A stretch of 60,950 bases of DNA, filler included, from Nemertoderma westbladi (Eukaryota > Animalia > Xenacoelomorpha), in the NCBI GenBank assembly GCA_032718475.1. It is 3 parts of 3 records of this genome, joined end to end, with 100 filler letters (N's around TTAATTAATTAA, not from the genome) between each part and the next. Parts side by side here need not be neighbours in the genome. Positions count along the whole stretch, not along the records: positions 25,507 to 52,268 come from JAUCBJ010003207.1; positions 52,369 to 60,950 come from JAUCBJ010002460.1; 1 more part is not named here. One strand, given 5' to 3'. Position numbers and translations under genes: made by a program. Under the pieces are notes generated by a model, which was not told the origin of the DNA, ran no database searches, and saw only the letters and a list, made by a program, of their open reading frames with translations. This document shows, piece by piece, positions 1 through 60,950 of this stretch (position 1 is the first letter of the stretch; every line of letters begins with the position of its first letter).

Positions 1-1396
1 CTAGACGGTTCTACGCCTCTATCTGAGTCGCAGATAGTTACATCTAATAAACTGTCTGACAGGTTCTGCTTAGTATCAGACATGTTTATGTATACAGTTG
101 AATGTCTACTGCTGTATTACAGTCTGAGCAAGTCTAGTAACTCAGTATTAACTGCTAGCCTAGTAATTAATTACCGATACTGCTACTCAGTGTAGTAGGA
201 TATATATATAATATATTAGAACACCGGTATGCTTATAGTATATATAACTATTATTACAGACTAGGTTTATCACAGAATACCGGTATGATTTTAGCACAAA
301 TATATATAGATATATAATAGGCCTATCGGGAATACCGGTATACAGCTTACAGTTTGTAGTATATATAATTCTGGACTAGAATTAATTACAAGTACCGGTA
401 TAATTTCAGCCTAAATTTATAGAAATAAAGATAATAGGCCTATCGTAAATACCGGTATATCAATTATTTTAAATAATTGAATTTCTGAATTTTAGGGTTA
501 CTTGGTTACTTTACTTACTTTATTACCGCTATTTGAGCAGTAGACCAACTGATATGGAGACCTAATGGTTGTATGGTAGGCCTACTATTTATAAATCGTT
601 AGATTTGATTTATAATATATATATACCCGTTTTAATGGGTTTTGTCAATGTTTGAAATAAATGTTATTATTTCTGGGGAGTAATCACTACACAAAGCGGT
701 GCGCTTTCAGTGAAGTGTTACTTATAGGACACTAAAACAAATAATTCTAATTTACCTAAGTTACTTAATACTACAAATTACGTACAATTCGGGTGAGATT
801 ACAATCTCTAAATAAACACAAAAATTTACAAAAAACACAAAATACGAATTTTTAGGGTAATTTTACAAGAAGTCTACAAACCAGCCTAACAAAGGGTTAG
901 AAATCTGGTTATTACAACGGACAGGGTACTACGGTATTTGAAATAATAAGTAGTAGTAAATACACTGCGTTGTCCAGATAGGCAAATACCACCGCCTGAC
1001 GACCTATAGCCGTATCGCTATAGGTTCTACGTTATGTATCACGGAGTGTTCCTACCTAGAAGTTAATAGAGCTAATCGAACGTGCCTATCAACCACTTTA
1101 CAACACAAATATAATGCCTACACTAATTACTTTCGGAAAGCACTGTACACTAAACCCTAAATTAGGTACGAGTACTTGTACAACATATAATCAGTAGTTA
1201 AATATACTTGAACAGCTAAAAGAACCACGGCATCTGCTGGAGTGACCGATGCACAAAATCACCAGTCTTTACCTACGCCAAGCAGCCCGTGTAGTACCGG
1301 GGTTAATTTAACTATAGCGGTATGTATAACAAACACAATTACTGTAGGAACAAACTTGGGGAATGAATGTTGCGGATAATCGCATAAACTCTGAAT

Positions 1397-2262
1397 AATA
1401 AATATTACGCTACGCGTACAAACCACTCAAACAAAATGCAGACCAAACACTGACAGACTACTATCAAGCCTAAATAAACTACAGGACATGCAGACTCCGA
1501 AATGATTAGGTAGTATGCGTTCTAACCCAGTAGTACGACTTATTCTTTAGTTGGGGGTTTACCTTACAGCATTCGCTGCCCCTACTTCCTAACCGTTCTT
1601 TATCGGACAAGTGATCTACACACGCTGCAATCCGTTCAGACCTAACAACAGCCAGACAACTATCCAGCCTATAAATTATCTAAATAAATATTATACGCTA
1701 CCCGTACAGACTTACACAAACAAAGTACAGACTAAACGATGGCAGACTACTCTCAAGCCTAAATAAACTACAGGACATGCAGACTCCGAAATGATTAGGT
1801 AGTATGCATTCTAACCCAGTAGTACGACTTATTCTTTAGTTGGGGGTTTACCTTACAGCATTCGCTGCCCCTACTTCCTAACCGTTCTTTATCGGACAAG
1901 TGATCTACACACGCTGCAATCCGTTCAGACCTAACAACAGCCAGACAACTATCCAGCCTACAAATTATCTAAATAAATATTATACGCTACCCGTACAGAC
2001 TTACACAAACAAAGTACAGACTAAACGATGGCAGACTACTCTCAAGCCTAAATAAACTACAGGACATGCAGACTCCGAAATGATTAGGTAGTATGCGTTC
2101 TAACCCAGTAGTACGACTTATTCTTTAATTGGGGGTTTACCTTACAGCTTTTGCTGCCCCTACTTCCTAACCGTTCTTTATCGGACAGATGATCTACACA
2201 CACTGCAATCCGTTCAGACTTAACAACAATCAGACAACAGTCAAGCCTACAAATTATCTGTA
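1397..2262. repeat. 289-bp tandem repeat, about 3 copies
   Basis: The anchor AAATAAACTACAGGACATG recurs at 1472, 1761 and 2050 (period 289), with near-identical sequence between anchors. Confidence 0.9.
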
Positions 2263-2433
2263 CAATCTGAGCGGGCTTACACGCCTTCTGCTCAATACTG
2301 GCCTACAAATAAATAAAACTGACAGAAATAGGCCTAAGTAAAATCCCAATAAAAACCAGGCGTCCCCGATTAATTATTAAGACCTACCGGCATATAATAA
2401 TCAAATCGAATAATACTGCTGTACCTGTACTGT

Positions 2434-2550
2434 AAGTACCGGTTCGGACAGTTGGGCCTACGGACGTACAGAAGTACCGGTTCTGGCAGTTGGACCTACG
2501 GGCCTACAGCAGTACCGGTTCTGGCAGTTGGGCCTACTGACCTACAGATA
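2434..2550. repeat. about 38-bp degenerate tandem repeat, about 3 copies
   Basis: AGTACCGGTTC(G/T)G(A/G)CAGTTGG(G/A)CCTAC occurs three times. Confidence 0.7.
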
Positions 2551-2625
2551 CACCGTTCAGGTTTACCGGTTGACCGGTACTCCCAACTTTATTGCTTACT
2601 GCAATAAAGAAGCTATATCCGTTAT

Positions 2626-3475
2626 TGTTCGCGCTTTCAGACCTTTGGCAGTTTAACCCGCCAAATTATGATGTCTTCTAGATAATAAATCACTTTTAGT
2701 CTATGACAAGTATTTAATTCACTACACTAGTCGAAACCAATCTGTGCGCGATCATTCACCCGCTGGATATACCCGGGAGATTGGGTTCGACGGCTTAATC
2801 TTATTGCTATGTAAGCTTAATGTATTATTCGACTGACAGTATTATATAATCTCTGACAATATTATTCACCTTCGGGGAATATTAACAGTTCCTTTAGGAC
2901 GTGGCGCTTTATCTATACAAACAGAGTTATGACTTAAACTACTCACAACGATATGGCTTAGTTATAATTCACATATATGGCGCATTCTTTAGGAAATGCT
3001 TCGTTATCAGGATCACTCATACACAATGCTGCACAATACTGCACACTGATCTGCCGATCTTCACTGATTTTAGTTATATATAAAAGGAACACGGACCGAC
3101 TCATGTAGGGTCTATCAAATAACATTAGATTCACTTCAAACCACTTTAACATAAGTCACAATCGTTTTATGTAACCTTTCTCTCTTACCTTCGGTATATC
3201 AAGAATATTGGGTTTCGGGGTTATTTATCGTTATTCCAAATATAATAATTCATCAACCATATTATGAAGAACTGACAGTAAATAGCAGTATAACAATATA
3301 AAAGTATGCACAGTGATTCAGTGTGGATTGTTTGGTTTGTTTTGTTGTCAGTTTGATAACGGATATATGCCCTTTATAATTAAGCCTACTAGTGTTAGAC
3401 TAAAACAGAAAAGCACAAAATATTTACAAGCCGTTCTCTCCTGGCTCAGGAAAGAAAGACCAACAACACTGAAAA
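2626..3475 (+). mobile_element. dispersed repeat, LTR-like, diverged homologue of 29814-30641
   Basis: Colinear with the reverse complement of 29814-30641 (TGTTCGCGCTTTCAGACCTTT ... GATCATTCACCCGCTGGATATACCCGGGAGA ... GGCTCAGGA). The right boundary is approximate. Confidence 0.7.
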
Positions 3476-4199
3476 CTGATAAGAATAACCTTATTTACAA
3501 AGGCTTCCACCCAACACAGAGAAAGAGCATACAGATAGGAAAATTCAGTTCAGTAGATCTGTGATAGGTCGAAATCAAAATCAACTCAAATCTTATTGGC
3601 AGATACTTTCCCAAGCTGGTTGGACAATCAAACGTAGCCCAGATCCCTTCGCACAGCGAATCAGCCAATCAGCCGGTTGCTTGCGCTATTCGAATTATAG
3701 ATCCCCTTTTTAGAGTATTCTAGCGACTGGGGGGAACTGGTTAGCAAGGCAAACGAATCAGTTATCCCACAAAAGCTTTTACACATCTCAATGACCAGTT
3801 TCAATGCAGCAGGACGATTATAGAGTTTAGCTGGAGATGTTCAATCAGTAGTGAGTGTAGCTGAAGATGTTAATGGTGAAGCAATGACAAATCGAGATTT
3901 ATCTGTTTTAGAAGTCTAAAATAACAATGAGATGATGATGGAACAGGACTTCAGTCGGTAATTGTAGAAAGTGTTGAGCCAATAATAATAATTGAGAAGG
4001 GATTGTTTTATCTCTTAGGCCTACGGATTCTCATAGCACCAATCTTGAGTATGACACTCTACCGGATTCTATGGCAATCAATAGCGGGGTAAATGACGAA
4101 CAATCAATGCTGACGGAAGATGGTGAACATGAATTAGTTTCCAACAGGCAGGATGACCACGATCCAGACAGCGCAAACAGTTATAAAAATAGGGAGTCT

Positions 4200-4650
4200 G
4201 GGCTGTCCAATGGAATAAAACGGAATCGAAAGGTTCGATTCTATTCAGAGCAGCAGTAGAACCAGTACTCCTATATGGGAGTCTATGCTGGCTTCTAACT
4301 GCAGAGGATACCAAATCTCTGGATGGCACTTTCACAAGCATGATGCGCCGGGTTCATTGTGTCAAGTACGATGAACACATCTCCAATCAGACTCTATACA
4401 ACATTGGAGGAAACATCCATTAGTCTTCCTTAGCTTGACACTTGACTTGAATCGCCTCCGCTTTGCAGGACATTGCTTTCGCCGTGAGGACGAGCCAGTG
4501 CATAATATTGTACTTTGGCGAATAAATGAACATGGTGGACAGCCCATGCCTTTCTTGGGACGCCTGTTAGAGGCGTATCTACACACTGGCCTTGAAGATG
4601 CGAATGATCTAGCAAATGTCATGGGTGCGGGTGGTAGGGAGATGTGACAG
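4200..4650 (+). mobile_element. degenerate non-LTR retrotransposon (RTE-like) ORF2 C-terminal fragment
   Basis: Frameshifted peptides KVRFY..AVEPVLLYGSLCW and RLRFAGHCFRREDEPVHNIVLW are typical of the post-RT region of RTE-type LINEs. Confidence 0.65.
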
Positions 4651-5301
4651 TGCAATTTTGTTGACAAGCCGGCACAGCATTATTTATATATATGTAATAC
4701 ATAATAATGCAGTTGCAATGCAGCATGCTGATAGTAGAAGTAGTAATTATAAAAATAATTGTAATATTACAGTGTTTCTAATATAAGAGCTTTGCTTTAT
4801 TTGACCCTTAGACCCACTAATAAGTCATTGAATGGGCTAGACTGTATCTGATAAAACCCCACAAGCTAAAGATAACCCCCCTTAATTGTATGTTCTAACC
4901 TAACTATTTTGTTTCACAATCTGGCAAAACAACAGATATCAAATTAAATGGTCTAAAATGCGATCTACCTCTAAAAATATGTGCCCAAACATATTATACG
5001 CTATTTTAGATTATATATAGTCAAAAATTAGATCACATTACTCAAGATTTCTTAAAATATTCAGTTTTTTTCGTTTTTCTCAAAACTACAAAAATCGACT
5101 TAGGGGGTTTTGTCGAATTACCGACGATATTGCTTGCTGTATTGTGCTAGTGCTACTGTAGTGCTAGTGTTTGTACTTATATTTTTATCTATATCTAATA
5201 CCTATTATATATTCGGTTATATATTTTTATCTATCTATATCTGATACGTATTATTCTATATTCGGGTTTATATCGCGGGTAAAAGGGAATTTGGTAAAAA
5301 G

Positions 5302-5832
5302 TAGGGATGTGCCAGATTGACTATTTTCAAACCGGCCAGGCCGGAGCCGGATGTGTAAAAAAAAATCCGGCCAGAATTCCGGCCAAGCCGGATTTTTTTA
5401 ATATATCACCACTTTTTTCCTTTACGTTTTCCTTTATGGTGGGAGGGAGGGTACCACGTCATTTGGTCCTTCGGGCGTTAGGTCCTGAATCGAGAGATAT
5501 GGAACCTAACGTGCTGGATCATCATCAGCAAGGTCATGATAAGGACTTTGACTTTAAGAATTCAGAAGTAGATTAGTAAGTATATGTCAATTATCCCAAC
5601 TAAACGGGACGAGAAGAGCGTTTTGCGTTGGTGGGCTGCAAATAAGGAATCATTTCCTAATATTTACAAATACTTGTACATGTATTTAGTAGCACTAGCG
5701 TCTTCAATTTATTCCGAGCGAATATTAGTAGAGGCTGGTAATGTATTTGATGAGAAACGCTCTCGTCTACTTCTGGATCGTGGAGAGAAACTAATATTTT
5801 TGTTCCAAACCCTACGCAGATTTGATATTTGA
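5302..5832 (+). mobile_element. hAT transposon remnant with C-terminal dimerisation-domain fragment
   Basis: TAGGGATG start, CCGG-rich subterminal repeats, and ORF 5584-5832 LRWW...FPNI...ASSIYSER...AGNVFDEKRSRL...EKLIFL, which matches the hATC motif. Confidence 0.75.
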
Positions 5833-6162
5833 TATAATGGATTGATTTGATAAATAAAGTGCAAATTGAAAAATAGAACGAAGTAATACAGTAGCTGTAG
5901 TTTTTGAGTTAAATTCTGAGTTAAATTGGATTTACTAGAGTTTCTAAATTGCCTGTCGAATTCTCGAATATATAAACTTGTCATTCACGGCGGTAAGCTT
6001 ATCAATTTATAACAATACCTAGAGCAAACATCAACACTGGCGCGCTGGGACAATATAATAATTATCGACTAGTTATAATTAGTATATGGGTACACATGTA
6101 CTATTTATTATATATTAAGTGTTAGTGAGGCTGAGCCCAATCAAATACAAATATTCTTGGTA

Positions 6163-6298
6163 AAAAGTCAGCTCAGCTCGAAAGCTCAAAAAATCAGTCA
6201 GCTCAGCTCGAAAGCTCAAAAAATCAGTCAGCTCAGCTCGAAAGCTCAAAAAATCAGTCAGCTCAGCTCGAAAGCTCAAAAAATCAGTCAGCTCAGCA
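6163..6298. repeat. 30-bp tandem repeat, about 4.5 copies
   Basis: Unit GTCAGCTCAGCTCGAAAGCTCAAAAAATCA. It produces the spurious AELTDFLSFR ORF. Confidence 0.9.
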
Positions 6299-7714
6299 AG
6301 TAGATAGTCATAAAATGATAGCTCTGCTTTAGACTTTATCATATTCATAATATGAATGAATATGATACAAATAATGAAAAAACTGTATTGTATTCCATTG
6401 TATTTGCTTATGTTTAAATTTAAAAGAAAATTTATTTTGATGCTTTTTTTTCGAAAATTTACATTAACACGTTAACTGCGGATTGAGCACCGGTGCAAAA
6501 TTCGTGTTTTAACTTTACTGCGGCAGGTTTTACTCCCTTTTACTCAGAGTATAGCGGAATTGAATTTTGGACATTTTTGCCATAGGTCCAAGGTCTGTTT
6601 AAAGGGCACGTATGTTTGTGATAAAAATTGGAAAAAAATCCATTCTGGATTACAAATGATCTTTTAGTTCTTGAGTTATATGTAGCTGTCAGTCTGCCTG
6701 CCAGTCGGTCTTTCTGACAAAATTAAGGGAAGCACAAGCATTGTACCATGTTTCAATTTTTAATCTCAGGTATAATGTTTCATGGATTCTAGAATGTTTC
6801 TTTCTGCCTAGGCCTGCCTGTCTGTCTATTTGCATTCCGGAAATGAATCACCGAGCAGGAAAACCTTTTTAACTACAATTTTAGCGATGTCGTGTGCTTT
6901 CGTAAATTTTGACAGATAGACGGACAGATTATCTGATAAACAGACAGTCTGGAAACTATCCAACGTTAAAAATATCCCTCCATTTAACAAAAATCGGCGG
7001 CGATTATTTATTCATAATATGAAAACTATTGAAGATGAGTCCACAAAAACATAGAAAATGACCAAACCATTTATTTTAAAAAATAATTTAATCGAAATAC
7101 GGAAAACTATATATTACCGGTAATATATTTTGTAAGATAATTTTCGGTGTATAATTTCATGGTGGTAAATTCCAGCTTGTTCTTGTCTCTTGAATCTATT
7201 CGCTAAAATCATGTGATATGTCCAGTCCATCCATGCATGCCATGCCTGTAATTTCACATTTGCTCACATGTTCCATTGGTAGTACTGCTGTACTGGGAAG
7301 GCGTTACCAGTAATATGGGAATCTTTACACGTTCGTGGTGCATTCGCGCAGAACGAACTAATCAAGCTTATCATATGGGTAACCACTATTGCAACCGTTG
7401 ATTAATTTCATAACCAAAAAATTAATACCGATACTATACAATACAATATATACCAAGTTATTAATTAGTCTTCAAGCATTTGCCGAAAGACCGACACTCC
7501 AACAGACGGACAACGGTTATAATAGCGGTATCCGTATGCTTAGCTGGCTTACTTACTACGTCACTCAACCCACAATATTTTGTATTACCTAGTAGTGAGC
7601 TATATTGACGATAAATGTTACTACTACTAGGATCGGCATGCTGAATTGCAGCTGCATTTTTAAGAATGCTGTGCCGGCTTGTCGACAAAATTGCGAAGCC
7701 ACAACTCCCTATCA

Positions 7715-7868
7715 CCCACGACATTTGCTAGATCATCCGCATCTTCAAGGCCAGTGTCCTATAAGATGCATCTCAAGAAAGTCATGGGCTGTCCACCATG
7801 CTTATTCACTCCATGAGGCTGCCAAAGTACAAGATTATGCACTGGCTGGTCCTCGCGGCGAAAGCAAT
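7715..7868 (-). mobile_element. second short fragment of the RTE-like element at 4200-4650
   Basis: GACATTTGCTAGATCAT..GCATCTTCAAGGCCAGTGT and GTCCTCGCGGCGAAAGCAAT are reverse complements of segments in 4470-4620. Confidence 0.7.
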
Positions 7869-8022
7869 ATAAATGTTACCTATGTGTTGAAGATAATAAA
7901 TAATAGTGGATTTTACGATAATATACATAAATTACAATATTGAATTTGGTCACTTTTCTATAACATTCCGGCCTAGCATACTTAGTAATAATTAATACTG
8001 TAATAAGGCATTAATTTCAACG

Positions 8023-8775
8023 CTAGGGGTTAGTGTTAGTAATATCCTTCTGTGTAATCGCCTTCTCTCTGATTAAGGGTTTTTTCTTCAACTTTTTATC
8101 CTCCTTTCGTAACAGAGTTAATAGTATCTGGAATTTGGGCGAATCAGGATTAACCCGATACCCATACATCTGTTCCGCTTTCTGTAACAGCAATCTCCGT
8201 TTCTCCCGCACACTCTCAGCCCTTTCCTTATCGAGTCTCTTCTGTTTGTGCAGTTTCATTAAGGTGGCCGCTATTTTAGGTTTATTCTTAGCTATTTGTT
8301 CCTGAGTATTCTGAGCCTTCTCTTCAATGGCTCGCAACTCGCATCTTTTCTTCTCTAGTATATCTTCCAAAGGTTCTTCTAATTCTGCATCTTCCTTTAG
8401 CTCATCGAGTTCTACTTTACTTGGCCACAGTAGACAGGGATTGATTCCGGACGCCTTCCCGTACTGCGCGTATAGTTTACGGAAATATTGGGGACTCTTT
8501 AAGTATTCCTCTGCGAATATGGCCTGCGCGGTGGGTATAACCTTGACGTTTAGATCGGGATCGTGCCACTCCCATTTCTTAGCGTCGCCAGCAATCGGGA
8601 TCCGCTTAGGGTATTCCAACTCCTCGCCCGCGTTTATAATGAAACGTTTTCGTTTTCCCTTCAGGACGGCGGCTTGCCACCACGGAGTAATACTAATTGT
8701 TCTGGAAGTAAATTCTGGCCTGAATAATCGCCCGTTGAAAAGTATGTTTCGGATACGGATTACAGGGTAAAGCAT
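8023..8775 (-). CDS. GADD45GIP1: mitoribosomal protein mL64 / CRIF1 (GADD45G-interacting protein 1), single exon
   Basis: 250-aa ORF with a basic presequence-like N-terminus, the motif LYAQYGKASGINPCLLWPS (human FARYGAASGVVPGSLWPS, recalled), a coiled coil and a YGYRVNPDSPKFQ C-terminal motif. Confidence 0.85.
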   Translation of the reverse strand: MLYPVIRIRNILFNGRLFRPEFTSRTISITPWWQAAVLKGKRKRFIINAGEELEYPKRIPIAGDAKKWEWHDPDLNVKVIPTAQAIFAEEYLKSPQYFRKLYAQYGKASGINPCLLWPSKVELDELKEDAELEEPLEDILEKKRCELRAIEEKAQNTQEQIAKNKPKIAATLMKLHKQKRLDKERAESVREKRRLLLQKAEQMYGYRVNPDSPKFQILLTLLRKEDKKLKKKPLIREKAITQKDITNTNP

Positions 8776-11084
8776 TGTTGCCTAGCTACACCGGAAGGAG
8801 GGAGGTACGGCACCGCATAGTAGTATACCACAGTTACCAGTATACACTATACAGTACAGTACCGTAAGTACGTACTGTCTGACTGTACATCAGCTTTTTT
8901 CAGCTAGCTACAGTACGGTAATTCAAATTTCCCACCATCTCTGATGCTGAGGACTGGTCTGTAGTGGACAAGGCGTTGGTAGTGGAGTGGTGTAATTTTG
9001 GTAAAGGGGTAAAATTTAATTTTAAAATTTAATTCAAATACATGTAGGCCTATATATATTATTTGTATGGAATTAATTTTGCACTACTTAATCGCCAGGG
9101 CGACATATTTTACATATTGCAGTGCGACATTATTTCTCAGTATGTCATCCCTTCGCCATCCATTTTTACTATGTATTTCGTAAAAGCACTAGCTATTCTA
9201 TGTATTTTGAAAAAGTACTTGCTAACACAAAATCAAAATTACTGCTACCATCCTACTGGCAGAAAGTCAAATATTTTTTCTAGAACAAAAAACCTCACGA
9301 TAAAAGCCATTTTCATATGTAAAAAATTGGTCAAAAAGTGGGTACCCATAACATAGTAATGCCTGTACTGTATTTCCAGTACAGTATTTCACTGCGTCAT
9401 TATTAGGTTGTTCTAGAAATTTGAGTACATAACTACAAATAATTCCCCACAAATAAATAAAATTAGATTCGCCATTGTTCATTAATTAGCACTTTAAAGC
9501 TTTTACGGCCCTCGTTTTATTATTTCCCTAGCTATCGATCGGGAAACAAAATCACTCGTGACGTAATGCTATAAAGTGCTATTTTATGAACAATGACGAA
9601 TATACAGTAGTTATAATATCCATAAATATGATACAAAATGAAAATATATGAAGTTTGATACAGAGATATTATAGTTTGACCCTCAACCTGTCAACTACGT
9701 AAACAGTTCCTTTTAATTTTCAAGCTATTTCTATACAACAGTGATGTCACTCAAAGTACACTTCTAAATTTTGCGCAGGGTTACATAATCATACACAAAA
9801 TCGAACATATCATAATAGTTAGTGCCCCTGGTTTCAAAGAAAGAAGTGGTATGAAATTATGGTTGAAAATTCATTTCGCGGCCATTATAATCTCATAAAA
9901 AATAAACTTGGACTGAGAGGTAGTCGAGTTGAAATTAGGCTGGGGGTGCAAACCTGGTAGGCCTACAGCTGAATGTTTTTTTTCAGTTTCTCGTCAATTC
10001 GGGGGTGCTATTCCAAACCCGTTTATGCCAAGCTTGAAAAGTTGAGCATCTTGTTCTAGAATCATTTATATTCTAGAATGGTACTTTTAATGGAATACCA
10101 GTGTTTTGGTTGATGTAATCGGTTTACAAAACTATAATTAATTATTGTGTAGAATAGAATAGGCCTACATTACAATATATCAGATGACATGTCACGTGTT
10201 GGGAGACGGTGTTCTAGAATTGTGTTCTGGAATAGTAATATTTGAAAACTACATTCTAGAGTGTTTGGCAATCATGTATGTCTCGCGCAATTAAATACAC
10301 ACAAAGTGACAAAGTATTCAAGCAGCAAAGGTCCAACTATTAATCGTATTATTTTTCGGCAGTGATTTTTTATGTCCTTTTATGTCCTTTTATTTTTTAT
10401 TAGTTTAAGTCTTATTCGGCCATTAGGCCAGGGATTATGTTCACAGTCTTACAACATATTTCCAGTGCGGCCCCCTGAACTATACTCCCCAGGGGAAGTG
10501 GTACTTAGCTGCCAATTAAGGATGCAGGGCCTGGAGAGGCGACCTTACTAGTGGCTAGTCCTTTTTCTCTCCAAAAGTACAGTAGGTAGGAGGTACTGTA
10601 GCACGTTAATGTGTTTGCTATCTGCCTGATGCTTGTGCATTTCAATTATTGCTAAACACTACCCTCATGTACCAGTGTACCGCTACTGGCCTGGTACTGC
10701 TGTACTGGCTGACGCGGTATCTACAATTTTGTGATTTGAAATACAGAAATACCGGTAGTTATTAATGGCAGTTTTAATGACATTTTTTATGTCCTTTTAT
10801 TTGACTTTTTTTGTCCTTTTTTTTTACGAATTATGCATAATGACTTTTGTTGTCCTTTTAATGACTTTTTATGTATGTATGTATTTCTTCAAACTGTCAG
10901 ACTGCTGATTTCTGGACTGTCAGACAGTTGATTTCACTATGCCTGTGCCAAAACATTCCTTGATTCCATGATTTATAGACTATGAGATAGATTTCCATAT
11001 GCGCCTGTGGTAAAAAGACTCTATATTTAATAGTTTGTGGTTGTTGTCGATAATCGATTACCACATGACGTAGCAAAACACTCA

Positions 11085-12010
11085 TTTTATAGCCAAAAAC
11101 AATTACCAATTGATGGAAAGGAGCAGGTTAAGGCCGAGTTTTCTAACCAAAACAATAAACAGTCACTTTACCAAATCAGGGAAAGGAGCAGGTTACAGAG
11201 ACGGGATTTTTTAACCAAAACAATAAACGATCACTTAACTAATTGAGGGAAAGGAGCAGGTTACAGAGGCGGGATTTTAGAACCAAAACAATAAACGATC
11301 ACTTAACTTATTGAGGGAAAGGAGCAGGTTACAGAGGCGGGATTTTCTAACCAAAACAATAAACGATCCTTTAACTAATTGAGGGAAAGCGACAGGTTAC
11401 AGAGGCGGAATTTTCTAACCAAAACAATAAACGATCACTTAACTAATTGAGGGAAAGGAGCAGGTTACAGAGGCGGGATTTTCTAACCAAAACAATAAAC
11501 GATCATTTAACTAATTGAGGGAAAGGGGCAGGTTACAGAGGCGGGCCTTTATAACCAAAACAATAAACGGTCACTTTACCAATTCAGGGAAAGGAGCAGG
11601 TTACAGGAGGCGGGATTTTCTAACCAAAACAATAAACGATCATTTAACTAATTGAGGGAAAGGGGCAGGTTACAGAGGCGGGATTTTCTAACCAAAACAA
11701 TAAACGATCATTTAACTAATTGAGGGAAAGGAGCAGGTTACAGAGACGGGATTTTCTAACCAAAACAATAAACGATAACATTACCAATTGAGAGAAAGGA
11801 GCAGGTTACAGAGGCGGGATTTTCTAACCAAAACAATAAACGATAACATTACCAATTGAGGGAAAGGAGCAGGTTACAGAGGCGGGATTTTCTAACCAAA
11901 ACAATAAACGATCACTTAACTAATTGAGGGAAAGGAGCAGGTTAAGGCCGGATTTTCTAACCAAAACAATAAACAGTCACTTTACCAAATCAGGGAAAGG
12001 AGCAGGTTAT
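11085..12010. repeat. 68-bp minisatellite, about 13 copies, built from a dispersed repeat core
   Basis: Unit GGGAAAGGAGCAGGTTACAGAGGCGGGATTTTCTAACCAAAACAATAAACGATCACTTAACTAATTGA, with anchors at 11179, 11247 and 11315. Confidence 0.95.
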
Positions 12011-12675
12011 CCGTAATACTACTCAGACAGTAGTCATGATCCATTATATTGATTATAAAACTAATACAGTAATAGGCCTAAATTATGTGAAAGGTATATC
12101 CACATTTTCCACAATCCTGCAATCCAGTTTGGCCTATCAATTATTTAAAATTTATTAGCACAACCGGTAGGCCTACCATTACCGTATTTAAATGGTAGGC
12201 TACACAGTAGGCCTATAGCAGTACCGGTGCCGGTACCGGTACTAAAATACAGAAATACCTGCTTTATACCTACATCGGTACATACAATACAGCAAAATAG
12301 TGCTATATATACTAATACCGGTACTGATAGCCTGAGAGAACAGCAGTAGAGAAACCGGTAGCATGGAACCTAACATTAGACTTTTGGAGGACATAAAAAA
12401 TAAAAAAAAGGACAAAAAAAGGATTTAAACGGACAATAAAAATTATTGCGGTTATTAATTTTGAATCAGAGAACAAGGAAAAGGCAATCATATTCTAGTG
12501 TACTGTATTACACTATTGTACTGTACTGTTACTGTTACATACGCACGCATCTACACATACCTGCCACCTGCATACTGACATACTGCAGCACTGCGTATGG
12601 TGGGTACCGCGTACCGGTACGTTCTGTAGGCCTAGTGGTGCTCTCATTTCATGATTACTGGATTATTACTGTATT

Positions 12676-13206
12676 ATGGCGTTACTTTTGTCGCGGATTT
12701 TGAGTAAATCGCCTGGAAATACAAGTCATGTCGTACGATTAAAGCGGTCCATAATCGCCACCCCCACTAACCAACAAACTATAGGCAACACGACCTGTTT
12801 TAGTTACGGAGTGCCGGATCGTCTATCACGGGTAGGCATACATAATGTATCGGCGCGATACATCAGCGCAAAGAACGCTATGATTTACCAAAAGTCGGAC
12901 AGTAAAAAGGTTGCGAAAATGTGGCTGATAGAACGTGTTCTGGCATCGGGTATGTTAGTGGCCATCCCTTTATCGTTCTTCTACCAACCCTGGTGGATGG
13001 ACTACGTGCTCACTGTCTCTATAGTGACGCATAGTTACTGGGGTTTGAGTCACTTGAGCAAGGACTATGTGCACGGCCCATGGCTTCCCCGACTAGTTCA
13101 TTGGTTCCTCGCTGCGGTTTCTACATTGGTTATTGCGATACTATTTTATTTCAACTACACCGATGTCGGCCTTATCGGCGCATCTAAACTCATCTGGTCA
13201 GTGTGA
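12676..13206 (+). CDS. SDHD: succinate dehydrogenase cytochrome b small subunit (CybS), single exon
   Basis: 176 aa with a presequence, WLIERVLA, THSYWGL (haem His), DYVH (quinone-site Asp-Tyr), YFNYTDVG and three TM segments. Confidence 0.93.
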   Translation: MALLLSRILSKSPGNTSHVVRLKRSIIATPTNQQTIGNTTCFSYGVPDRLSRVGIHNVSARYISAKNAMIYQKSDSKKVAKMWLIERVLASGMLVAIPLSFFYQPWWMDYVLTVSIVTHSYWGLSHLSKDYVHGPWLPRLVHWFLAAVSTLVIAILFYFNYTDVGLIGASKLIWSV

Positions 13207-15762
13207 ACGTATACTCTATTCAATAGTAACCTTATAGTAACCACACTATTGTTTACCCGTAACCTAGCCTATACATTTATAGACTTATTAACTTTGTACA
13301 TAAATTGCTGCACTTTTCGATTTAGCTTTAAAATAAAGACAATTAGAGACGGGATTTCAACAATTAAAGTTTAATACTTTTATCCGAAATTTCAAAGTTG
13401 GTCAAATAGGCAAGTGTCTTATAATCATTCGATAGCTTTTTTCATGCTGAAAACGACTCTGATAATAAAACATAAGTTGATTCAGGTTGTGGAAAGTTAT
13501 TGAGAAAAAACTCTAATTTTCACCCAAAGTCTACAAATTTTCATGTAGAACGGATTAAATTCCAAAGTCTACATTTTGATGTAGACTTTGGATATACTAT
13601 CGATTCAAAGTCTACAAAACTTATGTCAAAGTTATATTTCACAGTTGGTTACTACAGTAATTCTCTACCTACATTAAAGCGTGAGTAAAGTAATAATATA
13701 TGACACTTCCATCTCAAAGCAGATCATTTTACAAAATTCCGCCCCTTACGATTAATTCCACCACGAATGATTTTGCTTTGGATAATTCCGTACATGAAAT
13801 AATTATCTCTGACAATTTATTAATTCCATTCTGGTTTCTCATGAGAAATTACGAATCCACCCGCCTCAGCGGCCTGGTATTTTAAAAATAATTATTTAAT
13901 ACATGGGAAAAAAAGTATAACCTTTTTCACTATTCTCGAGGCATTTTATTTACCGATCGTCAGCGAGGTTAATAAAGGGTCGAGAGAATATCGAAAAAAA
14001 ATGTTCTACGTTTTTCCCATGTAATATGTAATTTTATTCTTAAATTTCTACTTTTTTGTTTCTTAATTATTTAATAAAACGTACAGCGATATAGTGTTAC
14101 AATAATTATTTATTATTTGGGGAAAAAATATTCAACTTATTTTTCCCATGTGAAATACGGAAGTTTATTCTTAAATTGGTACTTTATTGTTGCTTATTTA
14201 TTTAATAAAAGATAGAACGAAGTAGTGTTACAAAATAAATTGAACGCAATGCAGTATTTTAGTAATTACAGTAATTCCAATTTCGGTACTCTTTAACTCC
14301 TGTTGCTGTCTTTCTCAATGTTAAGTAATTTAATGTTCTGGAATATTTATTAATAGAGATTGTAGTAGAGAGCAGCTCAACTACAAACCAATATTGGATA
14401 TTAATTGAGTTCTGTTTTGGAATTCGCCCTACAGACACCAAAGTGACACTTTAAAAGTGTGCATTAATTTAGCTCAAATTACGTGCAAACCTTTTCTACT
14501 TCGAAGCTCTTTCAACACATAATAAAATGTAATAATTTCTAGGGAAAAAGTAAAATCAATGTCATCCATTTTTCCCTATGGAATACTTTTTCCCCTAAGG
14601 AAAAAGCACTCGTTTTTCTTCCGATTTTTGGGTATTTCCGACGCAAAAGTATCAATTTATGAAACATCGTTATTAATCCATCCACCGTGTTCAGTTTTGT
14701 TCCATTTATCATTATAATATATAGCAAACCGCAACCGAGTTGCTGGCGCAGTGCCGCAGACGGTATCTGCCATCTTTGTCGACAACCAGTGGACGATATC
14801 CAGCACTACAGGTCACGCAACAGTATTCCGTCTTTTAACTCCGATCTAAGATTGGCCTTGTTTCTGATGGACCTTGGAAACTCGAATGTGTAAACTACTC
14901 TAGATAATGATAATGTATTTTACCTGACTCAAAATCTAGACCCCGATGAAACTAGTTAAAATCATCGCCTACTGATCCACTTAACTTTATTAATTATATT
15001 CCCGTCCAACTGTGCTTTTAAAATTTTGTAATTAAATAATTTTCTTTTAACATATTGTACGTGCGACAAATTTTATCCAAATGTTTGGATGTAATATACA
15101 GAATTCATATACAGAATTTATTATAATTTGTGTATAATAACGAGAAAAGGGACCTTATGTCGCAAAACCAGATTCTGAGATAATCGCGTTTAAAGTTTTC
15201 CTCTATTTTTGAACAAATTTAATTGGATTATCAATTTAGAAATGTATAAAACGATGAGGGAAATTCAAATTGGTTCTGATATTCAATATACCTAGGAAAT
15301 ATCTAATTACAGGAAGCAATATAAGATGTTGCTGTGTTGTATGTATATCCCACTATCCCACTTAGGTTTTTCATGTCTGAATTTTAAGACTGTGATGAAA
15401 TTGTACTAATATGTAGGTACTGTTTGTTTGTATTTTCAATCTATATAATATATAGATTGAAAAATACAAACAAACCTTTCAGGCGACATTCGTAAAACAA
15501 AAAGCGCGCTGTGTGTATTTCGTCGTCTAAGTTTATAGTATACAGTAGTTTTCTGCGAAATACATCCAAAAGCATTATTAGGCCAGGAACAAGTACAGCA
15601 GCGAGATCAGTTCTGGCTTTGTATCGCAGTGATCCTCGAAACAAATGGCACCCAACACGAGAAATATCGTTGCAAATTTCATTGTTTAAGCTATTGCATC
15701 TTTTTTGGTTAACATTGGTTTCCCCTCGTGATCTTCACTATATTTTTTTAACTTTTACATTA

Positions 15763-16551
15763 GGGGCCATCCATATCCATAAATGACGTCACGTTTTTTA
15801 AAGACATGTTTGACCCCCCCCCCCCCCCCTTTGTCACAAATAGTCACGAAATGGCTACCCCCCCCCCCCTCGTCACAAATCGTCACGAAATGGCTACCCC
15901 CCCCCCTCGTCACAAATCGTCACGAAATGGCTACCCCCCCCCCCCCCCCCCAATGTCACGTCACAGAATATAAAATTAAATGATTACTCTTATATTATTA
16001 GAACAATAAATCTGGAATAAATTTGTCAACTATAAACTAACATTACAAATTACAGTAATACGAGTTTTTCAGACATGCTCCCATGGGCACGACAGGTGGT
16101 CTGTCATACTTATAATAGCCATTGGTGAGACAGCAGCTACTGGGTGTGGGTTCGCAGGGGATTGATAATCAAAACGGGTTTTGGAACTACCGCTACCATG
16201 AAGGGATGTAAGATTTCTAGTAAAACTTTCGATGCAAAGTAAAGATGACATTCTTTACAAACACGTTCTCTAATTATGGAAGGACAGTAGAGGTCGTAAG
16301 GTAAGATTTTAATGGTTGTCATTGGAAGAGGTAATGTTTAATAGTAAATACGTTAATAGTATACACGTTTAATAGTATACAAGTATACACATTATGTATT
16401 TAATATATATACAGTAATTTTGTCGGAAACTTACAATGCGAAGTCACGATATTGCGGACACACCCCCCCCCCCCCCCCTCCCCCTCGTCACAAATCGTCA
16501 CGAAATACGAAACCCCCTCCCACCCCTGTCCATCGCTTTATGGATGGCCCC
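15763..16551. mobile_element. non-autonomous TIR element with TTA target duplication (PIF/Harbinger-like)
   Basis: TTA|GGGGCCATCCATA ... TATGGATGGCCCC|TTA, with subterminal repeats CCCCTCGTCACAAATCGTCACGAAAT. Confidence 0.8.
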
Positions 16552-17550
16552 TTAGCCGTGTTTGGTTTGTCAATATATATATAAGTGTTTAAACATATAT
16601 ATATATATAAGTGTTTCGGGATTCATGGGAACGGGATTATATCACTCTCGCGATCCCGTTTATCGGGATCGGGATTGAAATTTTGGATTAAATTCCTTAA
16701 TGACTGGTTTTGGGTAACAATCACTTTACATTTCTGAAATATTAGTAAGATAAAGTTATATATTTTAAAATTGATTTAGTTGTTCATAGTTCACATATGA
16801 TTTTCGGTATTTCGCAATCGTCAACGAACCGCTGTCAACACTGCAGTTAGCCAGTAGTGCACGTTCACAATAATAAAATTTAAAATTACCCCCAAAAGGA
16901 TTCAATCGTTTTGAAGAGCTTGAAAAGTCATGGGGGAAACTGTACGCAATAAAAATCCATCCCTCTCCAGGGGAAATTCAACGCAAATAACAGCTGATTA
17001 CTCTCAAAAATAAAACTGTAACCTGTTCTATTGTGTTTAGTTTATTGTTTTGGTTAAATTAACTTGCCACTGTAACCTGCTCCTTTCCCTAAATTGCGAA
17101 TTTAACATTGAGGCGGGATATTAATTCGCCAAGGCGGGATTTGCGTCCAGTTCCCCCCCCCCTGTTTCCTAAAGTAATAATGTGCTACATATCCATTTCC
17201 GTTAATACTACGGCGAAATAGTGTAACAATTTTGGAATAAATGTTTAAAAATCCTCTATAAAGTTTACACTGCCACCAATATACATTTACTTCTATGAAG
17301 GTGCTGACAGTTTAATATCATTGATTTAAATATAAATTCCTATGAATCATCTTCATTTATAGATTAAATTATATTCTCATTGATTTTCCGTTTAGGCTAT
17401 TTTTTATAGATTCAAAAAAAGACATATTTTTACAAAAGTTTGATTTAATATCTTTCTTACACAACTTTATCCAATATATTACTATATTGCAATTGCAGCA
17501 CAATTAAAAATAATCCCAACCAGATAAAACTAAAGTTTTTTTTCAGTTGT

Positions 17551-18591
17551 TTAGGAACGTTTTGCTATTTTAGCGATTTCCCCTAAAAACACATCGCATT
17601 TATTAATGAGGATATCGAGTGACTCGATAACCAGTTCATGTGGAGGCAAGGCGCCGGTCGATTCTACTGTAAAAATAAAATGATTGCGAATCCGCGAGAG
17701 TTCCACCAAGGGAGATAACTCCGGGTGTCTGTGGACCTCACGACATCCGCTGTCCCTACGGGGGTTGGCAACGGTCGCAGTCACCTCACCGTCGTCGCCC
17801 CTAGCAACCTTAATGACGTCACCACGAGGGTCCTTAGTGAAACAGTCTGCGAGCCGTTGGGCGAGGTCTCCGCGGACCGGGGCCAGCAGCCGGATGGCCG
17901 GGAGCAGTCTGTAGCTCGCGATGGCAACCGGAGAGAACTTGGCGTGGACGTTACCGCATCCCTTGAAGCAATGCGCGACAATGTCCAACTCCTGCCCCGG
18001 ACGAAGTTTAGCTATTAGTATATCGGAATCCACAGGTAGAACGTCACCCGCACGGAGCCGCTCCGCCTGACCACCTAAAGGGTTCCACTTCATGTCGCTA
18101 GTGTACACGTTGCTATGGATATAGGCGTCCTTCGGGTCGCCGCTTTGTTTAACGTTTCGAGTGCATTTTACTTTCAGTTTCAACTCGACCGTGTTGAACT
18201 CAGTGGTCTCGTCGTCGGATCCTCGTGTTTCGAAGAGCCTCGGGTCCGCCTTCACCGGGATTAAACCGAGTCTGTGCGCGAGAAACTCGTCCTGTATGAG
18301 GGAGGTGTTCCCGTGGATGAACACGCGGTCGACCGCCATCGTCGGCAGTTCCCCTATGACAACCCGACGGATCGCGTTCGCTATCGCCGCGTCCACTCCC
18401 ACCAGGTCGAACTCCAAGCTCAGTGGGTCCCGCTCCGAGCCCATCTGGACGATCTCGATTCGCAATGAGCGCCGGAACGCACGGAAGTCCCACGCGCCGT
18501 CCCGGTTAGGGTAGGCTCCAGGGAAGTCTGAGGCGCTAACGTTTCGGACATGGCGTTCTTCTAGAATTACCTTGTCCCTGATCGTATCCAT
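17551..18591 (-). CDS. POLR1C: RNA polymerase I/III subunit RPAC1 (AC40), single exon
   Basis: 346 aa with LEFDLVGVDAAIANAIRR, NTSLIQDEFLAHRLGLIP, DILIAKLRPGQE, HAKFSPVA and HFIFTVESTGALPP. Confidence 0.96.
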   Translation of the reverse strand: MDTIRDKVILEERHVRNVSASDFPGAYPNRDGAWDFRAFRRSLRIEIVQMGSERDPLSLEFDLVGVDAAIANAIRRVVIGELPTMAVDRVFIHGNTSLIQDEFLAHRLGLIPVKADPRLFETRGSDDETTEFNTVELKLKVKCTRNVKQSGDPKDAYIHSNVYTSDMKWNPLGGQAERLRAGDVLPVDSDILIAKLRPGQELDIVAHCFKGCGNVHAKFSPVAIASYRLLPAIRLLAPVRGDLAQRLADCFTKDPRGDVIKVARGDDGEVTATVANPRRDSGCREVHRHPELSPLVELSRIRNHFIFTVESTGALPPHELVIESLDILINKCDVFLGEIAKIAKRS

Positions 18592-19283
18592 GACTACCGT
18601 AGGTCTGTCTGTAGGTCAGTACTGCAGTAGGTGGACTACTGTAGCATAAATACAGAAATACCGGTAGCTTTAATTATTCTGTTAGTAAAACCTGAAAACT
18701 GGAAGACGCTTAGCTACGGAGCTATGACGCTATGGTTAAACTTTATTTACCGGGAGACATTCACAGTACACGTACTGAAGTAAAATAGACAAGACAGGCT
18801 ATTATTTTTTCCCGATCAGGATATATTACAGTATTATTGTTGTTATTATTAATTTTTTATTATTAAAATAATAATATATAATTATATTAATATATTTAAA
18901 TATTTAATTTATATATAAAATAAAATACACCGACACGTAGTGTCATTTTCTGATGACACTGACCCCCACTCCCCCCAAAATTAATTTCTACAAATCTTTA
19001 TCATATTGCTTGAAATTTGATACATGAGTAGTTCAACTCACCGTGGTTGTTACCATGAAGGATGAACCTGGATTTTTCGAATTTGCCTTAAAATTTTTTT
19101 TATAAGCGTTTAAAAAAGTGTCTTTTGCGAAATCGCACCATCCGAATCGTGGCCATTCTTCACATTAATCGAGACAGGGGGGGGTTGGGGGGTGACTGGA
19201 CGCAAATGCCATCTTGGCGAATAGGTTACCGTTTTATTTTTGAAAGTAATTAAATGTTATTTGCGTACGCGTCCGCTGGGGTG

Positions 19284-19397
19284 TCTGGTATTCTTCACAT
19301 GGGGGTAACTGCAAAGTGAAATATAACGGCAGACTGTCTAACGACTTTCTGCCGTTATATTTCACTTTGCAGTTACCCCCATGTGAAGAATACCAGA
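19284..19397. repeat. perfect 50-bp inverted repeat with a 14-nt loop
   Basis: Arms 19284-19333 and 19348-19397 are exact reverse complements. Further partial arm copies lie at about 19400-19448 and about 19630-19648. Confidence 0.9.
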
Positions 19398-20082
19398 TTT
19401 TCTGCCGTTATATTTCACTTTGCTTTACCACCAAGTGAAGAATTCCAGGTTTTCACTAAAAACACAGGTTACAGAAGGGATGATCTAACCAAAACAATAA
19501 ACAAATAAGTATCTGTATAAGTTATACAGTAATACATAAATAAGCGCTATAAAACAGTTAGTAATGAGAAATAAAAAAATTTATATTCATAGATAAAATT
19601 TCAATAAAATTTTGACCAAAAAGTAAAATTCTGGTATTCCTCACATGGATGGTTGAATTTAAATTATTTAGCTAAAATTTACGCCCCGCATCAAAGCTTG
19701 TTCTTTGTTCTTCCTGTGATGGGGCATAGGACCATAGGTAGTTACTTAGTTGTTTATTGACATAATTTTTGAGATGGAAACTCGCATGTAATTCAAACCC
19801 TTCACCAATAGAGACACACACATTGATACATTGGCTACATACGTTTAATGCAATAATACCCTCCACCAATACACACTTAAAATTAAGTCCAATTATACGC
19901 TGCTTCGTAATGCAAAAATGCGAAAAAAAAAGAAAAATTCAATATATGTACATAACGCTCGTTTTTGTTCGTGTTCGTGAAATGGGGTATACTTAATGAG
20001 ATGTATACTTAATTATTTGATTTATTATTAATTTACGGTTATTTTAATCCCTTCCTTGTGCGGAATTTATTATGTGCCGAAT

Positions 20083-23000
20083 TTATACTTGTGCGGGCTC
20101 TAATACTTTAATAATTTTATGGCACATTGATGCGGATCGGGTTCCGAGGTTATCAAATACTCTGGATAGGGATGACGATAGTGGTGGAAAGTCGAAATCC
20201 AAGCGAATACTTTCGGTTAGTGGGCAGACAAAGAATATGTGATGATCTGATTGGGTAGAACCACATAAGCATTTCAGCATTTACGATTCTCTCTCGGAAT
20301 CCGACATCCGAGACCATCGGTGTATCTCCATTGGTAGCCGATGGGAACTCAATCTGATCCTTGAAAATGAGATTCTCTCCCACTCGGGTACATTAGGATC
20401 AGAGTATAATTCGTGGGGTTTCTGAGTTGGGTTGTATGCCACATAATTCACACACCTTGTCGTTATGGCTGTAGGAGTTCGATCTTTTGCAGCTTGGAGT
20501 TCCGACATGACATGACCCGTATCTAATAGCTCTTTGGCGTATTTTCCCATTGGTGAGTTTACTGATGTAGCTTCGTTCATAATGTAGTTATGATAACTGT
20601 CTTTATATCCAGGCCGTGAGGACAATGACCTCAGGAACTTTAACTGCCGATTCTTAATGATACTCTTGACATGTTCAGTGCTAGTTTCAATAAGGACGAG
20701 ATCATTTGGTGTTGTTAATCGAACTGAGAGTAGTTGTTTAAGCGTTCTGTAAAACACTGAAACAATTGGTTTGATGTTATTACATAACCATGTTTCGCAT
20801 CCGTATAATAGCGAAGATTGGAGAGCAGCCTGCCATACTGACTTCTTCACGGTAAAGGGAGCGTCACAGTTTTTGCCGAGGAATGAAGTGAATTTGTGGC
20901 AGTTACCAATACGCATCTTAATTTCGTCATCAATTTGAACCGCTACGGGGTGAATTGATATTAAAGATCCCAAATAGACATATGAGGATACAATTGAGAT
21001 TGTGATGTTCCCTATCAAGATGGGGATTCTGTCGCTATCGAGAGTGGATGAGGTCAGAAATTTCGACTTTTTAGGATGTAAAGTCATTCCAATTTCATCG
21101 CATACATCTTTAACCCTATTAGTACCGGGCTATAAAATGTTGTACAAATACCGGGGGGGGGGGGGGGGTCATATTGACCCCTCCCTCCAAAATCTACAAA
21201 TATTTACGAAAACGTCTGATTTTTTGTTTGTACGTAGGTATCACTTGTCTGGATCCGACCGAAAAAAAAAATTTTCGAAAAAATGTACTGGGGTGGTTAT
21301 ATTGCAGCACCAAAATTACAAGTAGTGCACAATTTTCACAAAATTTGAAAGTTCATTTTCGGCTAATTATTTTTCAATACAGGTTTTCTGGGGTGCAAAA
21401 TACATTGGAAAATATTTAAAAATGATATGATTACTATAAATGGCTGTTTAGTCCTCTCTGCGTAGGAAAAAAATGAAAAAAACAAGTAACCAGCACTTTT
21501 CAGTTAGAACACAAAATTTTTAATTCACTTATACGATGCTATAATTTCACATTTTCAGGTTTTCGAGGGCGCTGATTCTAATGGAATACATTTCTAATAT
21601 GCCAGATCATTGCTACTTGTATTTTTCGGCGTAATTTGGCAAATTTTGGTGCTAGCACCAAATTTCGTACCCATCACCAAAAAGTACAAGTTTGCGATGT
21701 CCAGTGCTGTTTTTATTGATTCCATCGGATTCAGGACCCTCATAAACCCGTATAACGCAAGAAACAAGGTGATACTATCTACTGATCAATTTGCATATTT
21801 TCCAAAATTTGGTGCTGGCACAACAATTTTCACCCACCGGCGAAAAATACAAGTTTGAGAACTCTTATGAAATTTTTACTGATTCCATTGAATTCAGAAC
21901 CATCACAAACCCGTATAACGCAAGAAACAAGGTGACACAATCAATTGATATATTTGATGGTTTTCAAAATTTGGTGCTAGCACCACATTTTGCACCCACA
22001 TCCGAAAAATACAAGTTTGAAATGTCTAGTTCGATAATTATATATTCCATTGAATTCAGAACAGCCATAAACCTCTAAAACGCAAGAAATAAATTGTCAC
22101 AAGCAATTTTATCTATTGAATGGATTTTCAAAATTTCGTGCTAGCACCAAAATTTGCACACAGCACCGAAAAATACGAGTTTGATACGCTTGGTGCAACT
22201 CGTATATATTTCATCGAATCCAGAACCCCAAAAAACCCCAATTGCGTAAAAAACAAGTTTCAAACAATCAATTTACAAAATTGACATATTTCAAAATTTG
22301 GTGCTGGCACCAAAATTTGGCACCCACCGAAAAAAACAAGTTTGAAATTTCTAAATCAATTTATATGAATTCCATCCAATTTCTAAGACCATAAAACCGG
22401 TGTAAATAAAAAATAGAGATGTTACAATTCATATTTAATGAAATGTAATTTTCAAAAAACGTCTCAAAAAAGTGCCAAAAGTAGGGTTAAAAAATGGTGC
22501 TGTAACTCGAAAAGTACCCAATATTTTTGAAAACGGTTTTCACTACTAGGAAGACAATAGATTTTTAGGAAAAGTCATAAAATTTCAGATTCCCTACTGC
22601 GTTTGTTTCAGAATTATAATAAAAAAACCACGGGGGGGGGGTCATATTGACCCCCCCCCCCCCGGGTTTAATAGGGTTAAGGATGTTAAGTTTATCAGTT
22701 AACTTTGCTCGGGAGGTAGCCAATACACATGTGTCATCCATTAATAATGTTCCATGAAGAGAATCTAGCCAACTGTCCTTTCCTAAACGATCCATTTTTG
22801 TAATCGTAGGGTCTATGTGTGTACAAAATAGTGGACAGCTGGAAGGCTTACCCTGTCCTACACCGCCCGTACTCTCAAACATTGTGTTGCCTATTACATT
22901 TATAGTTTCCTGCATTGATACTGATAAAGCCATAAGAAACCTTCTGCCACAACCCATCTGTTTCAATTTCCTGAGTAAGACTATCCTGTCAACTTTGTCA

Positions 23001-23900
23001 TAGGGCTTCTCGTAGTCGATGAAGGCAATGAATAACTCTCGCTTTGTTTTGATGGCAATATCGATTGCCAAACGAACACACAATATCTGTTCAGTACAGC
23101 CTCGTCCCTTCTGTGCGCCTGCCTGATATTGAGACGGTTTCGACCATAAATTAAAACGCTCAGTAAGGACGGAGTCGTACAATTTAGACAAGGCCGGAGC
23201 GACCGAAATTCCCCGATAATTCTCTGGTAGTGACTTAATTCCTTTCTTAAAAATCGTAAACATCAGGAAGTGGACCAATCTGTGGGGTATGGGACCTTAC
23301 CAGAGAAAACATCATTAAAGCATAAAGTAACTGCAATTAGCCAGTCATCGCTTAATAATTTGAGGATTCCTGGAGGTAGACCATCTATTCCTGCCGATTT
23401 TGAAGCTTTAAATTTCGCTAAGCAGATTGAAACTTCGTTCGGGTTTATATCGCTGTCTAGAATTGGAATAAAGATTTCTATTGACTTTATTTCGTTGTTA
23501 ATTACATCTGTGATAGATTGTGCATGTTCCTGAGAAGATAACAGCTGCTTGAAATAAGCGGCGAATTGCTCACTAGAAGGGCTTTCTGAGTATTTTTTTG
23601 AGATAAGTTGAGAGTTATAGCAAATAGACCCATTCCAATCTATTGCATTCCAAATAGTTTTCAGGTCGACTTTATTGACTAACCACTTCCAGCTATTATT
23701 TGAGTTCCTTTCGTGTGTACTGCGGTTAATAGGCATGACGGGTGGTTTCTTTTGAGTTTTCGATTGTATAGCTAGATTTGTTAGGGTTGTTGTTATTACT
23801 GAGTGCATGTTGTCACCGCTTTGTGACCTGGGTATGTTGCTAAGCCGTTGTTTGAACAATTCGTGGTTGATCGAGTTATAGAAAGAATTGTCAACGAATT
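20083..23900 (-). mobile_element. 5'-truncated LINE ORF2 (RT plus C-terminal Cys/His knuckle), frameshifted and split by a TTAA element
   Basis: KSAGIDGLP, PENYRGISV, AFIDYEKPYDKV, GVGQG, LMDDT, YVYLGS and CLCG..H..FVC across ORFs 23263-23994, 22565-23278, 20281-21087 and 20083-20280. Confidence 0.9.
21114..22676. mobile_element. non-autonomous piggyBac-like element nested in the LINE
   Basis: TTAA|CCCTATTA ... TAATAGGG|TTAA, subterminal GGGGGTCATATTGACCCCC palindromes and about five internal ~163-bp repeats (21640-22420). Removing it restores the RT frame KLNILK-DVCDEIGMTLHPKKS. Confidence 0.9.
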
Positions 23901-24450
23901 GTTGGCTTCTCTCTCTCTCCAGTAGGGGGTGAGACAGGCAGCCGGTCAGGAGATAACTGACGCCTGTGAGACCGATTGTGTCCGGTAATTCCACTGGCCT
24001 CTAGTGGCCGGACCTCCGCATTACTAATGTAATCCATAGTGGGGGGTTGGGGGTGCTTTTTTGCCGAGTCTATCTACTCTGGCGCACATGACCCACCATT
24101 GGCTGTGCAACTCATCTGCTGGGTCATGCCCTGTACCCCTGCTGCCAGGTGCAGGTCGCAGTGAAGTGTACTCAGAGTGGACATAGAACACTCTACTCCT
24201 GACCAGCCATTGGTAGATCACCATCTGCCTGGCCAGGCCATATACCCCTGCAGCCAAGTACATGGGTCCTTAATCCAGGACCAACGGCGTCCTTATCCCA
24301 GAACAAATGGGGTCCTAGTTACAGGACCAGATTTGCCCTAGTAAGAGGGTCTATGCAGCTACAGGTGGCACCTCCTTTATGCTGCATGGAGGTGGCAAGT
24401 TTTCTTGATCAATGACCTAGAATACCTGACCTGACTGAATGGATGACTGG

Positions 24451-24530
24451 ATGGGACCTAACTCTCTTTGGGACCTAACACGACTTTACATCTTTGTTTT
24501 GTACAGGTCCCAAAGAGAGTTAGGTCCCAT
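24451..24530. repeat. 26-bp perfect inverted repeat next to a dispersed repeat core
   Basis: ATGGGACCTAACTCTCTTTGGGACCT (24451-24476) and its reverse complement (24505-24530). Confidence 0.85.
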
Positions 24531-25406
24531 TGCCATTTAAAGGGGCAGGTTAGTAAAGGAGCAGGTTACAGAGGTGTGTTGTGGGAACCAAACCAATAAA
24601 CGAAAGTTAACACATGTGTTTTGTACAGATCTTTAGTCTTTGGTTCTTGGGTCGTCTTTGGTTTTTGTTTTGTACTCTCCCAGTTTGAAGTGGAAACATA
24701 TATGAAATCCTGTGAAACGTTTTCACGTTTTTTATTAATTTATTTAGAATAATTTACCGGTTCTGTAAATATAATACTAGAAACCATTGAACATTTGTTT
24801 GTCATTTTTGCAGTCTCCTAAGGAAGGAGAGGTGATGACAATGTGAGGGATTGCGGGAAAGGTTTGCAGGGGTAGGGAGGGGCTGGAAGAAAGGGTTTAC
24901 AGTGTCTTTGCGAAGGGGAGGTGCTTGGAGAAATACAGTATTAGCAACATCTCGAGGGAAGCTGAAAATGAATGACTCATATTTATTTTAAGGAATGAGG
25001 TTTATAACAGTGTTGTCACTTCAAATTTGAATAATTTCTCGTGCAGATGATGCAACATTACCCAATGCCAGATAAAGCAGTGAAATTTGGGCACTCTTCA
25101 ACATGCTACCAATCCTAGCCGGCAGGAGATTTTTGATTGGTACATAGTAATGCTAAATGCATCCTACTCTGCACAGTAACTGCGCTAATGCATCCATTCC
25201 AGAGTGCTGGATCACTATGACGTTGACGTACGTCGTATTACTACAACTAGTATTGCTGTCCCGCATAACAATGAATAATCTTACTAAAATAGACATGACA
25301 TGGTGCAAAATTGTTGCAAATTCAATTCAATATGGAAGCTTTACATGTTTCGGATTAGAATGTAGTAAGTTCTGATATGTTATATGTGTATTTGATATTG
25401 GACAAC

Positions 25407-25506
25407 NNNNNNNNNNNNNNNNNNNNNNNNNNNNNNNNNNNNNNNNNNNNTTAATTAATTAANNNNNNNNNNNNNNNNNNNNNNNNNNNNNNNNNNNNNN
25501 NNNNNN
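25407..25506. other. scaffold gap with artificial TTAATTAATTAA spacer
   Basis: N runs flank TTAATTAATTAA, in the same format as 52269-52368. Confidence 0.97.
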
Positions 25507-26125
25507 AATAAGAGATATCAATTGATTGGTTCTAGATTAAAATTTAAAACAGACATTTCGAATTAAGTTTACTTTCACGTTCAAACATTTTTTAAGGCGC
25601 TTCGAAAATGAACACCACCATCAAGGATACCAACAGTTTTCGGTTGAGATATTCTATTCACCGAGTGCAGATAGGTTAATAAAGAATCGAGGGAATGGTA
25701 GAATAATATATTCCACGTTATTTAACATGCAATGCGTAGCTTTTGGTTTCAATAAAACTTATTCTAGAAGAAATTAATGACTCTTCGGTATGCTCAACGT
25801 AGGCCATGGCTCACCTGTCTAGTTCATTATATCTACATTCTATCATACTATCTACTAGCTCATTAGGTACCCAACACCACCACCCTATGACCCCTCCCAA
25901 TTTTCAATATTGTTTAAGGTAGTGGCAAGCCGACTTAAGGGCGTCACAATGATCCATTACAAGGGGTTGGTGGAACAGGAGTTTAAATTTAATTTAATAA
26001 AGTTGTAATGTAATTTGATTTTGTTATTTTGTAAGCTTAGCCTATATCATATTTGGGGGCATTTGTTTAGCTTTGTCTTATAAAAATATACTGTATCTAT
26101 ATAATTTTTTGGAGATATACTGTAG

Positions 26126-26768
26126 GTGGTACGTACTAAAAGGTAGAACGATCTATAACGGGCTACAACGATCTATAACGGGCTATAACTTCCCCATAAC
26201 AAGCTATAACCACCTATAACGAGCTATAATCTGAAAATTTACAATAAAAAAACCTATTTTAGAATGGATTTATTATCCTAGTCAGTAATTTAATTAGGCA
26301 ATTTGGATTTTTTTTAGTCCATAACGCATTTCATCTTTGTGGTATCACGAAATCAGTCATTACTGCATTAGTTAGCATGCCACTACTGCATTTTCTGACT
26401 TTCAAACAGTGCAGCAGAGGAGAGGTCTCTCATCTCTCTGTCTATCCTCCATCCTGCTATATCCGCTGTCAGCTTCTGGTCGATATAGAATACAGGAATG
26501 TGAGCAATATAGGCCAATAAAAAAAACTTACCAGTATCAATTATCAATTAGGCATAGGCAGATAGGCCTACCCTAATTTTTAACCTGCGGGATTTTTCAG
26601 ACCACCGTGTTAATACAAAAGTTAAACACACCCAAGGGGCGTTTTTTTAATGTAAATTTTCATATTATAGCTCGTTATAGGTGGTTATAGCCTGTTTATA
26701 GGAAATTATAGCCCGTTATAGATCGTTATAGCCCGTTATAGATCGTTCTACCTTTTAGTACGTACCAC
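26126..26768. mobile_element. MITE with ~110-bp terminal inverted repeats
   Basis: GTGGTACGTACTAAAAGGTAGAACGATCTATAACGGGCTA... at the left end and its reverse complement ending ...TTTTAGTACGTACCAC at the right. The TSD is not clean. Confidence 0.85.
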
Positions 26769-26900
26769 TCTGCCACTGTAGGTTCTGTTTGTGTTTAGCC
26801 AGTCATGAGTCTGATGTCCCTTACTGCTTTACTTTACATACCGGTACCGGTGTTTCATACTTTTGTGCTTTGCAGTTTTACCAGTTTGTTTAAGTAATCA

Positions 26901-26939
26901 GGCCCTGACGATACCCCAACGGGGAGAAATATATAGGCC
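26901..26939 (+). ncRNA. minimal type I hammerhead ribozyme (Penelope-type)
   Basis: GGCC-CTGACGA-TACCCCAACGGGGA-GAAA-TATATA-GGCC: intact core, stem II CCCC/GGGG, palindromic stem III ATATAT and a 4-bp stem I. Confidence 0.7.
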
Positions 26940-27484
26940 GTTGTTTAAATTATCTTTTAATTGTCTTTCGGGGCTATAAAACTCCTGTTCCACCAACCCC
27001 TTGTAATTTTTAAAATAGCTCATTTATAAAGATTTGAAATGTTCTAAATATTTTAGGTTTTATAAAAAATGTTCTAGAACATATAATTTTGTTCTAGGCC
27101 ACTATCCAAAAGATACAAAAATATAAAAAAACGTTATAGAATGAGAATAACTTGTTCTGGAACATTTTATAAGGAACATTTTCAAGACATTTTCAACAAC
27201 AAAGTGTACATTGTTTATTTTGACCTAATTTATTTGCAGGAAGGATCTAGTTACACTTTGACATTGACATTATCCAATCACAAACAGTATTAGACTGAAG
27301 TAGTTTGTAAAAGGTAAAATCAAGTGCGAAATAGGTCAAAACCAGACCAATCTAGCAACTCGGTTTCCAAATCTATTACCTATTAAAGCAATTAAAACAA
27401 AAACAATTATTATATTACAAAATTACTAGTGACAGGCCTAGCGGCCCGATAAGGAACCGACTTTTTATAAATAAAATAGACGAT

Positions 27485-27728
27485 TGGGGTCGACTCGGCT
27501 CGCTGGACTCGACTCGGCTTGGTCCGGCTCAACTCGGTTCGATTCGGCTCGATCCTCTCGATTCGGCTTGATCGGCTTGACTCAGCTCGATCGGCTCGGT
27601 CTGGGTCGATTGGACTCAACTTGGTTGGACTCGGCTCAATTGGGCTCGACTCATCTCTATTGGGCTCGACTCGGCTCGATCGGCTCGGTACAGCTCGATT
27701 GGGCTCGATTGGTCTTGACTCGGTCTTG
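27485..27728. repeat. degenerate pentamer repeat (GGCTC/GACTC), probably a DNA-transposon subterminal region
   Basis: Runs of CTCGA/CTCGG/CTTGA follow TAGTGACAGGCC at about 27427. Confidence 0.7.
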
Positions 27729-30700
27729 ACTAACTAACAGTATCACATGTGTAAGTGGAGACTAACCATATCGCATGTGTAAGTGGAGACTAACTAACCG
27801 TATCGCATGTGTAAGTGGAGACTAACTAACCGTATCACATGTGTAAGTGGAGACTAACCGTATCGCATGTGTAAGTGGAGACTAACCGTATCGCATGTGT
27901 AAATGGAGACTAACTAACCGTATCACATGTGTAAGTGGAGACTAACTAACCGTATCGCATGTGTAAGTGGAGACTAACCATATCGCATGTGTAAGTGGAG
28001 ACTAACCGTATCGCATGTGTAAATGGAGACTAACTAACCGTATCGCATGTGTAAGTGGAGACAAACCGTATCGCATGTGTAAATGGAGACTAACTAACCG
28101 TATCGCATGTGTAAATGGAGACTAACTAACCGTATCGCATGTGTAAGTGGAGACTAACTAACCGTATCGCATGTGTAAGTGGAGACTAACTAACCGTATC
28201 GCATGTGTAAGTGGAGACTAACCGTATCACATGTGTAAGTGGAGACTAACTAACCGTATCGCATGTGTAAGTGGAGACTAACCGTATCGCATTTGTAAGT
28301 GGAGACTAACTAACCGTATCACATGTGTAAATGGAGACTAACTAACCGTATCGCATGTGTAAGTGGAGACTAACTAACCGTATCACATGTGTAAGTGGAG
28401 ACTAACCGTATCGCATGTGTAAGTGGAGACTAACCGTATCACATGTGTAAGTGGAGACTAACTAACCGTATCACATGTGTAAGTGGAGACTAACCGTATC
28501 GCATGTGTAAGTGGAGACTAACCGTATCACATGTGTAAGTGGAGACTAACCGTATCGCATTTGTAAGTGGAGACTAACTAACCGTATCACATGTGTAAAT
28601 GGAGACTAACTAACCGTATCGCATGTGTAAGTGGAGACTAACTAACCGTATCACATGTGTAAGTGGAGACTAACCGTATCGCATGTGTAAATGGAGACTA
28701 ACTAACCGTATCGCATGTGTAAATGGAGACTAACTAACCGTATCGCATGTGTAAGTGGAGACCAACTAACCTTATCACATGTGTAAATGGAGACTAACTA
28801 ACCGTATCGCATGTGTAAGTGGAGACTAACCGTATCGCATGTGTAAGTGGAGAATAACTAACCGTATCGCATGTGTAAGTGGAGACTAACTAACCGTATC
28901 GCATGTGTAAGTGGAGACTAACCGTATCACATGTGTAAATGGAGACTAACTAACCGTATCACATGTGTAAATGGAGACCAACTAACCGTATCACATGTGT
29001 CAATGGAGACTAACAACCGTATCGCATGTGTAAGTGGAGACTAACTAACCGTATCGCATGTGTAAATGGAGACTAACTAACCATATCGCATGTGTAAGTG
29101 GAGACTAACCGTATCGCATGTGTAAGTGGAGACTAACTAACCGTATCGCATGTGTAAGTGGAGACTAACCGTATCACATGTGTAAATGGAGATTAACTAA
29201 CCGTATCACATGTGTAAGTGGAGACTAACTAACCGTATCGCATGTGTAAGTGGAGACTAACTAACCGTATCGCATGTGTAAGTGGAGACTAACTAACCGT
29301 ATCGCATGTGTAAATGGAGACTAACTAACCGTATCGCATGTGTAAGTGGAGACTAACTAACCGTATCGCATGTGTAAGTGGAGACTAACCGTATCGTATG
29401 TGTAAGTGGAGACTAACCGTATCGTATGTGTAAGTGGAGACTAACTAACCGTATCGCATGTGTAAGTGGAGACTAACTAACCGTATCACATGTGTAAATG
29501 GAGACTAACTAACCGTATCACATGTGTAAATGGAGACTAACCGTATCGTATGTGTAAGTGGAGACTAACCGTATCGCATGTGTAAGTGGAGACTAACTAA
29601 CCGTATCGCATGTGTAAATGGAGACTAACTAACCGTATCGCATGTGTGAGTGGAGACTAACTAACCGTATCGCATGTGTAAGTGGAGACTAACTAACCGT
29701 ATCACATGTGTAAGTGGAGACTAACCGTATCGCATGTGTAAGTGGAGACTAACTAACCGTATCGCATGTGTAAGTGGAGACTAACTAACCGTATCACATG
29801 TGTAAATGGAGACTGTCAATGTAGACATTTTGTCCTGAGCCCAGAAAGACCGGCTTTGGAATCTCGGTGTTTTCAGTCTTTAGCCCAACATTAGTAGGCT
29901 TAATTATAGAACGTATATCTGTTAACTCACAAACAAACCAATTCATATCACATATCAATCAAACTTAACTTAACATTTTACTGCTATTTACTGTCGGTTA
30001 TTCATTATATCTGTTGATGGAATATTATATTTGGAATACTGATAAATAATCAGACACCCCAATCTTCTTGATATACTGAAGGTTAGAGAGACCGGTTACA
30101 TATAACGATTGCGACTTACATTAAAGTGGTTTGAAGTGAATCAAATGCTATTTCATAAGCACTACATGTACCGTCTGTTGTTCTCTTTATATGTGACTAA
30201 AATTAGTGAAGGTCGGCAGATCAGTGTGCAGCATTGCGCAGTATTGTGTATGATTGTGACTGATAACAAAGCATCTCCTAAAGAATGCGCCATATACGTG
30301 AATCTATAGCCATCCCGTTGTGTTTAGTTTAAGTCATAACTCTGTTTACATATTTAGAACGCCACGTCCTAAAGGAACTGTTAATATTTCCAGAAAGTGA
30401 ATAATATTTGTCAGAGATTATATATTACGATCAATCGAATAATACAGTAGGCCTACCCCGCAATACGGTTAGGCTTCCGAATCCAGTCTCCCGGGTATAT
30501 CCAGCGGGTGAATGATCGCGCATAGACTGGCTTCGGCTAATGTAGTGTATCAAATACTTGTCATAGGCTAAAGACGATCTATTATCTAAAAGACATCCCA
30601 ATTTGGCAGGTTAAACTGCTAAAGGTCTGAAAGCGCGAACACTAACCGTATCGCATGTGTAAGTGGAGACTAACTAACCGTATCGCATGTGTAAGTGGAG

Positions 30701-31997
30701 ACTAACTAACCGTATCGCATGTGTAAGTGGAGACTAACTAACCGTATCGCATGTGTAAATGGAGACTAACTAACCGTATCGCATGTGTAAGTGGAGACTA
30801 ACCGTATCGCATGTGTAAGTGGAGACTAACTAACCGTATCGCATGTGTAAGTGGAGACTAACTAACCGTATCGCATGTGTAAATGGAGACTAACTAACCG
30901 TATCGCATGTGTAAGTGGAGACTAACTAACCGTATCGCATGTGTAAATGGAGACTAACGGTATCGCATGTGTAAATGGAGACTAACTAACCGTATCGCAT
31001 GTGTAAGTGGAGACTAACTAACCGTATCGCATGTGTAAGTGGAGACTAACTAACCGTATCGCATGTGTAAGTGGAGACTAACTAACCGTATCGCATGTGT
31101 AAATGGAGACTAACTAACCGTATCGCATGTGTAAGTGGAGACTAACTAACCGTATCACATGTGTAAGTGGAGACTAACTAACCGTATCGCATGTGTAAGT
31201 GGAGACTAACTAACCGTATCGCATGTGTAAGTGGAGACTAACTAACCGTATCGCATGTGTAAATGGAGACTAACCGTATCGCATGTGTAAATGGAGACTA
31301 ACTAACCGTATCGCATGTGTAAGTGGAGACTAACTAACCGTATCGCATGTGTAAGTGGAGACTAACTAACCGTATCGCATGTGTAAATGGAGACTAACCG
31401 TATCGCATGTGTAAATGGAGACTAACTAACCGTATCGCATGTGTAAGTGGAGACTAACTAACCGTATCGCATGTGTAAATGGAGACTAACCGTATCGCAT
31501 GTGTAAGTGGAGACTAACTAACCGTATCGCATGTGTAAGTGGAGACTAACCGTATCGCATGTGTAAGTGGAGACTAACTAACCGTATCGCATGTGTAAAT
31601 GGAGACTAACTAACCGTATCGCATGTGTAAATGGAGACTAACTAACCGTATCGCATGTGTAAGTGGAGACTAACCGTATCGCATGTGTAAGTGGAGACTA
31701 ACCGTATCGCATGTGTAAGTGGAGACTAACTAACCGTATCGCATGTGTAAGTGGAGACTAACCGTATCGCATGTGTAAGTGGAGACTAACTAACCGTATC
31801 GCATGTGTAAATGGAGACTAACTAACCGTATCGCATGTGTAAGTGGAGACTAACCGTATCGCATGTGTAAGTGGAGACTAACCGTATCGCATGTGTAAGT
31901 GGAGACTAACTAACCGTATCACATGTGTAAGTGGAGACTAACCGTATCGCATGTGTAAATGGAGACTAACTAACCGTATCGCATGTGTAAGTGGAGA
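27728..31997 (-). repeat. 28/32-bp intronic satellite made of the WDR24 exon end plus 5' splice site, about 110 copies
   Basis: Minus-strand unit CTCCACTTACACATGCGATACG+GTTAGT(TAGT). The first copy is the coding end (STYTCDT) of the WDR24 exon. An insertion at 29814-30641 interrupts the array. Confidence 0.95.
29814..30641 (-). mobile_element. 828-bp TG...CA insertion in the satellite (putative solo LTR)
   Basis: Unique sequence with sharp edges in the array, bounded by TG and CA and homologous to 2626-3475. There is no canonical 4-6 bp TSD. Confidence 0.7.
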
Positions 31998-32868
31998 GCG
32001 ACGAACAATACTCTGTGTTGAATCCATCCGACTCGGGTTTACTTCTCCTGTTGAACATCATTGGTCGTTGTGATTGGGCGTATTGGGGCTTCTGTAGGAC
32101 AACGCCCCCAAGCGGCGGCTGCAAGGATCGACGCGAGCTGTCGGACGACCCGGTCGCTAGGGCGACTGCGTCCCCTCGGGAGTTCACGCTGAGTCCGACA
32201 GGGGGCGCCATCTCGGCGGTGCGGATCCCGTCTACGCGGCAGTTGAGACGGGCGATGGAGGAATCCTTGGAGACGGTGAGTAAAGTCATCCCCTCGGAGT
32301 CCTGTCGCCACCAAGAGAAGTCTGTGGTAACGTCCTTGTGGTTGTGGAAGGATTGGATGGGGATGTAAGGACGTTTAATATCCCAGATATTCACGGTAAA
32401 GTCGATAAGGAGGGAGGAAGTGGTTAGCTGTCTGGCGAATCCCGGACGCCACTTAACGCGAGCCACCGAGGCTATCGTCTGTATGGTCTGCTTCTCCCGG
32501 ATAGGGGAGACCCCGAGGTCCCAGACCTTGACGAGTTTGTCTCGACCGCCGGTGGCTAGGAGACCGTTGGCTACGTCCAGCGCGAACACTGGCCCCGTGT
32601 GGGCCGTAAAGTCCCACTGTCGTCGGTCCGGGGACCGCAGACTCCATTGCTCCACGGTTCCGTTCTCCAACGCGACGATAAACTCCCGGTTCACGAACAT
32701 TACGTCGCGAACGCGTTCCCCCACGTGGAACGTCTGAACCGAGAGTTTTTCTCGCAGGTCGAACAGCTTCACGAGGCCGTCGTGAGCGCCGCTCAGTAGG
32801 ACGTGGTGCTCGTCGTTATGGAAACGGATACGGTTCACGGTCTGCGCGTGTTCGCTGTACACCGTGTC
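31975..32868 (-). CDS. WDR24: GATOR2 subunit WDR24, second visible coding exon (the gene's 3' part was not found)
   Basis: Acceptor TTTTAG|GAC and donor ACG|GTTAGT, 894 nt, phase 0/0. WD40 repeats LLSGAHDG, FTAHTGPVF, LATGGRDK, QTIASVARVKWRP and IWDIKRPYIP. Confidence 0.9.
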
Positions 32869-33093
32869 CTAAAAGCAAACAACTTAGATTTAATAACAAC
32901 ACCAGTACCGGTATTTCGATTAAGAACCCAGGGTGATAAGGGGAAATCGACGCATAAAATCAGCTGGTTTAGAGAAATATCACATAACCTTTGCTATCAC
33001 GTAACCTTTGCTACTGACTCTCAATTTATTGTTTTGGTTAGAATAGCCAGCATATTACTGGTACGAGCTATTATAATTACCATGGATACCAAC

Positions 33094-33393
33094 CTGTTTA
33101 TTACGGGCTCCCTTCTGCAGGTTCCACAATACAACGGAACCATTAGTAGCTGCGCTAGCTATAACATTCTCATCGAATGGGTTCCAAGCCACATCGGTGG
33201 AACTGTAAGTGAGATTTAGATTCCTCCCAACACGAAGGTTGGCTATCTCTTTAAATTCGCTGTCCTCCACACTGTAGACTTTGAATAGATTGCGACCAAC
33301 AGTGGCAACTCTAAGTCCAATAGGAAGGTCTTTAAGATCCCGCGATGGCGAAAGGGATAACGCGCTGACTGGGAAACCAACGGACGCAGACAT
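33094..33393 (-). CDS. WDR24: WDR24 first visible coding exon
   Basis: NLRVGRNLNLTYSSTDVAWN...ASAATNGSVVLWNL...RNKQ, donor CAG|GTTGGT, splices in frame to 32868. A small upstream exon is possible. Confidence 0.88.
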
Positions 33394-35361
33394 TGTTGTA
33401 GCATTAGTTACAAAGCGAGTCTATCCGCTAGTACTTTATACAGTGTCTAACAACACTCCAACTCCACTAACTCCAGTAGTACCACCCCGCAGTGCCGAAA
33501 TGTTTTTAATACAGTTAATTATTAAAGTACATCACATCAGATCATCATCATCAAATTATAACGTACCTCTCTAGCCTACAGTTGTTATACTAGGCTAATT
33601 AACTTGGAAGAACTCGGAACTGGGGTGATTATGAGAAACAACACAGCATACACTGAGTAGGGATTATTGTGTTGTTGGAAATATGTTGCAATGCTTTATT
33701 AATACACTCATTATTGATTAAGATTTATGGTCAACAACATACAATGTAATATCATATGAGCTAGAGCTAGGTTACATTACACAATAAACATTGTGGGATC
33801 AGTACTGGTATTGGTATAATAATATGTAGGTTTAGCATAAGGTACTCTTACTCACTCATTCAGTATTATAGGCCTATCGCTTTCAACTAACTGCGTAATA
33901 TTTACAAGTTTTCATAAGATATTTTAGGCATTAATATAATATTGAAAAAAACAACAGAGACAGGCAGACAGACATGGAAATGAACTGTTTCAGTGTTCAG
34001 GGAATATCTGCGGCGTGTTTGAGGTTGTTTGTTGTGCCCCATTTAGTTTGCAAAACTGCATTTAATTTACTGAACGTTAGCGAGGTTAATTAAAAATTTG
34101 AATAATATAAGATGAGATGCATCGTTTTTATTTTATGAAGTTTGGTATCTAATACAATAGTAAACATAATAAGAACCTGTGTTCAGAAAAACGATTTTTA
34201 TTTTGATTCCAGAGGTAGTTCCTTGCCCAGACCACCGGTGTAAACATACTTAAAAGGATTAAAGGCGGGTAGCAGATCTGTGGGTGGTATCATTGGTCAA
34301 AATTGAGTTTATTGCCAATATTTCGGCCCAAACATGAAATTATATTGAAACAAATGAACAATATAAAACAAACAACAGGCCTTCAACAGGGCAGCTCGGT
34401 AATGCCTAACTACTGATTTTTATTTAGATGTACAATACTAATGTAGTACATATGTATATTTTGAAAGTTTTTGGTTTTATTGTTGAAATCTAATTGGTGG
34501 CCATAGTATTTGATAATTCAAGTCACCATTCCTGATAGTAATCAATAAAATTTGTTCTCGCTTCAAACTCCAAGAAACCATTACTTGGTTGCACCCAGGA
34601 TTGCACATTTACAACAACTTCTCTTCTGTTGTGTAACAGTAGGTTTGCCCATTACTATATTATACATTATCAGTAGATATGGGGGGGCACACCCATAACC
34701 AAACGAATACAAATATATGCAGGCTAAGCAAACTTACAGTAGATGCCACTCCCATATATAATAATAGAGAGCTGCCTCTCCCCAAGTCAATTAATTAGTA
34801 TGTATTCTTACGAACCTCAATACATTTAACAATATTAGTTTCCGTAGACGAGGCTAGCGATTCCTAATGACATACCATTTCTTTTCCATTATTTTGATGA
34901 ATGCCAACTGAAATTTCCATAGGCCAAAGCAGGGAATTATATTATTATACTGTAATACATAAAAGGATTTTCATTTATCACAGCATTATGCTTGTCTTTC
35001 TACATTATGGAGGATAATTATTTTAATAGTATACCTACAGTATTCTTAAAGAAACCAATATCAGAAGAGACCAAGAGAAATACGATAGAAATACAAATCG
35101 TTTCAAATGTAACAATAATGTATATTGGACTTTGAAATTCTCCAAAATAGTAATTAGACATTATTAATCAAACAGGATTATTAAACACTATGAATCATCG
35201 CTCCTTCCACCGCGAGGGACCGGAATGTACAGTATTGTACTAGAGTAGGCTCTGTGGTGAGTATGTTGGGCATGTTATAGATAATATTAATAAATTTGTA
35301 TATTGTTTATAATACACGAACTCGAATTTGTTACAAACTGTATGAAACATTCATATCATTC

Positions 35362-36576
35362 ATGGGACGACTGCTCAATTTTCCAATTGATGTCCCGGGG
35401 CCAGCAACATTCCTATCCCGTTACGCTGGGTTTCTCGGCTGGTTGCCATGGTTTTTGAGACGATGGATACTTGTGAACAAGGCGAAACCGAGTCAGAGAC
35501 CGGACGATGTTCAAGATGTGTTGGGGAACGATCCCTATAAAATAGATGAGATCGTTCATGGTAAAGTTTGGAAGATTGCCTACGAGTACGCGGATAACCT
35601 CGTAGCCCATCGCAGTCGACTCAAGTTCGTCGACTTTTCTTCTGAAGAATCAATCAATGCCATATTAGCTGAGGCCGCAAAAGATGGTAGAGAGTCCCAC
35701 GCCCAAGCTACAGAAGATATTGAAAGGATGAAAGAAGTCAACAATTTATCACCTGAGGAGGTCCATGCCGGTGGATACGTTAAAGCGGCGAGCAAGAACA
35801 TCAACATGTATGTTGTTAAACTAACATCCGGTGACGTCATATTGTACTGCCCAGTTCACATTCACAGGAATTCCACCTTGTCCAACTTCCTGGATAAACT
35901 GGGCCCCGTTAGGTGGATAATCATTGGCTCATCCTACCACACTCTCTTCCTGCCTTCCGCTATGAAAACCTTTCCAGAAGCGATGGTTGTTGGGGCAACA
36001 GGAGCCGAGCTTAAGCTGAAGGCGGTATCGGCTTTCATCCGCGGCAAATTGGATTATGATGTCACTAAATCGGAGGATAGATGCCACCTAGCGGATAAGT
36101 TTGATGTCAATGAGCTGGAGTTGCTGTTCATCGCCGGGGATGTGTTCAGCCAGGCGATCATCGTTCGTGCGTCCAACGCTCTCCTCGAGGCCGATGTCAT
36201 CTACTCACACCATCCAGGCTGCACCTGCGTCGCCTGCAACCTGCCAATCACCTCCTTCCCCACTTGGAATATTCGTCTACGTCTGTGGACCTTTCGCTCC
36301 AACGAAGTCACTCATCCCGATTACGGTCTTCCCTACTACCGCTTCAGCCTAATGAACCCCGACAGCGTTTTGTACAACATGCTGATAACGCCGCCTCATG
36401 ATGGTGTTAACATCCTCGCTGCTATGGCGGGCTCATTGCGAACGGCTTTAGCGTCGTCCGTGGATGTCGTATGCTCCGTCCACAGCTCGATTCTAACTCC
36501 CGACGATTACAAGAAGAGTGTGGATCGCAACTGGTACTGGTTGGACGGAAAGTCACTACTTAATCAGAATGACTAA
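35362..36576 (+). CDS. DUF4336-like (metallo-beta-lactamase-like fold) protein, single exon
   Basis: Long ORF with first ATG at 35362. MYVVKLTSGDVILYCPV...LDKLGPVRWII..SSYHTLFL.....FPEA resembles the DUF4336 N-terminal motif. The family call is from recall. Confidence 0.65.
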   Translation: MGRLLNFPIDVPGPATFLSRYAGFLGWLPWFLRRWILVNKAKPSQRPDDVQDVLGNDPYKIDEIVHGKVWKIAYEYADNLVAHRSRLKFVDFSSEESINAILAEAAKDGRESHAQATEDIERMKEVNNLSPEEVHAGGYVKAASKNINMYVVKLTSGDVILYCPVHIHRNSTLSNFLDKLGPVRWIIIGSSYHTLFLPSAMKTFPEAMVVGATGAELKLKAVSAFIRGKLDYDVTKSEDRCHLADKFDVNELELLFIAGDVFSQAIIVRASNALLEADVIYSHHPGCTCVACNLPITSFPTWNIRLRLWTFRSNEVTHPDYGLPYYRFSLMNPDSVLYNMLITPPHDGVNILAAMAGSLRTALASSVDVVCSVHSSILTPDDYKKSVDRNWYWLDGKSLLNQND

Positions 36577-36779
36577 GAACTACTGTATATGTAGTATACG
36601 TACACAGGTGGTGGTTCAAAAACAAAAACATTTTACTGTAGAAAATCAACACCCCTCTTCCCCTCATTTCCTAGGGGACAAATTTTTCTACACACTACAC
36701 ACAATACAATACAACACAATAAGTAAATACTAGCAAGCATGCTTTTTCAGGTAAATCGTAAACCTCACATATTATAATT

Positions 36780-36905
36780 TATTATTGGTGTTATAGGTGA
36801 ATGAGTGGTTTCATATTGTTATAACTTTTTGTTAGGCACAGCTTTTGCAAAGTCGGCAATGACGTCCAGGTGGGATCGAACTGGTGACCTCCGGGTTTGA
36901 GCAAC
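36780..36905 (-). mobile_element. possible tRNA-derived SINE fragment
   Basis: Minus-strand AAACCCGGAGGTCACCAGTTCGATCCCACCTGGACG looks like a tRNA 3' half with a B-box. No 5' half is present and the boundaries are uncertain. Confidence 0.4.
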
Positions 36906-37247
36906 ATATCATAATGATACTGTACATTGAAACTAAATAAAAGTTCAGTGTCCTAATTTTCCGGTGGATGGACTTCTTCTCTTCTCTTGTTCTCATTTAA
37001 ATTGCGCTTTGTTGTTAAATTTAAAAATTGTTTACATTTTAAAACATTAGACCATGAATTTGGAAATGTATAAGACTATTTTCTAGAATGTTTAAAGTAA
37101 GTAAAGTTTCTTTGATCGTTAGTTATTTTAACTTACATTGTCTCTGATAACTTTACTTTACTATCTCGCAATGGGCGTTGATTGGACTGAACCAGCGCAA
37201 ATTATTTCTTTATTTATTGGCTTCCTTAACGTGCAATTTAATTTAAC

Positions 37248-38286
37248 CAAGGTATACTAAATAACAGGTCATGCAGCGAGCGGATTGCTGAAATTAGCGT
37301 GGGCCGATCGTTTCCCTATTTATGGCACTATTTTCATAATATTTCCTTAGAAACTTCTTATGTGCTACTTTGGTGAGATGGATATGATGACTAGGATTCA
37401 TAGCAATGTAATAAAATGTGTTTATGGAATTTTTATCTTGTAGTTGCAAAGGTAACCGGGTGCAAATTTCAAACTTTGCGCGCCTGTATTTCAAGGCGAC
37501 AATGGATTCTTTCCTTGATGTTTGGTAGGTGATTAAAGAAAATAAAAGACTATCAAAATATTTTACATTTGAATTTGTTTACATTCCCGTTGCCATGAAA
37601 ATAAGTATAATGAAAAATTGTCTACCAATTCTATAAAACACCATTTTTATTCGGTTTGCCAGTCTAAATAATAAGTTAAAATTACCAACATTTTATTTTA
37701 TAATTCGTTAATTGTGAATCATATTTCTAAAAGTCAATATTTGCCAATAAACTAAACTGTCCAATCAGAGAACAAGACCTGCGATTCCATGATTTTGACA
37801 TTCCAGAATATTAAATTTCAGTTAGCAATTATTAGAAATAAAGGACAGCCACCAGGCATGTTTGTTGAAAATTATATAAATAGTAAATAGTAGCCCAATT
37901 TCTATCTGGCGGTCATAATGGGAAATTATCGTAATTCCCGTCACCAAGGAAACGGGTAGAAAAAAACTTAAATGTAAAATATTTTGATAGACTTTTATTC
38001 CCTTTACTCATATACCAAATCTCACGAACAGAATCCCTTGTCGTCTTGAATTACAGACGCTCCAAAATTGAACTTGCACCCGGTTACCTTGGTAACTACA
38101 AGATAAAAATTCCAGAAACACATTTTATTACATTGCTATGAATCCTAGTCATCATATCCATCTAACCAAAGTAGCACAAGTTTCTAAGGAAATATTATGA
38201 AAAAAGTGCCATAAATAGGGAAACGATCGGCCCACGCTAATTTCAGCAATCCGCTCGCTGCATGACCTGTTATTTAGTACACCTTG
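37248..38286. mobile_element. long-TIR MITE with 8-bp TSD (hAT- or P-element-type)
   Basis: AATTTAAC|CAAGGTATACTAAATAACAGGTCATGC ... GCATGACCTGTTATTTAGTACACCTTG|AATTTAAC, with inverted arms of about 350 bp. Confidence 0.92.
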
Positions 38287-38694
38287 AATTTAACCTAATT
38301 TACATTCTTTATGGTGTAATAATTAATATATTTCGCGAAGATTTGACAGCAGCAAAAATATCACCATTATAACAGTTTTAACAACCTGATTGGTAGATAG
38401 CGTACTTTGGTCTCTAGGTCCTGTTCCTGCGTCTTTAGATGCAGTGATGTTTTTCTAAAAATGTTGATTAAAACTACACAACTTAAACTGAAACCTGTGC
38501 AATTGACACCGTTTATTGTTTTGGTTAGAATAATATTCTGTCGCAGCACATAATGGCGCAGTACGACCAAAGGAGCTAACGACGCAGAACCGTTTGTAGC
38601 TGACAGTTCCAATCATACAGTTGGTGACTTAGAGATTAGGAATTAACACGAATCCCATATCTCCAACCCCATTTACATTTGAACAAAGGTAGTT

Positions 38695-41600
38695 GTGGTT
38701 GTAACCCAACGGGAGGATACAACTATGGATGTAACCCAACAAGAGGATACAACTATGGATGTAACCCAACAAGAGGATACAGCTATGGATGTAAACCGCC
38801 CAGCTAGAGGATACAGCTATGGATGTAACCCAACAAGAGGATACAGCTATGGATGTAACCCAACAAGAGGATACAACTATGGATGTTACCCAACAAGAGG
38901 ATACAGCTATGGATGTATACCGCCCAACAAGAGGATACAGCTATGGATGTAACCCAACAAGAGGATACAGCTATGGATGTAACCCAACAAGAGGATACAG
39001 CTATGGATGTAACCCAACAAGAGGATACAACTATGGATGTAACCCAACAAGAGGATACAACTATGGATGTAACCCAACAAGAGGATACAACTATGGATGT
39101 CACCAAACAAGAGGATACAACTATGGATGTAACCCGCCAAACAAGAGGATACAACTATGGATGTAACCCGCCCAACAAGAGGATACAACTATGGATGTAA
39201 CCCAACAAGAGGATACAGCTATGGATGTAACCCAACAATAGGATACAACTATGGATGTAACCAAACAAGAGGATACAACTATGGATGTAACCCGCCCAAC
39301 AAGAGGATACAACTATGGATGTAACCCAACAAGAGGATACAACTATTTGATGTAACCCAACAAGAGGATACAACTATGGATGTAACCCATCCAACAAGAG
39401 GATACAACTATTTGATGTAACCCAACAAGAGGATACAACTATGGATGTAAACCGCCCAGCAAGAGGATACAGCTATGGATGTAACCCAACAAGAGGATAC
39501 AGCTATGGATGTAACCCAACAAGAGGATACAACTATGGATGTAACCCAACAAGAGGATACAGCTATGGATGTAACCCATCCAACTCCAACAAGAGGATAC
39601 AACTATGGATGTAACCCATCCAACAAGAGGATACAACTATGGATGTAACCCATCCAACAAGAGGATACAACTATGGATGTAACCCAACAAGAGGATACAG
39701 CTATGGATGTAACCCAACAAGAGGATACAACTATGGATGTAACCCATCCAACTCCAACAAGAGGATACAACTATGGATGTAACCCATCCAACAAGAGGAT
39801 ACAACTATGGATGTAACCCATCCAACAAGAGGATACAACTATGGATGTAACCCGCCCAACAAGAGGATACAACTATGGTTGTAACCCAACAAGAAGATAC
39901 AGCTATGGATGTAACCCAACAAGAGGATACAGCTATGGATGTAACCCGCCCAACGAGAGGATACAACTATGGATGCAACCCAACAAGAGGATACAGCTAT
40001 GGATGTAACCCAACAAGAGGATACAGCTATGGATGTAACCCAACAAGAGGATACAGCTATGGATGTAACCCATCCAACAAGAGGATACAACTATGGATGT
40101 AAACCGCCCAACAAAAGGATACAACTATGGATGTAGACCGCCCAACAAGAGGATACAACTATGGATGTAACCCAACAAGAGGATACAGCTATGGATGTAA
40201 CCCGCCCAACAAGAGGATAAAACTATGGATGTAACCCAACAAGAGGATACAACTATGGATGTAACCCAACAAGAGGATACAACTATGGATGTAACCCAAC
40301 AAGAGGACACATCTATGGATGTAACCCGCCCAACAAGTGGATACAGCTATGGATGTAACCCAACAAGAGGATACAACTATGGATGTAACCCAACAAGAGG
40401 ATACAACTATGGATGTAACCCAACAAGAGGATACAACTATGGATGTAACCCAACAAGAGGATACATCTATGGATGTAACCCGCCCAACAAGTGGATACAA
40501 CTATGGATGTAACCCAACAAGAGGATACAACTATGGATGTAACCCAACAAGAGGATACAACTATGGATGTAACCCATCCAACTCCAACAAGAGGATACAA
40601 CTATGGATGTAACCCATCCAACAAGAGGATATAACTATGGATGTAACCCATCCAACAAGAGGATACAACTATGGTTGTAACCCAACAAGAAGATACAGCT
40701 ATGGATGTAACCCAACAAGAGGATACAGCTATGGATGTAACCCGCCCAACGAGAGGATACAACTATGGATGCAACCCAACAAGAGGATACAGCTATGGAT
40801 GTAACCCAACAAGAGGATACAACTATGGATGTAAACCGCCCAACAAGAGGATACAACTATGGATGTAAACCGCCCAACAAGAGGATACAACTATGGATGT
40901 AACCCAACAAGAGGATACAGCTATGGATGTAACCCGCCCAACAAGAGGATAAAACTATGGATGTAACCCAACAAGAGGATACAACTATGGATGTAACCCA
41001 ACAAGAGGATACAACTATGGATGTAACCCAACAAGAGGACACATCTATGGATGTAACCCGCCCAACAAGTGGATACAGCTATGTATGTAACCCAACAAGA
41101 GGATACAACTATGGATGTAACCCAACAAGAGGATACAACTATGGATGTAACCCAACAAGAGGATACAACTATGGATGTAACCCAACAAGAGGATACATCT
41201 ATGGATGTAACCCGCCCAACAAGTGGATACAACTATGGATGTAACCCAACAAGAGGATACAACTATGGATGTAACCCAACAAGAGGATACATCTATGGAT
41301 GTAAACCGCCCAACAAGAGGATACAACTATGGATGTAACCCAACAAGAGGACACATCTATGGATGTAACCCGCCCAACAAGTGGATACAGCTATGGATGT
41401 AACCCAACAAGAGGATACAACTATGGATGTAACCCAACAAGAGGATACAACTATGGATGTAACCCAACAAGAGGATACAACTATGGATGTAACCCAACAA
41501 GAGGATACATCTATGGATGTAACCCGCCCAACAAGTGGATACAACTATGGATGTAACCCAACAAGAGGATACAACCCAACAAGAGGATACATCTATGGAT

Positions 41601-42055
41601 GTAAACCGCCCAACAAGAGGATACAACTATGGATTTAACCCGCCCAACAAGTGGATACAACTATGGATGTAACCCAACAAGAGGATACAACTATGGATGT
41701 AACCCAACAAGAGGATACATCTATGGATGTAAACCGCCCAACAAGAGGATACAACTATGGATTTAACCAACCCAACAAGTGGATACAACTATGGATGTAA
41801 CCCAACAAGAGGATACAACTATGGATGTAACCCAACAAGAGGATACAGCTATGGATGTAACCCAACAAGAGGATACAACTATGGATGTAACCCAACAAGA
41901 GGATACAACTATGGATGTAACCCAACAAGAGGATACATCTATGGATGTAAACCGCCCAACAAGAGGATACAACTATGGATTTAACCCACCCAACAAGTGG
42001 ATACAACTATGGATGTAACCCAACAAAGGATACAATTAACCCATCAAGAGGATAC
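38695..42055. repeat. 30/34-bp minisatellite, about 3.3 kb, with higher-order duplications
   Basis: Unit GGATACA(A/G)CTATGGATGTAACCCAACAAGA with +4 (CGCC/ATCC) variants. Variant patterns recur at a 732-bp offset (40125 vs 40857). Confidence 0.97.
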
Positions 42056-42881
42056 ACATCAGCTATGTTATAAAAAGTGGCGTTAATGTTACCAAGTTGA
42101 GGACACAGATATTCATTAATAAGATATAAACAGGAAAATATAATTACCAATGATTTATTTAACAAAAATGCCAATTAATGGATATACATACCAAAGTAAT
42201 GTTTGCACAATAATAAATATAGTTGATCTCATTAAACAGCTGCCTTGTAGCAGGAAGAATTCTGCGGTTGATTGAGTTGCCAGTGTATATTTTACCGTAA
42301 TATCATCGGCAGAATAATAAATAGAAGATTTGTGATTAATTAATTTAATTTGGAGAAAGGATAAAGTTTTCAGTTGCCCGATAAATCAATAGATTCAATT
42401 ATCAATATATTAGTTTTTGTAATCGTTGCTGTAGCAACGGCGAGACAATAATGATGGTAGGAAGGAACTATAGGTTTAGGTAATCTTACGAATGGTTAAC
42501 AAGTCCGATATTGTAAAACAACATTACACAGCGTACCTGTAACCATAGTGATGGAATCAATGAAATTAAAACAGACCAGTACGATATAATATATAATAAT
42601 TTATTGCCTGCGGTTATTCTACTTATATTACATTATAATTTGTAGTGGATTTGAAATTATGTTATATAACTGAAAACGTAATTTTATTCGAAAATTTTTA
42701 TACTATTTCACGAGGAAGGGATATTTTAATAAAATCCAAATGACAGATAGACAATGGATCGTAAAATAATAATAACATATATAAAATGTTTAAGCTTGTG
42801 TTTGTTTATTTCATATAATTATAAAAAGATAATATTTCCAATTTTTATTGAAATGTTGACGGCAGAGATAAACTGGAGGCT

Positions 42882-43650
42882 GGAGCTACAAGGAAGGCCA
42901 TTACAGGAGCTACAAGGAAGGCCATTATAGGAGCTACAAGGAAGGCCATCACAGGAGCTACAAGGAAGGACATTACAGGAGCTACAAGGAAGGACATTAC
43001 AGGAGCTACAAGTAAGGACATTACAGGAGCTACAAGGAAGGCCATTACAGGAGCTACAAGGAAGGCCATTACAGGAGCTACAAGGAAGGACATTACAGGA
43101 GCTACAAGGAAGGACATTACAGGAGCTACAAGGAAGGCCATTACAGGAGCTAAAAGGAAGGCCATTACAGGAGCTACAAGGAAGGCCATTACAGGAGCTA
43201 CAAGGAAGGACATTACAGGAGCTACAAGGAAGGACATTACAGGAGCTACAAGGAAGGCCATTACAGGAGCTAAAAGGAAGGCCATTACAGGAGCTACAAG
43301 GAAGGCCATTACAGGAGCTACAAGGAAGGCCATTACAGGAGCTACAAGGAAGGCCATTACAGGAGCTACAAGGAAGGACATTACAGGAGCTACAAGGAAG
43401 GCCATTACAGGAGCTACAAGGAAGGCCATTACAGGAGCTACAAGGAAGGACATTACAGGAGCTACAAGGAAGGACATTACAGGAGCTACAAGGAAGGCCC
43501 TTACAGGAGCTACAAGGAAGGCCATTACAGGAGCTACAAGGAAGGCCATTACAGGAGCTACAATGAAGGCCATTACAGGAGCTACAAGGAAGGCCATTAC
43601 AGGAGCTACAAGGAAGGCCATTACAAGAGCTACAAGGAAGGCCATTACAG
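42882..43650. repeat. 24-bp indel-free tandem repeat, 32 copies
   Basis: Unit GGAGCTACAAGGAAGG(C/A)CATTACA. The array ends at ACAG|GTAAAA. Confidence 0.97.
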
Positions 43651-45061
43651 GTAAAACTTAATAAAATGTGATGAAATTCTGCTATAGAATGGATTATTTT
43701 TACACATCAATAAAAAAAATAATTCTTAAAATTTAACTAAAATTTGATATTTTTTTTTAAATAAGAACTTATTTATTTCGAGGAATTTAATTTCTTAACC
43801 ACCATAAAATATTATTACCTGACAGTTTATTTATTATTGTGTATAAAGAACATTAATTAATACATGTCCCAACGTAGACGTAATGAATGGTAATTAACAG
43901 TTTATGTTTAGTACGACGTGAGTTGTGGATGTGGGACGAACCGCAGAGTGAGTGAGTCTTTAGGCAAACCATACAGATTAGCACGAGACAAATGGACACT
44001 GCCCGGTCTAATTCAATATTTGAACAGTTGGCGTTGGTCAACAATCGAAATTGTTTAGTTTTGACTCTTAATGTACTAAATAATGCCTCGTTGGCCGCTA
44101 CTAAAACCGGATGCAACCATCTAACACCATCTAGCGCAACCACAACATGGGTACACGCACAGTCGTACGCATATCACAAAGGTGCCCCAACAATCTGCTT
44201 TAACTCCCCCCGTAACACTTATATGGACATAATATGTACACAAATTGGTCAATAATATAAAAATAGAAGAAGCCAAATAAGGTTACACACTAATGTTAAT
44301 TGTCGTCCTCTTTCCTAAGACAGGAAATATTTAATCTAAAAAACATAGTGGATTTGGTATATATATGTTTGTGTTTGTATATGTGAGTGTATATTATTAT
44401 TAGTAACATGTCGAACATATTGTATTGTATAATTAACCTAAAATCGTGAGGTCAAATACTAGAAAATCAAGATTTTCTAGTATTTTAGCACTTTCGCTAA
44501 AATTTTAATTTTTGAACAAAAAGTTTATAAACTTCTAAAGTCTATAATATATCGAGAATTCACCTCACATAATTTCGATTTATTTAATAATTTTAGATTC
44601 TTAAAGTGATTGTGGTTCATTTTATAATAGGTACCAGTTTATAATCATTTTAACGTCTCTAACGTATAGTTTAACAAACAACAACTTATACAGGTGCGGT
44701 AGTGTGTGTCGGCTTAAGTATTAATATTAATTACGTACCGGTACCCCGTATAAACAAACCCAAACCCCTGGAACTTTCGAACTGTAACGCAATACGAACG
44801 TCTGCCAACTATATTTTAGCACAGAGTATTATATTATCTCCCAGTCGCAAAGGCCTTTATCTTTATCGCTTTAACACCTAAGCGATCTGGGTCACTAATA
44901 ATGCTACTGCGTTACCATTGATAAACCCCATGACTTAATAAACTACCCGATGTGATTGTTTAACAAAACAAGTGAACGTCATGGAGCAATCAATATAAAG
45001 ACTACAGAGACTGAGACAAACAAAGTCGGTATATTATAAAGCTGTCGGTAGATAGATTACA

Positions 45062-45652
45062 TCATTCTGTAGGGAAAGTCGGGTTTACCAGATGACTTTG
45101 GCGGCGATGTTGGTTGTCCTTCATGTGTAGAGCCTCATCGACTACGGCTACCGTCGGTATGGCACCGGTTACCGGCATCCGCTGCTTGGGTCGTCTTCCC
45201 GGCCCGCCAGGGACGCCCTTCGCCATGTTGTAGTCGCCACTATCAAAGTATTTCTGTCCCTTTTGCATCCGCTTCCGAAGGAAGTCGGAACCCGCACCAC
45301 CGCCTCGCCCAACCCCCGGGAACTTCGACCGTAGTTTCTGCTCTTCTAATTGCTCGATCGATAGCGGCGGTTTATTTATAGTGACCGGGACTTTGAAGGT
45401 GTCGCCGCCTTCTTCCTCGGTTTTATCTTCAACAGGAGACTGGATGCACGGCTGGGGGGGTTGATAAAGCTTGGGTATTGGGTATTTGGCTCGTGGCGGG
45501 GGCACAGGGGACTGGGTGTCCGAAGGTTTATCGATATCGGAATTAGTAGATACGTCAACTATTTCGATTTGAGTTTTCTCTATATTATCTGGATTCTCAT
45601 CAGCTGGTTGATGGAAACCGGTTCCGTCTGTTCCCGATGGAGGCCTATCCAT
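45062..45652 (-). CDS. ENSA: alpha-endosulfine / ARPP19 family PP2A-B55 inhibitor with a long N-terminal extension, single-exon CDS
   Basis: [10 protein letters not shown]...[25 protein letters not shown] (Greatwall site) and TGAIPT. The first ATG is at 45652. Confidence 0.9.
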
Positions 45653-46666
45653 ATTCTGATAGTGTTTCGATGACTTTATGCAGCAGCACACACAGTGATC
45701 ACCACAGACAAAATAATCAGCCAGTCAGCCTGAATCGCTGTCTGAATCTATAATCAGATAGTGTATATATATCTGTACATAAGATTAGATATTGAGGTAG
45801 AGCAGAATGCGATTTTAGCTCATATGCTTCACCTCAATAAACTATCTTTAACTCCCTCAATTTATTGTCAATCGGTCTAGATGGTTGATGTAGGCCTAAA
45901 TAACAGCAGAATAACCTTAATATAATAAACGTAACAACTTTCTATCTGTCTGCTTTATATTTTTATTTTTTTGATTATTTTTGTGAATCATAACAATCAA
46001 TTTTTATTGTGAATATTTTATTGCACATAGCTTACTGTTTACTGTACCCTTGTATTTATTTGATTTTATATTTTCAGCACTGCTTCTGTCTATTCTACTG
46101 CACCGTTTTATGCTTTTTTATTTTTGAATGTAAATATGATATCTTTATTCACTGCACCAAATTTATTTATTATTTTTTTTTTATAAATTTTCAGAAATTC
46201 GTAGACTATGACATTGTTGCGTTAATTTTAATTTTATTTTGTAGAATATATTTCTGTATTTTTGTGTAATTTTAGAGCCTGCTCGGGCAACCATAAGTGT
46301 TTAATTTTTAATAACCTGGTTGTTTTCTCTCCTCATGTACTTTTAATTTAATTTTTATAAATACATAGAGTGATAATAATAATAAATAAATAAAATATCT
46401 TTATCTACCATTCTACCGTATTATGTTTTTTTACTTTAATCTGTTAATTATTCATTACTTTGAATGGTCAATATTATGAATTCGTATTATCTTACAGGGC
46501 CAACTGGTTGTTATAATAGTTGCAAGAAGAATGTACTGATGAATGAATGTACTGAAGGCTATTGTTGTATTGTATGAAAGGGTAAAATTGGTTTCAGTAT
46601 ACCCACTTGCTACTTGGCAATTTTTGTAGTTCCAAAACCCGTTGATTTTCTGATGTTACTCTACTG

Positions 46667-46971
46667 CCAGGCTGCAAACCACCACTGGACCGCGCACAAC
46701 GCCCGCACACAATTTTTCAGCCGCGCAATATCTGGCAATATACCGCGCAAGGACCGAAAAAACGCGCACTCCAAGCTGAAAAACAATTAAATTCACGCAA
46801 ACAGACGAATAAATAAATTAATCAAAAAAAATTATTATTTATTAACGTAAAGAAATAAAAAAATTAATTTAGGGGCCTAAACAATGTATAATGAAAACAA
46901 AACGCGAGCGAAGCAAGTGAAATTTTAAACGCACAACACGTTGCGATTTTTGCACTCCATTTGCAGCCTGG
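46667..46971. mobile_element. short MITE
   Basis: Termini CCAGGCTGCAAA and TTTGCAGCCTGG, with internal CGCGCA motifs. No clear TSD. Confidence 0.6.
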
Positions 46972-47232
46972 TACCCCAGTTTACCCTAATCATACAACTG
47001 CACCAACTGAGGGCCTTACTCTAGGCCTACTAAATCTGATGTAAATGTACAATAACTACAGAACTAATACGGTACCGGTAATAAAGGCTTTACTACAGTA
47101 CAGCAGTACTCTGGTACTGCCTGACTGCAGTACTGCTATAAAACTGTAAAAGTACTGAAGTAATACTGTAATACTCCTTGGTACTGTCTGACTGTGGCAA
47201 TAGGCCTACTATCTGACTGTAATACATGTAAT

Positions 47233-49766
47233 ACACCATGGATACCGCATAATATATTAAAATGTATCAAGAAAAAAGACAGATTTTACCACGATTACCT
47301 CATCCATAAAAATGAAAAAGCCAAAGAAAAATTTGTGAAATATCGCGATGCACTGAAGACAATCATTCGAAGGTCTAAAATTAATTATTTTAATAACGCC
47401 ATGGACAGTAAAACTCTAACAGTGAAACAAATATGGCAATCTATAAATCAACTAATTAACCGCAAAGTCAACAAAACATCTGGGCCGACTTTAATTCATC
47501 ATGATTCCCGTACTGCCACGGAACCCAAAACGATTGCTACCTCCATGAATCAGTATTATTCTCGTGTAGCTTTTAATCTTGACAAAGAGATACCAATAGT
47601 CGAAGGTAATCCCATTGATTATTTATCACCAATTAAATTTCCCAATTATCATCTAGATGAATTTAATAGTGTTTCATGTTCTGATATTAAAACAATAGTT
47701 TTGGATTTTGATTCAAAGGCCAGCCCCGGTCATGATGGTATCCGTGGTAAAATTGTCCAGAACTCATTACAGCCGATCCTATTACCTCTAACATATATTA
47801 TTAATTGCTCTCTCCGCACCGGTATTGTACCAGACAGTCTGAAAATTGCACGAGTTGTTCCAATTTTTAAATGTGATGACCCCACGATTCCTAAAAACTA
47901 TAGACCAATATCGGTCTTACCATTCTTCTCTAAGATTTTCGAAAAAGTTGTTGCTAAACAACTTCTAAAATATGTCACCCACCAGGTAATTATATCGCCA
48001 TCACAATTTGGGTTTCAGGCAAACATATCAACGCAATTAGCATTATTAACACTTGTAGACAAAATTACATCATCCCTTGAAAAGAAACAATCAACATTAG
48101 CACTCTCAATAGACCTATCAAAGGCATTTGACACGGTTAACCATGCAATTCTATTAAGCAAAATGGAACACTATGGAATAAAAGGTGTTGCATTGGAATG
48201 GTTCCAAAGTTACTTGTTCCAACGTAAACAATATGTAGCCATTGACAATATTTGTTCCGAACAAAAAATTATCCAGTGCGGGGTGCCCCAGGGGTCCATT
48301 CTAGGTCCTCTGCTTTTCCTCCTATACTGCAACGACATAACCAATGTCTCCAAAATATTTAGTTTTGTTTTATTTGCGGACGACACCAGCATAGTTAACT
48401 CTAGTAATAATATTGATAACCTGATTGCCAGTACGAACTCTGAATTACAAAATCTCCAAAAATGGTTTTGTGTCAATCGCCTATCCTTGAATATCAGCAA
48501 AACAAACTATATTATCTTCAATACAAGCAACCGGATCATCAGTCCATCAACTCCAATTCACATTAATAACATTGACATTACTCGAGTAAAGGTGGCCAAA
48601 TTCCTTGGTGTACACATAGATGAGCGTCTAAACTGGAAGTACCATCTACACCAAATAAGTATGAAGATTAGTAAAAATATAGGTGTTATAAACAAGGTAA
48701 AATCATTTATGACTACAGAATCTTTAGCAGCTCTATACTACGCAATGGTCCATCCATACTTAAGTTACTGTACGGTAGTTTGGGGTAAATCAATAACGGA
48801 CAATACTGAACAACTAGTACCCAGTTACACCAGATCAAAATTTAGACATAGAAGGAGGAGGAGGCGAAAAGTTTATGATGTTGTTTCAATAACAAACATT
48901 TTTAAATTGCACAAACACCAACAGAAAATTATTTCAATAATTCAACATCGCGATCTTAATTTTTCACCACCTACACTTAATCACATTTTTACTCAACAAG
49001 TAGCTATCCTCTCCTTTAAGTCTATCCGTAATATAACCCCCCATGGGATATTGCCGGACCTATTAACACCCGTTTCAAATGTACACACCCATGAGACAAG
49101 ATCCTCACAATCTCAAAATGCGTTCCGTCTACGAAATAGGCTAAAAATCCGAACTCAATCTATTTACGCTCTAGCACCAGTAATTTGGAATGGTCTACCT
49201 CTTGCAGTGCGACAGTCTAGCGGATTATTACAATTTAAGTACAAATTAAATAATTTCTTAAGGGGTACTACTATAACTACAACGTAAGTATCAATTTCAC
49301 TTGTTTTCTATAATTATTTCGCTAGTTATTGTTATCATTTAGTTATTATAATTTTCACTTGTTTTCTATATTCTGCTAGTTATTGTTATTCTATTGAGAA
49401 CAACCCGTATCAATAATAAATTTAAACATATTAATGTACGTATTATAATTAGTTTTGTTGCAACAGTAAGCTTTTTGTAGGCCCATTTTAAGAATTGTAT
49501 AAGGTTTTTTTTTTCTCTACTGTATGTATATTGTTTGTTTGTTTAAACTGGTGTCTGAAATAATGGGATTCTCCGTGCAGGCACCAGCCACGCAAATCTA
49601 ATCCAATTATTTTAAATTCACAATGTAATTAAATACTATATTATTAATAATAATAGCTTGTTTCTATCAGTTCATATTATTGTGTTGTGCATGCATTATT
49701 ATATCATTTAATATCAATATTTGTGTGGGAATAGTTTAATAAAAGTTAAAGTTAAAGTTAAAGTTA
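47233..49766 (+). mobile_element. 5'-truncated CR1/L2-group LINE with an open RT frame
   Basis: ORF to 49287 with TPWI, SPGHDG, NYRPIS, QFGF, DLSKAFD, GVPQGSILGPLLF, FADD and FLGV. The 3' UTR ends in AATAAA plus (AAAGTT)4. Confidence 0.93.
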
Positions 49767-51290
49767 ATACAGTAATCAGGTAATAGGCTACTACTGTACT
49801 ACATAGGCCTACACTATCAGGACTATACATCTATATGCCTATCAGCTGATCAGTACAGTACTGCAGTATACTGCTGTACAGCTGTACTGAGTACTGCAAC
49901 GCTAAGGTCAGTCAGGCCAGTACTACAGTTATTACCCAGTGCTGTACATCCTGACATCTGAATGCTGTTTCTGTCAATATTGCTGTAGCACTGTACGCCA
50001 AGTGATCTATAAGGAAGCAAGGACACAAAATAAAATGGAGCAATTCAAGAAATTTAACCAAACCACCAATAAATCAAAGAAGAGGGGAAAGTTCATCCTC
50101 CCCTTATTCAACCCCCCTCTCAATCTGCACCACCCCAACCCAAAGGCGCACAGAGGATTGATGAAAGGCAGAGGGTAGGCCTTGGCAGAGGTATTAACAT
50201 GAAATTTTAAAAGTGATATATTATAAATGTATTTAAGGCGTGGATGCGATACCCACTTTGTAAGAAATATTAAAACTATCGTATGCCGATAGTAGTATTA
50301 ATTTTGGTACTGAGATATTAATTTATCACGTCAACAACTCAACGAAATTATTTTGCTAAATTTATTCTAATGAATCACGATTACGAATCACGATAAACAA
50401 TAAGCAAGCTGGCTTTTAGTCTGTCACCTTATCCTACTGCCCATGTCCCATAGATGTAATTAACCCATTACTCATACAAAAGTAGTTGTGAGGTGGTTGG
50501 ACTGGTTTCCAGATGGGCTTGGCAATGGCAAGGAATATGAGAGAGCTGTTAGTATAGAGTGACAGGGGCATTTTGATAACTTAAAAACCTTTAGATCAAT
50601 TAAAAACATATTTCTTAAAGAAAATCACTTGAACTAAAAAAAACTACAAAGGAATGGGGTATGGGGATTACAGCTGTATAATTTTTAGGTATAATTATTT
50701 AAATCTTACACTAGAAAATGATTAATTTCCATTAAAAGGTAGGTTGGAAATGCTGTTTTTTACCGTAATCAACTTAATTAACTAATTAACTGCTTTTATC
50801 TTAGTTTCTCGAATGCCACACGCAATTTCAACTTGGAAAGTTTCTAAACTTTTGCCAAACAACATGTGTACCAAGTTTGGTTAGATTTCATCAAGGATTG
50901 GCAGAGTTATTAACGTTCAAAATTGGACACAACAGAACGACAGAACAAAATGTTCGTGGGGCCTTCGCGCAGCACGAGGCTCAGTTGAACAGATATTTTT
51001 TACCGAAATTTCCATAAATTTGTATCATACATAAAACCCTATCCTTAAAATTCGCGTGATTTGGATTTGATAATAATTGTTCTACATTTGAATATGTTCT
51101 ACTGTAAGTGAGGAGGGAGCATTAATTATAATACAGTATGTGAGCATTGATGAGAATATTTTAGCAGTTGCTCACCTACTACAGTATGTTATTATTACTT
51201 CACTATGTGAGCATTAATCAATGCGTGAGCATTGTAATAAGACTAAACTATCCTATTGTATTATTTAAACAGCTCTCATATACTTAAGCT

Positions 51291-51445
51291 AAGCCCTGTT
51301 CACAGATACTGTAGGCCTACGACTTATTTTAAATGCTCTGCTCATTATCCAGCCCGGCCTATAACCAAAAATGAAAACGGTGATTAGCCAACCAGCCTAG
51401 CGATTTCATAGCGCTGTTAATGTTTGTATCTGTGAACAAGGGCTT
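51291..51445. mobile_element. about 155-bp MITE
   Basis: Inverted termini AAGCCCTGTTCACAGATAC ... GTATCTGTGAACAAGGGCTT. Confidence 0.6.
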
Positions 51446-51793
51446 TAGGCCATCAATATCTGATGGTGACCTAAAAGGTCACCGAAAGTTCTAAGTAAAA
51501 TAAAATTATCAGTTGGAATGTTGACCTTTGAATACTTGAGTAAACATTAACAATAAATAATATGCATTCAACTGTAGTTACATGATATGTTGATTAACAA
51601 TAATATCATATTTCCAACTTTCCTGAATTCGTAATATTATATTTTTGTAAATAACATAGTGTAGTAATCGTTTGAAACACTTTTTATAATTATTGTTTGA
51701 TGTATATATGGCCTCCGTGCAGAAGCACTGAAGCCAACAGCGAACAATTATTATAGGAGGGCAAGTTAGTGAAAGCTTGGTACTCAAGAGATG

Positions 51794-51944
51794 GAGCGCC
51801 AGTAGTGAGTCGCTGGTACGTATTATAGAGCGCCAGTAGTGAGTCGCTGGTACGTATTATATAGCGCAAGTAGTGAGTCGCTGGTACGTATTATATAGCG
51901 CCAGTAGTGAGTCGCTGGTACGTATTATAGAGCGCCAGTAGTGA
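51794..51944. repeat. 34-bp tandem repeat, about 4.4 copies, followed by (TAGA)n
   Basis: Unit GAGCGCCAGTAGTGAGTCGCTGGTACGTATTATA. Confidence 0.9.
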
Positions 51945-52268
51945 TAGATAGATAGATAGATAGATTTATTTATACATTATGTAAAAACAATAACAAATAC
52001 ACCAAACAATGTACCGGTATAAAGGTATTGTCCAACATAACATATAGGATTACCCCTAAAGCTTTGCAGCTTATTTCCAAGGGAGTCCTTTATGTTACTT
52101 GGTTACAAATACAATATTACACTACGCTAACCTAAAACCAATATAAAACGTAATTACACTATGTACATGTACAACTTTACCGAGAGCGTGACAATGTCCG
52201 ACTCAACGATAAAGATGTAATGTACAGAACAATTTATTATAAAACGTAATTACAGTATAAATAGTAAA

Positions 52269-52368
52269 NNNNNNNNNNNNNNNNNNNNNNNNNNNNNNNN
52301 NNNNNNNNNNNNTTAATTAATTAANNNNNNNNNNNNNNNNNNNNNNNNNNNNNNNNNNNNNNNNNNNN
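52269..52368. other. scaffold gap with artificial TTAATTAATTAA spacer
   Basis: N runs flank the spacer. Confidence 0.97.
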
Positions 52369-53717
52369 CTGCTTTCTCAGCCGTAGTTTGCTCACTCCAA
52401 CGGGAGTGGGCATACCTCCAACGCGTTGTCCCAGACTGCAGCAGTCAGTTCGATGTGCTAGAGGAAGCGATCAGCGATAGGTTCCTGCCGGCAGTCTTCG
52501 ATGGGCGAATTTCGCAACCAGAACTCAAGTTGTTTGCCCTGTCTCCGCGAATGGGTGGTCTGGGGTTGCGGAACCCGGTTAACGAGGCCGATACCAACTT
52601 TGCTGTATCAGAACTTGGGACACAGTCGCTGGTGAACGCGATCGCCGGGAAGGAGCCATTCTCCTTAGCCACCCACCTGAAGTGCATGGAGGGAGCGCGC
52701 ATGACATCTCGGAAAGAGAGGCAGGGTATGGAGAAAGCCCAGCAGGAGGAAGCGTTGGAAGGAATGGCGGAGCACCAGCGTGTCGCTGTCCAACGGGCGG
52801 CGGAGTTCAGGACCGGCGGCTGGCTATCCTCTCTTCCGGTAGCCGAACACCAGTTTGACCTCTCACCCCGGGAGTTTAGGGACGCTGTGGCTGTCCGGTA
52901 TGGTAGACCCCTCGTAGGTGTCCCTAGCAGATGCGACGGTTGTGGCGCTGGGTTTGATCTCAACCACGGGTTGAATTGTAAGAAGGGTGGTCTAGTGATT
53001 CAGCGTCACAACGAGCTCCGCGACGCAGTCGGTGACCTCGCGGACATGGCATTCGGACCGCGAAACGTTATGCTCGAGCCAGTGGTCCGCGAGCAGCACG
53101 AGGATGGCGACGGGGCTGGTCTGCGATGCGATGTCGGCATTAGGGGAGCGTTCAGTACCCAGACACAGGCGTTGATTGACATACGTACAATTAACCTTGA
53201 CGCCGTGTCTTATGCTGGGCGCTCCGTGAGGTCGGTATTGGAGTCGGCGGAAGAGGAGAAGAAACGCTTATATACAGCCGCAGTTTCCGCCCGCCGAGGT
53301 GATTTCTCCCCTTTCGTCGCCTCATGCGACGGCATACTGGCACCGCAGGCCAATAAGCTGTTGCGAATCATCGCAGACCGCCTACACACCAACTGGGGGA
53401 AACCATACAGTTCGGTAATGGGGTGGGTGCGCGCACGCATATCGTTCGCGATAATCCGCGGCACTTCCCATTGCCTGCGAGGGTCGCGGGTGAGATGGCG
53501 AAGTGGTTTGGGGCTTGAGGACGGCGCCGGGATACCAGGGGGCTTTGCTTAGAGTGTTTGATCGATTATGCGGGGACTGGTATGGTATATTACATAATTA
53601 TTGCCCATTGTAACTGTGTAATGGAGTTGTTACCATCTGTACTGCATGCAATATGCTATTGATCATTTAGTGCGTTTTTGCGAAAATTATAATATACATA
53701 TAAAAAAAAAAAAAAAA
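52369..53717 (+). mobile_element. CRE-clade non-LTR retrotransposon 3' end (zinc knuckle plus restriction-like endonuclease) with poly(A) tail
   Basis: GC-rich frame open to 53552: GGLGL, CDGCG...H..NCKKGG...RHNELRD, RCD, DIR, AEEEKKRLY, FSPFVASCDG. A short 3' UTR and poly(A) at 53702-53717 follow. Confidence 0.85.
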
Positions 53718-53978
53718 GGTAAAGTAAAGTAAAGTAAAGTAAAGTAAAGTAAATTAAAGTAAAGTACAGTAAAGTAAAGTAAAGTAAAGTAAAGTAAAGT
53801 AAAGTAAGGTAAAGTAAAGTAAAGTAAAGTAAAGTAAAGTAAAGTAAAGTAAAGTAAAGTAAATTAAAGTAAAGTACAGTAAAGTAAAGTAAAGTAAAGT
53901 AAAGTAAAGTAAAGTAAGGTAAAGTAAAGTAAAATAAAGTAAAGTAAAGTAAAGTATACGAAAGTAAAGTAAATAAAG
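53718..53978. repeat. (GTAAA)n microsatellite
   Basis: About 50 pentamer copies directly after the poly(A). Confidence 0.97.
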
Positions 53979-54186
53979 TTATAGTTCGGAGAGTGGAGGT
54001 ACTGTAGTTATAGTTAGGCCGTGAATTTACAATCGAGGAATGGAGGGGTTTGGTTAGTTAGTTTTTTAAACAATGTAAACAACAAATAACATTAATCATC
54101 ACGGAAAAAGATAGAAAATAGTGGAACATAAGTTTCTGAAACAGCAATAAGAATAACTATTTCAAAGATTATTGATATTTATTTAC

Positions 54187-54355
54187 CTGAGAACCAAGGA
54201 AATCGATCACTTTGCTAGTAAATTCGGTTGGGTTGTCTAACGTAAATGTTGGTTGTTCGTTATAAATGCGAACGTAAACATCGCCAATTACCAACTCCGT
54301 AGAATGTACGGTAAACACGAAGTCCGACCCATACGACGAGTCGCATTCTCCCGTT
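54187..54355 (-). CDS. DNAJC13: DNAJC13/RME-8 exon (last visible)
   Basis: Acceptor TTTTAG|A and donor CAG|GTAAAT. Encodes TGECDSSYGSDFVF...ELVIGDVYVRIYNEQPTF...DFLGSQ. Confidence 0.9.
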
Positions 54356-54513
54356 CTAAAATATAAAACATATAAGTCAGACGTTTCTAAGTTGAGCGTT
54401 TAATGATGCGTTTGATTAATATTATTATTAAATTTTAGAATTTCTAACAAATCCCAATATATGACGTGTTTTCAACAAAAAATAGTTCAAGCACATGATA
54501 AGGTTCTACTTAC

Positions 54514-56465
54514 TTTATCATATCGGCCTGTTGTTTCTCCACATACTCCAGCAGTTCAGCTCGCGTTTCATTATCCCATATAAGGTAAGGATTCTCTGTG
54601 TTGCTGTTCAACAGTTTCAGTATATCCATGCTGCTCACCGTGGAGTTGGTCATCTGTTTGCAGACGAACCGCGTGAGTAACGCATTGAGACTCTTACGGA
54701 CGGTCGCGTTCTCCGGAGTCGCGGTCCCGTTGTTGTCGTGGTAACCAGCCAACCGGGACAGCGCGCGGATACTGAGTTTAGCGAGTTGATTCGCCACTTC
54801 CTGCTGGTTGGACTCGGCGCTCCTCTCCACGCCGCCCTCCTCCAGGGTGTAATCGTAGTTGAAGAGGAAGAGGAGGATATGCCAGATGATTCCGGCGAGG
54901 AACAGATGGTTCTGGAGGTAGTAGTCGACGGAGAGTGCGGAAGCGCAGTGGACGACTTCGCAACAGACGTTGGAAAGATTCCGGAAGTAGAGGATCCGAC
55001 AGAGATCGCGAATAATCACGGGGAGTTCCACGATGCGTTCCCGACACGGCCCGAATTGCGCCGCCACGGTGTAGCACTGCGCCACGTGGAAGCAGACGAG
55101 AGCCGGAGTATCGGAACCTCGACTCGATAAGCCGAGCACGTCGACGCATCGAGCCAATGCCCGTTGCAACGTCTCCACTCCGCACTCGCGTCGCATCTCT
55201 TCCGCGTTCAGCGCCGAACAGTCGACCGTGTGGTAGGCGAGCTGCACCGCCGCGGGGAGAATGTCCACCGGTTTGTTGAATAAACAATCGTCTTTGGTTT
55301 CCGAGTCGATGGTGGTGATTAACATTGGGTAACCCGCGTACTTATACGGGGAAAGAACCTCCGAACATCGGGTAAATAAGATACTCTGAGAGCGAAGTAA
55401 CAGTTTAATATTCTCCGGTTTCGGTCCGATATTCCGCGAGCTGGCTTTACTGCAGAGGAAGTCGTAGGCTTTATTGACCGCTTCGAAAATCTCCCGACCT
55501 TCAGGGTTCTTGTCGGGATGGTATTTCTGCGCCATACGGAAGTATGCGTGACGTAATTCGTTGTCGGGGTAACCCCCGGGTTTGGGGGTCAGGTTGAGCG
55601 CGGCGTGTGCTTCGTCCCAGCTAAGCGACGGGGGTTTCCTGTCTACCTCCTCCCGCCACGCCTCCAGGATGTCCTTGAGCAGACGAACCGGCTCCTCCAG
55701 CGGCCAGTCCGGGAACCGAGTCTCGTCGCACAGATGCCGCAGATAGTAGATGTTGACGAACAACTCGTCCTCCAGCTGGGGGTAGCTCACCGCCGGGATC
55801 GGGCAGAACTGGTACACCGATTGGCTGTTGCTCAGCAACCGGGGCGTGAAGTCCGCGATGTGGGTGGCTATCTTCTCGATCATCAACCTCCGCATCTCCG
55901 CGCTCCAGATCGCCTCGGGGGTGTCGAACTCCCCGAGGAACGTTCCCGCGAAGCGTTCCGCCCCGTGGTTGACCAGGTAGTAGACCATGGCCTCGGGGAG
56001 GATGGAACCCAGCACGGAACGGCCGTCGGTGGGGTCCTCGGAGCGGAACGCTTGCACCGAGTGGGAGCGCTGGAGGAACCGGGCGATCGGCAGGAGGTTG
56101 GATCCCGTGTACATAAGGATGAAGAAGAATACACCGGTGACGTAGAGACGGGGCAGCACCGGGTTGTCCTCCATGATCTTGTCGAGGAGGATGGCGACCT
56201 TCTCGACGATCATAGGGTCGAAGGTTAGAAGGAGTTGGACGACATGGGGGAGGCAGAAAGCGTCGGAGAGGAGCCGTTTAATCCGGGGAAGTGGTCGGAT
56301 AATGGCGCCCTCCTCGTCTCTACTCGGGTAGAAGTCCGTCATGGTGTTTAGCGTATTGAGTATGAGGACGGCGATGTCGGATTCGTTGAGAACCGGCGAG
56401 GATGTGGCAACCAGAGTCCATCGGAGCTGCGGAATAAACTGCAGTTGTTTCCAACCGTCCATTCC
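54514..56465 (-). CDS. DNAJC13: DNAJC13/RME-8 large exon with J domain
   Basis: Acceptor TGTAG|GGA and donor AA|GTAAGT (phase 2). Contains [36 protein letters not shown] and [15 protein letters not shown]. Confidence 0.95.
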
Positions 56466-56811
56466 CTACAAAATTCGTATAATAAAAAAAGGGAAAGGTA
56501 CAATATATATTGTAATATCCGACCAACGGGATATCCGAAAGACCGGAATATACAACTTTTCAATATAAATAACGTAAAGACCAACCGCTCGCTAAGCTAA
56601 AATGTAATTTAAAAGTCGCAACTGTAATTATAAAATTAGTATAAAATATCTTCGGTCGGAAATGTCCTATGCTGGATCCGGAAAATTCAAATTCCGACCA
56701 ATAAAGACAAGTAATTGTTTTTAAAAGTTGATTGGACGGAACAGTCCTGGTCGGAATAGACCGTCCGACTAACCTGCGCGACTGCGCGACGAACCGGAAT
56801 ACCAGACTAAC

Positions 56812-57384
56812 CTGCGCCCATATTTGAGTTTTCGCGTTTATCGATTCCTCCTCGAACATTTCCTTAATATCCTGGAAACTATAGGGTCCGAGTTTATCGC
56901 GCTGTTTATTAAATATAAAGAATTCCTTCTGCGAGTGCCGGAAGTTGTCCCCGCCCGCCTCTATAGTGAGAGTCTGCAAGGGGACCGTCGCCCTGGTTAC
57001 GTGTAGGTGAGCCAATACGAGAAGGTTAATGAAGACCCGACAACAATTCGCGTCGATTAATTCCTTCACGTTCCGTCGATTTAACGCGAGTTTCGATATG
57101 AAGATAAGCAATCGATCCCGCTCTATTCGGTCGCTACTGCGTTCCAACATGGACACGATAAACCGGACGTCCGGGAAATTACCTATCTCGTCATGGCAAC
57201 GAGCGTAGACAATGGCCATGGCTTGGAGACAAAGACATCGCATAGTGAGTTTGGGAGTTTGTAGGAATCTGTGGTACAAATCGTTAAAGAATTCGTAGGG
57301 GCGTTTAATCGGGGAGCTGGATTCCTGGGAATTGGTGCTGTCCTCTTCCAATAAGAGTCGCAGGTAGTAATCACCTATTTTAAC
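56812..57384 (-). CDS. DNAJC13: DNAJC13/RME-8 exon (GYF_2 region)
   Basis: Acceptor TTTTAG|GTT and donor CAG|GTTAGT. Encodes KIGDYYLRLLL...FFNDLYHRFL...ERDRLL...TQIWAQ. Confidence 0.93.
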
Positions 57385-57634
57385 CTAAAACAAAGAGAAA
57401 AGTAATTAGGATGCCATTTTGGCTCAGTTGTTAACAGACTAATCCAGTCCCGCATACAGTCAGCCATACAATGAGTGTTAAAAAGTTTAGATAAATAACT
57501 AAAAATGTCTTATCCGCTATCCACTAAAGGAGAGAAGATAAAATTGGCTATTGAATGCCGAGTGTTGATTGGAGACTTGTTGTCTAATGAAACACGAACA
57601 CGATTAGAGACAGTTACGATCTAATCCTCCCTAC

Positions 57635-57805
57635 CTCATCAGAGAGACTATCATAAGTTACTTCGAATTCCTGGTGGTTCCACGACAGTAAATGTTTACT
57701 ACCGAGTTCCTTATCGGTTGAGAACGAACGGATCTCTAATTCCAGTCGTTCGCGAAGTTCCTCGCGGGTTTTATGGTTCCAGATGAGGTTAGATCGGGCG
57801 TGGTC
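57635..57805 (-). CDS. DNAJC13: DNAJC13/RME-8 exon (IWN repeat)
   Basis: Acceptor TTACAG|GAC and donor GAG|GTAGGG. Encodes [18 protein letters not shown]...SWNHQEFEV. Confidence 0.92.
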
Positions 57806-57969
57806 CTGTAAGGAAGGGACATTGGGTTAGATAGATAGTGGAGCGGTGCGGTATGAATCAATAACAACCAAAAATTACTCGCCCCGGATTTTGTTATCAA
57901 TGTAAATAACATTAAAAAGAAAAGCGACAAATAAAAGTAATTAGGTTTTGGGGAAGGTAACGAACTGAC

Positions 57970-58188
57970 CAGCTGGAAGTGATAATAGAATAATGGCCAA
58001 TTGAGTTCCGCTTTAATACGTTGTCTCCGTTTCCGCAATATGATTGGTTGTTCGTCGTCCCTTCTGCGAGTGTTTACCGACACGCCAATACGCGCCCCCC
58101 AGTGCTCCAACACTCTCTCCACCTGGCGCCATTGCGCCTCCACCTGTCGCCAATGGGAGGGCCCCCTCGTTGATTGCTCTTGGGCTGT
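57970..58188 (-). CDS. DNAJC13: DNAJC13/RME-8 exon (first visible)
   Basis: Acceptor TTTTATAG|ACA and donor CTG|GTCAGT. Encodes TAQEQ...PIILRKRRQRIKAELNWPLFYYHF. Confidence 0.9.
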
Positions 58189-58405
58189 CTATAAAATAAA
58201 CACATCCGACGTAAAGTTAGTAGCAACATTATTATAGTGTCTTATGCTATGGGGGCTGGTGAAATTAAATATCATTGTAGATTCTTACGATCGGTACTTT
58301 GAATGTAAATTTGACGTAAAATATGGAATTTACATTACATATAAATTTTAGCACTTTTAAATAATGAAATAATTGTACTTTGTAATTAATTATTGATTCT
58401 TAGTA

Positions 58406-60950
58406 TTCAGTAGTCACCTTGATGTTGTCTCTGGTGTTTAGTACTCGCCTTAAGGTTGTCTCTTTGTGTTCTGTTCAGTACTCACCTCGAGGTTGTCTCT
58501 GGTGTTCAGTACTCGCCTCGAGGTTGTCTCTGGTGTTCAGTACTCGCCTTAAGGTTGTCTCTGGTGTTTAGTACTCGCCTTAAGGTTGTCTCTGGTGTTC
58601 TGTTCAGTACTCTCCTCGAGGTTGTCTCTGGTGTTCAGTACTCTGCTTAAGGTTGTCTCTGGTGTTCAGTACTCGCCTTAAGGTTGTCTCTGGTGTTCAG
58701 TTCTCACCTCGAGGTTGTCACTGGTGTTTAGTACTCACCTTAAGGTTGTCTCTGGTGTTCTGTTCAGTACTCACCTCGAGGTTGTCTCTGGTGTTCAGTA
58801 CTCGCCTTAAGGTTGTCTCTGGTGTTCTGTTCAGTACTCTCCTCAAGGTTGTCTCTGGTGTTCAGTACTCGGCTTAAGGTTGTCTCTGGTGTTCAGTACT
58901 CGCCTTAGGGTTGTCTCTGGTGTTCAATTCTCACCTCGAGGTTGTCACTGGTGTTCAGTACTCACCTTAAGGTTGTCTCTGGTTTTCTGTTCAGTACTCA
59001 TCTCAAGGTTGTCTCTGGTGTTCAGTATTCGGCTTAAGGTTGTCTCTGGTGTTCAGTACTCGCCTTAAGGTTGTCTCTGGTGTTCAATTCTCACCTCGAG
59101 GTTGTCACTAGTGTTCAGTACTCACCTTAAGGTTGTCTCTGGTTTTCTGTTCAGTACTCACCTCGAGGTTGTCTCTGGTGTTCAGTCCTGGCCTTAAGGT
59201 TGTCTCTGGTGTTCAGTACTCGCCTTAAGGTTGACTTTGGTGTTCAGTACTCACCTCGAGGTTGTCACTGGTGTTCAGTACTCACCTTAAGGTTGTCTCT
59301 GGTTTTTTGTTCAGTACTCACCTCGAGGTTGTCTCTGGTGTTCCGTACTCGCCTTAAGGTTGTCTCTGGTGTTCTGTTCAGTACTCACCTCGAGGTTGTC
59401 TCTGGTGTTCAGTACTCGCCTTAAGGTTGTCTCTGGTGTTCTGTTCAGTACTCTCCTCGAGGTTGTCTCTGGTGTTCAGTACTCGGCTTAAGGTTGTCTC
59501 TGGTGTTCAGTACTCGCCTTAGGGTTGTCTCTGGTGTTCAATTCTCACCTCGAGGTTGTCACTGGTGTTCAGTACTCACCTTAAGGTTGTCTCTGGTTTT
59601 CTGTTCAGTACTCAACTCGAGGTTGTCTCTGGTGTTCAGTATTCGGCTTAAGGTTGTCTATGGTGTTCAGTACTCGCCTTAAGGTTGTCTCTGGTGTTCA
59701 ATTCTCACCTCGAGGTTGTCACTGGTGTTCAGTACTCACCTTAAGGTTGTCTCTGGTTTTCTGTTCAGTACTCACCTCGAGGTTGTCTCTGGTGTTCAGT
59801 ACTGGCCTTAAGGTTGTCTCTGGTGTTCAGTACTCGCCTTAAGGTTGTCTTTGGTGTTCAGTACTCACCTCGAGGTTGTCACTGGTGTTCAGTACTCACC
59901 TTAAGGTTGTCTCTGGTTTTTTGTTCAGTACTCACCTCGAGGTTGTCTCTGGTGTTCAGTACTCGCCTTAAGGTTGTCTCTGGTGTTCAGTACTCACCTC
60001 GAGGAGGTTGTCTCTGGTGTTCAGTACTCACCTTGAGGTTGTCTCTGGTGTTCAGTACTCACCTTAAGGTTGTCTCTGGTGTTCAGTACTCACCTCGAGG
60101 TTGTCTCTGGTGTTCAGTACTCACCTTGAGGTTGTCTCTCTGGTGTTCAGTACTCACCTTGAGGTTGTCTCTGGTGTTCAGTACTCACCTTAAGGTTGCT
60201 CTGGTGTTCTGTTTAGAACTCACCTTAAGGTTGTCTCTGGTGTTCAGTACTCACTTTGAGGTTGTCTCTGGTGTTCAGTACTCACCTTGAGGTTGTCTCT
60301 GGTGTTCAGTACTCATCGTAAGGTTGTCTCTGGTGTTCAGTACTCACCTTAAGGTTGTATCTGGTGTTCAGCACTCACCTTAAAGTTGTCTGTGGTGTTC
60401 AGTACTCACCTTAAGGTCGTCTCTGGTGTTCTGTTCAGTACTCACCTTAAGGTTGTCTCTGGTGTTCAGTACTCACCTTGAGGTTGTCTCTGGTGTTCAG
60501 TACTCATCGTAAGGTTGTCTCTGGTGTTCAGTACTCACCTTAAGGTTGTATCTGGTGTTCAGCACTCACCTTAAAGTTGTCTGTGGTGTTCAGTACTCAC
60601 CTTAAGGTCGTCTCTGGTGTTCTGTTCAGTACTCACCTTAAGGTTGTCTCTGGTGTTCAGTACTCATCGTAAGGTTGTCTCTGGTGTTCAGTACTCATCG
60701 TAAGGTTGTCTCTGGTGTTCAGTACTCACCTTAAGGTTGTATCTGGTGTTCAGCACTCACCTTAATGTTGTCTGTGGTGTTCAGTACTCACCTTAAGGTT
60801 GTCTCTGGTGTTCAGTACTCACCTTAAGGTTGTCTCTGGTGTTCTGTTCAGTACTCACCTTAAGGTTGTCTCTGGTGTTCAGTACTCATCGTAAGGTTGT
60901 CTCTGGTGTTCAGTACTCACCTTAAGGTTGTATCTGGTGTTCAGTACTCA
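58406..60950 (-). repeat. 31/36-bp intronic satellite matching the predicted DNAJC13 upstream exon end plus 5' splice site, about 80 copies, continuing beyond the window
   Basis: Minus-strand unit CTGAACACCAGAGACAACCTTAAG+GTGAGTA, which translates as LNTRDNLK followed by a consensus donor. Confidence 0.92.

Follow-up and report, generated by a model that had tools for sequence, protein, structure and literature searches.

Minisatellites of an exon end and its 5' splice site at WDR24 and, by homology, DNAJC13 in Nemertoderma westbladi

How does a gene fare when the end of an exon, together with its 5' splice site, has been copied many times into the intron that follows? A preliminary description of a stretch of N. 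westbladi DNA had reported such copying in two genes. It proposed either a lineage-wide process that seeds tandem expansion at 5' splice sites or selection that keeps arrays of decoy U1 sites. We analysed the whole of that stretch (60,950 nt, the window). Its pieces are joined by spacers of N44 + 12 nt + N44 at 25407-25506 and 52269..52368, the latter separating the WDR24 piece from the DNAJC13 piece.

Array A and the WDR24 donor

WDR24 lies on the minus strand. Exon 1 (33094..33583, first ATG at 33393) was recognised by an HMM match to WDR24 homologues and by a spliced contig, and exon 2 (31975..32868) ends in ...TCDT at a phase-0 donor, ACG/GTTAGT, where the slash marks the exon/intron border. 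The last 23 nt of exon 2 (31975-31997) are shared with the first part of array A (27728-31997 by TRF, minus strand) and, with GTTAGT, form its opening. Each unit of the array repeats these 23 nt followed by 9 or 5 nt of intron. There are 113 units, 110 of them full (74 of 32 nt, 35 of 28 nt and one of 31 nt), and the repeat sequence totals 3,435 nt. An exon-proximal block of 32- or 28-nt units (30641..31997) is parted from a distal block (27728..29805, from TRF and unit parsing) by a dispersed repeat of ~835 nt (about 29806-30640), which is 81% identical over 838 nt to window positions 2621-3451. The array holds 21 distinct units and is little changed at any position. A search with 94 WDR24 homologues by tblastn and with a profile found no WDR24 exon past exon 2 in the window. 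The gene is cut off at the spacer, and the acceptor of this intron lies outside the window.

Short-read contigs were available from three DNA runs of two samples (X1-X3) and from a run labelled 'DNA?' (X4). We treated X4 as RNA because four GT-AG introns are spliced out in its contigs, three of them in DNAJC13 and one in WDR24. Contig 25 of X4 (2,855 nt) leaves the window sequence exactly at 31975, the first donor, and continues elsewhere for 1,471 nt, known by length alone. The 398 WDR24 codons in the window and up to 490 past this junction are compatible with a full WDR24 of ~790 aa. The contig carries no depth on intronic units of array A (bin sum 97,691 vs 97,690 from the exon alone). In this contig of this one run, WDR24 mRNA is spliced at the first of about 110 donors. 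The X4 contigs gave no sign of later-donor use in WDR24, with the proviso that contigs drop rare forms and that minor use of a later donor could escape them.

Array D and a two-copy echo in DNAJC13

Array D (58406..60950, minus strand) is open at the window end and comprises 81 units, at least 79 of them full, with 60 of 31 nt and 15 of 36 nt. As read, the unit is 24 nt translating to LNTRDNLK plus GTGAGTA. As the seed exon lies outside the window, the exonic part of the unit is fixed no more closely than 20-24 nt. LNTRDNLK appears to be the conserved DNAJC13 peptide directly before the next exon, which would give array D an exonic origin. The motif RD(N/T)(L/V/M)(K/R), then xA, stands at the matching position in 102 of 120 DNAJC13 homologues, and the profile score of the monomer, 20.2, was reached by none of 20,000 shuffled monomers (maximum 11.3). 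We count both results as support for the direction from exon to array.

Between array D and the acceptor lie 217 nt of non-array sequence. The exon that follows (57970..58188), found by tblastn, starts TAQEQS in phase 0. X4 has no cover at 57838-58405, this exon included, and is therefore uninformative about the DNAJC13 array junction. Four further exons, likewise on the minus strand and found by tblastn, were placed at 57635..57805, 56812..57384, 54514..56465 (1,952 nt) and 54187..54355, with support from X4 contigs. The last of these is the final exon in the window, and the open frame across all five runs to 1,028 aa. In a FastTree tree with 33 homologues, this part of DNAJC13 falls on a long branch outside every supported clade, with identity of at most 64%. 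DNAJC13 is incomplete at the spacer and at the window end, and the continuation of the X4 contig past its last exon had no match in the window.

These observations bear out the central claim of the preliminary description, an exon end and donor amplified into the following intron in two genes, with the DNAJC13 case identified by homology; its account of the monomer as coding-like sequence plus the start of a GT intron also holds (23 + 9 or 5 nt in A, 24 + 7 nt as read in D). The two monomers are indeed unrelated, as high a score being reached by 147 of 300 shuffles. Both introns do hold an array, but neither is filled by it: beside the 217 nt next to D, at least 2.2 kb of other sequence follow array A within the window. 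The shared features offered as evidence are uninformative. Phase 0 occurs in seven of the eight introns (seven read, that of array D inferred), and a size near 30 nt is common here (24, 30, 30, 34, 38 and 39 by TRF).

A third donor, that of the exon at 56812..57384, was added by the follow-up. Six exon and seven intron nucleotides recur exactly 38 nt into the intron (56752..56817, minus strand), a match that can be extended with gaps, and an X4 contig confirms this intron as spliced. An echo of at least 13 nt within 150 nt was reached by 15 of 4,796 non-array GT sites (0.3%), a null that leaves out tandem arrays; by hand arithmetic, one such echo among the six remaining donors has about a 2% chance.

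Precedents and tolerance of repeated donors

As given in the available text of one paper (PMC1557585), human minisatellites span the junction in F7 intron 7 (37 bp x 5-9), CBS intron 13 (15-20 units), LMNB2 (100 bp x 10-15) and PDGF intron 4 (81 bp x 16-18), and the interferon-inducible gene 6-16 has 25 pseudo-sites. The N. westbladi arrays share with them head-to-tail units (28-36 nt, 110 and 79 full copies), a donor reiterated into the intron and a first unit lying across the exon-intron border, seen directly and with RNA support in WDR24 and by homology in DNAJC13. As in F7, LMNB2 and PDGF, the most upstream site is the one used, here for normal WDR24 mRNA in one contig of one run. They differ in occurring in an invertebrate, in two genes of one window, in their size (110 units in A and 79 or more in D, exceeding the human numbers about 4- to 20-fold) and in the many perfect consensus donors of array D. 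Most of the unit is exonic here, whereas in F7 only 4 of 37 nt are.

The mirages of lancelets, described at Adh3, troponin C, the globins BflGb6/BflGb9 and PGBD5, likewise repeat exon-intron boundaries in tandem at several loci within a single invertebrate genome, with normal splicing, concerted evolution, divergent outer units and an unexplained origin. In the portions of those reports at hand (PMC3087553, PMC3902484) they occur at donors and acceptors with few globin copies (3-6 in BflGb6), whereas the N. westbladi arrays are at donors only, reach kilobases and belong to a lineage far from lancelets. Internal tandem repeats of human segmental duplications also overlap exon-intron borders; in the available text of PMC2812944 they alter gene structure or make introns in young paralogues, whereas the genes here are conserved and we saw no protein change. 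The accessible part of PMC10078293 concerns repeats that modulate splicing, not donor-spanning arrays. The preliminary description was thus right that precedents exist, and with five human genes and several lancelet loci in these sources they are not isolated. The arrays are large and likely harmless examples of the known junction-spanning minisatellites, and they add another animal lineage, at higher copy number, to the known cases, with RNA support for first-donor use.

We consider it probable that these minisatellites, the DNAJC13 one identified by protein homology, persist as neutral passengers and are tolerated through use of the first donor, as seen in WDR24. A tandem duplication of ~30 nt may have straddled a donor by chance, the echo at 56811 being an example of such a seed. 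Slippage and unequal exchange, the same process as for the other arrays of this repeat-prone genome, would then have amplified it into higher-order blocks, with a later repeat insertion, as the unit patterns suggest. With the most upstream donor in use, as in the one WDR24 run and, by analogy with F7, presumably in DNAJC13, the protein would stay unchanged. Use of the second donor is predicted to meet a stop within 2 codons in WDR24 (32-nt unit) and within 9 codons in DNAJC13 (31-nt unit), leading to NMD. Short acceptor duplications would displace the splice point more often, and such a selective filter would make arrays commoner at donors than at acceptors, so that no donor-specific machinery would be needed.

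Persistence as neutral passengers is supported by the array-prone genome (about 13.8 of 61 kb lie in 19 arrays with a period of at least 19), the decay of donors in array D, the first-donor precedent of F7, where experiments found the most upstream donor chosen, and the undisturbed splicing at lancelet mirages. Some points call for caution. Perfect sites did compete in the F7 study, to judge from its available text (PMC1557585), and 29 units of array D match the consensus MAG/GTRAGT (slash, border) perfectly. Moreover, 15 of the 79 units of array D are 36 nt and hence in frame. An excess of arrays at donors over bulk intron is not something that neutral persistence predicts by itself.

Donor bias, selection and other origins

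Such an excess would follow if 5' splice sites seed duplications or speed their growth, making donors hot spots in this lineage and the arrays themselves neutral, an account that we regard as possible but doubtful. Candidate causes are U1 or polymerase pausing, R-loops, or the drop in GC where a GC-rich exon gives way to an AT-rich intron, and GC content is 0.54 in exons, 0.35 in short introns and 0.40-0.57 in the eight measured arrays. Within the window an array or echo stands at three of eight donors and at none of six acceptors, a difference that is not significant in so tiny a sample; the echo frequency against its null points the same way, but that null excluded tandem arrays. Of the three arrays longer than 2.5 kb, two begin at donors; a rough Poisson estimate gives P 0.0015 for 14 arrays, and a hand calculation about 0.003 for 19, in a window chosen post hoc.

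Arrays away from donors weigh against the bias. No donor was recognised at arrays B and C or the 68-mer array. Two arrays within the region of the preliminary description, at 38696-42035 (3.3 kb) and 42882-43651 (0.77 kb), have no recognised donor-spanning unit. Pfam was run on 59 segments, namely 11 long ORFs and 48 segments flanking arrays A, B and C (chosen from 76), and found no exon linking array B or C to a gene. Two Pfam matches on the frame of array C were taken as repeat artefacts, with no passing stretches. The recurrence that had been proposed keeps weak local support, from a count in which the third case is new, beside two other large arrays lacking a recognised donor. Within the window, 14-mers of four monomers are confined to their own arrays, so we see no sign of a transposon source.

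In a stronger form, donors would be true mutational hot spots in an intron-poor, repeat-rich animal, a large share of them carrying an echo or a kilobase array; this we think unlikely. If it were true, satellites would be written into DNA by splicing-coupled events, and arrays with as many as 100 near-identical donors would offer a natural setting in which to study first-donor choice. We found no genome-wide test of an array excess at donors in the literature searched, which left out most subscription papers; such an excess, if shown, would point to a so far undescribed connection between splicing and the origin of repeats.

If arrays were instead kept as decoy or protective U1 sites, tuning splicing or NMD or reducing premature polyadenylation in long, repeat-rich introns, then donor positions should be more strongly conserved than other positions in the unit. 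Both introns appear long, array D has its perfect consensus donors, and GT is kept in 112 of 112 units of array A, which were found by motif; but array A is young, and GT intact in a sequence so little changed anywhere says little about selection. In array D, GT is intact in 47 of 79 units and lost in 32 of 79, placing it among the most altered positions (per-site change 0.24 vs 0.058 elsewhere), so selection for decoy sites is not supported. Losses are more frequent far from the exon (GT intact in 16 of 39 units, vs 29 of 38 near it, in units that are not independent of one another). Counted as distinct types of substitution, the GT excess comes to only 5 of 32 (P about 0.10). Donor positions are thus no better conserved in array D, and array A is too uniform to tell. 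With no sign of later-donor use in X4 either, we judge such selection improbable.

That an array made its intron by tandem duplication, as proposed for lancelet mirages and human internal repeats in the available text of the papers on them, is very improbable, given that the DNAJC13 acceptor at 58189 lies in the 217 nt of non-repeat, AT-rich sequence, outside any unit, and that the residues conserved downstream are not encoded in the intron part of the unit. An assembly artefact, or arrays in broken gene copies, is largely refuted and just as improbable: exact copy numbers do come from one assembly, and both genes are cut at spacers or the window end, but contigs of all three DNA runs (two samples) stop at 31968 (unique contigs), the edge of array A, and 48 nt past 58405, the edge of array D, summed depth over array A is tens of times that of its flank (depth being no measure of copy number), the frames of both genes are open and their contigs spliced, and there are ordered unit variants and an inserted repeat. 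Both arrays are real. Depth varied even from one run to the other of a single sample. For assembly and annotation, arrays of this type break contigs right at exon ends.

Minisatellites at the exon ends of WDR24 and DNAJC13

Two genes in the window contain introns, WDR24 and DNAJC13; they lie on separate pieces, each on the minus strand. Each carries a minisatellite whose monomer, as the preliminary description had correctly read from the sequence, joins an exon end to the GT of a 5' splice donor. These arrays, A and D, are real, and comparison of their monomers confirmed that the two are unrelated in sequence.

Array A (27728-31997, on the minus, or gene, strand) holds 110 complete units, 32 or 28 nt long, and is split by a dispersed repeat of ~835 nt (29806-30640). 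On the gene strand, its first unit joins the final 23 nt of WDR24 exon 2 to GTTAGTTAG, and the exon end matches the WDR24 profile (SSLSTYTCDT versus sSalsvfese). In a sequencing run that we treat as RNA because its contigs skip GT-AG introns (X4), a 2,855-nt WDR24 contig joins exons 1 and 2, departs from the window sequence at the first donor (31975) and extends for another 1,471 nt; no later WDR24 exon was found in the window. Exon sequence accounts for all of this contig's depth in the corresponding bin. Unique contigs from three DNA runs on two samples (X1, X2 and X3) stop at 31968, 30 nt into the array, where summed depth is ~32, 43 and 63 times that of the flank, respectively (indicative values only).

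Array D takes up the rest of the window from 58406 onward, on the minus (gene) strand, with 79 full units, mostly of 31 nt, that read LNTRDNLK and then GTGAGT. As its seed exon lies past the window end and X4 has no cover there, the case for a junction rests on homology. The motif RD(N/T)(L/V/M)(K/R) occupies the matching place in 102 of 120 DNAJC13 homologues (the other 18 are off-pattern), with (M/L/I)(H/N)(I/V) before it and xA after, and the exon following the intron, within the window, opens with TAQEQS in phase 0. In 20,000 shuffles of the monomer, the profile score was never reached; this tests the monomer rather than the motif's generality, since the profile was built from homologues chosen for carrying the motif. 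Contigs from X1-X3 stop 48 nt into the distal edge of the array. In a tree, the DNAJC13 part sits on a long branch without a close relative.

Origin of the arrays

Arrays A and D belong to an already known kind. Junction-spanning repeats of 5 to 25 copies are described in human F7, CBS, LMNB2, PDGF and 6-16 (PMC1557585), and others, termed mirages, in lancelets, with a mechanism of origin that the authors call unclear (PMC3087553, PMC3902484).

Our best reading, which we consider probable, is that the arrays are neutral expansions tolerated through first-donor choice. A duplication straddling a donor would leave its first copy as exon and the remainder as intron, provided that the first GT is used. 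Such a choice was demonstrated by experiment in human F7 (PMC1557585) and is seen here at WDR24 in the X4 contig. Were the second donor used, WDR24 would reach a stop after 2 codons and DNAJC13, with a 31-nt unit, after 9; the 36-nt units of array D are in frame. Variant blocks in array D are ordered and divergence grows away from the exon, a pattern that fits ordinary minisatellite turnover. Reasoning from 3' splice-site scanning, short acceptor duplications would be tolerated less than donor ones; lancelet acceptor mirages exist, and their units are long (150-160 bp in BflGb6; PMC3087553/PMC3902484).

A donor-linked mutational bias behind the arrays seems rather unlikely to us, and it is the part that deserves genome-wide attention. 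By a rough count and hand arithmetic, in a window chosen after the fact out of a large scan, the chance that two arrays would each begin at one of the 8 donors is P ~0.002-0.003. An independent check turned up a third: 13 nt of the donor at 56811 recur without mismatch 38 nt downstream, an echo matched by 15 of 4,796 non-array GT sites, and the remaining 5 donors and all 6 acceptors reach at most 6 nt. In two further arrays, B (3.3 kb) and C (0.77 kb), no unit was found that spans the donor of a recognised exon. The shared phase 0 and ~30-nt unit size, noted earlier, stand as observations but carry no special weight, since 7 of 8 introns are in phase 0 and such units are common among the window's tandem arrays.

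The earlier suggestion that the arrays are kept as decoy U1 sites is not supported, since selection should make GT the best-kept part of the unit and in array D it is among the worst-kept positions, intact in 47 of 79 units (29 of 38 near the exon versus 16 of 39 far from it); array A keeps it in 112 of 112, but it comprises only 21 distinct units. Counted by distinct substitution types, the GT excess in array D is 5 of 32 (P ~0.10), and as units are not independent, this shows a lack of GT conservation, not selection against donors. A literature search found no description of decoy or telescripting arrays.

Genome character and other repeats

The window consists of three pieces of animal DNA, separated by two 100-nt spacers (25407-25506 and 52269-52368), both reading N44, TTAATTAATTAA, N44. 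The missing WDR24 and DNAJC13 exons were not found across the spacers within the window, and the pieces may therefore not be neighbours. Five genes, which from Pfam families we take to be GADD45GIP1-like (8023-8781), SDHD-like (12655-13206), POLR1C-like (17551-18615), DUF4336-like (35281-36576) and endosulfine-like (45062-45724), each appear as a single uninterrupted frame, and one DNAJC13 exon measures 1,952 nt; this is thus an intron-poor animal genome.

Nineteen tandem arrays with a period of at least 19 cover ~13.8 kb of the 61-kb window. Array B (38696-42035; 30 nt x 106) is large and has no donor link; neither end showed a recognised exon, and its left edge has no X4 cover. Array C (42882-43651; 24 nt x 32) forms an open frame of GATRKAIT repeats on the plus strand, without Pfam support, with a possible AG before it and an end that falls exactly at CAG|GTAAAA. 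Judged by its sequence, it may be an exon-internal expansion reaching the donor of an unrecognised gene.

The dispersed repeat within array A, which lacks a long ORF, has a second copy at 2621-3451, 81% alike. A short element at 36844-36900, with tRNA-like loose ends and a very high copy number (its X1-X3 depths sum to tens of thousands), is likely a SINE. Retroelement-type regions, including further likely fragments, lie at 47164-49287, 22565-24000, 20281-21129 and 52371-53552, with RVT_1 reverse-transcriptase-type frames at 47164-49287 and 22565-23296. One motif of ~20 nt is shared by WDR24 intron 1 (33025-33047), the sequence to the left of array B (38506-38530) and an array of 68-nt units (11108-12009); it is probably where a dispersed element ends.

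Follow-up and report, generated by a model that had tools for sequence, protein, structure and literature searches.

Splice-donor use beside a 112-copy exon–intron junction array in WDR24 of Nemertoderma westbladi

When the end of an exon and its 5′ splice site are repeated more than a hundred times at the start of the following intron, which copy does the spliceosome use, and does copy number matter for the gene? The WDR24 locus of Nemertoderma westbladi raises this question in a window of 60,950 nucleotides, by which we mean the whole stretch of DNA analyzed. The window consists of three contigs joined by N44-TTAATTAATTAA-N44 spacers at 25407–25506 and 52269–52368. Because these contigs are unrelated, gene order across the spacers is meaningless; spacers truncate both WDR24 and RME-8.

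The junction array of WDR24

WDR24 lies on the minus strand. Exon 1 (33094–33583, ATG at 33393, 100 codons) was placed by a profile match (E 7e-35), translation and a spliced contig of sequencing run X4; intron 1 (32869–33093, 225 nt, GT–AG) is skipped by that contig at a depth of 614. Exon 2 (31975–32868, 894 nt, 298 codons), delimited by homology and the end of the X4 match, encodes the rest of the WD40 propeller and a linker. In a protein search, the named top matches of exon 2 were WDR24 proteins with 42–47% identity and E values down to 2e-60. WD40 families in Pfam matched the N-terminal propeller, and a WDR24 profile (88 homologs, length 802) aligned positions 29–128 with exon 1 and 125–414 with exon 2, as far as the residue that immediately precedes the donor. 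When aligned with 18 homologs, FNTEYCSSLSTYT from the window pairs with, e.g., FAGLASSALNVFE. As the conserved stretch begins before the array and ends within its first unit, the repeat unit is derived from the gene and is not an inserted satellite. The first-pass annotation had proposed that the unit consists of the WDR24 exon end and its own donor, with the frame ...CSSLSTYTCDT followed by GTT AGT TAG and the donor at 31975/31974; the sequence bears out the frame and position, and both the reach of the homology and the end of the spliced contig at the first donor agree with the proposed unit.

The 18 homologs continue for 357–426 residues past the array boundary. No downstream WDR24 exon was found in the window by tblastn or by the full and C-terminal profiles (best E 4.7), a search whose control recovered held-out 40-residue homolog pieces in all three of the controls (5–6 pieces per protein), and the C-terminal solenoid and zinc-binding region had no profile match in the window. 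This half of the protein is missing because the WDR24 contig ends at the artificial spacer 25407–25506, that is at 25507, 2.2 kb beyond the array. The best 150 of 22,595 matches included no full-length WDR24 from this organism, and across four runs no substitutions are listed in the WDR24 exons.

The array spans 27728–31996, with 112 monomer starts on the minus strand between 31996 and 27760 and a TRF score of 3808, far above chance. Its unit reads CTCCACTTACACATGCGATACG/GTTAGT(TAGT), where the slash marks the exon end: 22 exon bases and 6 or 10 intron bases, with the donor ACG/GTTAGT. Monomers of 32 nt (75) and 28 nt (36), which differ by one GTTA unit, account for all but one of 31 nt, in a tally where a 28-mer and a 32-mer stand for the two long rows. 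The first monomer (31965–31996, minus strand), with 22 exon and 10 intron bases, has an in-frame TAG at 31968–31966. The locus is thereby a head-to-tail array of a short unit whose first monomer spans the true exon end and donor. Monomer parsing divides it into a highly uniform block A of 44 copies (30641–31996) and a block B of 68 copies with more variants (27728–29811), both on the minus strand; the distal junction of block B is also present in runs X1 and X3. The previous estimate of about 110 copies was thus close to the count, while the split of the array by 829 bp had been overlooked. Directly after the array, in the intron flank, lies an older, decayed 10-bp repeat (27481–27727; TRF, 64% matches).

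Near-identical donors in the later monomers had also been noted, and the donor is exactly ACG/GTTAGT in 104 of the 112 copies, with GT at +1/+2 kept in every one (112/112). Within the unit, C>T occurs at position 6 in 33/112 copies and at position 16 in 23/112, and G>A at position 15 in 3/112. The change at position 16 is unevenly distributed, with 2/44 copies in block A against 21/68 in block B (Fisher p 6e-4, with copies that are not independent). All of the variants first described (C/T, G/A, 28 versus 32 nt) are present, and this variation is the pattern of a real array that is turning over. On the opposite (+) strand, the units at 27728–31996 contain donor-like GTAAGT and branch-like CTAAC words.

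The 829-bp segment between two monomers (29812–30640, minus strand) is a dispersed repeat, since it is 81% identical over 838 columns to window positions 2627–3451; these are two copies, on different contigs, of an unnamed 0.8-kb repeat. The insert has no terminal inverted repeat and a target duplication of 3 bases at most. It opens with an acceptor-like CTTTCAG, with a donor-like site about 170 nt further on, and the stretch between them is a possible cryptic exon, absent from the X4 contig. The insert may be polymorphic; the three DNA runs list no loose end for it, which proves nothing by itself.

Three DNA runs were available, X1 and X2 from one sample, possibly the source of the window, and X3 from another study. 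In all three, the single-copy contig ends at 31968 and short array contigs stack at 46–98 times single-copy depth, and in X1 and X3 the far end of the array continues into the flank that follows it in the window. As the runs reproduce both the array and its junctions, the array is not an assembly error. The ratios of array to single-copy depth were 59, 98 and 46, the first two from one sample, and refer to depth, not copy number. Differences in copy number estimated from depth were rejected because two runs of the same sample differ 1.7-fold. Reads were placed only beside the arrays.

Donor choice in the transcript

The only RNA-like run is X4, which is searchable as contigs, the run listing having labelled every holder 'DNA?'. 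We take it to be RNA on two grounds: its contigs lack four GT–AG introns, from two genes, and the middle of WDR24 intron 1 is without coverage. Mapped to 31935–33700, X4 yielded two records, in which contigs show the main form and rare variants are dropped. Record 24, a contig of 2,855 nt at depth 614, matches both exons without the 225-nt intron 1 between them and parts from the genomic sequence at exactly 31975, beyond which it continues for at least 255 letters of different sequence. The cut at this position is unambiguous, as the next contig letter differs from the genomic G, and the loose letters can be taken to adjoin the break since a loose end in the DNA runs reproduces the window's distal flank. 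Read by hand, the 30 letters past 31975 continue in frame as SADGGVAANS; they are absent from the window (0 matches at ≤3 mismatches). Past the junction, 1,471 nt of the contig are left, enough for the 357–426 residues of the homologs. Neither of the two records covers 31935–31974, where the bin depth of 197.9 equals 614.4 × 19/59.

The 5′ splice site used is ACG/GTTAGT (31969–31977, minus strand, phase 0), which agrees with MAG/GURAGU at 7 of 9 positions. GTTAGT is a working donor in this animal, because X4 also skips three GT–AG introns of RME-8, one of which has the same GTTAGT (56811). Given that the contig is spliced and leaves at 31975, WDR24 is expressed and its first donor is used, as had been anticipated from the claim that the spliceosome must take the first site. 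Judged from one run and one contig, splicing proceeds mainly from the most upstream donor. Two outcomes had been named that would speak against this account, an exon end upstream of 31997 and an unexpressed pseudogene; the exon end lies at 31975, and X4 shows the gene to be spliced.

What a slip to a later donor would produce can be read from the units. All 6 of the 6 donors computed in copy 2 or later bring in GTT AGT TAG, because copy 1 is of the 32-nt form, and the product would be 398 residues followed by Val-Ser and a stop. RNA bearing such a stop is prone to degradation by nonsense-mediated decay. Slipped WDR24 RNA would likely be degraded or yield a protein limited to the propeller. The earlier statement that any downstream donor includes a stop therefore holds from copy 2 onward, but not for a weak +4 site inside copy 1 (5/9 of the consensus), where a slip leads to a frameshift. 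An RNA hairpin that hides the donors was considered and rejected (z +3.5): the RNA surrounding the first four donors folds worse than all 200 shuffles, so structure does not choose the site.

Precedents, origin and competing explanations

Repeats of this type are already known from human genes. In the available text of Borensztajn et al. 2006 (PMC1557585), intron 7 of human F7 carries a 37-bp VNTR of which only the most upstream site appears in RNA; the pseudo-sites are functional but unused, the choice is unchanged from 1 to 12 monomers, only sites of perfect consensus competed, and RNA structure does not explain the choice. F7 and WDR24 are alike in that, as far as that text describes F7, the first monomer spans the exon–intron boundary, identical donors are reiterated in the intron, only the upstream donor is found in RNA and structure offers no explanation. 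They differ in scale and in consequence: the same text gives F7 5–9 copies with 4 exon and 33 intron bases, against 112 copies with 22 and 6 or 10 in WDR24, and two F7 pseudo-sites cause no early stop, whereas later WDR24 donors (copy 2 onward) are unproductive. F7 is, moreover, a mammalian gene, while the WDR24 array belongs to Nemertoderma westbladi.

The anatomy of the CBS repeat is closer. The accessible portions of PMC2630376 and PMC5188458 describe a 31-bp VNTR, c.1444_1467+7(16_21), at exon 13/intron 13, with repeat number reportedly linked to lower activity. With 24 exon and 7 intron bases and sequence variants among its units, as given there, it resembles the WDR24 array; however, it has 16–21 copies, its pseudo-sites are used and its repeat number reportedly lowers activity, whereas WDR24 contigs show only the first donor. 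According to the text available from PMC1557585, CBS and 6-16 each use two pseudo-sites besides the true one, in 6-16 the nearest two of 25, while in LMNB2 (100 bp, 10–15 copies) and PDGF intron 4 (81 bp, 16–18 copies) the true site only is used. In 6-16, LMNB2 and PDGF too, on that account, a junction-spanning minisatellite repeats the donor, with far fewer copies than in WDR24. Among 9,537 human splicing-associated tandem repeats, repeat length can shift splicing (PMC10078293, in part); the examples given in that part involve bound proteins or the distance to the branch point, whereas WDR24 repeats donors. In the literature searched, which excluded most subscription papers, we found neither a genome-wide survey of junction arrays in a non-human species nor any mention of WDR24 together with a tandem repeat. 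Set beside F7, CBS, 6-16, LMNB2 and PDGF as the accessible texts present them, what is new here is the copy number, the lineage (an animal for which the protein collections searched contain no close relative) and a second array on another contig.

In our reading, held with considerable confidence, the array is a junction minisatellite of which the one transcript found uses the first donor only; the remaining 111 copies are probably decoys that stay silent and are tolerated, not a control device. There is no sign of selection against the decoys, since GT is intact in 112/112. The array likely began as a tandem duplication of 32 bp across the exon–intron boundary, probably via a 2-base match, since TC is shared, at either end, by the first unit and the flank that follows the last one. 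Slippage of GTTA would then have given the 28-bp form, unequal exchange would have amplified the unit, and the dispersed repeat would have inserted mid-array later. The first donor, being transcribed first, would close the exon before the later sites, equally sub-optimal and identical to it, could compete, as in human F7. The analogy has a limited reach, as the F7 experiments covered up to 12 copies in mammalian cells, and minor leakage would be hidden, since contigs lose rare forms and stop-bearing RNA would decay.

The first-pass annotation had instead suggested that copy number sets WDR24, and with it mTORC1, output: a share of splicing would go to later donors, yield stop-bearing RNA and grow with copy number. 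It would help such dosage control that each donor from copy 2 onward is unproductive, that 104/112 sites are identical to the true one, and that CBS, whose anatomy is nearly the same, has its repeat number reportedly tied to activity in the accessible accounts. Yet the first donor is found in the only transcript contig, with no array-bearing X4 contig beside this main form at depth 614; the decoy GTs have not been lost (112/112); and donor choice in F7 is independent of copy number from 1 to 12 (PMC1557585, available text). Far copies should in any case add little, because CBS and 6-16 use only two extra sites by the same account. We regard copy-number control as unlikely, and even if it operated it would be no new kind of control, CBS being, on the accessible texts, a reported precedent.

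Each copy also presents AG, 23 nt and GT, with TAG immediately upstream of the bases taken from the exon and the donor downstream, as would be needed if the array were removed stepwise or donated a 23-nt micro-exon. The AG has no preceding pyrimidine tract, however, 23 nt would shift the frame, and the 30 X4 letters past 31975 match the monomer in the first three only, which makes splicing of this kind very improbable. A wrong joining of reads in the array, or a truncated WDR24 pseudogene, might be suspected from the C-terminal half absent from the window, from a contig that ends 2.2 kb past the array, and from the 829-bp insert without a loose end in three DNA runs (by itself no proof of anything). 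The absence is explained by the contig spacer, though, array words occur at 46–98 times single-copy depth in X1–X3, the distal flank is confirmed in X1 and X3, and X4 holds a long spliced WDR24 transcript; an artefact or a dead gene is hardly conceivable on these grounds.

With silent decoys as the preferred reading, the first donor still wins over more than 100 identical rivals across 4 kb in a distant animal, for the main form in one run. There are 112 donors here against 5–26 in the human cases in the available text of PMC1557585, which extends the rule slightly and changes no model. The finding would matter more if such arrays were common and decayed with donor strength, providing many natural loci for the study of 5′ splice-site choice.

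A second array in RME-8 and other features of the window

A second junction array lies in an intron of RME-8/DNAJC13 on another contig (58406–60950, minus strand; TRF, 79 copies) and runs off the window end. Its unit of 31 or 36 bp encodes NTRDNLK, followed by the donor AAG/GTGAGT (9/9 of the consensus); the next exon starts TAQEQ after ttttatag, and insect homologs read NTRDNLK[MI]AQDH. The junction is assigned by homology, as the true exon is beyond the window and the junction has no X4 cover: X4 gives none above 57798, and no X8 records were placed. With 8 donors, a 31-bp reach and 5 long arrays chosen for the count, a donor would by a rough estimate be covered by one of the other four arrays with a probability of about 1.6%. 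A quick RME-8 tree of 41 rows placed the window's sequence next to an octocoral (support 90) and inside none of the marked groups.

The RME-8 array has higher-order blocks and many donor-breaking variants. The donor GT is intact in 45/75 parsed units, a parse in which four or five double units were counted as one, with 29/37 in the half nearer the exon and 16/38 in the far half. There are five different changes at +1/+2, the commonest of which merely makes GC, and variation is equally frequent at the neutral positions −4 and −3 (24/71 and 21/71). This decay would fit the F7 finding that perfect sites compete, in a post hoc comparison of one locus with one. The link is weakened because −4 and −3 vary equally, GC is the commonest change and decay is greater far from the exon. 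One might extend the comparison to propose that this genome habitually grows giant minisatellites from exon–donor junctions whose fate follows donor strength, the weak WDR24 copies being ignored and the strong RME-8 copies competing and being silenced by selection. We consider this doubtful; if true, the genome would offer, at many loci, a natural test of whether the first donor prevails among 100 or more copies, with measurable, length-dependent leakage at strong-donor loci.

Around the remaining arrays, 0/57 flanking frames match Pfam. A 24-bp array of 32 copies (42882–43651) is open in several frames, likewise with no Pfam match in its flanks; on the + strand its last copy ends in the donor-like CATTACAG/GTAAAA, and on the − strand its units end in an acceptor-like pyrimidine run and TAG, so that it could be another junction-derived array. 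A 30-bp array of about 106 copies (38696–42035) starts 8 bases past a donor-like AAG/GTAGTT (+), with no coding flank found in Pfam.

Several genes in the window occupy a single frame: GADD45GIP1-like (8023–8781, −), SDHD-like (12655–13206, +), POLR1C (17551–18591, −; best matches 51–57%) and endosulfine-like (45062–45724, −). These single-frame genes seem intron-poor in this animal. There is also a weak DUF4336-like frame at 35281–36576 (+). At 54209–54482, X1 and X3 each have a contig short of 274 bases beside contigs that retain them. The gap takes part of a small RME-8 exon at about 54187–54355, with 30 letters only on the short side, and may reflect either a deletion allele or a join caused by repeats. 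Long frames at 20281–24000, 47164–49287 and 52369–53552 resemble, by eye, remnants of reverse-transcriptase retroelements.

Follow-up and report, generated by a model that had tools for sequence, protein, structure and literature searches.

The last piece of the window, the 60,950-nt stretch of Nemertoderma westbladi DNA analysed here, carries part of the gene DNAJC13/RME-8, on the minus strand (Pfam), and on the same strand a 31-nt minisatellite of at least 79 copies (58406-60950). In all likelihood, this array is a donor-spanning minisatellite that arose by duplication of an exon end, with the first donor being used and the other copies ignored. TRF reports period 31 over 58406-60950, with higher periods of 160 and 191, and the array reaches the last base of the window, where it is still open. 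Read on the gene strand, the unit gives LNTRDNLK and then AAG|GTGAGT, that is, 24 nt of predicted exon end followed by 7 nt of intron start with the donor; this translation had been given in a preliminary description of the sequence and is borne out by the decomposition of the array into 79 monomers with a complete donor window. A 36-nt variant accounts for 14 of the 78 measured units. Two sub-arrays are distinguished: (i) an exon-side one (60000-60950, minus strand), built on a 191-nt higher-order repeat, with mostly GT donors and five copies reading ACG|AT, and (ii) an acceptor-side one (58406-59999, minus strand), built on a 160-nt five-mer with a 614-nt duplication (98.7% identity), in which mutations of the donor hexamer are enriched. 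The start of the array is also present in contigs of the DNA runs X1-X3, of which X1 may be the source; array length and internal order rest on a single assembly, as the contigs of the short-read runs do not span the arrays. In common variants of the unit, the codons for Leu-Lys vary between the 6-base palindromes CTTAAG and CTCGAG, and both intermediates are present in 58406-60950. A coding role for the array was ruled out, because the unit length is not divisible by 3 and reading on runs into a stop after 17 codons.

The exon that follows the array in the gene (57970-58188, minus strand) was recognized by homology and lies outside the spliced cover of run X4. It starts at 58188, is preceded by TTTTATAG and opens in phase 0 with TAQEQ, as previously described, and it matches positions 688-741 of Pfam RME-8_N (E 5.9e-12). 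Four further exons were placed on the minus strand: 57635-57805 (X4 joint 57382/57633); 56812-57384, the GYF_2 region (Pfam and X4 contigs), whose GYF_2 match is slightly below the Pfam cut-off; 54514-56465, a large exon with the J-domain region (X4 contigs and homologs); and 54187-54355 (X4 contigs), the last exon identified in the contig. The order of the RME-8_N, GYF_2, and J-domain regions is as expected, and homologs named DNAJC13 carry PF00226. Identity is at the level of orthologs, with 58-64% to the 120 listed homologs and 61-62% to amphioxus, and there is no close relative among those listed. Contigs of X4, a run labelled 'DNA?' yet spliced, are joined across three GT-AG introns of DNAJC13 and one of a second gene, WDR24. 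The complete introns in the window measure 158, 164, 225, 250, and 346 nt. Within DNAJC13, positions 54208 and 54483 are brought together in DNA contigs of X1 and X2, a single letter separating them (side 30, depth about 20), alongside contigs that match the window sequence; the 274 nt concerned (54209-54482) may correspond to a deletion allele lacking most of a DNAJC13 exon together with an acceptor, or to a repeat artefact.

The relation of the unit to the preceding exon was assessed on an ortholog alignment built without the monomer peptide, in which 114 of the 120 homologs align to the post-array exon. The RDN motif occurs in 109 of these 114, and RDNVK or RDNLK are the commonest residues just before the first column of that exon. 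On a profile from the 109 of 114 orthologs, LNTRDNLK scores 22.8 bits, and the orthologs themselves range from 17.3 to 29.7. Among 20,000 shuffles of the monomer, read over both strands in each of the 62 phases, the best reached 13.5, and the best of the 116,260 other 8-mers in the window reached 11.2; none attained the score of the peptide. Four orthologs are identical to the peptide at seven of its eight residues. Since LNTRDNLK scores within the ortholog range and far beyond the shuffles, the unit very likely consists of the preceding exon's last bases together with the splice donor of that exon, the exon itself lying outside the window. The preliminary description had proposed that the monomer fits the peptide expected before this intron, on the strength of the human sequence, MHVRDNVK-IAMDQ; the profile upholds the fit, and that sequence is confirmed by mammalian orthologs with RDNVK-IAMDQ and by MHVRDNVK in 13 of the 109 motif-bearing orthologs. 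A host protein with the upstream exon was sought in two ways: a word-based search using the post-array exon yielded none among 15 candidates, and HMMER on cluster representatives gave 61 matches, which do not come from N. westbladi because none exceeds 73% identity.

With respect to origin, the last 24 exon bases and the first seven intron bases were probably duplicated by slippage, and the duplicated boundary would then have been amplified into the DNAJC13 intron. The seed is best sought at the distal boundary, in an imperfect 8-nt direct repeat (CTGAA, C/T, AC) with its two copies, one of them in the exon, 31 nt apart: in the unique intron beyond the last donor, eight bases match the first eight of the unit at seven positions. 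Subsequent growth would have occurred by unequal exchange in blocks of 160, 191, and 614 nt. With the array collapsed, a residual intron of 229 nt runs from the last donor (GTGACT) to the acceptor (58189-58417, minus strand); this length is normal here, where the other complete introns measure 158-346 nt, and the remainder is likely the pre-expansion intron. Splicing of DNAJC13 likely proceeds from the first, exon-attached donor. A transcript spliced from a decoy would gain repeat sequence and meet a stop in frame 17 codons from the start of the unit, which would likely lead to its destruction. Most likely, the array persists as a tolerated passenger without a function of its own. The excess of donor-hexamer mutations near the acceptor, described below, fits poorly with fully neutral decoys.

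A second case of the same layout is found in the window at WDR24 (31975-33393, minus strand). Its second coding exon (31975-32868, minus strand) can be aligned with orthologs as far as about residue 400, and the last codons of this exon (STYTCDT) form the first copy of a donor-spanning minisatellite with a 28/32-nt unit and 112 copies (27728-31997, minus strand). This array is interrupted at 29813-30642 by an 830-nt dispersed repeat, 81% like 2626-3451. Microhomology at the WDR24 seed is just 2 nt. An X4 contig of 2855 nt splices the first WDR24 intron, agrees with the genome as far as 31975, immediately ahead of the first GT, and carries 1471 more letters beyond that position which are absent from the window; DNA contigs of X1-X3 continue past 31975 to the end of the stretch. 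In this one contig of one run, WDR24 splicing takes the first donor of the array, and minor use of the decoys may occur as well, since Logan contigs drop rare isoforms. A tblastn search with 109 orthologs found no 3' exons of WDR24 in the window, where 2.2 kb of the contig are left before a linker.

Donors are lost unevenly along the DNAJC13 array. GT is present in 25 of the 30 copies at or above 60020 versus 22 of the 49 below (Fisher p 9e-4, the copies not being independent), and the distal copies without GT include 17 with GC, four with CC, and three with GA. The contrast between changed distal and kept proximal donors noted in the preliminary description therefore stands in its main lines, except that it had missed the five proximal copies that also lack GT (5/30, all ACG|AT). 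Eleven monomer types are proximal, 21 are distal, and two are common to both zones. Because the zones share just these two types, the GT 'gradient' is a step between two sub-arrays and not a general decay. Most distal GT losses, in our reading, go back to one GT>GC change and its descendants, spread by higher-order duplication.

One tentative and doubtful addition to the best explanation is that decoys near the acceptor of this short-intron gene compete by intron definition and that selection favours broken hexamers there. For this comparison, copies were rejected as independent units and distinct alleles were counted instead, which removes the inflation due to higher-order duplication; the count omits four odd-length units of 78, and one end unit is unmeasured. 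Across 48 units of the acceptor-side sub-array, 10 of the 18 alleles possible in the donor hexamer occur, against 12 of 75 for the remaining 25 sites (Fisher, one-sided, p 0.0011); simulated nulls that allow for transition and G/C bias put the p value of this excess at 0.0004-0.0012. Among the 10 copies closest to the acceptor, at 229-519 nt, just one retains GTGAGT. Selection confined to the neighbourhood of an acceptor would also explain the WDR24 copies, which keep GT in 112 of 112 cases: no following exon is visible anywhere near them, and the remaining 2.2 kb of their contig contain nothing resembling an exon of the orthologs. In a genome-wide study, moreover, cryptic 5' splice motifs are depleted in the introns of short-intron genomes (PMC3245539). 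However, the excess appears in one of three sub-arrays: the hexamer shows one of 18 alleles versus 11 of 75 in the exon-side sub-array, and one of 18 versus 12 of 78 in the WDR24 array. In addition, some 6-site window reaches 10 alleles in 2.3% of permutations (p 0.023), and the boundary between the zones was set after inspecting the data. Retention of GT in 22 of the 49 distal copies, and of GC in an otherwise strong context in 17 more, also weighs against selection, and a local mutation hotspot or an assembly error could produce the excess. Finally, pseudo-sites in a human F7 minigene were reported not to compete (PMC1557585). We found no report of position-dependent donor loss within such arrays in the literature searched, in which subscription papers were thinly covered.

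Polar growth, put forward in the preliminary description as an alternative to decay of distal decoys, would have copies added on the exon side and aging outward, so that the distal ones are older. Total divergence of the DNAJC13 monomers from their consensus does correlate with position (rho -0.41), and in the WDR24 array the copies of the far block have diverged further from the one in the exon (0.81 versus 0.39 substitutions, rho -0.22). However, the DNAJC13 trend disappears once the donor hexamer is set aside (Spearman rho -0.05, p 0.67; 1.07 versus 1.27 non-donor substitutions per copy), and the distal zone is still turning over, since its 614-nt duplication is 98.7% identical. Polar growth is thus unlikely; what persists of the earlier proposal is the narrower, donor-specific excess near the acceptor.

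It is far less probable that tandem duplication created the DNAJC13 intron from a duplicated AG|GT proto-site. The exonic part of the unit does end in AAG|GT, the same model has been proposed for the amphioxus 'mirages' discussed below (PMC3087553), and several genomic ORF fragments from other organisms are continuous through RDN[LV]K, the motif being present in 14 of 54 short matches. However, the copies precede an independent acceptor: its AG, at 58189, belongs to a unique, AT-rich stretch of 217 nt beyond the repeats, which makes the intron older than the array. The intron bases of the unit are also unlike the start of the next exon. DNAJC13 accordingly departs from the Rogers model, in which both splice sites stem from the duplicated unit and the intron is derived from an exon. 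That an unrelated satellite or an assembly artefact merely resembles the exon end has a negligible probability: the contig does end within the array and the window consists of contigs joined by N linkers, but the peptide match is far outside chance, the array start is found in DNA runs X1-X3, and WDR24 shows the same layout.

The reading of the DNAJC13 array as an exon-end duplication also agrees with published systems. Donor-spanning arrays have already been reported, and DNAJC13 is a clean, long example of a described oddity. In intron IVS7 of human F7, a 37-bp VNTR has its first monomer across the exon-intron boundary (Borensztajn et al., 2006; PMC1557585); the same paper cites the cases of 6-16 (IFI6), CBS IVS13, lamin B2, and PDGF intron 4, and in arrays of this type the first donor is the only or main one used. 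Similarly, the tandem unit of both the DNAJC13 and WDR24 arrays consists of exon-end sequence plus a splice donor that is reiterated in the intron. In WDR24, the first monomer spans the true boundary and the most upstream donor is the one used; in DNAJC13, a boundary copy used in this way is predicted. The arrays differ from F7 in copy number (at least 79 in DNAJC13 and 112 in WDR24, versus 5-9 for F7 and a maximum near 26 among the cited cases) and, for DNAJC13, in the exonic bases per unit (24 versus 4), in the higher-order structure, unlike that of F7, and in the pseudo-sites, many of which are mutated whereas those of F7 are identical.

Another published system is that of the mirages of amphioxus, minisatellite-like duplicated exon-intron boundaries in Adh3 and in the globin genes BflGb6 and BflGb9, which leave normal splicing undisturbed (PMC3087553). 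Like the present arrays, they belong to an invertebrate, affect several loci per genome, have units of 10-160 bp, and combine normal splicing, seen for WDR24 and predicted for DNAJC13, with concerted evolution and a divergent end copy. However, amphioxus is a different animal from N. westbladi, as the 61-62% identity of DNAJC13 illustrates. In human segmental duplications, variable internal tandem repeats at exon-intron boundaries can give rise to new introns or alternative splicing (PMC2812944). Those repeats share their position at boundaries with the arrays described here, for which, by contrast, no alternative product came to light and the intron is the older element. A genome-wide strand asymmetry has revealed selection against cryptic 5' splice motifs in introns (PMC3245539); such a mechanism suits the loss of decoys in short-intron genomes, but the signal is genome-wide, neither within arrays nor position-dependent. 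More practically, donor-spanning arrays interrupt the assembly of conserved genes, whose missing exon end can be predicted from the repeat unit.

The window also gives a hint that seeding is biased to donors. Three of its eight donors (seven visible, one inferred) are duplicated, versus none of its six acceptors; two of the three head the long arrays and the other carries a short duplicate. The latter is the DNAJC13 donor at 56811 (duplicated junction 56767-56817, minus strand), where an exact 13-nt copy of the junction lies 38 nt into the intron and the spliced X4 contig takes the first copy; it is possibly an early or a decayed two-copy stage. As background, 15 of 5290 non-array GT sites have a recurrence of at least 13 nt within 150 nt, and the first units of five large arrays contribute another 29 GT sites, which brings the share to about 0.8%. 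With the donor that prompted the analysis excluded, a count of at least two among seven donors has p of about 0.001 to 0.002, calculated by hand. With a 13-nt threshold chosen once the case was known, and a background that omits small arrays, this bias is only a hint from one window. The combined proposal that donors often seed duplications (3/8) and that selection disables decoys only within intron-definition range of the acceptor is, in our judgement, quite doubtful. If true, donor arrays would amount to a genome-wide natural experiment, mapping the distance from an acceptor over which a perfect 5' splice site can compete. If both hints held genome-wide, upstream-first scanning could be tested against intron definition with many natural replicates.

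Donor-like motifs accompany three other arrays of the window. A 34-nt array of 4.4 copies (51794-51944, plus strand) contains CTG|GTACGT in its unit; a 24-nt array of 32 copies (42882-43651, plus strand) is open in some frames and ends at CAG|GTAAAA; and a 30-nt array of about 106 copies (38696-42035) begins after AAG|GTAGTT on the plus strand and has CCATAG acceptor-like sites on the minus strand. For 123 ORFs in the neighbourhood of these arrays (119 out of 164 listed, and four added), Pfam gave one weak ETRAMP match, which looks compositional, and none of the three arrays could be linked to an exon.

The window itself is made of concatenated contigs separated by N44-TTAATTAATTAA-N44 linkers at 25407-25506 and 52269-52368, which carry stop codons in each of the six frames; both WDR24 and DNAJC13 have their 3' portions outside it. 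A 68-nt array at 11108-12009 has a motif of about 20 nt in common with 33025-33051 and 38506-38530, places where many contigs join, which suggests a minisatellite derived from a dispersed element. Long single ORFs occur at 8026-8781, 12676-13203, 17554-18591, 35365-36573, and 45065-45649, with Pfam matches to CR6_interact, CybS, RNA_pol_L, DUF4336, and Endosulfine, respectively, the last two under the cut-off; these five loci are apparently intron-poor genes in repeat-rich DNA.
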